Under the pieces are notes generated by a model, which was given only the letters and a program-made list of their open reading frames with translations, did no database searches and had not been told where the DNA came from. This document shows positions 1-32,000 of a DNA stretch of 32,000 nt, in pieces. Made by a program: the position numbers and the translations under genes. This DNA is from Candidatus Saccharimonadota bacterium. Its GTDB lineage: Bacteria > Patescibacteriota > Gracilibacteria > UBA1369 > 2-02-FULL-48-14. Every line of letters begins with the position of its first letter. Positions within the stretch are counted from its first letter, which is position 1. Location: contig CP064962.1 in NCBI GenBank assembly GCA_016699145.1, positions 1,050,001 to 1,082,000 of the forward strand. The letters are read 5' to 3'.

Positions 1-612
1 AAATGCGCTGTCAAAACAATTCGTACAATCCTGACTGTATTTTAAATTATAACAATTTTGACAATCCACACATTGATAAAGCAATTCAGATTGCAAAACA
101 TAGGAGCAGTCCACGCAAGATCGGGAGTGTTTAATGACATTTCCATAAAGACAATCTTCATTGAAATCAGAATCAAAAACCAAGTAGCAGTTTTTGTTAT
201 TCCCTGCATAGTTCGTGTAAACACAATTCATCTCAACAATATCACTCGCAGACACTACGTGAGGAAGAGGCACTTGCCGTAGAAGTTCATCGAATTGTTC
301 AAAAAAAGGTCGATTGAAATCGAAGTCTTTCCCATACGAAAGAGGATCCCAACGATCGCCCCACCACTCTTTTTGATCGTAGACCTTATAAGGTTTTTCA
401 GGTGAAATATTTGAAATAAGTTCACGTCCCGTCAGATCACATTTACGATGGTAAAGATTGCGTTCATTACGAAAAATCATTCGTCGTCTCATGCGTTCTT
501 CGGGGCATAAGGTGGGTAAAGGCACATCTATCTTGGCATAAAAAGCCTGATCTTCATCAGTGATGATAAAGGGTTTCGTACTAACCCGACAAATTTTTTC
601 TAATGCAGTCAT
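1..612 (-). CDS. Cys-rich paralog family protein P0, N-terminal 204 codons only (rest lies beyond the window start)
   Basis: My own minus-strand translation from ATG 612-610 stays open to base 1: MTALEKICRVSTKPFIITDEDQAFYAKIDVPLPTLCPEERMRRRMIFRNERNLYHRKCDLTGRE...FDFNRPFFEQF...CVDCQNCYNLKYSQDCTNCFDSAF. It is colinear with the N-termini of P1-P6. ATGA overlap with the P1 stop (609-611). Absent from the ORF track because it runs off the edge. Confidence 0.85.
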   Translation of the reverse strand, partial: MTALEKICRVSTKPFIITDEDQAFYAKIDVPLPTLCPEERMRRRMIFRNERNLYHRKCDLTGRELISNISPEKPYKVYDQKEWWGDRWDPLSYGKDFDFNRPFFEQFDELLRQVPLPHVVSASDIVEMNCVYTNYAGNNKNCYLVFDSDFNEDCLYGNVIKHSRSCVDCSYVLQSELLYQCVDCQNCYNLKYSQDCTNCFDSAF

Positions 613-2255
613 GAATGAAAAAGTTGAGTGTAACAATGATTGCAATAAACTTGCTCGTCCTTCTCAAAAGGCACACGAATCCCTTGCTTGCAGTGTATGC
701 AATTTCGGTCCCACAGTCGCCTTGGATTTCTCAACTTCAACCGATCCAAATAACGTTGTTGAGGGGCCCGTCTCGGCAGTGCAAGCCCCAGACTTTTATA
801 AAGGGTCAGTTCTTGAGGGATGATCTTATAAAGCTTTCCTGAAACCTCGCATTTCAAGATTTGTTTACTGAAATCTTCAGGCACATCTTGAATGGAATCA
901 GGGATAGTTATAAAAGCCCCCTGATAGTTGTCCTCAGGCTTTTCATCAATCCAATTGTATCCTCTGGCCTTTGCCTCCTCAGCAGTCAGCGGGAAGTATT
1001 CTTGTGCCAGTGTTTCATTGTAAGCGAAGGGGCTCAGCGTGGCTGGAAAAAACTCACCCCATTCACCCGTCTTTTTCATCTGATCAATGATTTGTGCTTT
1101 CAACGTTTCAAACTCCTCTTTGGAATATTCTGTATTGAGAATACAGTACTCACTTCGGTGAACTCCCACACAAGCAAAAAGATTTTTGCTGCTTTGGCAT
1201 AAATCTACATAAAGGCTGTCGCTCACATCGTAAGACACGTTTCCGAATTGAATATTCACACTTCGATTGCATCCATGACAGTTGTATTGAAGTTCACAAG
1301 CAAAGGCAGATTCATAAGTATCAAAACAGTCTTTGGCATAGCCTGTTTCATAGCAATAACGACAATCTTGCGAATAAATAACGTCGAAAGAATCAAAAAC
1401 GTTTTTAGACTGATAAATGCAATCTCCCGTACAATTTTCACTGATCAAAATAACAGATTGTTTCGGCGACTTTTGAATCATATTTTCGTACTCGTCCACG
1501 AAGTGTCGCAATTGTGCATAGGACCCCAAATTCACAGTTTTCATAAAGGCTTCATACTCTTCTTTAGTGAGTTGCTTGTTATAAACGCAGTAACTTTTTC
1601 GAATGAGGCCATTGCACATGAAAGAGTCGCTACAGTTGTAGCAGTTGTAAAGAAAAGCAGAATTAGAATTGTTGTCTGAAAGGAAATTATAGAAAGAGTG
1701 ATAGCCTCCGACCACATACTGACATTCGTAACACAGCTCACTTTTTTCAATATTGTAAGAGTCCGCGCAGTCTTTATTTTGAATCATCCATTTGGAATAA
1801 TAGACATTTTCGCAATAAGAAGAATCCACACATAAATAGCAGTTCCGATTGTTCTCTGCATGGTTGGTGTAGTCACAATTTTCACTGTTTTTTTGGACCA
1901 AAGCCAAGCGAGGAACTTTCAATTGCAGTTCTTTCAACTGTTCAAAAAAAGGACGCGAAAAATCAAAAGCTTTTCCAAATATTTTTGCATCCCATTTGTC
2001 TCCCCACCAGCATGAATTGCAATAAACGACGTAAGGCGAGTCTGCACTGTACATCGAAATGATTTGTTTCTCACAAAGGTCACATTTTCGATGATAGAGG
2101 GTGCGTTCATTTCTAAAACTGAGGCGCAATCTTTGCCTTTCATCTGGACACAAAGTCGGCAATGGCACCTGCATTTTCGCATAAAATGCTTGATCATAAT
2201 CATCGATCAAAAATGTTTTCCCACTCACTCGACATGTTTTTGTAATCGGAGTCAT
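609..2255 (-). CDS. Cys-rich paralog family protein P1 (~548 aa), function unknown
   Basis: ORF 609..2279. Start moved to the internal ATG at 2255-2253 (MTPITKTCRVSGK), which overlaps the P2 stop as TGATG. Carries the conserved family blocks: FYAKMQVPLPTLCP, RNERTLYHRKCDLC, FDFSRPFFEQ, TGEWGEFFP, and the C-terminal QELTLYKSLGL..RNPRRLW.RNCIHC. Confidence 0.85.
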   Translation of the reverse strand: MTPITKTCRVSGKTFLIDDYDQAFYAKMQVPLPTLCPDERQRLRLSFRNERTLYHRKCDLCEKQIISMYSADSPYVVYCNSCWWGDKWDAKIFGKAFDFSRPFFEQLKELQLKVPRLALVQKNSENCDYTNHAENNRNCYLCVDSSYCENVYYSKWMIQNKDCADSYNIEKSELCYECQYVVGGYHSFYNFLSDNNSNSAFLYNCYNCSDSFMCNGLIRKSYCVYNKQLTKEEYEAFMKTVNLGSYAQLRHFVDEYENMIQKSPKQSVILISENCTGDCIYQSKNVFDSFDVIYSQDCRYCYETGYAKDCFDTYESAFACELQYNCHGCNRSVNIQFGNVSYDVSDSLYVDLCQSSKNLFACVGVHRSEYCILNTEYSKEEFETLKAQIIDQMKKTGEWGEFFPATLSPFAYNETLAQEYFPLTAEEAKARGYNWIDEKPEDNYQGAFITIPDSIQDVPEDFSKQILKCEVSGKLYKIIPQELTLYKSLGLALPRRAPQQRYLDRLKLRNPRRLWDRNCIHCKQGIRVPFEKDEQVYCNHCYTQLFHS

Positions 2256-2287
2256 CAGTAGATCGTTTTTAAATAACACGCTTCACA
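2231..2287. repeat. Gene-junction repeat, copy at the P2/P1 junction (57 bp, 2 mismatches to 5586-5642)
   Basis: gacatgtttttgtaatcggagtcatcagtaga(tc)gtttttaaataacacgcttcaca compared by eye with the other two junctions. Confidence 0.8.
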
Positions 2288-3913
2288 GAATATCTTTTCA
2301 GGTTGATCCGGTACAAAACTGCTTTGCAGTTGAACTCCGCATGCGCCACAACTGCGCAGCCACAAATGGCGTGGATTACGTTTGGCCAAACGAGCTTTAT
2401 ATCGACAGTCAAAACAATTCACAGGAGCAGCCACACCCAGGTTTTTATAAAGGGCCAACTCTTGTTTGATCACTTTGTAACTCTTCTCACACGTGTAACA
2501 ACACAAAATTTGACTCAAAAGGGTCTCATCCGTGTCTTCAATGCGTGCAGGAGGACTCAATTTTGGTCCCGAATAACTATAATTTTTCTCCTCATCCTTC
2601 CACTTCAAACCGAGAGCCAGCACCTGTTCCCGTACGAGAGGAAAGTATTCCTGTGCCACCGTTTCATTGTAAGCAAAGTAGGCGAGAGATGGAGGGAAAA
2701 ACTCGCCCCATTCACCGGTCTTTTGCATATGCTCAATGATGCGCGGAACCAGAGCTTCATACTCCTCTTTAGTGTATTGCTTGTTCAGAATGCAGTAGCG
2801 CTGTTTGTTCAGTCCAATGCATCCAAAAAGATCCTGAGAATTGTTCACGCAGTAGTGGCAGTAACGCAGGTTGCTCACATCGTTCCAGCATGAATCGGAA
2901 AAAGCGACATTGTAAAAATTATTCCCGCACAAGTGGTTTTCGTAGCCAAGCTCACCCGTGATGCCCCATGCATAACAATCCTGACAGTCACGGCTGTTGT
3001 GGAGCCAGGTGCAGTAGCGACAGTCTTCCAGATGGGTACAGTCATAGGAGTCATAAACATTCTTTGAAAACGCGATATGGTCTCCAGTGAAAGATTCATT
3101 CTGTACACCTGCATAATACTTTTGTGGACATTCCATTTTGAGTGCTTCAAAAGAGTTTTTGGCTTCCAAAAAACGTTCAGGATTTTCGCGAATTTCTTGA
3201 ACTCGTTGCTCATAATCCTCTTTGCTCAATTGTTCGTTGAAAAGACAGTATTCTTTGTTCACGAGCGACACACACCCAAAACAATTTTTACAAGATCGAC
3301 AGTTGTACATGAGAGTCGAATCGCTGCAGCTCTGACAGTTTTGCGAATAGGTCAATCGGTAGCAGGAATAACAGTCGATGCATTCATAACACAGCTCGCT
3401 GTCAAAGATGAAAAAGCAATCCAGCAAATTGCGAGAACGGTGCAAGTAAGTGCAGTAGTAGCAGTCTTCATTGTCGTTACCGGCAAAAACAAGGTAACAA
3501 CTTTTATTACGAGAAGTAAGGTTGGTGAAATCACAATTCTCATTGTCTTTTTGCAGGTTCAAAGCCAAGACCGGCACTTGCTTTTTGAGTTCACCAAACT
3601 GCTCAAAGAAAGGACGAGAAAAATTAAAATCGCGTCCATAGTTCAAGGCATTCCATTTGTCGCTGTAAAAGCAAGGCGGACAATAAACTTGAATCGATTC
3701 ATCTTCATAAATAGACAAAATTTCCTTCTGACAAAGGTCACACTTCCGATGATAGAGTTTTCGCTCATTGCGCCACATGAGACGCCTTCGCATGCGCTCT
3801 TCTGGACACAAAGTCGGCAATGGCACCTGCATTTTTGCATAAAACGCTTGATCATAATCATCAATCAAGAACTCTTTCCCACTCACCCGACATATTTTTG
3901 TAATCGGAGTCAT
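2255..3913 (-). CDS. Cys-rich paralog family protein P2 (552 aa), function unknown
   Basis: ORF 2255..3937. Start taken at ATG 3913-3911 (MTPITKICRVSGK), overlapping the P3 stop as TGATG. I count 43 Cys. No signal peptide or TM segment. Confidence 0.85.
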   Translation of the reverse strand: MTPITKICRVSGKEFLIDDYDQAFYAKMQVPLPTLCPEERMRRRLMWRNERKLYHRKCDLCQKEILSIYEDESIQVYCPPCFYSDKWNALNYGRDFNFSRPFFEQFGELKKQVPVLALNLQKDNENCDFTNLTSRNKSCYLVFAGNDNEDCYYCTYLHRSRNLLDCFFIFDSELCYECIDCYSCYRLTYSQNCQSCSDSTLMYNCRSCKNCFGCVSLVNKEYCLFNEQLSKEDYEQRVQEIRENPERFLEAKNSFEALKMECPQKYYAGVQNESFTGDHIAFSKNVYDSYDCTHLEDCRYCTWLHNSRDCQDCYAWGITGELGYENHLCGNNFYNVAFSDSCWNDVSNLRYCHYCVNNSQDLFGCIGLNKQRYCILNKQYTKEEYEALVPRIIEHMQKTGEWGEFFPPSLAYFAYNETVAQEYFPLVREQVLALGLKWKDEEKNYSYSGPKLSPPARIEDTDETLLSQILCCYTCEKSYKVIKQELALYKNLGVAAPVNCFDCRYKARLAKRNPRHLWLRSCGACGVQLQSSFVPDQPEKIFCEACYLKTIY

Positions 3914-3987
3914 CAGTAGACGGTTTTTAAATAACACGCTTCACACAGCACTTTTTCAGGACGGTTTGGAGCGTAGGTGCTTTGAAT
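3895..3987. repeat. Gene-junction repeat, copy at the P3/P2 junction (93 bp, identical to 5592-5684)
   Basis: tttttgtaatcggagtcatcagtagacggtttttaaataacacgcttcacacagcactttttcaggacggtttggagcgtaggtgctttgaat is present base for base at both places. Confidence 0.9.
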
Positions 3988-5610
3988 CGCAGAAGAACAT
4001 TCTGCACAAGACCGAGGCCACAAGTAACGAGGATTTCGAAGGGCACCACGGTTCAACAGTCTTTGTTCGGGACATATTAAAGGAACCGGCAAATTCATTT
4101 TTCGATAAAAAGCCAACTCTTGCGGGATCACTTTATAAAGTTTTCCGGTCTTGCTACAGCGAAGGATTTGCTTTGTTAGCCCATCCTCTACATCTAGAAT
4201 ACTTTCTGGGATTTTAAGCGCTGGGCCTATGTATTCTTCTTTAGCTTCGTCTTTCTCATACCAGTTCCAACCTTTGGCGAGTACTTGGTCTTTGCTGAGA
4301 GGGATGAGCAAGTGAGCGCTCGTTTCGTTATAAGCATAAGGAGAAATAGAGGAAGGGAAGAACTCGCCCCATTCACCCGTTTTTTGCATGTGCTCGATGA
4401 TGCGGGCCACCATGACGTCGTATTCTTCTTTAGTGTACTGCTTGTTCAAAATACAATATTGGCTTCGGCGCAGACCAAAACAGCCAAAGCAGTCCTTCAC
4501 GGAAGGATAACAGTCATCGCAGTAAATCAAATTAGACACGCCTTGCCAGCAATGATCGCTGAACAGCAAGTTGTAAGCATTCGCCCCACAGGCGTTGCAT
4601 TCATACAAGAGTTCAGCATTGACCCCCCACATGGAATAATCGTAGCAGTACTTCGCTCCATTCAAAATTTCATAGCAATACGCACAACCCTCCAAGTTTT
4701 TGGAGTCATAACAAAAACGAGAATCCTTGCACTGTACCAAGTTGTCTCCAGAAACATCTTCGCATTGAGTGATGTAAGTGGCACGATGAGGCATTGAGAG
4801 CCGAACTGCTTCACTTTGGGCACGGATTTCTTCAATGGATTTATTTGTAAGTTTTAAAGATTTCATTCGCAGCTCCCATTCTTCTTTGCTGAGCGGTTGA
4901 TTGAAGTAGTAATACTGTTTTTGAACGAGTCCATGGCATCCAAAACAATTCTTGCAGTTCTTAAGGTCGGATGAAAAATAACAATCCACACTATTCTCAC
5001 AGTTTTGGCAGAACATACATCCATAGCATGCGAAAAGGCTTACGCCTTCATAGCAGAGCTCGCACTGCTGAATGCGCAGACAATCCACACAATCCTTACA
5101 AGTATTTGCACCTCGTGTGTAGTAAACATCTTCATTATTTTCGGCTTGAGAGAGGAGGTAGCAATTCTTTGAATGATCGGCACAGTTTGTGTAGTCGGAA
5201 TTGACGTCCAGCTGAGGATCCACAAAGAGATTGTGATGAGGCACTGCATCGCAGAGCTCCTTGAACTGCTCAAAAAAAGTACGCTTGAAATCGAAGTCTC
5301 TACCATAGTCTCTAGGATCCCATTTGTCCGAGAGCCATTCTGTGATGTGGTAAACAGGGTAAGGAGATTCGGACTTATGCATAGAGACCATGGATTTTCC
5401 AGTCATAGCACATTTAGCGTGATAGAGGGTTCGTTCGTTTCTAAAGCTTAAACGACGTTGCCAACGACACGTTGGACAAAATTTTGGCGTGGGTATTTGG
5501 AATTTTTTCCCAGCAAAATTAGGACTCATTCGCTCGTAGAAAGCTAGATCTTCTTCATAAACCGTGAAACCAAACTGACAATTTAGACATGTTTTTGTAA
5601 TCGGAGTCAT
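3913..5610 (-). CDS. Cys-rich paralog family protein P3 (~565 aa), function unknown
   Basis: ORF 3913..5634. Start taken at ATG 5610-5608 (MTPITKTCLNCQFG), overlapping the P4 stop as TGATG. The last ~25 codons are identical at the DNA level to those of P4. Confidence 0.85.
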   Translation of the reverse strand: MTPITKTCLNCQFGFTVYEEDLAFYERMSPNFAGKKFQIPTPKFCPTCRWQRRLSFRNERTLYHAKCAMTGKSMVSMHKSESPYPVYHITEWLSDKWDPRDYGRDFDFKRTFFEQFKELCDAVPHHNLFVDPQLDVNSDYTNCADHSKNCYLLSQAENNEDVYYTRGANTCKDCVDCLRIQQCELCYEGVSLFACYGCMFCQNCENSVDCYFSSDLKNCKNCFGCHGLVQKQYYYFNQPLSKEEWELRMKSLKLTNKSIEEIRAQSEAVRLSMPHRATYITQCEDVSGDNLVQCKDSRFCYDSKNLEGCAYCYEILNGAKYCYDYSMWGVNAELLYECNACGANAYNLLFSDHCWQGVSNLIYCDDCYPSVKDCFGCFGLRRSQYCILNKQYTKEEYDVMVARIIEHMQKTGEWGEFFPSSISPYAYNETSAHLLIPLSKDQVLAKGWNWYEKDEAKEEYIGPALKIPESILDVEDGLTKQILRCSKTGKLYKVIPQELAFYRKMNLPVPLICPEQRLLNRGALRNPRYLWPRSCAECSSAIQSTYAPNRPEKVLCEACYLKTVY

Positions 5611-5684
5611 CAGTAGACGGTTTTTAAATAACACGCTTCACACAGCACTTTTTCAGGACGGTTTGGAGCGTAGGTGCTTTGAAT
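5592..5684. repeat. Gene-junction repeat, copy at the P4/P3 junction (93 bp, identical to 3895-3987)
   Basis: Same string as 3895-3987. It spans the first 6-7 codons of the downstream gene, the TGATG overlap and the last ~25 codons of the upstream gene. Confidence 0.9.
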
Positions 5685-7271
5685 AGAAGTTTGACATGCA
5701 TCACAATGGCGAGGCCAAAGTTTGCGAGGATTGCGTTGGGACATCCGTTGCACGTGGCGCTCTTCCGGACAAAGCAAAGGCACTGGGAGCTGCATTTGGC
5801 GATAAAAAGCCAATTCTTGAGGGATGACGCGGTACAGCTTGTCGGTTTTTTTGCAACGCAAAATTTGCTTTAAAATAGCATCATTCACGTCAGAAATCTT
5901 AGCTGGAACCTGCACATCGGGGCCTTTATAATTACTCGACTCGTCATCTTCCTTCCAAGAGTAGCCCATGGATTGAGCCTCTTGCGGGCTGAGAGGGTAA
6001 TAAATGGAAGCCACCGTCTCGTTGTAAGCAAATGCACTCATTGTGCTAGGGAAGAACTCGCCCCATTCACCCGTTTTTTGCATGTGCTCGATGATGCGCG
6101 GAACCAGAACTTCGTACTCTTCTTTGCTGTACTGCTTATTCAAAATGCAGTACGTATTTTTCTTCAGCCCTACACACCCAAATAAATTGGATGAGAACAT
6201 ACAATTATCACAGTACATAAGCTCATCCACTCCCCAACAGGTGTTTGAAAAAAGAACTTTTCGAGCACGATCACCGACGGTAATGGAATCATAAATCAGC
6301 TCAGCTTTAAAGCCCCACACATCATAGTCGTAGCAATCTGTAGCTCCATTGCTGAGGTTGCTGCAAAAATGACAATCACGAACGTCCTGACAATCGAAGG
6401 CAAAAGAACAGTCCTTGGTATTTTTTAAGTAATCCCCTGTGCTGTTTTCATTATTCATATTGTGATCCGCCTTGAATGAAAAATTTAAAAACCATTGTCG
6501 CACTTCTGCCTTTAGTTTTTCCCTGTTCCCGTGCGTATCCAAGTTAAAAGCTGCTATGGTTGCCTCATACGCTTCTTTACTCAGGGGTTTATTAAAAAAA
6601 TAATATTCTTTATTTCGTAATCCCACGCTGCCAAAACAATGGTTACAATTTCTACAATCTCTCAAAAAAGCGCTATCTGTACAATTCTGGCAATCTTGCG
6701 AATTAAACAGTTGATAACATTTTTCACAGTCCACGCATTCGTAACACAGTTCACATTCATAAATTCGAAGACAATCCATTGAACTTTTTGAATACTTACT
6801 GAGATGACTATAATAAACACTTTCTGAGCAATCCGAATCAAAGACTAAATAAGAATCCTTCATGTAGGAAGTTTGATTCACATAATCCGAATTCGTACTA
6901 GAAGCATCATTACAAAGACTGGGATGAGGCGTTGCATAAAGCAGCTCTTTGAACTGCTCAAAAAAGGGACGGTTAAAGTCAAAAGAACGACCTGAGTCAA
7001 GGCCACTCCACCGATCTCCCCACCAGCAAGGATTGCAATAAACTTTGTAAGGAGAACCGGGCCGATACATCGTGATGATTTGTTTTCCACAAAGTTCACA
7101 CTTCCCATGATAGAGGGAACGCTCATTCCTCCAGAGCATACGTCTGCGCTGACGATCTTCTGGACAAAGGGTCGGTAAGGGCACTTCCATCTTCGTATAA
7201 AAAGCCTGATCCACTTCCTCAATGGAAAAGCTATTTTTACACTCCCTACAAGCCTGATCGATAGTTGCCAT
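5610..7271 (-). CDS. Cys-rich paralog family protein P4 (~553 aa), first gene of the head-to-tail array
   Basis: ORF 5610..7286 begins with GTG. The first ATG is at 7271-7269 (MATIDQACRECKNSF). Same block structure as P1-P3. Confidence 0.85.
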   Translation of the reverse strand: MATIDQACRECKNSFSIEEVDQAFYTKMEVPLPTLCPEDRQRRRMLWRNERSLYHGKCELCGKQIITMYRPGSPYKVYCNPCWWGDRWSGLDSGRSFDFNRPFFEQFKELLYATPHPSLCNDASSTNSDYVNQTSYMKDSYLVFDSDCSESVYYSHLSKYSKSSMDCLRIYECELCYECVDCEKCYQLFNSQDCQNCTDSAFLRDCRNCNHCFGSVGLRNKEYYFFNKPLSKEAYEATIAAFNLDTHGNREKLKAEVRQWFLNFSFKADHNMNNENSTGDYLKNTKDCSFAFDCQDVRDCHFCSNLSNGATDCYDYDVWGFKAELIYDSITVGDRARKVLFSNTCWGVDELMYCDNCMFSSNLFGCVGLKKNTYCILNKQYSKEEYEVLVPRIIEHMQKTGEWGEFFPSTMSAFAYNETVASIYYPLSPQEAQSMGYSWKEDDESSNYKGPDVQVPAKISDVNDAILKQILRCKKTDKLYRVIPQELAFYRQMQLPVPLLCPEERHVQRMSQRNPRKLWPRHCDACQTSIQSTYAPNRPEKVLCEACYLKTVY

Positions 7272-7358
7272 AAAATAATCTATCACTTATGGCAAGTATA
7301 GCGGAAAATGTAAAAATATACCTAATAAAAGCTTGAAAAAAGTCATACAGCAGATTAG

Positions 7359-7374
7359 AATTTCTGTAGAAATT
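7359..7374. promoter_or_regulatory. Perfect 7-2-7 palindrome AATTTCT-gt-AGAAATT in the P4/trmB-like divergent intergenic region (candidate operator)
   Basis: Read directly; ends 24 nt upstream of the TrmB-like ATG (7398). Confidence 0.3.
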
Positions 7375-7397
7375 ATTTTACAACATCAACAAAATCC

Positions 7398-8156
7398 ATG
7401 CTCCAGGAGAAACTCACCGAATTCGGCCTCTCAGAAGAAGAGGCGCAAGTCTACCTCACGGTACTTGAACTCGGAGGTTCTTTTGCCAGCACCATCGCGA
7501 GCAAGGCTAAAATTCCACGCGTAAATTGTTATTACGTTCTTGAAAGTCTGCGCAAACGGGGACTCATCACCACCAACCTCAAGGGGAGCGTGAAATTTTT
7601 CGTAGCGGAGCCACCTCAAGTGCTCGTGAACCAAATGGAATCCCAATACGAAAGCGCAAAAAAACTGCTCCCTGAACTGCTCACACTGACCAACGCGCAA
7701 GCCTTCAAACCCATCATTCGCTCCTACGAAGGCCTCGAAGGCATCAAAACCATCTTTGAACAATCTCTCGAAGCCAAGTCAGAAGTGCTCGGTTACACCA
7801 ATCTCGAAGCCCTCGGAAGACTCTTGCCGGACTACCTCCCTGGCTTCTTTCAAAAACTCGTCAAAAAACGCATCAAAACCCGCCTGCTCTCTCCATCCAC
7901 CGAAGAAGCTCGTCAATTCATCGAGCGCTTTTACCCTAAAAAATACCCTGAAGAACTTGTGGAAGTGCTTTTTGTGAACCCCAAGGAATTCAAATTTGAA
8001 AACCAGATTTCCATTTATGACAACGTCGTGGCCATCACCTCCATGAACCCCGAAGAACTCATTGGCGTGGTGATCGAATCCGCTGTTTACGCCCGCACCC
8101 AACGCGCAGTTTTCAATCTTTCTTGGCTCGGAGCCACGGCTTTTGTGGCTCAGTAA
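7398..8156 (+). CDS. TrmB-family transcriptional regulator (N-terminal winged helix-turn-helix)
   Basis: The N-terminus MLQEKLTEFGLSEEEAQVYLTVLELGGSFASTIASKAKIPRVNCYYVLESLRKRGLI has the typical TrmB wHTH pattern. 252 aa. ATG start. Confidence 0.75.
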   Translation: MLQEKLTEFGLSEEEAQVYLTVLELGGSFASTIASKAKIPRVNCYYVLESLRKRGLITTNLKGSVKFFVAEPPQVLVNQMESQYESAKKLLPELLTLTNAQAFKPIIRSYEGLEGIKTIFEQSLEAKSEVLGYTNLEALGRLLPDYLPGFFQKLVKKRIKTRLLSPSTEEARQFIERFYPKKYPEELVEVLFVNPKEFKFENQISIYDNVVAITSMNPEELIGVVIESAVYARTQRAVFNLSWLGATAFVAQ

Positions 8157-8218
8157 ACTTGTTTTAAATAGCAGTTCAAACAATAAATGATCTTCTCTTC
8201 GCTTTGATCTGTCCAAGC
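8150..8218 (-). pseudogene. Displaced 3' end (22 codons plus stop) of paralog P5, separated from the gene body by IS insertion
   Basis: Minus-strand translation is AWTDQSEEKIIYCLNCYLKQVY*, the family C-terminal motif (E..(I/V)YC..CYLK.VY). It joins in frame to ...CRKCGQS at 10446 once the IS and one TSD copy are removed. Confidence 0.8.
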
Positions 8219-8329
8219 CTAAAAAGACCCCAGTTTTAAGAGAGTGAATTGGAGATTTTGTTTTAGGGTAAGGCTAAAATGGGTGTTAAATTTTGAAGAA
8301 CCACCTTTAAAAAATAACAGATTTTAGCC

Positions 8330-8960
8330 ATGAACAAATATATCCAAGATTTCATTACAAATAAATGCCGAAGTATATTTACAGGTTTAACCCTGCCACA
8401 GAAGAAGGCCTTGGCTGAAGTACTTAGAGGACTTTTCGTAGAAGCCACCCCTATACTTCGGCATTTAGCCCAAAACAAAGAGGTTTCAGCAAAGAAGCAA
8501 GGGAACAAGTACTCTCATCATCTTGGGAATGTTGATTTACAGAAGAAAGTGGAGGATTTCTCAGTAAGAGCTGTAGCTTCTGAAATTCGTAAAAACACAG
8601 TGATTGCTTATGATCTCGTAGATCTTTCCAAACCTTCCGCAAAGAAGATGGAGAAATTGTCACAAGTATATGATTCGAGTGAAGGGAGCATTGAACCTGG
8701 TTTTCTTTTGCATGGAGTGGGCGTGAACAATCTGCTCCTAAAACTGCGTTTTCATCACAATGATAAAGAGTTCTTGGGACAGGTTAGGAAGGCTATTTTG
8801 GAGGAACTCACCCAGGTTTTTGATCATAAAGGCATTTTTGTCTTTGATCGTGGCAACGACGATGAGAAACTTTTTAGAGATCTTCGTCAGGTCTTAAAAG
8901 TGCAATTTATCGCAAGAGTAAGGGAAAACAGAACGGTTGTGCTTAAGGAAACTGGGGTCT
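8330..8960 (+). pseudogene. IS4-like DDE transposase, N-terminal fragment (interrupted)
   Basis: ORF 8330..8995. Candidate catalytic Asp contexts at VIAYDLVDLSK and IFVFDRGNDD. The reading frame is broken at 8960 by the nested IS. Confidence 0.75.
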
Positions 8961-9896
8961 GTTTTGTAATCAATAGCTTTGCATCACTTCGTTAGGAGTT
9001 AGCATGTGAAGACCCATGTGAGGACGTTCAAAATTGTAATAGTGAAGGAAGTCAGGGATTGCTTTTTTTGTAAGCCTCTAAAGTCTTTGGGACTCGGGAG
9101 AGGCATTCCTCCTGGATGGTTCTGTTGAATCTCTCCACATAGGCATTGTCTGTGGGTGTTCGTACTCTTGAATGCCTGTGCTGAATTTCATTAGCTACAA
9201 GCGTTTTAGTGAGCCACTTGGAAAACTCACTTCCATGGTCTGTCTGGATCATTTTAAGTTCAAAGGGCATGTCTTCTTGTGAGTGCTGAATAAACTCCCA
9301 ACTTGCGTGGGTTCCAATCTTCATCACCGGCATAGCAGAGGCCCATCTGCTGCACACGTCCAGCATAGTGTATACATAAAGTCTGTCATAATAAGGCCCA
9401 TCCACAATCGTGTCTATTTGCACCAATATGCCTGGTTTTTCAGGCCGCGGTCTTTCCTCATACTGGTGCCACTTCTTCCACTTGCTGTATTTGGTCATCT
9501 CGTTCCTTTTGAGTGTTCTCTTCACACTGGAAAGACTCACTTCGTAGCCATCTCTTTCCAGAAAATAGTGAATCACTTCTGCACACCGCTGGTACTTGAG
9601 TCTGTACTCTATGACTTTCTGCACTGTCTCTGCAGAAAGCTCACTGGGGTGCGAATGGGGACGTGAGCTTTCTGTGGGAATGGTGTGGCCATAGTTATTG
9701 CCTCTGAGCTTTTCCACCCACCGCACAATGCTGCTTTGGTTAAAACCTGTGTGTCTGGCCACTTCGCGTGTGCTCCAGCCTTTTTCCAGAACTAACTTTG
9801 CTGCCTCCATTCGCACCCGAGGCAGATGGGGATTTTGTGTGTATGCCATGTCCATATCTTTGCACAGGGGTGATGCAAAGCTATTGAACCATTACA
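8961..9896 (-). mobile_element. IS481-like insertion sequence nested inside the IS4-like transposase gene (~936 bp)
   Basis: Imperfect 27-bp terminal inverted repeats with an 18-bp perfect core: caatagctttgcatcac at 8971-8987 and gtgatgcaaagctattg at 9870-9886; outer end TGTAAT/ATTACA. 6-bp duplication GGGTCT at 8955-8960 and 9897-9902. Ends are uncertain by a few bp. Confidence 0.8.
9052..9855 (-). CDS. IS481-family transposase (HTH plus rve/DDE integrase core)
   Basis: 267 aa. N-terminal HTH (GWSTREVARHTGFNQSSIVRW). DDE contexts LVQIDT, MIQTDHGSEF, DNAYVERFNRTIQEE. Confidence 0.8.
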   Translation of the reverse strand: MDMAYTQNPHLPRVRMEAAKLVLEKGWSTREVARHTGFNQSSIVRWVEKLRGNNYGHTIPTESSRPHSHPSELSAETVQKVIEYRLKYQRCAEVIHYFLERDGYEVSLSSVKRTLKRNEMTKYSKWKKWHQYEERPRPEKPGILVQIDTIVDGPYYDRLYVYTMLDVCSRWASAMPVMKIGTHASWEFIQHSQEDMPFELKMIQTDHGSEFSKWLTKTLVANEIQHRHSRVRTPTDNAYVERFNRTIQEECLSRVPKTLEAYKKSNP

Positions 9897-9901
9897 GGGT
9901 C

Positions 9902-10438
9902 TTGATTTCTGTGAAAGAGTTGCCTGAAGGAAGCTACGAAGTGTTTTTGATGAAAAATGGAAAAGTGCTTGGGGATCTTTGCCACAATCTGCTCATACGG
10001 AACCATCTGGAAGGGAAAGAACCCATAAGGCTCATCTACTCACTCAAGGATTCATATACTGCAGAGCAGATTGTGAATTTGTATCTGGAAAGATGGGGAA
10101 TTGAAAAGAGTTTTAAGAGAGTGAAGCAAAAGTTCCAGTTGGAGAAAATCCGTGTGCTTAGCCTGAAAAAGTTTATCAATTTGATTGCTCTGACTCAATT
10201 TGCAATGAACCTCTCTGTTCTTATGTTTAGGAAAGTCCAAGCTCTCACTCACAGTCTGGTTACTTCTGTTGTTTCCAACTACAAGGGGTTCATTGCAAAG
10301 AAATCACTCACCTTTAACCTGGAATCTTTCATAACTTTTCTCCAGAATTCTCTACAGTCACTCCAATTTCATGCCCCTCCAAAACGCCAACCCTCCCTCT
10401 TCTCATTCAGGCAACTGAAAAAACTGGGGTCTTTTTAG
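9902..10438 (+). pseudogene. IS4-like DDE transposase, C-terminal fragment
   Basis: The 3' part of ORF 9698..10438 contains the Y-2-R-3-E-6-K signature of IS4-type transposases (YLERWGIEKSFKRVK). Deleting 8961-9902 fuses it in frame to 8330-8960 (KETGV|LISVKELPEG), giving ~388 aa. Confidence 0.75.
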
Positions 10439-11996
10439 TCCAAGCGGATTGACCACATTTGCGACAGGTCGTCTGGTGGAGTGCATAAGGGTTCCGTCGA
10501 GCTAGACGTTTTTCGTGACGCACATCTGGATGCAGGCTCGGGCGGGGCAAACCCATTTGTGCGTAAAACTTGAGCTCTTGTGGAACCAGTCTAAATGTGC
10601 GACCAGACTCGCGGCACTTCACCATATTCTCACCCTCCGCCTCTAGCGGAGCCACTTCTTCCATGTCGTGCCAGTGATACCCTTGGGCAAGCGCTTGTTC
10701 TTTAGTGAGAGGCTGAAGGAGCATCGCGCAACTTTCGTTGTAGCCTACATTTGATAAAGCGGCAGGGAAAAATTCACCCCACTCGCCCGTCTTTCTCATG
10801 TGCTCTACAATCCGTGGCACCAAGGCTTCATACTCTTCTTTGGTGTATTGCTTATTCAAAATACAGTAAGCATTTTTCTTCATGCCGATGCAGCCGAACA
10901 AATTCTGATTTCCGTTGTAAACGACCATCGAATAATAGACATCGCTGTTGCCACCGATCACCGCATAAGAAAAATAGACCCCGTTATTCATCCCATGGGA
11001 CAGCACCTCGTAACCCACTTCCGCCTTGGTGGCAAAGTCCACATCCATAAGATCTTTGGAGCCTTCAGCTTGAGTGACATTACGCAAGTCTTCCCCATCC
11101 ACAATATCGAAGGAATAATGAATGTTGCGACTGCCAAAGACGTAACTTCCCACCACATTTTCCGAATTAAAAATATTCAGTGCCCGCACAGGAGATTTTT
11201 TTTGATGCTCCTCAAAAGCATGACGTGCACGTTCATACGACTCCGCAGTTCCATCCAAATACTCCGCGATTCTTTTTTGATATTCTTCCTTATTCAGTGG
11301 CTGGTTGAAGAAATAATATTGTTTTTGAGCGAGTCCCACACATCCAAAACAATCACTGCATCCACTCATGTCCGCACAAAAATAAAGATCATGGCAGCCC
11401 TTAGAGCGCTCGGTAGCCATACAGTGATAGCAAGCTTGGCAGTCAATGCATTCGTAACAAAGCTCACAAGAATTGATGTCATAACAATCCATCGAAGAAC
11501 GCGACTGAATAGCCATGTAGCTATAATAAATATCCTCGGAATTCATGAGACGAGAAGACAAAAAGCTGTTCCGACTTTGTAAAGTGAAGGCCGTGTAATC
11601 GCAGTTTTCAGAGTTCACCACCGAAGAAGCAGGCCGGGGTACCACTTTTGAGAGCTCAGCAAATTGTTCAAAAAAGGGACGACTGAAATCGAACTCTCGC
11701 CCATAAGCCAGTGGATCGTAGGCATCGCTCCACCACACATCGATGGCATAGATGGGGTACTCCTTGTCGGGCGAATTAATAGAAATAATATCTCGTCCGG
11801 TCTTGCTGCACTTACGCTTGTAGAGGTGTCTATCGTTTCGGAAAGAATAACGGCGTTGTCGGCGGCACGGGGCACAGAGTCGAGGCTCCGGAATATCCAG
11901 TCGCTGGCCCGCCAGCGAGGGTGTGATTTTCTTAAGGAATTCCTCATCTTGAGGCGTCCATTCAAAGTTCAACTCGCAATGAATACAATTTTTCAT
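10407..11996 (-). CDS. Cys-rich paralog family protein P5, 3'-truncated by the IS insertion (reads into the IS end)
   Basis: ORF 10407..12017, with the likely ATG at 11996 (MKNCIHCELNF). Family blocks are present. The C-terminus ...CRKCGQSAWTKKTPVFSVA* departs from the family consensus exactly at the IS boundary. The second half of the core has lost most of its cysteines. Confidence 0.8.
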   Translation of the reverse strand: MKNCIHCELNFEWTPQDEEFLKKITPSLAGQRLDIPEPRLCAPCRRQRRYSFRNDRHLYKRKCSKTGRDIISINSPDKEYPIYAIDVWWSDAYDPLAYGREFDFSRPFFEQFAELSKVVPRPASSVVNSENCDYTAFTLQSRNSFLSSRLMNSEDIYYSYMAIQSRSSMDCYDINSCELCYECIDCQACYHCMATERSKGCHDLYFCADMSGCSDCFGCVGLAQKQYYFFNQPLNKEEYQKRIAEYLDGTAESYERARHAFEEHQKKSPVRALNIFNSENVVGSYVFGSRNIHYSFDIVDGEDLRNVTQAEGSKDLMDVDFATKAEVGYEVLSHGMNNGVYFSYAVIGGNSDVYYSMVVYNGNQNLFGCIGMKKNAYCILNKQYTKEEYEALVPRIVEHMRKTGEWGEFFPAALSNVGYNESCAMLLQPLTKEQALAQGYHWHDMEEVAPLEAEGENMVKCRESGRTFRLVPQELKFYAQMGLPRPSLHPDVRHEKRLARRNPYALHQTTCRKCGQSAWTKKTPVFSVA

Positions 11997-12222
11997 TATA
12001 TTCAGCCTAGCAAACATTTCAGGGATTTGTCAGGAGCTTTTCGGTACAATCTGAAATGCTTAACCTTTACACATGAAAACAAGATGTTCACGTTGGACCA
12101 CGCGAAAGGAAGCCAAAGATAAAAATGGCTACCGTCATCCCCAAGTCAAAAGGCAAGAGTTAAAAATGAATCAAGAAGAGCAGGAGGTTTACTTGAAGGG
12201 TAATTTTCAGTATCTTAAATCC

Positions 12223-12483
12223 ATGCAAAGTTCTATCCTCAATTATTTAGTTTTCTTCAAAGAAGAACCCGAAGGAGGTTTTACAGTTCTTGTGCCAAGT
12301 TTGCAAGGATGCGTTAGCTACGGAGAGAATCTGGAAGAAGCCAAAAGAATGGCTGAGGAAGCTATATTGCTTTACATAGAAGATTTGATTGAATCTGGAG
12401 AAGAGGTGCCTTCCGATGAAAAAGCTTTTTCCTTGTCCATAAAAATCACCAAACCAGCCAAGAGAAAAGAACAATATGCCTAA
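12223..12483 (+). CDS. hicB: HicB-family antitoxin (UPF0150-type)
   Basis: YLVFFKEEPEGGFTVLVPSLQGCVSYGENLEEAKRMAEEAILLYIEDL matches the HicB N-terminal domain pattern. Overlaps hicA by 8 nt. The start is uncertain (ATG at 12223, 12166 or 12073). Confidence 0.7.
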   Translation: MQSSILNYLVFFKEEPEGGFTVLVPSLQGCVSYGENLEEAKRMAEEAILLYIEDLIESGEEVPSDEKAFSLSIKITKPAKRKEQYA

Positions 12484-12688
12484 ATTGCCCACTTTTAATT
12501 CCAAGGAACTCATTGGCTTCCTTGAAAAGATAGGTTTTGTAATTCGACGAACTTCAGGAAGTCACGTCATTTTGTTTAACGAAAAAAAGAAACGTCGTGC
12601 AGTTGTTCCATTCCATAAGAAAGAATTGCCTCGAGGAACGCTCCATTCTATTTTGAAAGAGGCAGGAGTTTCAAAAAAAGATCTTTAG
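12476..12688 (+). CDS. hicA: HicA-family mRNA interferase toxin (YcfA-like)
   Basis: 70 aa: MPKLPTFNSKELIGFLEKIGFVIRRTSGSHVILFNEKKKRRAVVPFHKKELPRGTLHSILKEAGV. This shows the characteristic HicA length and the G-S-H and P-H-...-L-...-G-T motifs. Confidence 0.8.
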   Translation: MPKLPTFNSKELIGFLEKIGFVIRRTSGSHVILFNEKKKRRAVVPFHKKELPRGTLHSILKEAGVSKKDL

Positions 12689-12703
12689 AGGCCATCTCAA
12701 AAA

Positions 12704-14353
12704 TCAGTACACCACTCCCAAATAACACTCCTCGCAGTACACGATTTCAGGTTGTTCTGGGGCATAAGAAGTATGAATGGATTTTCCGCAGCGGACACAA
12801 TTTCGCTCCCACGTTTGGATAGGGTTTCGAAGCGCGATGCGCATTTCGTTGCGCGTCTCAGGTGCATAGTGAGGAATAGGAACGCCCATCTTGCGATAGA
12901 AAGCCAATTCTTGAAGGATGATGCGATACGGTCGCCCCGTTTTTTCACAAACTAAAGCAGAATCTAAAATGGAATCGGTGACTGCACTCAAAGCATCTGG
13001 GATGAAAGGGGCATTCGCAAGGTCATGTTTTTCTTCATTCAACCACTGATAGCCCTGAGCCAAAGCCTCTTCCTTTGTGAGAGGATAGTAGTCCTGAGCG
13101 ACCGTTTCATTGTAAGCAAATTTAGAATTTTGAATTGGGAAAAATTCACCCCACTCACCAGTCTTTTTCATGTGCTCGACGATGCGAGGCACCAGAGTTT
13201 CATACTCTTCTTTGCTGTACTGCTTGTTGAGGATGCAATACTGCGCTCGCTTCATATTGCAGCAGCCAAAAAGGTTTGAAGAATGCACCACCATGTCGCA
13301 ATAATAAGTGTCTTGAGAGGACCAAGAGAAAGTGCAGAAGGCACAGCGACTGCCTTCAATAGATCCGACCATTTCGTAATAAAGTTCAGCCTTGTAACCC
13401 GCATGATCGCAACTCAAAACATCATGGATGCCCCAGCCGCCAAAAAAGATGTCTTTGCAATCCTCAGCAGGCCCATCAATCCCAAAACAATTCTGACAAT
13501 TTTTAGCATTCGTCACAAAGTCTCCCGTGCAGTTTTCAGCATTGACCATACGCGCGTAGCGATGCGGAAATTGTAGGCGAAATTTTTCAAATTCACTTTT
13601 GAGATATTGCACACTTTTCCACGAAAGCAAATCGTACTGACTCACGATGCGTTGGTATTCTTCGGGGGAGTAAGGCTTATTGAAAATATGATGCTTTTTG
13701 TTGATGAGACCCACGCATCCAAAACAATCTTCACAATTGCGACATTCATATAAAAAAGCGCTGTTACGACAACTCACGGAACCTCGTGAGTAGCGCAGGG
13801 AGTAAGAGCTGTGACAATCCACGCAGTCGTACATCAGCTCACAACTGGTGCACCAATAGCAGTCCACATTGTCCACTCCCTTCATGGAGAAAACACTGTA
13901 AAGAGAATCTTGGGAGTAATCTCCGCCGAAGACCAAGTAACAGTTTTTATTGCCTGTAGTCACATTGCAAAACTCACTATTTTCACCGTTCACATTGATA
14001 AGTCCAATGTGTGGAACGGCCAATTGCAGTTCGCGAAATTGCTCAAAAAAAGGACGGTTGAAATCAAAATCGCGACCATAACTTTTAGAGTCCCATTGAT
14101 CGCTCCACCATGCTTCTTGTGAGTAAACTTTAAAAGGCTTGTCCGGCGAATACACAGAGACCATCGGTTTTCCGGTGAGCGCACAAATGTCTTTATAAAT
14201 CTTCCGCTCATTACGATATGAAAGGCGTCGTCGATGTCGCTCTTCAATACTCAAAGTTGGGGTAGGGATCGCATAAAGAAATTTATTGAGCAGAGCCAGT
14301 TCCCAATCACTGACATCGAAAGATTTTCCGGTGATTTTGCAGATTCTTTGCAT
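12704..14353 (-). CDS. Cys-rich paralog family protein P6 (549 aa), function unknown
   Basis: ORF 12704..14353 with an ATG start (MQRICKITGKSF). Colinear with P1-P5. Starts 4 nt after the stop of the upstream flavoprotein gene. Confidence 0.85.
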   Translation of the reverse strand: MQRICKITGKSFDVSDWELALLNKFLYAIPTPTLSIEERHRRRLSYRNERKIYKDICALTGKPMVSVYSPDKPFKVYSQEAWWSDQWDSKSYGRDFDFNRPFFEQFRELQLAVPHIGLINVNGENSEFCNVTTGNKNCYLVFGGDYSQDSLYSVFSMKGVDNVDCYWCTSCELMYDCVDCHSSYSLRYSRGSVSCRNSAFLYECRNCEDCFGCVGLINKKHHIFNKPYSPEEYQRIVSQYDLLSWKSVQYLKSEFEKFRLQFPHRYARMVNAENCTGDFVTNAKNCQNCFGIDGPAEDCKDIFFGGWGIHDVLSCDHAGYKAELYYEMVGSIEGSRCAFCTFSWSSQDTYYCDMVVHSSNLFGCCNMKRAQYCILNKQYSKEEYETLVPRIVEHMKKTGEWGEFFPIQNSKFAYNETVAQDYYPLTKEEALAQGYQWLNEEKHDLANAPFIPDALSAVTDSILDSALVCEKTGRPYRIILQELAFYRKMGVPIPHYAPETRNEMRIALRNPIQTWERNCVRCGKSIHTSYAPEQPEIVYCEECYLGVVY

Positions 14354-14357
14354 AAAT

Positions 14358-15644
14358 TTAAATAGGCCACTTATTAAATAAATCCCGCACCAAACTCAGC
14401 GCATACTTCATAAGCAAGGGGAAATTCCTCCACTTGAGCACCACCGAAATCAGACTTTTGTTACGATCTTTGCTGTCACAAAATTGGTAGAGGAAACTTT
14501 CTTTTTCACGTTCAATCACCTTCCATAGAGCAAAGAAACTGCGATTGCTCTTCATGCGTTCCCAAATGAAACGATACAGAACTTGCTTGCGATAATAGCG
14601 CATCAATCGGCCATACTTTTGAATCTCCGAATGAAAGCGTCCTAGTGCCGCACGATCCCCCTTCAAATGCTCCGAAATCAACTTGGCACTCACCATTCCA
14701 GAAACCAGCGCGCCCTTGATGCCATCTGCCGCAAAAGCGCCACAAAGTCCAGCGGCATCACCCAGCAAAAGCGAGTGTTCATCATGAACCGTTTTTAAAG
14801 GCCCACCAATGGGGATCAAATGTCCAAAAGTCAAAATTTCTTTAGTGCCAGGCTCGATTTCAATCATCTTTTTCTCTTTTAAAACTTCAATAAAATCTTT
14901 GATTCGGCCGATGTCTTTGGAGTCTTCTTTGAGCTTTGCAAGCCCCAAACGAAAAGCTGCTTTACCATCGATTTCCGTTGGAGAAAGCCACCCTCCGTAA
15001 CCCAGCGAAAACTCTCCAAACCAAAAATGGTAGACCGTAAGATCTGGATGAGGACCAAGCATGATTTTTCCGTAAAAAACTTTCTCCACACCCGCCAAAA
15101 ATTCCTTGTTTTTGGAGAGCCGAGGATTCACCTGCGCTACTCGCGACAAACTTCCATCTGCACCCACAATAAAGCGCGCCTGTACTTCGTGACGTGTGCC
15201 ATCATTCACGTACAAAACGCGCACCGGATGCTCGGCCTCCGTCGGCACTCGCTGCTGTTCGCCTGCTTCCACCTTATATTCCGTGAATTGCGATGCAATT
15301 TTTAAAGTCACATTCGAAGGCAAATTTTTAGATAAATGCTCCAAAATTGCAGGTGTATCGGTACTATAAATCCATGGGTCTTTGGTGTGCGAAAAAAAGT
15401 AATGTTCGTAGTCGGGAGCCACCACACCAATGGTCGTGATGCGATTGGGAATGTATCGATCCAGCTCCGGCAAAAAAGATTTCAAAAGTTGATAAGTGTG
15501 CTCGGTAATCAGCCCCGTCGATTCCACGGATTGATTGAGCTCGCGTTTCATGTCCAAAATCAGCACTTTCAAATGAGAAGGCAGATGGTGGGCGAGACTC
15601 AGCCCGGCAAAACTGGCCCCAATGATGACGACGTCATACTGCAT
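14358..15644 (-). CDS. FAD-dependent oxidoreductase, geranylgeranyl-reductase-like
   Basis: N-terminal dinucleotide fold MQYDVVIIGASFAGLSLA, later LLLGDAAGLCGAFAADGIKGA (GDAAG motif). 428 aa. Confidence 0.7.
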   Translation of the reverse strand: MQYDVVIIGASFAGLSLAHHLPSHLKVLILDMKRELNQSVESTGLITEHTYQLLKSFLPELDRYIPNRITTIGVVAPDYEHYFFSHTKDPWIYSTDTPAILEHLSKNLPSNVTLKIASQFTEYKVEAGEQQRVPTEAEHPVRVLYVNDGTRHEVQARFIVGADGSLSRVAQVNPRLSKNKEFLAGVEKVFYGKIMLGPHPDLTVYHFWFGEFSLGYGGWLSPTEIDGKAAFRLGLAKLKEDSKDIGRIKDFIEVLKEKKMIEIEPGTKEILTFGHLIPIGGPLKTVHDEHSLLLGDAAGLCGAFAADGIKGALVSGMVSAKLISEHLKGDRAALGRFHSEIQKYGRLMRYYRKQVLYRFIWERMKSNRSFFALWKVIEREKESFLYQFCDSKDRNKSLISVVLKWRNFPLLMKYALSLVRDLFNKWPI

Positions 15645-15650
15645 GGGCGC

Positions 15651-15679
15651 AGTCTAAAGCTCAAAAAGGACTCACGCAA
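15651..15679 (-). promoter_or_regulatory. Candidate promoter TTGCGT-17-TAGACT, 6 nt before the flavoprotein ATG (leaderless-type)
   Basis: Reverse complement of 15651-15679, read by eye. No Shine-Dalgarno sequence. Confidence 0.35.
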
Positions 15680-15708
15680 GGCGGTTGCTTTCAGGTTAGA
15701 AATCCCGG

Positions 15709-15714
15709 TATAAT
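15709..15714 (+). promoter_or_regulatory. TATAAT -10 box, 10 nt before the nucleotidyltransferase ATG (leaderless-type)
   Basis: ggTATAATacccacatatATG. The only -35-like hexamer (TTGCTT, 15684-15689) has a long 19-nt spacer. Confidence 0.35.
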
Positions 15715-15724
15715 ACCCACATAT

Positions 15725-17011
15725 ATGAAAACTTTAGTGCTCGCCGCCGGCCGCAGCCGACGGGTGAAACCCATTGAAGACAAAAATTTCCTGAAATTCG
15801 CAGGAAAAACCTTGCTCGAACATCAGCTGGACACTTTAAAACGTGTGGGGCTGACAGACATTCTCATTGTAGGAGGGGCTCACAATGAAGCCCGGCTCGA
15901 AGAAGTGTGCAAACCCTACGGCGCCAAGGTCCTCATTCAAGAAAAAGTGGAGGAGGGAATGGCAGGAGCGGTACTCACCGCTGAACCCGAACTCGTCGCA
16001 GATGAACCTTTGCTCATCATCAGCAGCAACGATGTACTCGCTCAAAGTGCCTTTGAGCTCGTTTTAAAAGCTCAAAGCTCGAACGCCGATGTTCACCTAC
16101 TGGCTTATGAAGTTAAAAATTATTTTCCCGGTGGTTACCTCAAAATGGACGGAAAGCGGATCACAGACATCATTGAAAAACCCGAACCCGGGACAGAGCC
16201 TTCAAATTTGGTGAACATTGTCTTGCACATTTTCAAAAACCCAAAATCCCTTTTCGATGCCCTTCGTGCCGTGAGCAGTGATCGCGACGATCGCTACGAA
16301 GTCGCTCTGCAAAACCTTATGCAAAGCCAAAATTTCGAAGCCGTGCCTTACACTGGATTTTGGCAGCCCATCAAGTTTCCATGGCATGTACTCGACCTCA
16401 TGAATTTCTCCTTCAAAGTCATGGGCAGCCGCATTCATCCTTCCGCTCAAATCGCTGCAACCGCTGTGATCAAAGGCGACGTGGTCATTGAAGAAGGAGT
16501 GAAGATTTTTGACCACGCCAGCGTTGTGGGTCCAGCCTATCTCGGAAAAAACACTGTCGTTGCAAACAACGCCCTCGTGCGTGAATCCATGATCGGGGAC
16601 AATTGCGTCGTCGGTTACTCCACTGAAGTGGCACGCTCTTTCGTTGGCGACGATTGTTGGTTCCACAGCAACTACGTGGGAGACACCGTGATGGGCAACA
16701 ACGTGAGCTTTGGTGCAGGAGCCATTTGCGCCAATCTGCGCCTCGATGAAAAAGAAATTGTTTCCGGTGGACAAAGCAGCGGACGCAATAAACTCGGTCC
16801 CATTCTTGGCGAAAACATTCGCATCGGTGTGCAAACCAGCCTCATGCCGGGCGTGCGCATCGGTTCAAACACTCTAATCACATCGGGACTCATCATCGCA
16901 GAAGACATTGAAGCTGGAAAATTCGTTAGTGGAAAAACCGAGCTCACCATCAAAGACAATCAAGCCCAGCTTCCCATAAACGCAAGGGCCGAGATGAAGA
17001 AAAAGTTTTAG
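15725..17011 (+). CDS. Sugar-phosphate nucleotidyltransferase with a C-terminal left-handed beta-helix (hexapeptide) domain
   Basis: N-terminus MKTLVLAAGRSRRVKP (the LAAGxGxR nucleotidyltransferase signature). The C-terminal half is rich in [LIV]G-x4 hexapeptide repeats (IGDNCVVGYSTEV..VGDDCWF..VGDTVMGNNVSFGAGA). Confidence 0.75.
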   Translation: MKTLVLAAGRSRRVKPIEDKNFLKFAGKTLLEHQLDTLKRVGLTDILIVGGAHNEARLEEVCKPYGAKVLIQEKVEEGMAGAVLTAEPELVADEPLLIISSNDVLAQSAFELVLKAQSSNADVHLLAYEVKNYFPGGYLKMDGKRITDIIEKPEPGTEPSNLVNIVLHIFKNPKSLFDALRAVSSDRDDRYEVALQNLMQSQNFEAVPYTGFWQPIKFPWHVLDLMNFSFKVMGSRIHPSAQIAATAVIKGDVVIEEGVKIFDHASVVGPAYLGKNTVVANNALVRESMIGDNCVVGYSTEVARSFVGDDCWFHSNYVGDTVMGNNVSFGAGAICANLRLDEKEIVSGGQSSGRNKLGPILGENIRIGVQTSLMPGVRIGSNTLITSGLIIAEDIEAGKFVSGKTELTIKDNQAQLPINARAEMKKKF

Positions 17012-17017
17012 AAGCCT

Positions 17018-17308
17018 CTAATACGCCTGCTCAAAAGTAACATCGCCATTGATTTGACATTGGCAGCCCAGACGAGTGTTCATATCGCTGACCTCCACAC
17101 CGCGCGCTTCCAAGGTGAATTCTTCCTGATCCGTCTTAGGCCCAATGTTTTCAGCGCCGCTTTTGATTTGGATGAGACAAGTGGAACAAATCCCGCTTTC
17201 GCAACCAAAGGCCACATCCAAGTTTTGAGCTTGAGCGACTTCACGAAAATTGGAGCCAGCTTGGCACTGTGCGGTAGCACCGGTCGTAGAATTGGTAATG
17301 GTTGGCAT
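17018..17308 (-). CDS. 2Fe-2S ferredoxin
   Basis: 96 aa. Ligand pattern C-x4-C-x2-C...C (GCESGICSTC ... LGCQC). Confidence 0.7.
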   Translation of the reverse strand: MPTITNSTTGATAQCQAGSNFREVAQAQNLDVAFGCESGICSTCLIQIKSGAENIGPKTDQEEFTLEARGVEVSDMNTRLGCQCQINGDVTFEQAY

Positions 17309-17317
17309 AGAAAAAAG

Positions 17318-18214
17318 TTAAAAATAATGTTCCATGGCTTTGCTGATGTCCACGCCATTCACAGGCAAGGCATCGCTTTGTTCGACGAGCGTGCCCACCA
17401 TGAGTTGAGGCAGCTCATCGTTGTAGGTCGCACGCTCTTCTTTGTAATAAACTCCAATGGCAATGCGCTCTCCCCATTCTTCCGCCTTGGCGAGGGCCAT
17501 GGCACGGTTGCTGGAATCGTAAGTCGGATCTTTTTCGAGCTTGTAAATGCGCTCTTGGTACCATTGGTAGGTGTTGACCTTATTGAAGGTCACGCAGGGT
17601 TGCAGCGCATCGATGTGCGCGAAGCCCCGATGTTGGATGCCTTGCTTGATCATTTCTTTCAAATGCATCACGTCTCCAGCAAAACTGCGAGCCACAAAAC
17701 TCGCGCCCGAAATAATGGAAAGGCCTAGAGGTCTGACCGCAATTTCAATCACTCCTTCTGGTGTGGATTTGGTCTTGAAGCCTTTGTCGCTAGTGGGCGA
17801 AGTTTGGCCTTTAGTAAGCCCGTAAACTTGATTGTTTTGCACGATGTAAGTGATGTCAAAATTGCGCCTGGCCGTATGAATGAAGTGAGCCATTCCAATT
17901 CCGTAGCCGTCTCCGTCTCCTCCGATCACGATCACGTGCATTTTGTGATTCGCCATCTTCATCGCGGTGGCCACAGGCAGCGCACGTCCATGCAAGGAGT
18001 GAAAGCCATAAACTTTTACAAGATGAGGCGCTTGAGATCCACACCCAATTCCAGACACGAGCATCACATTTTCGGGATCGAGTTTCAGTTCAAAAATCGC
18101 CTGCTTCAGTGCCACCAAAATTCCAAAGTCCCCACAACCGGGACACCAGTTGCACTTGGAACCTGTTTCGAGTTCCGCTTGATTATTCAGAATTTTAAGA
18201 GGTTTTTCGCTCAT
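17318..18214 (-). CDS. 2-oxoacid:ferredoxin oxidoreductase, beta (TPP-binding) subunit
   Basis: CNWCPGCGDFGIL, SGIGCGS and IVIGGDGDGYGIG motifs. 4-nt overlap with the alpha-subunit gene. Confidence 0.85.
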   Translation of the reverse strand: MSEKPLKILNNQAELETGSKCNWCPGCGDFGILVALKQAIFELKLDPENVMLVSGIGCGSQAPHLVKVYGFHSLHGRALPVATAMKMANHKMHVIVIGGDGDGYGIGMAHFIHTARRNFDITYIVQNNQVYGLTKGQTSPTSDKGFKTKSTPEGVIEIAVRPLGLSIISGASFVARSFAGDVMHLKEMIKQGIQHRGFAHIDALQPCVTFNKVNTYQWYQERIYKLEKDPTYDSSNRAMALAKAEEWGERIAIGVYYKEERATYNDELPQLMVGTLVEQSDALPVNGVDISKAMEHYF

Positions 18215-20028
18215 GCTTTAAGTTCTTGCCCAAGGCGAGTTAAAATTTCTGCGGAGTGGATGGGACGTCCATCGTAGCGCAGATAGTGATTTTGCAAATG
18301 GATACTGGTGTATTCGCGAATGAGTCCGGCCATTTGCGCGGTTGCATTGTTCTCCACAAGCAGCGTTTTTTTTGCAGCATTGAGGATGCGCGTCACGGTT
18401 TCGGAAGGGAAGGGCAGCGCCATTTTGATCTGTAAAAAGTTCACACGTTCTTTGCGACCCTCAGCTTCGGCAGCCGCATTGAAAATCTTCATCGCTTCCA
18501 AAATCGGACCCTTCATCGAGCCCCAGCCCACCATCGTCAAATCCGCAAATTCAGGTCCATGGAGCACCGCTCCGTCACTTTCCACCAAAGCTTCTCGCTG
18601 CAAAGTTTCGAGTTTGCGACTGCGCTTGTCCACCATCTTGATACGATTTTCAGAACTTTCATCCAAATCACCGTCTTCGCGATGTTCATCCGTGGACGCC
18701 ACATGAATGGTGTTTGGCATACCAGGAACCGAGCGTTTGGACACACCGCGCTCTGTGAATTCATAACGCTTGTAAGCCCCGGATGCCAGCGCTAAAGCCT
18801 CTTCCATCGTCACGCGTTCGCCACGATTCACCACATAATCTTCGTGTTTAAAAGGGTCTGCCGTATGGATCGACTCGCCCATGTATTTATCGGTGATGAG
18901 CAAGACCACCATCTGGTAATCTTCCGCCCAATTGTAGGCCTTGAGCATCATTTCGAAACATTCGGTGATGTCGCCAGGCAGCAACACCATCCGCGGGAAC
19001 TCTCCCTGAGACGAATGCATCACAAAACGCAAATCCCCTTGGTCAGTCCAAGTAGGGAGTCCCGTCGAAGGCCCTGGACGCATCCCTTCAATCGCCACCA
19101 GCGGCGTCTCTGTAATCGCAGCCATTCCAATCGCCTCAGTCATGAGCGCAAACCCCCCACCAGAAGTTGCTGTCAGAGTACGGACGCCCATATAAGAAGC
19201 CCCAATCGCCATATTCATTGCCGCAATTTCGTCTTCGGTTTGTTTCATCACAATGCCGTATTTACTGCCCCAGCTCGCCACAGTGAGCATGATGGAGGTC
19301 ACGGGAGTCATGGGGTAAGCCGCCATGAATTTCACGCCGGCCTTGAGGGCGCCCATCGCCAGCGCTTCGTTCCCAGACATCAAAATGTGTTTGGGAGCAT
19401 TTTCCAACGGATGCATCTTTTTTTCAAACGGCAAGGCCGTTCCACTAGGAGTAGGGAAGCCATCAGAATAAGTTGTGTGTACGTAATCAAATCCCGCACG
19501 TGCCACCTTAATGTTGTAGTCCACCACGTCCTGACCCTTACGCAGAAAAGTGCGAGTCATGATTTCTTCAATGTGCGAAAATTCAAATCCAAAAACTGCT
19601 AAGCTGGCACCAAGAGCCACGGTGTTTCGCATCACACGATCCGCTCCCAATTCCTTAGTGAGTCGAGCGAGTGGCACCGCCACAAGTCGCAACGTCGGCT
19701 TCACCGCTGAAGTGTCCCAGGGCATCGCTTCGTTGTCATAAATCACGGCTCCATTTTCAGCCATTTCGTGCAAATGTTCATTCACCGTTTCTTTGTTGAG
19801 TGCGAGCAAAATATCCACTTTATCTCCATGCGAAGTCACAGGTTCATAGCTCACGCGCACAGCAGCGGTATTGTGTCCTCCACGAATCAAGGAAGGATAC
19901 TCCCCATAGCCATGCACAAAAAGCCCTGCACGAGTGCAAATGCGCGCAAAACTGGCTCCCATCGTAGAGATGCCATAACCGGCCTCTCCACCCACCATCC
20001 ACGTCAATGGTTCATAAACGCTTTTCAT
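18211..20028 (-). CDS. 2-oxoacid:ferredoxin oxidoreductase, alpha subunit with a fused N-terminal gamma domain
   Basis: Gamma-like N-terminus VGGEAGYGISTMGASFARICTRAGLFVHGYGEYPSLIRGGHN, then the alpha core (MAAYPMTPVTS, TATSGGGFALM). Start taken at ATG 20028 (MKSVYEPL). The ORF track extends to a TTG at 20094, which would overlap the ferredoxin gene. Confidence 0.85.
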   Translation of the reverse strand: MKSVYEPLTWMVGGEAGYGISTMGASFARICTRAGLFVHGYGEYPSLIRGGHNTAAVRVSYEPVTSHGDKVDILLALNKETVNEHLHEMAENGAVIYDNEAMPWDTSAVKPTLRLVAVPLARLTKELGADRVMRNTVALGASLAVFGFEFSHIEEIMTRTFLRKGQDVVDYNIKVARAGFDYVHTTYSDGFPTPSGTALPFEKKMHPLENAPKHILMSGNEALAMGALKAGVKFMAAYPMTPVTSIMLTVASWGSKYGIVMKQTEDEIAAMNMAIGASYMGVRTLTATSGGGFALMTEAIGMAAITETPLVAIEGMRPGPSTGLPTWTDQGDLRFVMHSSQGEFPRMVLLPGDITECFEMMLKAYNWAEDYQMVVLLITDKYMGESIHTADPFKHEDYVVNRGERVTMEEALALASGAYKRYEFTERGVSKRSVPGMPNTIHVASTDEHREDGDLDESSENRIKMVDKRSRKLETLQREALVESDGAVLHGPEFADLTMVGWGSMKGPILEAMKIFNAAAEAEGRKERVNFLQIKMALPFPSETVTRILNAAKKTLLVENNATAQMAGLIREYTSIHLQNHYLRYDGRPIHSAEILTRLGQELKA

Positions 20029-20068
20029 GCTCGGGCATTTTACCCGATCCCCTACGCTTAAGAAAGCC

Positions 20069-20332
20069 TCAAATGACTTGCTCGCCAGAGCCAATCTTAA
20101 TCAGATGGATCACATTCACTGGACAAGCCTCCGCCGCATCCAAGTTCTTTTGAAAATCAGCCTCTTCAATGTCGAGCTCTTCCCAGCCTTCCGGCGTTTT
20201 CGTGCCACCCACAATGTCGGATTGCCCATCCAGCGGGCTCATTTCCCAGAATTCAGGAGCAATAGCAGCACAAGCATTACAACCAATGCAATTAGGACGA
20301 TCATGGCGGATTTGATAAGTTTTTTCAGTCAC
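20069..20332 (-). CDS. Small single-cluster [4Fe-4S]/[3Fe-4S]-type ferredoxin
   Basis: 87 aa. CIGCNAC ... CP motif. ATGA overlap with the purN stop. Confidence 0.7.
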   Translation of the reverse strand: MTEKTYQIRHDRPNCIGCNACAAIAPEFWEMSPLDGQSDIVGGTKTPEGWEELDIEEADFQKNLDAAEACPVNVIHLIKIGSGEQVI

Positions 20333-20946
20333 TCACCCAAGTTACCCACACGCTCTTGATAAATCAAACGGATGGCCTCCGGATAGGCCCTTTTCTCCAG
20401 TTCTTGAACCTTTGCTTTCAAAGTTTCCGGCGTTTCGCCCGGCTCCACAGCAAGTTTTTTTTGCAAAATCATGGGCCCGCTGTCCACTCCAAAATCCACA
20501 AAATGAATCGTCATACCCGATTCTTTTTCTCCGTTCGCAATCACAGCCTCGTGCACCTTCATTCCATACCAGCCATTGCCCCCGTACTTGGGCAGCAGGG
20601 CAGGGTGCACATTTAAAATACGTGTGGGGCTGTACACTCGAATGAACACCGGAGTCAGAATGCGCATGTAACCCACCAGGCACACCAAGTCCACATCTCC
20701 CATTCGCTGCGCCAATTCTCGATCATAATCCTCTCGGCTTCGCAATTCACCTGCTTCAGTCCGAGGATTCACCCACTCCGCACGAATGCCCCGCACTCGC
20801 GCCTTTTCTAAAACCGGAGCCGTTTCTTTGTCACTCAAAACCACCGCCACTTCCACATCGGGCAGCAGCCCTTCGTCCATCTCTTTATAAATGGCATCGA
20901 GGTCGGTGCCATTGCCGGAAGCGAGTATGCCGAGTCGAAAAGTCAT
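20329..20946 (-). CDS. purN: Phosphoribosylglycinamide formyltransferase
   Basis: ILASGNGTDL N-terminus, NVHPALLPKYGG and HFVDFGVDSGP motifs typical of PurN. 205 aa. Confidence 0.85.
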   Translation of the reverse strand: MTFRLGILASGNGTDLDAIYKEMDEGLLPDVEVAVVLSDKETAPVLEKARVRGIRAEWVNPRTEAGELRSREDYDRELAQRMGDVDLVCLVGYMRILTPVFIRVYSPTRILNVHPALLPKYGGNGWYGMKVHEAVIANGEKESGMTIHFVDFGVDSGPMILQKKLAVEPGETPETLKAKVQELEKRAYPEAIRLIYQERVGNLGE

Positions 20947-20955
20947 AAATAAAGT

Positions 20956-21885
20956 TTATTTCGAGCACTGATTATCGCCAATTCGCAAGAGGCCCATCCG
21001 CTTGGCCACTTCTTGACCCGTCGGAGTCACCGCGAGCCCCCCGAGCGCTGTTTCACGAATTTTAGGAGACATAAGGTCCCCGACTTCACGCATCGCTCGC
21101 ACCACCTCATCAAAGGGCACAAAACTCTCCACACCGAGGTAAGCCATATCTGAAGCGGACATCGCAAACACCGCTCCAATTCCGTTGCGTTTGATACAGG
21201 GTACTTCCACAAGTCCACCGATCGGGTCGCACGCCAGACCAATCATGTTTTTCAAAGCAAGAGAAGCGGCGTGTAAGGAACATTCTGGACTTTTTCCACG
21301 CACCTCCGTGAGAGCCGCCGCCGCCATCGCTGTCGCGCTGCCCACCTCGGCTTGGCAGCCGCCGGCGGCTCCTGACAGTGTCGCCGTATTCGCAATAATG
21401 ATTCCAATCGCACTCGCCGTGAGCATCATTTCCACCATTTGCTGCTGCGTCAGTCCGAGCTTGAACTTCGCGCCATAAATCACTCCCGGCAAAACCCCTG
21501 CCGCACCCGCTGTAGGGAAGGCCAAAATCACTCCCATCCGCGCATTGTTTTCACCTGTTGCTACCGCTCCGAGCATGGCTCGAATCGCGGCTTCATTCAA
21601 AAGCAAACTTGCTTCCAATTCTTTAAAATCTCTCACTCCCGCCGCTAAAATCGGAGCACTTTTCCCCGCCATTCCACTGGGGGACATCTCGGGTTTCGCA
21701 ATCGCCGCATCAATTCCATCAAAAATCACTTGGAGGCGATCCTCGAGCATCTTGCACACTTCCTCTTTGCTGCGTGTGGACATCTGCAGTTCATAATTCA
21801 GCATCACTTCCCAAATGGGCATGTGATGTTCATGACAACGCTCAAGCAGTTCTTTTGCATTATGGAACAGGTAGGAAGCAGCCAT
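20956..21885 (-). CDS. sdaAA: L-serine dehydratase (iron-sulfur type), alpha subunit
   Basis: 309 aa. Gly/Ala-rich core (GAAGVLPG, SGAAGGCQAEVGSA) and pairing with the beta-subunit gene 9 nt upstream. Confidence 0.8.
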   Translation of the reverse strand: MAASYLFHNAKELLERCHEHHMPIWEVMLNYELQMSTRSKEEVCKMLEDRLQVIFDGIDAAIAKPEMSPSGMAGKSAPILAAGVRDFKELEASLLLNEAAIRAMLGAVATGENNARMGVILAFPTAGAAGVLPGVIYGAKFKLGLTQQQMVEMMLTASAIGIIIANTATLSGAAGGCQAEVGSATAMAAAALTEVRGKSPECSLHAASLALKNMIGLACDPIGGLVEVPCIKRNGIGAVFAMSASDMAYLGVESFVPFDEVVRAMREVGDLMSPKIRETALGGLAVTPTGQEVAKRMGLLRIGDNQCSK

Positions 21886-21894
21886 AAATGAAGG

Positions 21895-22581
21895 TTAAGA
21901 AGCGATTTTATTGAGAGAGCGGACAAAAAGAATACCCTCTTCCTTTTCCAGATCCAAGAGCTCCTGAAGGGTCAGCGCTTTTTCAATGCTGAGCACGCTG
22001 AGCATTTTGTTTTCAAAAGCAAGATAAGAACTTTGCATGTTCACGATTCGAATCTGTTTTGCGCCCAAAAATCCAGTGATTTTCGCAAGCATTCCTGGTT
22101 GATTTTCATTCTCGATTACTAAAGTGAAGTACTGCTCCGCACTGTTCCCGGTCAAATGCACGTCGAAACCGTTGATTTGATTGATGACCACGCTGCCTCC
22201 TCCAATTGAAGAGCCTATGATTTCCATCTTTCTTTCCGCATTTTCCAAAGTGATTTTCACAGTATTGGGATGGTATTCCGGGCCCAAATTTCCAGGTTCA
22301 AAACTAAAATCCAAGCCCTTATCTTGAGCGATTTCAAAAGAATTTTTAATGCGTGCATCATTCGGTGGAAACTTCATAATCCCGCCCAGCAGAGCGCGAT
22401 CCGTGGCGTGGCCTTTATAGACTTCACCAAAGGAACCGTGCAGGAAAAAGTGAACGCGCGTGGGAGTAGCATCAAAAATCGCTCGAGCAAATTGCCCAAG
22501 TTTCGCCGCCCCAGCTGTATGAGAACTGGAGGGGCCCACCATGACCGGACCTGCAATGTCGAAAAGAGTGAATTGACCCAT
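21895..22581 (-). CDS. sdaAB: L-serine dehydratase (iron-sulfur type), beta subunit
   Basis: N-terminus FDIAGPVMVGPSSSHTAGAAKLG plus a C-terminal ACT-like domain. 228 aa. Confidence 0.8.
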   Translation of the reverse strand: MGQFTLFDIAGPVMVGPSSSHTAGAAKLGQFARAIFDATPTRVHFFLHGSFGEVYKGHATDRALLGGIMKFPPNDARIKNSFEIAQDKGLDFSFEPGNLGPEYHPNTVKITLENAERKMEIIGSSIGGGSVVINQINGFDVHLTGNSAEQYFTLVIENENQPGMLAKITGFLGAKQIRIVNMQSSYLAFENKMLSVLSIEKALTLQELLDLEKEEGILFVRSLNKIAS

Positions 22582-22592
22582 ATCGTAGCAAA

Positions 22593-22621
22593 ATTATGAA
22601 AGAAATCAGATTTTATTGCAA
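22593..22621 (-). promoter_or_regulatory. Candidate promoter TTGCAA-17-CATAAT, 11 nt before the sdaAB ATG (leaderless-type)
   Basis: The reverse complement of 22582-22625 reads ttgcTTGCAAtaaaatctgatttctttCATAATtttgctacgatATG. Confidence 0.4.
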
Positions 22622-22695
22622 GCAAATCGGTTCTATATTTCAGATTGGATTAAATCATTTCAAAACAATTTCAAACTAACGTCCACTGGAGAAAC

Positions 22696-22724
22696 TTGTG
22701 CAAACTTCAAAGGCTGGGTATATT
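22696..22724 (+). promoter_or_regulatory. Promoter of ncRNA copy A: TTGTGC-17-TATATT
   Basis: Hexamers at 22696-22701 and 22719-22724 with an exact 17-nt spacer. The upstream block GTCCACTGGAGAAACTTG is shared with copy B. Confidence 0.55.
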
Positions 22725-22730
22725 AATATG

Positions 22731-23070
22731 AAACGTCAATAACAAAAACACAAAGGCCCCTTTGGGGCAAAGTTTCTCTCACCTATTAAGGCTTCTGCTT
22801 TACGCTGGCGGTCCCGATTAGACCGCCCATGAGACTTAGACTCTCACTCTCCACCTTGTGGATCCCGTTTCCGCTCCCTGCTTCGGCACAGCGGCTGGAC
22901 TCCACGTCCAAGGTAGCCTCGGTCCGGCCCTAAAGTCGACCAAAGTACAGCAGATGAAAAATAAAAACAGAAAGGATTCATCGCCTTTCAAGAACCGGCC
23001 TCGCGTTCACCTACATCCTCGCACTTTCATAGACAGTGTCGCCCTGGATCGAATGCAAAGCCGGTTTTTT
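22731..23070 (+). ncRNA. Unclassified structured RNA candidate, copy A (~340 nt)
   Basis: No conserved reading frame. Shares with copy B a 5' ATAACAAAAACACAA block, a CCCC/GGGG hairpin, and a ~295-nt core (22781-23074). Core hairpins: GGCGGUC/GACCGCC (22807-22827), CCAC/GUGG (22851-22861), CCGCU/AGCGG around a UUCG loop (22871-22894). A long 3' helix AACCGGC/GCCGGUU plus GCGUUC/GAAUGC (22993-23066) ends in a U6 tract. Confidence 0.6.
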
Positions 23071-23118
23071 ATTGCAGCGCTAGAGGCTGGAAAACACCGG
23101 GATTTTACTTAAATTTAA

Positions 23119-23141
23119 TTTTACCGGGATTCCCGGTAAAA
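23119..23141. repeat. Perfect palindrome TTTTACCGGGA-t-TCCCGGTAAAA between the two RNA copies
   Basis: 11-nt arms, read directly. Related ACCGGGA/ACGGGTA motifs lie at 23096-23103 and 23148-23156. Confidence 0.5.
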
Positions 23142-23223
23142 TGGAAACGGGTAAATCCGCAAGTTTTAAAGGTTAAATATGGCTAATACAAAACAATTTC
23201 TAAGCAAAGTCCACTCTAGAAAC

Positions 23224-23252
23224 TTGAACGAACAGTAAAGGCTTGTTACAAT
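23224..23252 (+). promoter_or_regulatory. Promoter of ncRNA copy B: TTGAAC-17-TACAAT
   Basis: Hexamers at 23224-23229 and 23247-23252 with a 17-nt spacer. Confidence 0.55.
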
Positions 23253-23258
23253 GACACG

Positions 23259-23653
23259 AATCGTTGATAACAAAAACACAACGTTTCACGCCGACCTTTC
23301 AAAAGCGCATCCGCGCAACGCAAAGTGCCCCTCACGGGGTAAAACAAAAACAAAAAGAAATTCACCTATTAAGGCTCTGCTTTACGCTGGCGGTCCCGAT
23401 TAGATCGCCCATGAGAGACAGACTCTCACTTCCACTTTGTGGATCACGCTTCGTTCCCTGCTTCGGCACAGCGACTTCGATTCCACGCCAAAAGTAGCCC
23501 CGGTCCGGCCCTAAAGTCGACCAAAGTACAGCAGATGAAAAACAAAAACAGAAAGGGTTCATCGCCTTTCATGAAACCGGCCTCGTATTCATCATTGATC
23601 CTCGCACTTTCATAGACAGTGTCGCCCTGGATCGAATACAAAGCCGGTTTTTT
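23259..23653 (+). ncRNA. Unclassified structured RNA candidate, copy B (~395 nt)
   Basis: Core 23363-23659 aligns with 22781-23074. Differences include compensatory pairs (see findings). The extra ~55 nt near the 5' end contains a GCGC...GCGC hairpin. Ends in GCCGGUUUUUU. Confidence 0.6.
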
Positions 23654-23681
23654 ATTGCTCAAAAAACTTCCATCGAATCAA

Positions 23682-23756
23682 TCAGTAGCGAAGACTGAGC
23701 TTCTTGCCTTTCTTTTGGAGGCGTTTTTTGCGAGCAATTTTCTTTTTCTTGTACAT
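23682..23756 (-). CDS. Possible 24-aa Lys/Arg-rich micro-protein (MYKKKKIARKKRLQKKGKKLSLRY)
   Basis: My own translation (below the ORF-track length cutoff). ATG start, TGA stop. A possible TTGCTT-17-TAAGAT promoter lies upstream. No homology evidence. Confidence 0.2.
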   Translation of the reverse strand: MYKKKKIARKKRLQKKGKKLSLRY

Positions 23757-23896
23757 AAAAGGGGATAATGTCGTCGCCTATCTTAAAGCCACAGCCCCAA
23801 AGAAAGCAACTGGAGAGCGCCAGGGAGTAGGTTTTAAAAGTGCAGTTGACGAACGGTAGAAAAGTTGTAATAATAAATTCTTATTTTAGCCATCCA

Positions 23897-25536
<1,640 letters not shown>

Positions 25537-25620
25537 CTAGGCGAAATGTGCAAGCTTTGTTAGAATGCCGACGCTTTGGTGCCTTTTGGGTTTTTGCTCA
25601 GCACCTCTAACAAAAGAATT

Positions 25621-26226
25621 ATGGACATCATTTGGCACGGACATTCCTGTTTCAGTCTCAAAGGCAAGGACGCTACCATTGTCACCGATCCCTTTAAATT
25701 GGGCGCTGAACTTCCTAAACTCAAAGCCGATATTGTTACTCTGTCAGGGGAAGGAAAGACGGAAGAAGTGGAGGGAGATCCTAAAATTTTAGATTGGCCG
25801 GGCGAATTCGAAGTTTCAGACGTAGCGATTGTGAGCTTGGCTCCCAACGGAGGGGAATCCAATATTTTTACTTTTGCCTTGGATGGAATTCGCATCTGTC
25901 ACTTGGGCTATCTATCCCACGAAATTTCAGACGAAGTCATTGACCAAATTGGAGATGTCGATGTGCTTTTGCTTCCTGTGGGAGGGGAAATTGTTTTGGA
26001 TGGGAAGTTGGCTCAAAAGGTGATGGAAGCCATTGAACCCCGGGTAGTGATTCCAATGCTTTATTCTGCAAGTGCTTCCGATCTCAAACTTTCAGGCGCA
26101 GAAGAGTTTTTAAAAGCGGTGGGTAAAACCGAATTAGAAGCTCGAGACAAATACACGATAGGCGCTCGCAGCGCACTCCCAGATGGGAACATGGAATTCA
26201 TCTTGCTCACCCCGAAGTTGGCTTAA
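25621..26226 (+). CDS. Metal-dependent hydrolase, MBL fold (UPF0173-like)
   Basis: MDIIWHGHSCFSLKGKDATIVTDPF is the characteristic N-terminus of this family. ~201 aa from ATG 25621. Confidence 0.7.
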   Translation: MDIIWHGHSCFSLKGKDATIVTDPFKLGAELPKLKADIVTLSGEGKTEEVEGDPKILDWPGEFEVSDVAIVSLAPNGGESNIFTFALDGIRICHLGYLSHEISDEVIDQIGDVDVLLLPVGGEIVLDGKLAQKVMEAIEPRVVIPMLYSASASDLKLSGAEEFLKAVGKTELEARDKYTIGARSALPDGNMEFILLTPKLA

Positions 26227-26445
26227 GCTGGACTGGATCAAGTTCTTGAGACGCGGGATTTAAAGCGCCACAAGTGCCCCAGAAGAACGGTAACAAGCAC
26301 GAGAAGTATAAGGCAGCGCAAAGTGTAAGAATTTTGCGAGTGGGCTTTTTCTCCCAGCGAGGTAAACGCGGGTCGTAGAGACACGAAAAGTTTTACGAGG
26401 TTTGCGGAAAAACATAGGAGTGGAGGTTAAAAAATGGATGCACGT

Positions 26446-27057
26446 TCAATACATGCGAATGACGGCCGTCACTACACCTTGAACTTCAAGAAATTCAGTC
26501 GGTTCAATGTCATTGTACTCGGGGTTTTCTGCTTGCAACCAAACGCGTCCATTCTCATTTCGATAACGCTTCACTGTATTGCGACCGTCCACAAGAGCGA
26601 CGACAATGTCCGCATCTTTGGCATGTACATCACGATTGGCAATTACAAAATCACCTTCTAAAATTCCAGCATTGATCATAGAAAGACCACTGACCTTAAG
26701 GGCAAAAGAACCCTGAGGCTTTTTAAGCAAATCATTGCCCACTTCAAAATAATCGAGCACGTGTTCTTCACTGAACACGGGTCCTCCGGCAGGAATCATG
26801 CCTAAGAGAGGAATGCGAGTGACATTGGAAGCCGTTTCCAGGCGATCTTTCACAGTTTGTAAAAGTCCAATCCCACGAGGGGTGTCGTCTTTATTCAAAT
26901 GACCTTTATCTTGAAGGGCTTTGAGATGCTTGAGAATGCTATTGTCGCTGCTCACCCCAAAATGCTCGCGCATTTCCCGCAAAGTGGGGGATTTCCCAAA
27001 TTGCATTTGATACGCTTCAATGAATTGAAGGACGGCTTGTTGTTTATCAGTCAGCAT
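26446..27057 (-). CDS. lexA: LexA repressor (S24 autopeptidase)
   Basis: N-terminal wHTH MLTDKQQAVLQFIEAYQMQFGKSPTLREMREHFG..SILKHLKALQDKGHL. Catalytic context LKVSGLSMINAGILEGD and VKRY. ATG 27057 fits the LexA N-terminal alignment better than the GTG at 27081 used by the ORF track. Confidence 0.85.
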   Translation of the reverse strand: MLTDKQQAVLQFIEAYQMQFGKSPTLREMREHFGVSSDNSILKHLKALQDKGHLNKDDTPRGIGLLQTVKDRLETASNVTRIPLLGMIPAGGPVFSEEHVLDYFEVGNDLLKKPQGSFALKVSGLSMINAGILEGDFVIANRDVHAKDADIVVALVDGRNTVKRYRNENGRVWLQAENPEYNDIEPTEFLEVQGVVTAVIRMY

Positions 27058-27065
27058 GGAGGAAG

Positions 27066-27105
27066 GTGAGTGTGTGCTCACAGCTTAGGTGAGTGAACCC
27101 TCACC
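27066..27105. promoter_or_regulatory. Two tandem GTGAG-N6-CTCAC palindromes upstream of lexA (candidate operator)
   Basis: GTGAGtgtgtgCTCAC (27066-27081) and GGTGAGtgaaccCTCACC (27088-27105), with centres 22-23 bp apart. Confidence 0.35.
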
Positions 27106-27163
27106 GTCAATCTTACTTCGCTTGACGATACTCAAAAAACATTTCACAGTATATATTCCAAAT

Positions 27164-28073
27164 CTAATCTGGACGAGAAGCCAATTCAAGCAAACTTCTG
27201 GAGCTGGACCGCATCAAAAAGTAAATACCGACAAAGGAAAAAAGGAGCCCTGCCCACTGATAAAAACTAGGAATTTCACCTAGCCAAAAGTAAGCCAAAA
27301 TAAAACTGAAAGCGGGATAGCTCAAGGCGATAGCGGTATTTTTGGAAAGGTCAATTTTATTCAGAGCAATCTGCCAAAACACTTTCGGAATTCCGAAACA
27401 AAAGAGGCCAAAGAAAAGAAGAAAGCTCCATGAAGAGAGCACAGGCATTTGCATCTCCTCTATTAAAAATGAAAGTCCCAGCGTGAAAATTCCACCTACC
27501 ACTCCTCGAAAAAGAAGAAGGGGTGCGTAGGGAAGACCTTCGGCCTGCAAACGTTTAGCAATGGCATTTCCAAATACAAAAACGAAGGGGGCAAAAATCA
27601 AAATCAGAGACATGAGATTGAAGGAAAGTCCTCCACTGTAGAGAACAATAAGGTTGGACAGCAAAATGAACGCCACTCCGGCAAGGCGACTGGCTTGCAA
27701 CTGTTCTTTGAGGAAAAGCCAGCCAATCAAAGCGGCAAAAATCACTTCCGACTGAGTCAGTAGCGCCACATTGAGAGCACTGTTGCTCTGGGCCGCAAAG
27801 AAAATGGCAGCATAGGGAAGGATCAGACAAGCGGTGTAAAGCAAGCATCCACGCAAAACTTTTGCGTTGTAAAGGAAGTGAAACTGCTTTTTCTTGAAAG
27901 TCAGGACAAAGAAAAAATAAGGAACTGATTAAAGTGGCTAAACCAAAAAGTTCCACTGGAGGGATCCCAAGAACTTGAGTTCCATAAGCCGCACCCACAG
28001 GCCAAAACCCATCTAAGATCATATGTCCTAAAGAAGCGAGTTCCCCGACGCGTTCTTCTTTAGACTTACTCAT
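27164..28073 (-). pseudogene. DMT/EamA-family permease, frameshifted at an A6 run (27902-27907)
   Basis: N-terminal ~57 codons are in the frame of ORF 27555..28073 (MSKSKEERVGELASLGHMILDGFWPVGAAYG...LATLISSLFF). The rest is in the frame of ORF 27164..27856, which has EamA-like TM repeats. Removing one A restores a ~302-aa protein (...SSLFFFVLTFKKKQFHF...). Confidence 0.65.
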
Positions 28074-28210
28074 TCAATCAGGTCAAAAACAGTAGGACTT
28101 CCCGAAGCAATATAAGGACTCATCGCTAAGGGCAAATCAGCATAGCGGTCGCGAGCTAAACCCAAACAAAGACCGGTGAGAACAAGGAGAAGAAGAATGT
28201 ATTTTTTCAT
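28070..28210 (-). CDS. Possible 46-aa exported/membrane peptide (MKKYILLLLVLTGLCLGLARDRYADLPLAMSPYIASGSPTVFDLIE)
   Basis: My own translation. N-terminal signal-like hydrophobic segment. Its TGA overlaps the permease ATG as ATGA, suggesting coupling. Confidence 0.35.
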   Translation of the reverse strand: MKKYILLLLVLTGLCLGLARDRYADLPLAMSPYIASGSPTVFDLIE

Positions 28211-28375
28211 GGTGTAAAGGCTGAAACCACTATAGCACTCTAGAGGAAATCTTTGTGTGCAACAACTTATCAGGAAAGAATTGCAGATTGCTCTTTTAAA
28301 AGCAAATTCTAAGAAAGTTGCCTATTCCCTAACTCGTTAGCCACCAGATCCTGTGAGCAGGTACCCGAGTTTTTG

Positions 28376-28404
28376 TTGCTAAATTGTACTTTTCATGCTA
28401 TTAT
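28376..28404 (+). promoter_or_regulatory. Candidate promoter TTGCTA-17-TATTAT upstream of the 612-aa ORF
   Basis: Hexamers at 28376-28381 and 28399-28404; the ATG lies 43 nt downstream. Confidence 0.4.
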
Positions 28405-28447
28405 AGCCATGTTGTCTATGATGGCCTAGATTCTAACAAATAATAAC

Positions 28448-30286
28448 ATGTCTAAAGGACATAACGAAGAAAAAACTGAAATAGAAAATTTGGTATCTCA
28501 ATTGGAGAGTGTTCAAGGAGATATGCAGAAGCTTGAAAGGGAAGAGCGCGAGAAATTAAGAAATTGGTTGAAATCTTTTAACTCATCGAATGTCATCAGA
28601 GAAGAAAACATGCCACTGAAGGCGAGGCTAGAAAGTGCATTGGGTTTACCACATTCTCACGAAGGGCAGAAACTCCCCAAAAAAGCGCATGTTTTAAGGG
28701 AAAGACACAAAGAAGCTTTAAAAGACGGCATAAAATATGTTCATGGGCAGACTCGAATAGACGCGAATTCCTTAAAAGAAGGCCAATTGATTTCTTTTGA
28801 AGGTACAGGAGTTTATGGAGAAGATAGGCCAGAGTTGACGATGAATGGTTTAATAATGGACTGTGTAGTAACCCAAATAGGGCCTGATACTTTTGAAGTC
28901 ACCGAAAAAGACTGCGAATTTGATCGTGCTCGCACAGGTGCCAGTGCTCCCCGATATGTATTCTTTAAAGAACAACCACCTGTCGACTTGTTCCAAAAGA
29001 TCAATCAAGCGGGTGGCAAAATGCTTGAGTTGCAGGGTGAAGAAGGGCAAACAATTTACGGTGTCTCTGTGCAGCGTTTAGCCTCCGTAACTGTGGAGCC
29101 TCTAGCTCCGGAAGAGTCAGAAGTGGCTCATCATATGATTGCCACCATTCGTGAGAAAGCGATTTATTTGGAAAAACCTGTTGAAGACGCCCTTCGAAAA
29201 GTGGATGGATATCTAACAGGCAAAGTATCCTTGAATGAATTGATTTATACAGCTGATCAACTCGTTCGTAATAAATATAATAACAATCCCCATGATGGTG
29301 CCGACTATAGATGGATACAATACCTTCCTATCATTGACCTCATTGGATTTGTTACAGGAACAGCTTTCCAGATGGGCGGGTGGGATAAGCCAATCGAAAG
29401 GAATACATGGAAAGAACGATTCGAAAAGGGTGTTGACAGTGTCTTCAAGGAAAATGTGATTGCCTATGAAACCCTTCCATTGAGCCCAGAACCTGATGAA
29501 GATGAGGTTAAGGCGCGAGTTAAGCTCAAACTGAGAGATGCAAGTCTTGTATTAGAACGTCTGGAGGAGGAAAAATGGCATAAGATACTTCTCAGGAGAG
29601 GTCCTGACAAAAATGCCCCTATCGGCAGCTGGAGAAGAAGCGGATTCTTACTTCAATATTCCATAAAGAAAGGTGTAAGTGAATCATCAGGTTACTATAG
29701 CTACAGTGGCAATGGAATCCACTGGAGTGGTGGTGAGGGCAGCAGCGAAATAGAAGAAATTATAAAAGCACTGGAGGTAGATGACGAAACGAAAGCAGGT
29801 ATTTTAAAAGCATTTGGCTTGGGTTCAGGAAAAAAATCCCAAGAAGAAGGGTTTGAGGGGCAAACGGATGATGACTCTGAAGCAGAAGAATTTAAAAAAA
29901 CCATGGATCTATTTGATGCAACAAAAACACAGTTTCAAAAAGTAATGGAAGCAAGTGGCAATATGGAGGCCTCAGCACCTCAGCGGAAAAGAGCAAGAGT
30001 CGTAAAAGATGGAAAAACCTATACTTTGTCATTAGTAGATTATTCCATGGGACAAGTGATGGAAATCATAGTGTGTCCTATTGGAGATGAATATCCCCTT
30101 CAAAAACAGACGACAATCCCATCCACGAATGAAGTAGATCTGGCAGCCGAGTACTATGCCTCTCGCCCAGAAATTTCGGTCCAATATACTCAATGGCAAT
30201 CCGTCAACTATGAAAAGCCCAGTAAAGATTTCATTGCTCTGTTCAAGGAAGTGACTGGCGAAGAATTCCCAGTACTGCCAGCTTGA
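28448..30286 (+). CDS. Hypothetical protein, 612 aa, no recognisable domain (coiled-coil-like N-terminus, acidic Gly/Ser-rich segment near residues 420-480)
   Basis: Long uninterrupted ORF with an ATG start and its own promoter-like element. No motif I can name. Confidence 0.7.
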   Translation: MSKGHNEEKTEIENLVSQLESVQGDMQKLEREEREKLRNWLKSFNSSNVIREENMPLKARLESALGLPHSHEGQKLPKKAHVLRERHKEALKDGIKYVHGQTRIDANSLKEGQLISFEGTGVYGEDRPELTMNGLIMDCVVTQIGPDTFEVTEKDCEFDRARTGASAPRYVFFKEQPPVDLFQKINQAGGKMLELQGEEGQTIYGVSVQRLASVTVEPLAPEESEVAHHMIATIREKAIYLEKPVEDALRKVDGYLTGKVSLNELIYTADQLVRNKYNNNPHDGADYRWIQYLPIIDLIGFVTGTAFQMGGWDKPIERNTWKERFEKGVDSVFKENVIAYETLPLSPEPDEDEVKARVKLKLRDASLVLERLEEEKWHKILLRRGPDKNAPIGSWRRSGFLLQYSIKKGVSESSGYYSYSGNGIHWSGGEGSSEIEEIIKALEVDDETKAGILKAFGLGSGKKSQEEGFEGQTDDDSEAEEFKKTMDLFDATKTQFQKVMEASGNMEASAPQRKRARVVKDGKTYTLSLVDYSMGQVMEIIVCPIGDEYPLQKQTTIPSTNEVDLAAEYYASRPEISVQYTQWQSVNYEKPSKDFIALFKEVTGEEFPVLPA

Positions 30287-30297
30287 AACGCATGATT

Positions 30298-30420
30298 TTT
30301 CAGAGCAAACTCATTGAGAACAGTAGACCAGCTATCACCTATCTTTTTAAACTTCTGCAGCAATGCACTCGCAAAGATAATGAGGAAGAGTGGCGCAATG
30401 ACCGTGAATACATGGAGCAT
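30298..30420 (-). pseudogene. Possible N-terminal stump (~41 codons) of an AEC (auxin-efflux-carrier) family transporter gene
   Basis: MLHVFTVIAPLFLIIFASALLQKFKKIGDSWSTVLNEFALK resembles AEC N-termini (..P.FLII..G.LL.K......L..LN.FV). The similarity stops ~10 nt from the stop codon of the 612-aa ORF. Motif-level judgement only. Confidence 0.3.
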
Positions 30421-30660
30421 AATGACAATGTAATGTATGGACAGTCTGTATCTGAGGAAATTAAACACGAGCTTGGCAAAACTGCATAGCCAATCGTTGA
30501 GCTACGCTTGAGTTTTTATAAGTTCTTGCTAAAATCCTCTCAGCCTTGGGCAGTGGGGAGCAAATGACGCAAAGTTCCGCGAAAGCGGACGTCTAGAGCT
30601 TTGATCCATTATCAATTATAACTGGCGCTTCTGCTGGTTTTATTTGATCACCCCAATGCT

Positions 30661-31579
30661 ATGTCTTCTCAAAGTATTCTTTGGATCATATTCTCGGTCA
30701 TCGTGATTGGATTTTTAGTGGTGGATCTAGGTTTCCTAAATCGAAAGGCGCATAAGATCTCTACAAAGTCGGCTCTATTGCAGACTGCTTTTGGGTGAGT
30801 ATTTCACTTGCCTTTGCTGCCTTGATCTTTACGATGCTTGGACATATCAAGGCGGTGGAGTTCTTAAGTGCATATTTGACTGAAAAATGCTTTCCGTGGA
30901 CAACTTATTTGTCATCCTGCTCATTTTCAGTTTCTTCAAACTAGATGAAAAATACCATCACAAGGTTTTGTTTTGGGGAATCATGGGGGCCGTGGTATTC
31001 AGAGCTCTTTTCATTGGAGTGGGTTCTATTATCATTGAGCAATTCAGTTGGGTGCTTTATATCTTCGGGGCCATTCTTTTGTACACAGGTATTAAATTAT
31101 TTACAGGGAAAAAAGAAGAGCATGTAGACTTTGAACACAACGCAGTCGTAAGATACGCGAAGAAATTTTTAAGGTTCACCCCTAATGTTCACGGTGGACA
31201 CTTTTTGGTTAAAGAAGCGGGTAAGTGGCATTTTACGACCATGTTCATGGTTCTGCTATTGGTGGAGACCACGGACATTATTTTTGCGGTGGATTCGATT
31301 CCTGCCGCTTTTTCCATCACTCAAGACTCTTTCATCGTCTTCACGTCAAATATTTTTGCAGTGATGGGCTTGCGTGCCCTCTTCTTCCTTGTTGAAAACA
31401 TTCTCCACAAGTTTCATCATCTGCAAAAAGGTCTCTCCTTCATCCTCATTTTCATTGGTTTGAAAATGTTAGGAGGGATATTCCATTTCCATCTTTCACC
31501 CGTTATTTCATTTATTGTAATCTTAAGCGTCTTAGTCATGTCCTTGGTGCTTTCGGTAATTTTCCCAAAGAAGATTTAG
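30661..31579 (+). pseudogene. TerC-family integral membrane protein, interrupted by two 1-nt homopolymer frameshifts (T4 at 30789-30792, A5 at 30883-30887)
   Basis: Frame 1: MSSQSILWIIFSVIVIGFLVVDLGFLNRKAHKISTKSALLQTAF. Frame 2: (W)VSISLAFAALIFTMLGHIKAVEFLSAYLTEK. Frame 3 (ORF 30887..31579): MLSVDNLFVILLIFSFF...VLFWGIMGAVVFR. Together these reproduce the TerC consensus, including YL.EK.LSVDN.FV. Confidence 0.75.
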
Positions 31580-31582
31580 TAT

Positions 31583-32000
31583 ATGAGAAATACATTCCAT
31601 CAAAAAAACAAATCTCCTTGGCTTGCGGAGTTGAACCGTAAGCGCGATCTGCTGCCTTTGCAAAACGACACCTCCTGCGACTTGCTGGTGGTGGGTGGAG
31701 GAATTGCTGGACTCATGACCGCTTATTTTCTTCTCACTCAAACTTCTCAAAAAATAACCCTGTTGGAAGCAGGCAAGGTGGCACACGGAGCAACTGGACA
31801 CAATGCGGGGCAAATGGTGAGTGGTTTTGAAAAGAGCTTCAAAAGCTTGGTGGAACGCTATGGATTGCCTTTGGCCACCCGAGCTCAGCAGGACATCCTA
31901 CAAGCATGGGACTTATTGGAAGGAATAAAAGAAAAAGTGAAGCTAGAAACGCCGATGTATACGTTTACTGGCTATTCTGGTTTCACAAAATTGGAAGACT
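31583..32000 (+). CDS. FAD-dependent oxidoreductase (DAO-like), N-terminal part; continues beyond the window end
   Basis: My own translation: MRNTFHQKNKSPWLAELNRKRDLLPLQNDTSCDLLVVGGGIAGLMTAYFL...GKVAHGATGHNAGQM. It is open to base 32000. Starts 4 nt after the TerC stop. Confidence 0.7.
   Translation, partial: MRNTFHQKNKSPWLAELNRKRDLLPLQNDTSCDLLVVGGGIAGLMTAYFLLTQTSQKITLLEAGKVAHGATGHNAGQMVSGFEKSFKSLVERYGLPLATRAQQDILQAWDLLEGIKEKVKLETPMYTFTGYSGFTKLED

Follow-up and report, generated by a model that had tools for sequence, protein, structure and literature searches.

Closely packed, cysteine-rich genes occupy the left part of the minus strand of the analysed window (the whole stretch of 32,000 nucleotides), which raises the question of what such a set of paralogs does and whether it is a chance acquisition or a lasting part of the genome.

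An array of seven paralogs and its insertion sequences

The seven minus-strand ORFs of the original prediction are all present at the coordinates claimed for them. Each encodes a protein of about 550 aa, and the alignment shows them to be colinear over their whole length, with pairwise identities of 38-50%. P4 (5610..7271, 553 aa) opens a five-gene run, and its sequence is that of “hypothetical protein IPG41_05890” from Candidatus Peregrinibacteria at NCBI; the window as a whole matches a genome of that group. P4 is followed by P3 (3913..5610, 565 aa; Cys4 sites Zn1 and Zn4 complete), P2 (2255..3913, 552 aa; Zn2, Zn3 and Zn4 complete), P1 (609..2255, 548 aa; Zn2 and Zn4 complete) and P0 (1..612). 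The last is one more family member, of which the first 204 aa lie in the window; these match positions 3-201 of the family HMM and the alignment, and both this gene and the array continue past the left edge of the window. The P4/P3, P3/P2 and P2/P1 junctions are 1-nt TGATG overlaps and the P1/P0 junction is an ATGA overlap, giving four overlapping junctions in total. The array genes in the window are predicted to be co-transcribed. Further to the right on the same strand lies P6 (12704..14353, 549 aa), in which only Zn4 of the Cys4 sites is complete. Orthologs of P6 in three other loci (L013, L020 and L033) share 57-62% identity and hold the same position relative to a TrmB-like gene.

P5 is disrupted by an insertion sequence, as had been proposed, and this insertion itself carries a second, nested one. 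The outer element (8219..10438; 2,220 bp) has 19-bp perfect terminal inverted repeats, split DDE transposase ORFs and a 7-bp target duplication, TCCAAGC. The nested element spans 8970-9887 and encodes an rve transposase at 9052-9855. The main part of P5 lies at 10439..11996 on the minus strand, and its ORF as it stands runs into the element and stops at 10407. The lost C-terminus is kept on the same strand at 8150..8218, where it ends in AWTDQSEEKIIYCLNCYLKQVY followed by the stop codon; of the two duplicated target sites, the left one (8212-8218) falls within this piece. Deleting the element and one duplication copy restores an intact P5 ORF of 539 aa. The P5 element, with the one nested in it, is a secondary insertion outside the system, and hicBA is likewise a secondary insertion.

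P2 contains 43 cysteines in its 552 aa, as first counted, with 17 CxxC motifs. A cysteine content of about 8% holds for P2 only, as the copies span 4.5% to 7.8%. The family median is 38 cysteines per protein.

The family and its genomic neighbours

A first search returned >7,000 matches at E ≤ 1e-3, named only “hypothetical” or “zinc-ribbon domain containing.” Among cluster representatives, 5,944 matched at E ≤ 1e-3 and 2,511 still did so at E ≤ 1e-30; almost every one is 545-570 aa long. Membership of the family runs into the thousands and is all but confined to Patescibacteria/CPR (candidate phyla radiation), mainly in Peregrinibacteria/Peribacteria, Gracilibacteria and Parcubacteria-type lineages, with a few genomes labelled Saccharibacteria. 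A few loci in non-CPR-type genomes have a single copy in unrelated contexts. Two or more copies (maximum 10) occur in 56 of the 82 loci compared, and a single copy in the other 26. The closest paralog within a locus has a median identity of 45%, in no case >70%, and 94% of the family genes are closer to a relative in another locus than to any paralog beside them. In each genome the paralogs form a fixed set whose members are ancient and separately conserved. In searches of viral sequences, phage genomes yielded no family member and IMG/VR hardly any.

Only two neighbours recur, a TrmB-like regulator and a VirD4-like ATPase; any other gene was found beside the family in four loci at most. The regulator in the window (7398..8156, plus strand) is a 252-aa winged helix-turn-helix protein matching PF01978 at 58 bits (cutoff 25.6), and its gene diverges from P4 and converges on P5. 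A homolog is present in 39-41 of the 82 loci, at a median distance of 122 bp and on the opposite strand in 91% of cases. An operator-like palindrome, TGTAGAAATTATTTTACA (7365..7382; consensus TGTAGAA-N4-TTCTACA), lies 16 bp ahead of the TrmB-like ATG. A promoter scan found a promoter-like site (7333-7361) just upstream of the palindrome. When 1.4 Mb of loci were scanned for sites with at most one arm mismatch, 17 of 18 fell in intergenic regions between TrmB-like and family genes. The TrmB-like gene thus appears to be a dedicated, conserved neighbour of the family with a conserved putative operator. The arrays are flanked by housekeeping genes. The array had been taken for variable or accessory genome. 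This does not hold, given the dedicated regulator and operator, the ancient conserved paralogs, the housekeeping flanks and the secondary nature of the insertion sequences and hicBA.

The second neighbour is a VirD4/TraD-like P-loop ATPase, encoded on the same strand in 20 of the 82 loci, a median of 89 bp downstream. These loci are labelled Peregrinibacteria/Peribacteria, Gracilibacteria, Staskawiczbacteria and Saccharibacteria. In this window, where the array runs beyond the left edge, the ATPase was not seen. It directly follows 12 of 68 evaluable arrays and the TrmB-like gene precedes 27 of 85, so the partnership is frequent, not obligatory. Like the type IV coupling proteins VirD4, TraD and TrwB, the ATPase matches T4SS-DNA_transf, TrwB_AAD_bind and TraG-D_C, with a weak match to the NCBIfam VirD4-like CD1115 model. 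Unlike them, it falls far below the equivalog cutoffs and has no transmembrane segment by hydropathy, and we predict it to be soluble. It also weakly matches the PADLOC mad8 and HerA models. Patescibacteria are known to encode 5,713 VirD4-type ATPases, mostly distant from virB4 and possibly exapted (PMC12102498).

Other genes were noted at some loci. Toxin-antitoxin and Abi genes (hicBA, MazF, AbiEii, ORF6N) and insertion sequences recur in or beside arrays, and two loci have a tRNA_bind/CsaA-like ORF that separates the TrmB-like gene from a family gene. A single family protein is fused to a GNAT-family domain, in a der/RNase III/MiaB-like/MnmA neighbourhood, and in a Bdellovibrionota genome a FeeM-like acyltransferase is encoded upstream of the family gene.

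Domain architecture and the role of the cysteines

The proteins share the architecture A-R-R'-M-A'. A and A' are homologous (hhalign probability 99.8, E 1.6e-28), basic, arginine-rich double treble-clef zinc modules, with core net charges of +4 and +6. R and R' are likewise homologous (probability 99.9, E 4e-31) and are acidic beta-solenoids (net charges -6 and -5) with 12 residues per turn in R and 13 in R'. AlphaFold2 models of P4 (pLDDT 87.9, pTM 0.88; solenoid parts less confident, pLDDT 67-89) and P2 (pLDDT 91.8, pTM 0.90) have beta-strands that repeat every 12 residues. Cysteine autocorrelation peaks at 3, 6, 9 and 12. Mutual information couplings, which are independent of the models, occur at a separation of 12 in R and 13 in R', and further ones connect R with R' and the terminal parts with the body. 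The parts are modelled to pack as one compact particle. Hydropathy revealed no transmembrane-like or signal-like hydrophobic segment in 486 of 490 members, in agreement with the lack of a signal peptide or membrane segment described originally, and on this basis the proteins are predicted to be cytoplasmic.

The family also proved to be uncharacterised, as had been suggested. Curated Pfam and NCBIfam models reach no further than the termini, and Foldseek searches with the two AlphaFold2 models gave no PDB match at E ≤ 0.001. The terminal modules resemble zf_Tbcl and zf_Tbcl_2 (PF13451, PF23477) and the CxxC-x17-CxxC domain (TIGR04272); each of these modules joins a CxxC...CPxCR half to a CxxC-x17-CxxC half with exact spacing. 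PF23477 is matched by 57 of 80 relatives and PF13451 by 14, with the window's own copies below the curated cutoffs (12.7-20.8 bits; cutoff 27). Those families, however, consist of small proteins that stand alone, or of domains, with no assigned function, and they account for only about 160 of the 550 residues. The sole recurring Foldseek matches were left-handed beta-helix acyltransferases (LpxD, GlmU, LpxA, gamma-carbonic anhydrase), and these reflect local beta-solenoid geometry (E 3e-3 or worse, probability ≤ 0.38, TM ≤ 0.12). LpxD-type helices have 18 residues per turn and a hexapeptide motif, whereas the family solenoids have 12-13, and a Hexapep HMM found no match in the family. The beta-helix of beetle antifreeze proteins, which are small and secreted, has 12-residue turns with core cysteines in obligatory i/i+6 disulfides. 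The family shares the 12-residue turns and core cysteines, but its cysteines fall at every third residue without pairwise covariation, there is no signal peptide, and Foldseek found no match between the family models and these proteins. Candidatus Peribacter riflensis, from the same phylum, also has clustered genes for cysteine-rich proteins. These large secreted proteins, of 580-3,860 aa, are of a different family. Most have a signal peptide, and their annotations are pappalysin/FG-GAP-like (PMC4736985, Table S4).

The cysteines had been proposed to be metal ligands, and this is plausible in the two terminal modules. There, cysteines are lost or kept as all-or-none sets (r = 0.89-1.0), and up to four Cys4 sites are candidate metal ligands. 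The C-terminal CxxC-x17-CxxC site is conserved at 98-100% with exact spacing, and ICP-MS has shown Zn bound to small M. mazei proteins that carry the motif (PMC12704099). The proposal fails for the majority of cysteines (about 25), which lie in the solenoids. These covary weakly (r ≤ 0.41), are conserved at 26-93% and are lost singly, with replacement by Ser, Val, Leu, Ile or Ala and not preferentially by His, Asp or Glu. Reconstructed P5 has only two cysteines in R'. As they vary independently and are swapped for Ser, Val or Leu, the solenoid cysteines look like a structural core ladder and not like ligand sets. The solenoid cores are Cys/Ser/aliphatic ladders with more variable outward-facing positions (entropy 1.83 bits for ladder columns vs 2.39 for other solenoid columns). 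Strongly conserved central cysteines (HMM columns 205/208/211/214 and 357/366/375; 81-97%) could form a further metal site. At columns with ≥93% conservation the residues are chiefly Cys, Gly, Pro, Asn, aromatics and duplicated Asp/Arg pairs, with no conserved His/Ser/Lys/Glu constellation among them. Several Asp/Glu-Arg pairs are invariant (D21-R40, E486-R505), and they may act as salt bridges inside the protein instead of taking part in binding.

Possible functions of the paralogs

Our best guess, to which we assign a probability of about 0.45, is that the paralogs are expressed together as a panel of adaptors or binding proteins that work with the VirD4-like ATPase. The proteins would be non-enzymatic, zinc-stabilised binding scaffolds, in which the constant parts are a shared framework and each paralog owes its own target to its variable solenoid surfaces. 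They would be produced together under the control of the TrmB-like protein as repressor, and would be adaptor or specificity subunits of the ATPase, or else its clients. That they bind a partner, nucleic acid or protein, we infer from charge and fold class only.

The co-translated paralogs might instead be subunits of one hetero-oligomeric assembly (a filament, ring or cage) joined via the A/A' ends, with the ATPase as assembly or remodelling factor. The overlapping stop and start codons suggest stoichiometric co-production, fixed sets of ancient, individually conserved paralogs typify hetero-complex subunits, and the homologous modules at both ends and the compact, rigid particle (pTM 0.88-0.90) fit as well. 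We nevertheless consider this unlikely, as loci have from 1 to 10 copies, 26 of 82 make do with one, and a few non-CPR-type loci have single copies in unrelated contexts. Export to a host cell or surface by a type IV-like route is a still more doubtful proposition. A VirD4-like coupling protein would recognise the paralogs, possibly by their arginine-rich C-terminal module, and the cysteines would form disulfides outside. The adjoining VirD4/TraD-like ATPase, the lack of a Sec signal (as in T4SS substrates), the basic C-terminal module, the tRNA_bind/CsaA-like ORFs of two loci and the fact that paralog families typify host-interaction proteins of symbionts are consistent with export. Against this, the ATPase lacks a membrane anchor, patescibacterial coupling protein genes are mostly distant from virB4 (PMC12102498), the solenoid cysteines lack pairwise covariation, in the models the C-terminus is a folded zinc finger and lacks a flexible tail, and the paralogs are old and conserved, not fast-evolving. 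The family proteins also resemble no known T4SS substrate.

An anti-phage or anti-mobile-element module, with diversified sensor paralogs and a HerA/VirD4-like ATPase, would fit the weak mad8 and HerA matches and the recurring toxin-antitoxin, Abi and insertion sequence genes. It is highly improbable, since no PADLOC model matches the family, viral genomes all but lack it, and syntenic order, ancient paralogs and housekeeping flanks contrast with the patchy, fast turnover of defence genes. We give equally little credence to a family of enzymes in which each paralog has its own substrate, such as enzymes of RNA or protein modification. The GNAT fusion and its neighbourhood, the FeeM-like acyltransferase and the adjoining tRNA_bind ORFs point in that direction, and a pocket is conceivable at the conserved FDFxRPFFEQ and GEWGEFFP..YNET motifs. 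However, the most conserved columns hold no His/Ser/Lys/Glu constellation, the fusion does not recur, and no enzyme fold is matched beyond local beta-helix geometry. The hardest to credit is a metal or redox protein that stores metals, transfers electrons or acts as a metallochaperone, with Zn, Fe-S or other metals bound by the greater part of its approximately 40 cysteines. The dense CxxC motifs (including CxxCxxCxxCxxC runs), the predicted cytoplasmic location and the ligand-set behaviour of the terminal sites suit it, but the singly lost, replaceable solenoid cysteines and the two left in R' of P5 do not. In addition, no ferredoxin, HdrB or metallothionein model is matched, and the ferredoxin-type CxxCxxCxxxCP motif is absent from the alignment and the 80-sequence consensus.

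Whichever partner the proposed binding panel may recognise, these genes belong to a large, undescribed family of proteins, predicted to be cytoplasmic, that combine zinc fingers with two small beta-solenoids.

Tandem paralogs, their age and their distribution

All seven colinear minus-strand paralogs of the original prediction are present as ORFs (P0 to P6, window 1–14353) and can be aligned over their whole length at pairwise identities of 38–50%. Neighboring genes overlap by one base (TGATG) at the P4/P3, P3/P2, and P2/P1 junctions and by ATGA at P1/P0, which is the usual signature of a single operon, presumably with translational coupling. A cysteine content of about 8% applies to P2 (43 Cys, 17 CxxC motifs); each of the remaining copies carries 24–41 Cys (4.5–7.3%), below what had been claimed. 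An identical sequence to P4 is annotated as “hypothetical protein IPG41_05890” on a 1.34-Mb contig of a Candidatus Peregrinibacteria genome. A 9-bp inverted repeat (TTGCCATAA-N13-TTATGGCAA, 7265–7295) spans the P4 start codon (7269–7271); this repeat was not seen in the other loci inspected.

An IS (8219–10438) interrupts P5; its inverted repeats are perfect over 19 bp, and 7 bp of the target (TCCAAGC) are duplicated. The DDE transposase of this outer element is split (8330–8995 and 9698–10438), and nested within the element is an inner IS (8970–9887) with 18-bp inverted repeats and an rve transposase (9052–9855). The detached C-terminus of P5 persists at 8150–8218, and removal of the IS and one copy of the duplication restores an intact 539-aa ORF. 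Between P5 and P6 lies a hicB-hicA toxin-antitoxin pair on the opposite (+) strand (12073–12688; HicA 72 bits). The IS, hicBA, and the comparable toxin-antitoxin and ORF6N genes in other arrays are secondary insertions; MazF, AbiEii, and ORF6N genes are similarly located within or beside the arrays of other genomes (L017, L020, and others among the compared loci).

The array is flanked by core metabolism (14358–25533), comprising a FAD-binding reductase-like gene, a nucleotidyltransferase with hexapeptide repeats, subunits of a 2-oxoacid (pyruvate):ferredoxin oxidoreductase, PurN, L-serine dehydratase alpha and beta, and enolase. No tRNA or Rfam match was found in the whole window, and a 612-aa ORF on the plus strand (28448–30286) is without a Pfam match at E ≤ 0.001. 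Four other loci (L003, L013, L020, and L033) show synteny with this one.

Within a locus, the median of the best identity between copies is 45% and the highest value is 68%, and 94% of the genes have a closer relative in another genome (median identity 59%). P6 has orthologs (57–62%) in three other genomes, at the same position relative to a TrmB-like gene. The paralog sets are thus old, and each member is maintained individually. They are neither recent expansions nor gene-conversion products nor accessory DNA; the idea that the array belongs to the variable genome is contradicted by these identities and by the housekeeping flanks. The ratio dN/dS among copies is unusable because synonymous sites are saturated at these distances (38–50% between paralogs, at most 62% to the nearest orthologs).

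More than 7,000 proteins were retrieved at E ≤ 1e-3 in a first search. An exhaustive profile search gave 5,944 representatives of 50%-identity clusters, 2,511 of them at E ≤ 1e-30 and nearly all 545–570 aa long and matched end to end. Their source annotations are solely “hypothetical protein” or “zinc-ribbon domain containing protein.” Among species-representative genomes, the hosts are Peregrinibacteria/Peribacteria, Gracilibacteria, Abawacabacteria, Nomura-, Giovannoni-, and Staskawiczbacteria, and Paceibacterota, with a few labeled Saccharibacteria, a few Bdellovibrionota, and one “Micrarchaeota” that is probably misbinned. No family member was found in 50,697 phage genomes and, apart from one partial match, none in IMG/VR; a phage origin was therefore rejected.

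Patescibacteria genomes are about 1 Mb in size, and Gracilibacteria use genetic code 25. One assembly carries at least 18 family ORFs across two loci (L027 and L031), by estimate roughly 3% of such a genome. ORF calling with table 11 fragments some Gracilibacteria copies (e.g., in L025), so copies are undercounted there. No description of the family was found in the searchable literature. The “14-gene cysteine-rich cluster” of Ca. Peribacter was considered as a prior description and set aside, as it is a different set that encodes large secreted proteins (PMC4736985).

Domain architecture and the two kinds of cysteine

No Pfam, NCBIfam, PADLOC, or PDB-sequence model spans the protein, and about 70% of the family length is without a curated domain model. 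The sole matches are to treble-clef zinc fingers at the termini, all subthreshold, in agreement with the earlier view that the family cannot be placed in any named domain family. Profile-profile comparison of sub-alignments revealed two internal duplications, one relating the terminal modules A (residues 7–83) and A′ (472–548; probability 99.8, E 1.6e-28) and the other relating the central regions R (132–236) and R′ (280–388; probability 99.9, E 4e-31). The domain order is A, a linker (FDFxRPFFEQ), R, a helical hairpin, R′, M (GEWGEFFP...YNET), and A′. The end modules are basic, with charges of +4 and +6 in their cores, whereas charge is negative in the solenoids (−6 and −5) and in M (−4); the median pI is 6.2.

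Confident AlphaFold2 models were obtained for P4 (pLDDT 87.9, pTM 0.88) and P2 (pLDDT 91.8, pTM 0.90), and the predicted strands of R follow one another at a 12-residue spacing (in P2 at about 140, 152, 164, 176, 188, 200, 212, and 224). The consensus unit of R is C-[YF]-x-C-x-x-C-x-x-C-x-x, with Cys autocorrelation maxima at 3, 6, 9, and 12. Mutual information among 490 sequences (Neff 368) places many of the top pairs 12 positions apart in R and 13 apart in R′, the spacing that contacts between successive turns would give, and this is independent support for a solenoid. Given that one cluster of pairs couples R to R′ (family profile columns 132/144/156 with 304/317) and further pairs couple the terminal modules to the body, the two small solenoids are deduced to lie against each other laterally, within one compact particle. 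Foldseek searches against PDB and BFVD gave no match at E ≤ 0.001; the recurrent weak matches were to phage zinc ribbons and to left-handed beta-helix enzymes (TM ≤ 0.12, probability ≤ 0.38). Left-handed beta-helix (hexapeptide) proteins have 18-residue turns, whereas the period here is 12–13 and no Hexapep match was found.

The proposal that the cysteines are metal ligands is plausible for the terminal modules and is not favored for the solenoids. The window paralogs score 12.7–20.8 bits against zf_Tbcl_2 (PF23477) and zf_Tbcl (PF13451), for which the gathering cutoff is 27, and among 80 relatives 57 match PF23477 (best E 1.2e-8) and 14 match PF13451 at E ≤ 0.01. Scores against TIGR04272, the CxxC-x17-CxxC domain, are 14.8–17 bits (cutoff 36), and P4 has this exact spacing at C523/C526/C544/C547. 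Cys columns 523/526/544/547 are kept in 98–100% of members, columns 60/78/81 are kept or lost jointly (r ~1.0), and columns 10/38 and 476/504 co-occur with r of 0.89 and 0.92. Terminal-module cysteines thus behave as ligand sets and are predicted to form Cys4 metal sites, with one to three complete sites per window copy. Small archaeal proteins with the CxxC-x17-CxxC motif bind zinc, as measured by ICP-MS (PMC12704099).

In the solenoids, the presence of Cys is only weakly correlated between columns (r ≤ 0.41), and the columns concerned are mostly 12 residues apart. Central Cys are conserved in 26–93% and exchanged singly for Ser, Val, or Leu; the substitutes over all solenoid columns are Ser, Val, Leu, Ile, Ala, Thr, and Gly, and not His, Asp, or Glu. 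Entropy is 1.83 bits in the ladder columns versus 2.39 bits in the columns between, and R′ of the reconstructed P5 has two Cys only. Because of these patterns, the favored reading of the solenoid cysteines is a Cys/Ser ladder of small, apolar residues in the core, rather than a set of obligatory ligands or disulfide partners. A capping site may be formed by the most strongly conserved Cys of the central region (columns 205/208/211/214 and 357/366/375). Disulfide-rich secreted repeat proteins have a signal peptide and Cys that are conserved or lost in pairs, whereas 486 of 490 family members are without TM or signal-like segments, an N-terminal hydrophobic region included, as had been claimed for the window copies, and the pair correlations of solenoid Cys do not exceed 0.41.

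A TrmB-like regulator and a soluble VirD4-like ATPase

ORFs were called in 82 loci and scanned with the family HMM. Two or more copies lie within ~20 kb in 56 of the 82 loci (maximum 10), almost all co-oriented, and only two neighbors recur. The first is a TrmB-like regulator of ~253 aa, found in 39–41 of the loci at a median distance of 122 bp and divergent in 91%; it precedes 12 of 20 large arrays. In the window, it is encoded at 7398–8156 (TrmB wHTH PF01978, 58 bits, cutoff 25.6). An 18-bp palindrome, TGTAGAA-N4-TTCTACA, is common to the TrmB/family intergenic regions, adjoining the TrmB-like start, and 17 of the 18 best sites in 1.4 Mb fall within such regions. It occurs directly upstream of the TrmB-like gene in L001, L003, L004, L005, L008, L011, L012, L016, L018, L033, L049, L050, and others. 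In the window, it lies at 7365–7382, between a promoter-like site (7333–7361) and the ATG at 7398. The conserved palindrome is a probable operator, and its placement is the geometry that autorepression would have. A second element, CTGTTGGACA, resembles a −35 element and is common to several intergenic regions, nearer the family genes.

The second neighbor is an ATPase of ~747 aa, encoded on the same strand a median of 89 bp downstream in 20 of the 82 loci, and directly after the array (same strand, within 600 bp) in 12 of 68 evaluable arrays. It matches T4SS-DNA_transf (Pfam, E 6e-11), TrwB_AAD_bind, TraG-D_C, and DUF87, and no TM segment or helix was found in the array-adjacent ATPases. None was seen inside the window, where the array runs past the left edge. 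The typical order, a divergent TrmB-like gene, family genes, and then the ATPase, is found in loci labeled Peregrinibacteria/Peribacteria, Gracilibacteria, Staskawiczbacteria, and Saccharibacteria. The array-adjacent ATPase (e.g., L018, 13393–15633, with homologs in 20 loci) also strongly matches the phage family phrog_5156 (E 1.4e-68), and Bacillus phage G gp156 is a distant match.

No third conserved partner was detected: 94 other flanking proteins fall into 129 Pfam families, each in at most four loci. In two loci, the TrmB-like gene and the first family gene are separated by a 110-aa tRNA_bind ORF (PF01588, CsaA/Trbp111-like) on the same strand (L012, 5038–5370; L033, 8022–8354); in L012 it stops 5 bp short of the family gene. 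Two rare fusions are in single-copy loci with contexts that are not of CPR (Patescibacteria) type. One joins a GNAT acetyltransferase to a family protein (P0147; L083, 8001–10196) directly after der/EngA, near genes for RNase III, a MiaB-like protein, and MnmA; the other has a 258-aa low-complexity tail (P0239; L085, 3976–6402) and follows sdhCAB. The GNAT fusion and a FeeM-like neighbor in Bdellovibrionota were considered as a functional link and rejected, as neither recurs.

Functional interpretation

Zinc fingers, solenoids, TrmB regulators, and P-loop ATPases are each familiar. The analysis shows them combined in a gene module that is conserved and in a multi-domain protein architecture, zinc modules plus two cysteine-ladder solenoids, that is new; neither module nor architecture has a characterized counterpart. 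Columns conserved in at least 93% of members are mainly Cys, Gly, Pro, Asn, aromatics, and duplicated Asp/Arg pairs, and no catalytic-looking constellation was found among them; the most variable parts are outward-facing solenoid positions and the hairpin. This pattern suggests a scaffold for binding, in which a constant chassis carries recognition surfaces that vary. We propose that the arrays encode a co-expressed panel of binding or adaptor proteins that would be controlled by the TrmB-like repressor and act with the soluble VirD4-like ATPase.

Several rival explanations were weighed and are considered less likely. If the paralogs were exported T4SS-type substrates, their genes would be expected beside a VirD4-type ATPase, as in T4SS coupling-protein systems and likewise in the 20 loci with the ATPase; however, coupling proteins have an N-terminal membrane anchor and linkage to virB4 and channel genes, whereas the array-adjacent ATPases have no TM segment, and T4SS channel families are missing from the 25 families listed for flanking proteins. 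A role as metal or redox proteins would suit the predicted Cys4 sites. Ferredoxin-like and poly-Fe-S proteins, however, have invariant cluster-binding Cys, whereas the central Cys here are variable; no Fer4-type model matched the window paralogs or the 80 relatives, and no CxxCxxCxxxCP motif was seen on reading the alignment and consensus by eye. Defence could be read from the PADLOC matches of the ATPase to mad8 and HerA, which are weak, and PADLOC gave no match for P2 or P4. The paralogs might also be enzymes, although no catalytic-looking constellation was found among the conserved columns, or subunits of a hetero-oligomeric structure.

The adaptor panel with its soluble ATPase connects with the 5,713 VirD4-type proteins reported in Patescibacteria, only 148 of them near virB4 and described as “possibly exapted” (PMC12102498). 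At its fullest, the reading is that arrays and ATPase form an unrecognized cytoplasmic machine, widespread in Patescibacteria, in which ancient zinc-finger double-solenoid paralogs would each pick different DNA, RNA, or protein cargos to be handled by a translocase or remodeller driven by ATP; we consider this a tentative proposal, with a probability of roughly one in five. If true, it would account for thousands of patescibacterial T4CP genes distant from type IV secretion channels, and would add a solenoid fold of a new kind, based on a ladder of cysteines with 12 residues per turn.

With this family, the “orphan” VirD4-like ATPases left unexplained by the patescibacterial T4SS survey (PMC12102498) gain their first partner at the genomic level, and the dedicated regulator and putative operator of the family are a directly testable handle. 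The family is also a clean case of cysteine serving in the core of a solenoid, neither as ligand nor in disulfides, and cautions that Cys content alone is poor ground for naming proteins “metal-binding.” Although it has thousands of diverse members, no structural match was found for it at E ≤ 0.001 in PDB or BFVD. As the genomes are only about 1 Mb, the retention of many copies likely matters to the lifestyle of Patescibacteria.

Follow-up and report, generated by a model that had tools for sequence, protein, structure and literature searches.

P2, one of seven tandem paralogs in a Candidatus Peregrinibacteria genome, is predicted to carry homologous zinc modules around a duplicated Cys-ladder core

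How is the Cys-rich protein built that is encoded seven times, always on the minus strand, in the window (the whole 32,000-nucleotide stretch of contig CP064962.1 analysed here), and what might it do? We address this for the paralog P2. As given in the initial annotation, its ORF lies exactly at 2255-3913(-) and encodes 552 aa, with the ATG at 3913-3911 and the stop codon at 2257-2255. The start ATG of P2 and the stop codon of P3 have one base in common (TGATG). The product is 100% identical to P0001, the hypothetical protein IPG41_05880 of Candidatus Peregrinibacteria bacterium. The features are collected in Table 1.

Table 1. Coordinates of P2, its predicted parts and the surrounding genes, as positions in the window
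Feature	Position	Strand	Remarks
P0	1..612	-	5' part only, cut by window edge
P1	609..2255	-	ORF; Zn sites N_B and C_B intact
P2 (gene under study)	2255..3913	-	ORF and translation; architecture A-L-B-B'-M-A'
C-terminal module A'	2258..2530	-	residues 462-552; basic net charge
Mid region M	2531..2755	-	residues 387-461; helix, TGEWGEFFP, FAYNET, then variable acidic linker
Half-core B'	2756..3109	-	residues 269-386; second, less regular predicted Cys-ladder solenoid, then cap LFGCIGLNKQRYCILNKQYTKEEYE
Variable helical connector	3110..3208	-	residues 236-268
Half-core B	3209..3547	-	residues 123-235; about eight predicted 12-residue Cys-ladder coils, then cap CFGCVSLVNKEYCLFNEQLSKEDYE
Conserved linker L	3548..3628	-	residues 96-122; includes FNFSRPFFEQF
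N-terminal module A	3629..3913	-	residues 1-95; homologous to C-module; site patterns; DSSP
P3	3913..5610	-	ORF; Zn sites N_A and C_B intact
P4	5610..7271	-	ORF; P4-P0 run begins here
TrmB-like HTH regulator	7398..8156	+	Pfam TrmB E=8.7e-16; divergent from P4
P5	10407..11996	-	half-core B' with only 2 Cys; C-terminus truncated, last knuckle absent
P6	12704..14353	-	ORF; C_B is the only intact Zn site

P2 belongs to a large, uncharacterised family of tiny symbiotic bacteria, of which the window holds seven tandem copies. Clustering at 50% identity divides the family into at least 5,934 clusters, and no relative of it was found in Pfam, NCBIfam or PDB. It occurs across the CPR and in the Bdellovibrionota, usually in tandem arrays; single-copy family genes lie in unrelated genomic contexts. 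The window paralogs are 38-50% identical to P1 (alignment A1). P0, P3, P5 and P6 are 57-72% identical to orthologs elsewhere, whereas the best in-window match of each paralog reaches 40-52%, and judging from the sequences the window paralogs appear to be old and retained. A DDE transposase ORF at 9698-10438 abuts or overlaps the 3' end of P5. P2 has neither a signal peptide nor a membrane segment, and none of the paralogs contains a hydrophobic 19-residue window; P2 is therefore read as a soluble protein.

The initial annotation described homologous end modules flanking a duplicated, repeat-like core. The observation is confirmed, and its interpretation is supported: the three structural claims (homologous ends, duplicated core, solenoid-like repeat fold that tolerates Cys loss) hold up statistically, with the refinements given below. 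We consider it very likely that P2 consists of homologous zinc modules, A and A', around homologous solenoid-like half-cores, B and B'. The order A-L-B-B'-M-A' is palindromic in order only, and a single tandem duplication of an A-B unit cannot yield it.

The self-similarity of the ends was significant in Smith-Waterman alignments of the first and last 100 aa of all six complete paralogs (z=8.2-25.2); none of 500 composition-preserving shuffles per paralog reached the observed score. In hhalign, based on a 46-sequence alignment, the N- and C-modules matched over 76 columns (Prob 99.8, E=1.8e-28). The modules of 24 proteins co-align with minor indels only: three N-modules carry an insertion of 9 residues, a single residue is gapped once, and the ends are offset by one residue. 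Each module has about 80 aa and is predicted to hold a pair of treble-clef-type Zn(Cys)4 sites with an Arg-rich helix connecting them. In P2, site N_A is degenerate (C8, S11, C36, E39), while N_B (C58, C61, C78, C81), C_A (C472, C475, C500, C503) and C_B (C522, C525, C543, C546) are intact, and the Arg-rich helix of module A lies between N_A and N_B. Site B of each module reads C-x2-C-x17-C-x2-C, with the knuckle lying in a hairpin and the second Cys pair where a helix begins. The AlphaFold model of P2 (pTM 0.85) shows a hairpin knuckle and the N-terminus of a helix at each Cys4 site; in module A, DSSP assigned hairpins to residues 4-17 and 54-67 and helices to 37-45 and 79-82 (pLDDT about 90). 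The ends had been called zinc-ribbon-like. They are indeed metal-site modules by prediction, but each is a pair of treble-clef-type Cys4 sites rather than a single ribbon. The degenerate C-x2-(S/T)-G-K knuckle noted earlier is common in them.

Mapping of Cys conservation across 203 homologs separated the end modules from the core. Presence and absence of partner cysteines in the end-module sites are almost perfectly correlated (phi 1.0, 0.99, 0.95 and 0.92), and the cysteines vanish as whole tetrads. Since they are kept or lost jointly, they act like real metal sites, and the predicted zinc sites are structural. The outermost sites, N_A and C_B, are nearly always retained, and the two inner sites are gained or lost as full tetrads. 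C_B is CCCC in 195/203 homologs; N_B is CCCC in 60, Cxxx in 98 and xxxx in 27.

The spacing of site B is that of the treble-clef mini zinc fingers zf_Tbcl (PF13451) and zf_Tbcl_2 (PF23477) and of the CxxC-x17-CxxC family NCBIfam TIGR04272. Sub-threshold matches to zf_Tbcl_2 and zf_Tbcl were found in 39/46 and 13/46 members (best E=1.3e-7). P2 stays under the curated cut-offs (19 vs 27 bits, at residues 521-549 for zf_Tbcl_2; 16 vs 36 bits). The known mini-finger families are short, stand-alone domains of unknown function, whereas in the P2 family two finger sites and a conserved Arg-rich helix form an 80-aa module that occurs twice per 550-aa protein. At 0.5-2.3 A, small viral zinc-ribbon proteins superpose over 43 and 47 residues and a match labelled alanyl-tRNA synthetase over 41 residues. 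Two consecutive Zn sites are also seen in LIM domains (CRP1, PDB 1B8T, 1CTL) and GATA-type fingers, and the last finger of the C-module can be aligned with the second one of LIM (C-x2-C-x17-C-x2-C, E=0.0016-0.003). However, LIM fingers are 2 residues apart and have a His/Cys pattern, while the sites of the end modules are about 18 residues apart across a helix. With Pfam LIM matches in only 4/46 members (E>=0.011), we rejected an assignment as LIM domain.

The core is a tandem duplication, as had been proposed. Half-cores 1 and 2 gave z=9.7-18.2 in the shuffle test, and B matched B' over 135 columns in hhalign with the 46-sequence alignment (Prob 99.8, E=4e-30), compared with E=0.1-0.35 for the control pairs (N-module/core 1, C-module/core 2, N-module/mid region, linker/mid region). 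Each half-core has about eight 12-residue units in which every third position is small and mostly Cys. In half-core B, Cys autocorrelation is 0.67 at lag 3 and 0.60 at lag 12, and the profile autocorrelation peaks at lag 12. Positions 3, 6, 9 and 12 of the 12-mer are C/S/T/A/G/V in 68-84%; variation is greatest at positions 4, 5, 7 and 8 (0.9-1.5 bits). In a core-only AlphaFold model (pLDDT 79.8), the strand starts are 12 residues apart, with pLDDT 78-88 in half-core B, and strands are also predicted in B'; it should be noted that ladder pLDDT is only 55-74 in the full-length model. The top 50 Foldseek PDB matches of the core model are all beta-solenoids (pectate-lyase-like right-handed beta-helices, pentapeptide-repeat proteins, left-handed hexapeptide beta-helices), but none is significant (best E=0.087, TM about 0.1), and their coils have 18-22+ residues and other sequence motifs. 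Among the top-ranked matches of the full-length Foldseek search are LpxA (first) and gamma-carbonic anhydrase (fifth). B and B' are thus predicted to be homologous beta-solenoid-like domains with coils of about 12 residues and every third residue inward and small, in line with the solenoid-like fold suggested earlier. Each half-core is closed by a conserved cap, FGC-GL-K-YC-LN-Q-SKEEYE followed by a helix, which includes the end motifs quoted in the initial annotation. The cap stretch YCILNKQYSK of B' is the most conserved of the family (3.64 bits).

The remaining parts differ in conservation. Linker L holds one of the family's most conserved 10-residue stretches (2.99 bits; pLDDT 97-98). Mid region M reaches 2.9 bits at GEWGEFFP and SPFAYNET (pLDDT 91-98); hhalign and database profile searches gave no homolog of it, internal or external, and hhalign of L against M, one of the control pairs, indicates that the two are unrelated. 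The connector region, with modelled helices at 231-261, has the lowest conservation of the protein (1.26 bits).

The core resembles TmAFP, the Tenebrio molitor antifreeze protein (PDB 1EZG), a right-handed beta-helix with a 12-residue repeat and C/S/A at every third position. The C/S/A autocorrelation profiles of the two are nearly the same, at lags 3/6/9/12 being 0.64/0.62/0.59/0.59 in TmAFP and 0.69/0.58/0.60/0.71 in the core. To our knowledge, the TmAFP-type coil is the narrowest beta-solenoid type known. Homology was not detectable by hhalign (Prob 1.5%, E=0.03), and 1EZG was not among the Foldseek PDB matches. The family core lacks the T-C-T ice-binding face and has up to 4 Cys per coil against 2 in TmAFP; since family members carry no signal peptide, disulfide bonds along a cytoplasmic ladder are unlikely.

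Next to the array, a spacer of 126 bp separates P4 from the TrmB-like gene. Homologs of the regulator were found in 34 of 79 loci (78 fetched and the window), and such a gene is directly upstream of 19/62 arrays with a visible upstream side. A VirD4/TrwB-like ATPase gene is next downstream on the same strand in 10/52 arrays with a visible downstream side. Seen from the ATPase, a family gene lies within 10 kb in 16/52 loci and directly upstream in 7/52. P0 is 72% identical to the last array gene of one such locus (L009), in which the ATPase gene follows. The ATPase and TrmB links cover a minority of arrays, 19% and 31%, respectively.

The ladder cysteines look like packing residues of a very narrow coil, with a sequence logic as in the 12-residue beetle antifreeze beta-helix, and can thus be replaced singly. 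We suggest that P2 is a rigid binding scaffold. The basic end modules, linker L, the caps and mid region M, all of them conserved, may serve a common interaction; its partner would be a polyanion, for instance nucleic acid, or a protein shared by the paralogs. The coil positions that face outward are variable and polar and may confer paralog-specific binding, and this would account for the retention of old paralogs next to one another. The array would be controlled by the divergent TrmB-like regulator in many lineages, and its products probably work with the soluble, hexameric-type ATPase encoded directly downstream. As a whole, anatomy and scaffold role together, we give this explanation even chances; the functional part, basic conserved ends and variable coil faces, is put forward tentatively. 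The end modules are basic, as claimed before, with a median net charge of +3 (N) and +6 (C), and might bind nucleic acid, as the initial annotation supposed.

Alternatively, the arrays may encode cargo or effectors of type IV secretion, with the VirD4-like ATPase reading the conserved, Arg-rich C-terminal module as a secretion signal and passing the proteins on to the type IV machine of the CPR, which would deliver them into the host cell. This would fit an ATPase gene directly downstream of arrays far above chance, a basic C-module that is always there with a nearly invariant last Zn site, and family hosts, CPR and Bdellovibrionota, that live attached to other cells. The ATPase passes the Pfam cut-offs for TrwB_AAD_bind, T4SS-DNA_transf and TraG-D_C, the domains of the type IV coupling proteins VirD4/TrwB/TraD, but its match to the defence-system model mad8 is just as good (E=1.3e-11). 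Unlike canonical coupling proteins, the array-linked ATPases (485-815 aa, eight of ten examined) have no membrane segment and no N-terminal anchor, and neither virB4 nor other T4SS genes recur near arrays in the loci compared. Zn-clamped, tightly coiled proteins are also poor substrates for a type IV channel, which requires unfolded cargo, and the ATPase gene is missing from 81% of the arrays whose downstream side is visible. On the supporting side, Patescibacteria possess thousands of VirD4-like genes away from virB4, whose role is an acknowledged open question; on the opposing side, the Patescibacteria t4cp homolog was reported non-essential for epibiotic growth (PMC12102498). We regard secretion as unlikely.

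Less probable again is a metal store, redox buffer or Fe-S carrier, in which the ladder thiolates bind a column of metals or clusters inside the coil. The paralogs contain 4.5-7.8% Cys and C-x2-C-x2-C-x2-C runs, and the cap cysteines C205, C208, C211 and C214 are 81-97% conserved. However, ladder cysteines vary independently (phi <=0.45 across the 203 homologs), the co-variation expected of real ligand sets being seen in the end modules instead, and profile searches gave no matches to Fe-S or metallothionein families. As reported earlier, P5 has few cysteines in half-core 2 (2 vs 10-14 in the other paralogs) with the spacing retained, and P1 is reduced in half-core 1 (11 vs 12-16). That account spoke of ligand loss; the loss with kept spacing stands, but "ligand" is probably wrong. 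The ladder cysteines are lost one by one and replaced by S/V/L/T/A and also I, as expected of small buried residues, and so look like packing residues rather than obligate ligands. The four cap cysteines might make up an additional metal or Fe-S site, and a role in packing alone would then no longer hold.

Slightly more doubtful still, the acidic solenoids (net charge -6 and -5) might be DNA mimics like the pentapeptide-repeat proteins Qnr, MfpA and AlbG, inhibiting or protecting a DNA-processing enzyme, with the basic ends aiding docking. Pentapeptide-repeat proteins (AlbG, a Clostridium botulinum pentapeptide-repeat protein, EfsQnr and QnrB1) are among the top Foldseek matches of the core model, none of which is significant. 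The repeat period of the core is 3/12 rather than 5/20. The charge density is modest, and topoisomerase or restriction genes are not recurrent neighbours in the loci compared.

Finally, high Cys content and many CxxC motifs could raise alignment scores, but a composition artefact behind the self-similarity has a negligible chance and was ruled out by shuffles that never match the observed scores (z=8-25), by hhalign control pairs from the same Cys-rich protein (E>0.1) and by the many matched non-Cys columns (FY, P-x-P, R-x3-R, RN-R-L(Y/W), FGC-GL, NKQY-KEEYE).

P2, the protein under study, has 552 aa and is 100% identical to 'hypothetical protein IPG41_05880 [Candidatus Peregrinibacteria bacterium]' from a 1.34-Mb contig. 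Its gene is the third in a run of five co-oriented paralogs (P4, P3, P2, P1 and P0), whose stop and start codons overlap as TGATG or ATGA. Protein identity among the paralogs of the window is only 38-50%, and DNA blocks are 60-80% identical, showing that the duplications are old. Several of the window paralogs have orthologs in other genomes with 57-72% identity, compared to 40-52% for their siblings in the window. Thus, the copies are old and retained rather than the product of a recent burst.

Features of the window and Cys4 sites of the P2 end modules (N_A and N_B, N-terminal module; C_A and C_B, C-terminal module; counts refer to an alignment of 203 homologs)
Feature	Position	Strand	Remark
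P0	1-612	-	main run; cut at window edge
P1	609-2255	-	main run
P2	2255-3913	-	main run
P3	3913-5610	-	main run
P4	5610-7271	-	main run
TrmB-like regulator gene	7398-8156	divergent	between main run and P5
IS4-like fragment	8330-8995		
rve-type IS ORF	9052-9855		
DDE transposase ORF	9698-10438	+	overlaps 3' end of P5
P5	10407-11996	-	extra copy upstream of main run
hicB	12073-12483	+	between P5 and P6
hicA-like (putative)	12476-12688	+	between P5 and P6
P6	12704-14353	-	extra copy upstream of main run
Geranylgeranyl-reductase-family FAD protein gene	14358-15644	-	ends 5 nt ahead of P6 start
ORF-free gap (1.2 kb)	22661-23820		between serine dehydratase beta-chain and enolase genes
612-aa ORF	28448-30286	+	AT skew 0.18-0.22
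Site N_A	P2 residues 8, 11, 36, 39		all four Cys in 172/203
Site N_B	P2 residues 58, 61, 78, 81		all four Cys in 60/203
Site C_A	P2 residues 472, 475, 500, 503		all four Cys in 82/203
Site C_B	P2 residues 522, 525, 543, 546		all four Cys in 195/203

P5 lacks the last zinc knuckle and its C-terminus is divergent past CRKCGQS. The gene overlaps a DDE transposase ORF, next to which lie an rve-type IS ORF and an IS4-like fragment, and an IS insertion looks to be the cause of the truncation. A hicB and a hicA-like gene, the latter called by reading of the sequence alone, form a putative toxin-antitoxin pair; HicA-like genes were found near arrays in eight other loci. The geranylgeranyl-reductase-family gene on the same strand as P6 does not recur as a neighbour across the other loci. 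The GC content is 0.39-0.46 in the paralog array (1-14400) versus 0.49-0.52 in the adjacent housekeeping block (15000-22000), which encodes 2-oxoacid:ferredoxin oxidoreductase, formyltransferase and serine dehydratase.

The initial annotation proposed that homologous N- and C-terminal modules flank a core that is itself a tandem duplication, and we could confirm both. Aligning the first 100 with the last 100 residues gave z=8.2-25.2 (500 shuffles) in every complete paralog, and the core halves aligned with each other with z=9.7-18.2. With a 46-sequence alignment, hhalign gave Prob 99.8 and E=1.8e-28 for the N-module against the C-module, and Prob 99.8 and E=4e-30 for half-core 1 against half-core 2. 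An artefact of composition is practically ruled out by the shuffle z-scores, by the four control segment pairs from the P2 family protein (hhalign E=0.12-0.35) and because the similarity of both end modules and half-cores spans many non-cysteine columns.

The domain order of P2 is A-L-B-B'-M-A', where A and A' are the end modules, L a linker, B and B' the half-cores and M a mid region. In brief, the repeated B unit consists of a preceding helix (F..L...P), a ladder of cysteine-rich coils, a conserved cap and a following helix. Both the linker (FDFxRPFFEQF) and the mid region (TGEWGEFFP...SPFAYNET) are highly conserved and confidently modelled. They are unrelated to each other (E=0.35), which rules out duplication of an A-L-B unit. 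The palindromic order therefore requires two separate duplications, one being insufficient.

The putative metal sites of the end modules were analysed in an alignment of 203 full-length homologs, from 78 genomic loci and the window. Each end module has four Cys pairs, making up two sites, and it is the outer sites, N_A and C_B, that are conserved. Intermediates hardly occur; N_B reads CCCC in 60 of the 203 homologs, Cxxx in 98 and xxxx in 27. Presence and absence of partner cysteines are correlated with phi 0.92-1.0, so that the pairing is fixed as knuckles 1+2 and knuckles 3+4. Judging from the alignment, this joint gain and loss is the behaviour expected of real Cys4 metal sites. The degenerate first knuckle noted earlier, C-x2-(S/T)-G-K, is indeed frequent. 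Among the window paralogs, intact sites are N_B, C_A and C_B in P2, N_B and C_B in P1, N_A and C_B in P3, and only C_B in P6.

In the full-length AlphaFold model of P2 (pLDDT 84, pTM 0.85) the first Cys pair of each site lies on a beta-hairpin (residues 4-17, 54-67, 470-479 and 518-531 by DSSP) and the second at the start of a helix (from residues 37, 79, 501 and 544). As modelled, this is a treble-clef arrangement at each site. The initial description of the ends as zinc-ribbon-like is thereby refined: each module is predicted to comprise two treble-clef-type Cys4 sites. The spacing of P2 C_B, C522-x2-C525-x17-C543-x2-C546, with two CxxC pairs 17 residues apart, is shared with zf_Tbcl_2/TIGR04272. 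P2 residues 521-549 score below the curated cut-offs (PF23477, 19.0 bits, cut-off 27; TIGR04272, 16.1 bits, cut-off 36), and a match at E<=1 is seen in 39 of 46 relatives, the best at 1.3e-7. The sub-threshold matches to zf_Tbcl_2 and zf_Tbcl lend weaker support to the treble clef, as do the close superposition of small viral zinc-ribbon proteins and the LIM finger hits described below. A weak Pfam match to Med15_N/KIX was seen in 16/46 members (best E=6.7e-5).

LIM domains also consist of two fingers, joined by a 2-residue spacer (C-x2-C-x16-23-H-x2-C-x2-C-x2-C-x16-21-C-x2-(C/H/D)). PDB searches hit the second LIM finger marginally, and the coverage is limited to the last finger of P2. The spacer in P2 is about 18 residues (residue 39 to C58), which rules out a LIM domain; Pfam LIM was matched in 4/46 members with E>=0.011.

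In half-core 1, all Cys-rich columns (Cys frequency >=0.25) fall in one modulo-3 register. Cys frequency is autocorrelated at lag 3 (0.67) and lag 12 (0.60), Cys+Ser at lag 12 (0.71), and the autocorrelation of the profile is highest at lags 12 and 24. There are approximately eight 12-residue units. Positions 3, 6, 9 and 12 of the unit hold small residues in 68-84%, with almost no charge at 3, 6 and 12; position 2 is a conserved aromatic, and the polar residues at positions 4, 5, 7 and 8 vary most. Half-core 2 uses the same unit with indels, at a period of about 13. An AlphaFold rerun on residues 100-400 with 125 sequences raised the confidence of the ladder to 78-88, with strands starting every 12 residues. 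The 50 best PDB matches of the core model were all beta-solenoids (pectate-lyase-like helices, tailspikes and pentapeptide-repeat proteins), none of them significant (best E=0.087). Taking periodicity and model together, we conclude that each half-core is probably a narrow beta-solenoid-like domain with cysteines mainly filling the interior.

This role of the cysteines would explain why single losses are tolerated. As noted initially, the second half-core of P5 is nearly free of cysteines (2, versus 10-14 in the other paralogs) and the first half-core of P1 is depleted (11 versus 12-16). The idea of a solenoid-like fold that tolerates ligand loss stands with respect to the 12-residue repeat and the tolerated losses, but the cysteines appear to be interior filling rather than ligands: they co-vary weakly (phi <=0.45), and two of the strongest pairs are 12 residues apart. 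The cap cysteines C205/208/211/214 are 81-97% conserved and could form an extra site.

The classic 12-residue beta-helix is the beetle antifreeze protein TmAFP (1EZG), with which the family core shares the pattern of small residues at every third position in 12 (lags 3, 6, 9 and 12). TmAFP is secreted and has an intracoil disulfide ladder, whereas P2 has neither a signal peptide nor a hydrophobic segment and carries a putative zinc knuckle at residue 8. Homology was rejected, as hhalign detected none (Prob 1.5-1.6%, E=0.03); P2 and the 46 members gave no match to Pfam AFP at E<=1, and no T-C-T homology was found. The 5- or 6-residue period of pentapeptide and hexapeptide repeats is not present, the periods being 3/12 in core 1 and 3/13 in core 2, and P2 and the 46 members do not match Pfam Pentapeptide or Hexapep.

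Candidate Phyla Radiation (CPR) bacteria, or Patescibacteria, make up a large part of bacterial diversity, and their lineage-specific proteins are mostly unexplained. The P2 family is large and of uniform architecture. A profile search against 1.84 billion representatives gave at least 5,934 clusters (50% identity) at E<=1e-3 and 2,481 at E<=1e-30; the best 150 clusters are mostly 530-600 aa (range 527-808), nearly all matching end to end. Searches of Pfam, NCBIfam, PADLOC and PDB sequences gave no family assignment, and a search of the literature by family, motif and Pfam accession turned up no paper on it. Within the CPR, members occur in Peribacteria, Peregrinibacteria, Gracilibacteria, Abawacabacteria, Staskawiczbacteria, Nomurabacteria, Paceibacteria and others. 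They are also found in Bdellovibrionota/Oligoflexia, in one case on a 3.26-Mb contig; one Bdellovibrionota locus (L049) has a single-copy family gene in an uninformative context. The genes typically occur in tandem arrays, which reach 12 copies in 22 kb. Phage and plasmid collections contained no homolog and 2.9 million viral contigs only one fragment, indicating that this is not a mobile-element or phage family.

An occurrence in Micrarchaeota (L041) was set aside as a probable misbinning of a bacterial contig into an archaeal MAG, since the contig carries SLH-domain, HisKA histidine kinase and RluA-type pseudouridine synthase genes. The cysteine-rich proteins described from Peribacteria are not members either, being approximately 1,655 aa and exported (PMC4736985). 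Two single cases of fusion could be gene-calling artefacts: P0196 (731 aa) has an N-terminal GNAT acetyltransferase, and P0231 (808 aa) a C-terminal extension of about 250 aa that has no Pfam match and resembles a winged helix-turn-helix by eye.

Two gene families recur beside the arrays, a TrmB-like HTH regulator and a VirD4/TrwB-like ATPase; no other family recurs in the flanks of +-10 kb, including T4SS and relaxase genes, nor did we find a third conserved component downstream of the ATPase. The regulator was found in 34 of the 79 loci considered (the window and 78 others), usually divergent and upstream, and lies directly upstream in 19 of the 62 arrays with a visible upstream side. Where the downstream side is visible, the ATPase is the next gene on the same strand in 10/52 arrays, and in about half of those with at least three copies. 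Conversely, metagenomic ATPase loci have a family gene within 10 kb in 16/52 and directly upstream in 7/52, and the closest ATPase relatives are nearly always accompanied by one. P0 shares 72% identity with the gene that closes the array of locus L009 and precedes an ATPase gene. From synteny with L009, L016 and L063 we predict, just past the left edge of the window and within about 1 kb downstream of P0, a gene for an anchor-less VirD4/TrwB-like ATPase of about 747 aa.

The ATPase L063:11861-14104 scores above the Pfam cut-offs for TrwB_AAD_bind, T4SS-DNA_transf and TraG-D_C (PF10412, 35.6 bits, cut-off 20.5; PF02534, 31.3, cut-off 20.1; PF12696, 25.1, cut-off 22). The array-linked ATPases match the defence-system model mad8 about equally well; no PADLOC defence-system model matches the P2 family itself. 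Eight of the ten ATPases examined (forms of 747-815 aa and 485-487 aa) have no transmembrane anchor, defined as a 19-residue window with a mean Kyte-Doolittle hydropathy >=1.6, and the two with such a window (L007 and L056) are not directly adjacent to an array. The ATPases beside the arrays in L063:11861-14104, L009:12376-14619, L003:12055-14298 and others share an N-terminal domain of about 320 aa that is conserved and soluble, matches nothing in Pfam and contains no membrane segment; it is missing from shorter forms of about 485 aa (L069 and L060). In a survey from 2025, 5,713 VirD4-like genes were found in 2,918 Patescibacteria genomes, 148 of them near virB4; the authors suggested that such genes may have been exapted and left open the role of the thousands located away from virB4 (PMC12102498).

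We are confident of the anatomy of P2: the protein is soluble and probably zinc-clamped, has two narrow solenoid-like domains with variable faces, and is conserved in its basic ends and inter-domain elements. Both kinds of building block, the treble-clef finger and the beta-solenoid, are known already. New with respect to the databases and literature searched are the family and its domain architecture (A-L-B-B'-M-A'), the 12-residue Cys-ladder coil in a cytoplasmic protein, and the association with an anchor-less VirD4-like ATPase. The original observation of internal symmetry is thus confirmed and its structural interpretation supported. The anatomy suffices for construct design, as domain borders are clear and the zinc count is predicted for each paralog, for example three per chain in P2, two in P3 and one in P6.

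As to function, we tentatively suggest a binding scaffold with paralog-specific faces. In brief, the protein would be rigid, its conserved parts would bind a partner common to the paralogs, either nucleic acid or a protein, and the variable solenoid faces would provide recognition specific to each paralog. In many lineages the array would be under TrmB-type control and act jointly with the soluble VirD4-like ATPase. That the arrays instead encode type IV cargo is unlikely: the ATPases share the domain type of type IV coupling proteins but, having no membrane segment and no T4SS genes nearby, fail two of their defining features. Quite unlikely is a metal or Fe-S carrier; the ladders are rich in cysteines, and the substitutes for these are S, V, L, T and A. 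A DNA mimic, which the acidic cores (net charge -6 and -5) would suit, is very unlikely; the ends are, as first proposed, basic (+3 and +6).

We speculate, with considerable doubt, that the family supplies the partner so far missing for the many 'orphan' VirD4-like ATPases of Patescibacteria. With the TrmB-like regulator, the two might form a new CPR-wide cytosolic system, in which the ATPase, soluble and of hexameric type, would work on a repertoire of zinc-clamped double solenoids or in concert with it, for nucleic-acid handling or for protein hand-over to a host; the 12-residue Cys-ladder coil might then be a new bacterial fold class without a solved relative. The recurrent link to the ATPase is a concrete, testable lead. 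If confirmed, the coil would give the insect antifreeze beta-helix a counterpart in the cytoplasm, and it could serve as a compact scaffold for protein design.

Elsewhere in the window, a 612-aa ORF in a region of strong AT skew has no match in Pfam, NCBIfam or PADLOC. The ORF-free gap ahead of the enolase gene contains no detectable tRNA and no Rfam family at gathering score. It holds two tandem copies of a unit approximately 580 nt apart, with blocks 76-98% identical, each ending with a terminator-like AAAGCCGGTTTTTTATTGC, and may represent a duplicated, undescribed non-coding RNA.

Follow-up and report, generated by a model that had tools for sequence, protein, structure and literature searches.

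Among described bacterial RNAs, the closest in kind to those reported here include CrcZ, CrcY and CrcX, the small RNAs (sRNAs) that sequester Hfq/Crc in Pseudomonas: they are ~400 nt long, are encoded by stand-alone genes with their own promoter and terminator, carry several unpaired A-rich motifs of the AAnAAnAA type along the RNA, occur as paralogues in some genomes and have a physiological link to carbon catabolism. raiA, OLE, ROOL and GOLLD are likewise stand-alone genes recognised through covariation, with multi-helix folds and conserved junction nucleotides. Adjacent paralogues that each have their own promoter and terminator and diverge mostly at the 5' side are found in PrrF1/PrrF2, OmrA/OmrB and GlmY/GlmZ, and EutX/Rli55 combines a sensing domain with protein-binding sites in a trans RNA beside a related catabolic operon. 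The candidate phyla radiation makes up a very large, uncultured part of bacterial diversity, its genomes tiny and its recognisable regulators few, and to our knowledge almost nothing is known of its regulatory or structural RNAs.

Here we describe two tandem RNA genes, RNA A and RNA B, in a 32-kb stretch of DNA (the window) from the 1.3-Mb genome of an uncultured groundwater Candidatus Peregrinibacteria/Peribacteria member of this radiation. They share the features listed above with each of these systems, in the case of EutX/Rli55 in concept only, and constitute a new stand-alone structured non-coding RNA (ncRNA) family of Peribacteria. Unlike CrcZ, with which they have no sequence or structure homology, they contain a conserved five-way junction; CrcZ is sigma-54/CbrB-dependent whereas the promoters here are sigma-70-like, and the link to carbon catabolism is here suggested by gene neighbourhood only. 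The new RNA matches none of the Rfam models of raiA, OLE, ROOL or GOLLD, is smaller than the latter three, has been found in a Peribacteria clade only, and has its own signature of (CAAAAA)n tracts. PrrF1/PrrF2, OmrA/OmrB and GlmY/GlmZ are 100–200-nt RNAs of Proteobacteria, mostly seed-type or decoy, without homology to the Peribacteria RNA, which is much more structured. In contrast to EutX/Rli55, it has no AdoCbl aptamer, no ANTAR hairpins and no internal conditional terminator.

Two tandem RNA genes with predicted promoters and terminators

An initial annotation had proposed two tandem duplicated units here, each with its own promoter, 5' box and U-tract, and every one of these features was found where it had been placed. 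The shared upstream blocks, the near-consensus promoters and the 5' box AACAAAAACACAA are all present, and the common core, put at ~295 nt, now measures 291 nt in each copy (22780–23070 in RNA A and 23363–23653 in RNA B), with 89.8% identity and 6 gap columns. Both cores terminate in GCCGG followed by T6. The U-tracts at the unit ends are real; the true ends, 23070 and 23653, fall a few bases short of the 23074 and 23659 originally given.

The inferred transcripts, both on the + strand, are ~340 nt for RNA A (22731..23070, ending in the U6 tract) and ~395 nt for RNA B (23259..23653), whose 5' region is ~55 nt longer. Transcription likely starts at ~22731 and ~23259, the former position being deduced from the -10 box and the conserved AUGAAACG. 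Our covariance model scores 172.1 bits on RNA A (22790–22957) and 177.5 bits on RNA B (23372–23538), and nhmmer matches both.

Both RNA genes carry a predicted sigma-70-type promoter. That of RNA A (22662..22724, + strand) holds the boxes AAAACAATTTC (22662–22672), GTCCAC (22681–22686) and AGAAACTTG (22690–22698), with a -35 element TTGTGC (22696–22701), a 17-nt spacer and a -10 element TATATT (22719–22724) read directly from the sequence. The promoter of RNA B (23190..23252, + strand; 73% identity to promoter A) has the same upstream boxes at 23190–23226, and a promoter scan found TTGAAC (23224–23229), 17 nt and TACAAT (23247–23252). The layout TGAAACAATTT..GTCCAC..AGAAACTTGA-17-TATATT/TACAAT..GAYATGAAACG is kept upstream of most close copies, and a terminator hairpin with U-tract is found in every copy. 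The statement that no plus-strand gene follows closely holds to the extent that the next + strand ORF (97 aa, at 23897) lies 244 nt downstream of RNA B; it has its own promoter-like site and no tblastn match in 11 related loci (L088, L090–L093 and six more distant ones).

A five-way junction supported by covariation

From 5' to 3', the architecture comprises a 5' hairpin, a small variable hairpin, a five-way junction, the P6 hairpin and a long terminator hairpin, and the + strand minimum free energy (MFE) z-scores of the two units are -3.6 and -3.7. All coordinates that follow are on the + strand. In RNA A, GAAAC (22731–22735) and GUUUC (22772–22776) close a 5' loop that contains the unpaired A/C-rich tract AACAAAAACACAA (22741..22753) and the hairpin GGCCCCUUUGGGGC (22755–22768); the closing stem is GAAACG/CGUUUC in relatives, and in L090 its strands are swapped (GAUUUC/GAAAUC). 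The five-way-junction core (22795..22953), defined by RNAalifold, covariance model R1 (CM R1) and covariation counts, consists of P1 (CUGCUUUAC 22795–22803 with GUACAGCAG 22945–22953), P2 (GGCGGUC 22807–22813 with GACCGCC 22821–22827), P3 (GAGA/UCUC), P4, a long arm with a UUCG-capped stem at 22876–22893, and P5 (GGUCCGGCCCUAAAGUCGACC 22921–22941). Beyond it lie the linker AUGAAAAAUAAAAACAGAA (22954..22972), an unpaired (A-A/G-N)n A-rich tract; P6 (22970..22989), which per-sequence folds show as GAAAGG-AUUCAUCG-CCUUUC; and P7 (22993..23070), a long interrupted hairpin, AACCGGCC...GCCGGUU, that with the following U6 forms an intrinsic terminator.

RNA B repeats this plan. Its 5' hairpin (23258–23287) pairs GAAUCGUUG with CAACGUUUC around the loop AUAACAAAAACA and includes the AACAAAAACACAA box (23269–23281), and the 5' region also holds two extra hairpins and a second tract, AAACAAAAACAAAAAG (23342–23357). 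The P1–P5 core (23377..23534) is followed by a 3' domain (23535..23653) made up of the linker AUGAAAAACAAAAACAGAA (23535–23553), P6 (23551–23570), the P7 terminator hairpin (23575–23647) and U6 (23648–23653).

Across copies, the junction strands and loops (UGG, CCCAUGAGA, UCCCUGCUUCGGCACAG, GGUCCGGCC.UAAA and CCAAAGUA) are almost invariant while the helices covary. The three pairing-preserving differences reported between RNA A and RNA B are exactly as described: CCGCU/AGCGG (22871–75/22890–94) becomes UCGUU/AGCGA (23451–55/23470–74), GCGUUC/GAAUGC (23003–08/23051–56) becomes GUAUUC/GAAUAC, and GACCGCC becomes GAUCGCC opposite GGCGGUC. The wider alignment extends this pattern to the core, P6 and the terminator hairpin. 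On the covariance-model alignment 96.5% of cells are paired, compared with 35–47% in slid controls. In the core domain 26 of the 44 pairs change on both sides, and the observed values were reached by 0 of 500 shuffles; the RNAalifold consensus has 63 pairs, 39 of them with compensatory changes. The P6 stem covaries (GAAUGG/CCAUUC, AAAGCA/UGCUUU, GAACG/CGUUC), as does P7, where one pair is G-C in 8 copies and A-U in 8. A scan of ~20 sequences for pseudoknot or tertiary covariation gave phylogenetic noise only, with no consecutive covarying non-nested pairs. We found no alternative terminator, anti-terminator or expression platform, and the terminator looks constitutive.

The alignment contains 86 G.U cells against 11 A.C cells; therefore the RNA strand is the + strand of the window, as had been argued from individual G.U pairs. 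It also agrees with the earlier view that no reading frame is conserved. Variable columns are spread over the three codon positions (49/40/46 by position mod 3), gap runs of 1–2 nt number 126 among 13 close copies, no frame is open in all copies, and the longest frames differ in frame and strand between copies. A protein-coding gene was rejected because there is no 3-nt periodicity and no conserved open frame. The existence, strand, boundaries and fold of the RNA genes are in our view established by these comparisons or read directly from the DNA.

Conserved unpaired A-rich tracts

Each RNA has two or three (CAAAAA)n or AAnAAnAA-type tracts (AACAAAAACACAA, AAACAAAAACAAAAAG and GAAAAACAAAAACAGAA), which are predicted to be unpaired in both MFE and consensus folds. 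The linker AUGAAAAAUAAAAACAGAA is nearly invariant across 18 aligned copies, and GAAAAACAAAAACAGAA is almost unchanged among copies that are only 50–60% identical overall. The distant homologues L004, L006 and L095 keep CAAAAACAAA(AA)-type tracts, up to 18 nt of (AAAAAC)3 in L095, with little else alignable outside the core. Judged by alignment, the (CAAAAA)n tracts are the most conserved feature predicted to be unpaired. Multiple unpaired AAnAAnAA or (A-R-N)n motifs, by which a CrcZ-like Hfq-sequestering class is recognised (a functional grouping, not one of homology), are present. When the 32-kb window was searched for complements of the A-rich linker (0–3 mismatches), the only notable ones were the RNA genes' own tracts. 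Three other matches, at the 3-mismatch limit, look like chance.

Distribution in Peribacteria and linkage to sdaAB

Homology searches with nhmmer and a covariance model, which the initial annotation had proposed as a check, matched related genomes. We found 20 copies in 13 related genomes, that is, in all 13 close relatives sampled, and three weak distant homologues (L004, L006 and L095), for which covariance-model E-values are rough. An element that recurs in every close relative examined, with strong covariation, is beyond chance. Relatives have one or two paralogues per genome; single-copy genomes, two-copy genomes and a locus without the element all occur, and L001 has two identical copies, one on either side of a 274-aa gene. 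RNA A and RNA B are paralogous genes, and the copies fall into two old paralogue lineages.

The distribution found so far is narrow and, as far as sequence searches reach, restricted to the Peribacteria clade. CM R1 matched none of 74 sdaAB loci of other phyla (647 kb) and nothing beside sdaAB in L005, L007, L008 and L096–98, where the gap is only ~130–290 nt. An exact-pattern scan of JGI metagenomes returned 5 stretches only, a scan of genome contigs with sdaAB one close species representative only, and viral contigs 0 matches. Our literature search gave no paper connecting Peribacteria or Peregrinibacteria with structured or non-coding RNAs, and an RNA of this kind goes unmentioned in the Peribacteria genome paper.

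The conserved neighbour of the RNA gene is sdaAB, encoding the L-serine dehydratase beta subunit (21895–22581, - strand; Pfam). It is transcribed divergently from RNA A, with a promoter-like site TTGCAA-17-CATAAT at 22621–22593 (- strand, promoter scan). Copies lie directly upstream of and divergent from sdaAB in close relatives and in three distant ones, in which sdaAB is 52–55% identical and the adjacency is kept though the other flank differs. Where a genome has a single copy, that copy occupies the exact interval between enolase and sdaAB, which both run on the other strand. The copies in L001 and L088 are separated from sdaAB by other genes, still with full promoter and terminator, and the sdaAB linkage is absent in L005, L007 and L008. 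Neighbouring genes encode SdaAB, enolase, LexA, MsrA, GNAT and YHYH proteins and hypothetical proteins without a significant Pfam match; none of the copies is next to a reverse transcriptase (RT), transposase, IscB, TnpB, IS110 or Cas gene. A conserved small basic ORF was rejected as an obligatory partner, being found in only 3 genomes. That the RNA gene and the sdaAB-sdaAA-POR operon keep their back-to-back arrangement suggests that the RNA is regulated together with serine and pyruvate catabolism, although the linkage could be inherited synteny rather than functional.

Comparison with known RNA families

The element had been described as matching no known RNA, and this agrees with searches against Rfam 15 (4227 covariance models), which gave 0 matches in the whole window at the gathering threshold, chance matches only in 22500–23900 at E ≤ 10 (for example, a C/D snoRNA and a viral pseudoknot) and nothing relevant in the diverged copies at E ≤ 1. 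ARAGORN found no tmRNA or tRNA in the whole window.

Bacterial type A RNase P RNA is also close in some respects. It is similar in length, has conserved unpaired nucleotides and shows short motif coincidences (AGAUGAA, ACAGAA and CCGGC) near the 3' part, as in E. coli M1 RNA (AGAUGAA...ACAGAA...CCGGC in its 3' part). The P4 helix of RNase P RNA is formed by CR-I (GAGGAAAGUCC) with CR-V (ACAGAA.CCGGCUUA) within a core of the P1–P18 type. The Peribacteria RNA, in contrast, has no CR-I box, no P4-like helix, another helix topology, a terminator at its 3' end and one or two copies, and no RNase P model matches at E ≤ 10; its CCGGC segment is paired to the 3' strand of the terminator, and this pairing shows G-C/A-U covariation. 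We also rejected 6S RNA, since no model matches and the fold is a five-way junction with separate hairpins; 6S RNA is an extended rod of ~180 nt whose large central bubble mimics an open promoter. In SRP RNA, domain IV is a GNRA-tetraloop hairpin with conserved symmetric and asymmetric loops; no SRP model matches, and the P5 hairpin with GGUCCGG has a CCUAAAG loop. tmRNA joins a tRNA-like domain with an acceptor end to a tag-peptide reading frame, neither of which is found in an RNA that ends in a terminator hairpin and U-tract. Riboswitches, T-boxes and cis leaders, which lie on the same strand as the gene they regulate, in its 5' UTR, were rejected because sdaAB and enolase run on the other strand from the RNA and the next + strand ORF is 244 nt away, and guide RNAs (omega RNA, bridge RNA, retron msr/msd, DRT ncRNA and tracrRNA) because there is no adjacent partner gene and no viral match.

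Discussion

A stand-alone structured + strand RNA in two diverged copies, the original reading of this locus, was supported on each point tested. Taken whole, the best explanation is that RNA A and RNA B are paralogous genes of a new ncRNA family that acts in trans as a sponge or scaffold, to which we give a probability of about 0.5; our inference concerns the partner, the action in trans and the role in the cell. The RNA would bind protein, as a sequestering 'sponge' or as a scaffold, and a protein that binds single-stranded RNA would dock repeatedly along the A-rich tracts. As in CrcZ, the tracts fit the (A-R-N)n code for the distal face of Hfq, and the five-way junction would provide a second, specific recognition surface, possibly a ligand-sensing one. 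Expression would be co-regulated with the sdaAB-sdaAA-POR operon and through it with serine and pyruvate catabolism. On function taken by itself, our best guess, though clearly less likely than not, is an RNA resembling CrcZ that acts in trans and binds or sequesters protein at its A-rich tracts. The occurrence of one or two paralogues in two old lineages is compatible with dosage or sub-functionalisation. The five-way junction is so conserved, and so needless for a simple sponge, that it points to something more specific, such as ligand binding, catalysis or a defined ribonucleoprotein (RNP), and the role of the A-rich tracts could instead be to donate tertiary contacts or to act as seeds for base pairing.

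Were the tracts seeds, the RNA would be a trans-acting base-pairing sRNA, with the unpaired A/C-rich tracts or the C-rich junction strands pairing to U/G-rich or Shine-Dalgarno-like mRNA regions and the body conferring stability. Its own promoter, intrinsic terminator with U-tail, 5' protective hairpin and invariant single-stranded segments suit such a role, as do the tandem paralogues, which are common in base-pairing sRNAs such as PrrF1/2 and OmrA/B. We nevertheless consider it unlikely: an RNA of 340–395 nt built on a conserved five-way junction greatly exceeds typical seed-type sRNAs in size and in constraint, and apart from the RNA genes' own tracts no notable complement of the A-rich linker turns up in the window. 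Duplexes predicted with the 5' end of sdaAB were no better than with shuffled targets (z -1.0 to +1.8), and antisense targeting of that end was rejected on these energies and because the sites involved show no conservation. A ligand-sensing or catalytic RNA, in which the junction is a trans aptamer (tied to serine or pyruvate, in the manner of EutX/Rli55) or a ribozyme core, would account for invariant junctions among covarying helices, a pattern typical of riboswitch aptamers and ribozymes, and for sdaAB adjacency that persists in three distant relatives with a differing other flank. Yet neither an expression platform nor an alternative terminator or anti-terminator is present, none of the aptamer or ribozyme models in Rfam 15 matches, the ~20 sequences resolve no pseudoknot or tertiary covariation and nothing points to a ligand or substrate, which leaves this reading distinctly unlikely.

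That the element is a divergent RNase P, 6S, SRP or tmRNA missed by the Rfam models is very unlikely, even though its size is like that of RNase P RNA or tmRNA and all close relatives have it, at a fixed locus and behind a strong predicted promoter: no such model scores (E ≤ 10 for the window copies, E ≤ 1 for the diverged copies), ARAGORN sees no tmRNA, CCGGC pairs with the terminator strand, and the GAGGAAAGUCC box, central-bubble rod, GNRA-capped domain IV, tRNA-like end and tag ORF are all missing. A copy number that varies between two, one and absence at the locus would also be unusual for an essential RNA. The place of the single-copy element, precisely between enolase and sdaAB and opposite to both in strand, might instead suggest a - strand RNA, either a leader of the sdaAB operon or an enolase 3' UTR element, and terminator-like hairpins can be drawn on that strand too. 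Read that way, however, the 86 G.U cells become A.C mismatches and pairing falls from 96.5% to 88%, whereas the UUCG tetraloop, U-tract and conserved promoter are all in + strand orientation. Between the RNA gene and the sdaAB start codon there is a promoter-like site for sdaAB itself, and copy B and the sdaAB-separated copies (L001, L088) keep full promoter and terminator. We regard a cis element as extremely unlikely. Least credible, to the point of being almost dismissible, is that there is no RNA gene of this kind, only a degraded or unrecognised coding gene or a mobile-element remnant or guide RNA (omega RNA, bridge RNA or retron ncRNA). Public callers do place hypothetical ORFs over the element in some relatives (for example, L001 5473–5760 and L092 3053–3602), and the identical L001 copies flank a 274-aa gene, but codon periodicity is absent, 1–2-nt indels are frequent and no frame is open throughout, no RT, IscB, TnpB, IS110 or Cas gene is a neighbour, the chromosomal position is fixed across genomes and viral contigs gave 0 matches.

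A more novel reading is a new riboregulator class, in which the junction would sense a metabolite or bind a protein and so gate the (CAAAAA)n docking tracts, with co-regulation with sdaAB-POR from the shared divergent region; this is speculative and, as things stand, unlikely. In a bolder variant, the junction may be a new ribozyme or RNP core specific to Peribacteria.

What is new here is the family of RNA and the way it is built; stand-alone structured ncRNAs of bacteria are, as a general kind, familiar. The element is a candidate new Rfam family and a concrete, well-bounded target for further study, and it corrects public annotation in which several assemblies carry spurious hypothetical ORFs over it. 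That a 340–395-nt RNA with a near-invariant junction is kept, as one or two paralogues, in a 1.3-Mb genome implies a function important despite genome reduction. If the junction-gated riboregulator proves true, it would be an RNA-based global switch for amino-acid and pyruvate fermentation in genome-reduced bacteria.

Two tandem paralogous units

The two units, RNA A (about 22731–23070, plus strand) and RNA B (about 23259–23653, plus strand), are as the initial annotation had described them, and every motif it quoted was found in place. These include the upstream boxes AAAACAATTTC, GTCCAC and AGAAACTTG, the AACAAAAACACAA box, promoters TTGTGC-17-TATATT (RNA A) and TTGAAC-17-TACAAT (RNA B; also recovered by a consensus promoter scan), and ends of GCCGG followed by six U at 23060–23070 and 23643–23653. 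The cores (22780–23070 and 23363–23653) are 291 nt each and 89.8% identical with 6 gap columns; pairwise alignment gave 85% column identity for the units overall and 73% across the 75-nt promoter blocks. RNA A is ~340 nt and RNA B ~395 nt long, the excess consisting of two extra hairpins and one extra tract, all in the 5′ region. On the plus strand both units folded better than shuffled controls (z = −3.6 and −3.7).

Most close copies, including those not directly adjacent to sdaAB (L-serine dehydratase beta subunit), keep one promoter layout: TGAAACAATTT at about −65, GTCCAC at about −48, AGAAACTTGA with the −35 inside, a 17-nt spacer, TATATT or TACAAT, and GAYATGAAACG around +1. Between the RNA A terminator and the RNA B promoter lies a perfect palindrome, UUUUACCGGGAUUCCCGGUAAAA (23119–23141), which resembles either an additional terminator, possibly acting in both directions, or a site for protein binding.

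Covariation supports a plus-strand structured RNA

RNAalifold predicted 63 pairs from 18 copies, 39 of them with compensatory double changes. In a model-based core alignment with 21 distinct sequences and 44 pairs, standard pairs filled 96.5% of cells, against 35–47% when partners were slid by 1–3 columns; both sides changed in 26 of the 44 pairs, and none of 500 column shuffles matched any observed measure. The three helix comparisons first drawn between the two window copies were right base for base. The argument that G.U pairs fix the orientation also held: G.U/U.G cells numbered 86 versus 11 for A.C/C.A, so that reading the opposite strand would cost about 8.5 points of pairing, and the UUCG tetraloop, U-tract and promoter concur.

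A protein-coding explanation fared poorly. Variable columns were spread 49/40/46 by codon position, 1–2-nt indels were frequent, and the longest open frames changed frame and strand between copies, leaving no coding signal and no conserved reading frame, as originally claimed. Public annotation places hypothetical proteins of 56–146 aa without Pfam domains over the element in three relatives (L001 5473–5760, L092 3053–3602, L088 2561–2752); these calls are probably annotation artefacts. About 90% of our confidence goes only to the existence of a real, stand-alone, plus-strand structured RNA family.

Architecture of the RNA

The transcript opens with a 5′ hairpin (GAAACG/CGUUUC), strand-swapped to GAUUUC/GAAAUC in one related locus (L090); in another (L091) it lengthens to GAAACAUC/GAUGAUUUC. 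The loop of this hairpin contains an CAAAAACA tract and, optionally, inserted hairpins. Next come another A-rich tract, a small variable hairpin, P0, and then the five-way junction. P1 (CUGCUU-UAC/GUA-CAGCAG) closes it, and its four arms are P2, P3 (GAGA/UCUC), the long P4 (cap CGCU-CCC-UGC-UUCG-GCA-C-AGCG) and P5 (GGUCCGG-CCUAAAG-UCGACC), which has little covariation support because it is almost invariant. A linker, AUGAAAAACAAAAACAGAA, connects the junction to P6 and then the terminator, P7, at the 3′ end. Sequence-by-sequence checks found the P6 shape kept with four stem sequences (GAAAGG/CCUUUC, GAAUGG/CCAUUC, AAAGCA/UGCUUU and GAACG/CGUUC) and P7, of two sequence types, to be an interrupted hairpin of 25–30 bp followed by about 4–7 U in nearly every copy.

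Distribution and paralog history

Homologs were sought in contigs encoding SdaAB relatives, in GTDB species genomes scanned with an SdaAB alignment and by one exact-pattern scan of JGI metagenomes, which returned only five stretches; the resulting sample comprised 13 related genomes (SdaAB identity 70–100%). The nhmmer search of relatives that the initial annotation had proposed detected the element in all 13, as two copies in seven (the window, L001, L002, L003, L085, L093 and L094) and one in six (L086, L087, L088, L090, L091 and L092). Placement is constant: the element sits on the opposite strand, directly upstream either of sdaAB or of another gene that has been inserted in front of sdaAB, and usually between enolase and sdaAB.

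R1, a covariance model of the core, scored all 20 close copies at 110–178 bits and detected three weak, position-consistent homologs in Peribacteria whose SdaAB is only 52–55% identical: L095 (30.5 bits, E about 5e-8), L006 (21.9 bits) and L004 (21.4 bits). In all three the match lies directly upstream of sdaAB and divergent from it, with a different other flank and no enolase nearby. They retain the terminator, (CAAAAA)2–4 tracts (in L095, 18 nt of AAAAACAAAAACAAAAAC) and a P6-like hairpin whose loop reads UUGGUC; across all 23 aligned cores, theirs included, P1 (CUUU/AAAG), the UGG before P2, the P4 base (GUG/CAC) and parts of P5 are invariant. R1 gave no match in sdaAB loci of other phyla, 647 kb in all, nor beside sdaAB in six further loci (L005, L007, L008 and L096–98), where the intergenic gap is too short for the RNA, and a viral scan gave zero matches. 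Because of these negative searches, the family so far looks confined to part of the Peribacteria.

A distance tree separated an 'a' group proximal to sdaAB (L002a, L085a, L094a) from a 'b' group (L002b, L094b and both window copies). In L001, two 100% identical copies lie on either side of a 274-aa gene (4624–5448, minus strand in the locus; only a sub-threshold Pfam match, NleF, E 0.0026), an arrangement suggesting that the RNA gene repeats recently mediated a duplication or insertion. Given the tree groups and the identical L001 copies, the duplication is old; gene conversion or re-duplication followed in some genomes, the window's included.

Genomic neighbourhood

Housekeeping genes flank the RNA genes: sdaAB, sdaAA, formyltransferase, ferredoxin and pyruvate:ferredoxin oxidoreductase (POR) on one side, enolase and LexA on the other. 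SdaAB is 100% identical to an NCBI protein from 'Candidatus Peregrinibacteria bacterium'; this match and the labels of close SdaAB relatives (Peribacteria, Gracilibacteria or Patescibacteria) identify the host as a candidate-phyla-radiation bacterium with a reduced genome. A promoter-like site for sdaAB (TTGCAA-17-CATAAT, 22586–22621, minus strand) ends only ~12 nt from the ATG, so its mRNA would be leaderless or nearly so, without a Shine-Dalgarno sequence.

A very basic 24-aa ORF, MYKKKKIARKKRLQKKGKKLSLRY, recurs with a conserved peptide sequence in three genomes (window 23682–23756, minus strand; L002 4329–4403; L094 2683–2757) and missing from the remaining RNA-bearing loci. In the window and L094 it is convergent to the 3′ end of a 'b'-type RNA, 0–30 nt off the terminator; in L002 it lies ~600 nt from the RNA copy, with another called gene between. 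It had no NCBIfam match, and may encode a genuine micro-protein that possibly binds nucleic acid.

Elsewhere in the window, four tandem paralogous ORFs of 556–573 aa, overlapping by stop, occupy 609–7286 (minus strand); several carry CAAAAACA near their 5′ ends, and a Pfam scan of two (609–2279 and 3913–5634) gave a sub-threshold treble-clef zinc-finger match in one and none in the other. Mobile or toxin–antitoxin elements, an IS3-type transposase with HTH and rve integrase core (9052–9855, minus strand) and a HicB-like antitoxin (12073–12483, plus strand), lie ~10 kb from the RNA genes. A TerC-family membrane protein is encoded at 30887–31579 (plus strand). The yybP-ykoY (Mn2+) riboswitch often precedes terC genes; it was undetected upstream, Rfam giving zero matches anywhere in the window.

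Candidate functions

Consistent with the lack of a match to known families noted at the outset, Rfam 15 returned zero families at every threshold tried. A divergent housekeeping RNA is one alternative; no tmRNA was found, and the element lacks the defining features of RNase P, 6S and SRP RNA. AGAUGAA, ACAGAA and CCGGC resemble RNase P only by coincidence, since covarying pairs join CCGGC to the terminator strand. An sdaAB leader is out because the RNA is on the wrong strand. The RNA could instead be a base-pairing regulator; meaningful complementarity was found neither to the sdaAB 5′ end nor to anything else in the window. A ligand-sensing or catalytic RNA is another alternative; conservation of the unpaired nucleotides in the junction domain equals that seen in aptamers or ribozymes. 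The surroundings of every copy were free of genes for reverse transcriptase, transposon nuclease, recombinase and Cas proteins.

Any mechanism must explain three features: the near-invariant unpaired (CAAAAA)n tracts, the conserved junction and the persistent back-to-back arrangement with the sdaAB–POR catabolic operon. The A-rich tracts agree with the AAnAAnAA/(A-R-N)n rule that applies to the distal face of Hfq, a rule established for sponges of the type of CrcZ, the Pseudomonas sRNA that sequesters Hfq/Crc. Literature searches turned up nothing on structured RNAs from Peribacteria, and the novelty of the element lies in its RNA family and its architecture. Covariation supports the family well, and its boundaries are clear; its known distribution is narrow and its function putative. 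Our best single guess, a tentative one drawn from these features, is that the RNA would act in trans by binding protein, as a sequestering or scaffolding RNA, and would be co-regulated with serine and pyruvate catabolism.
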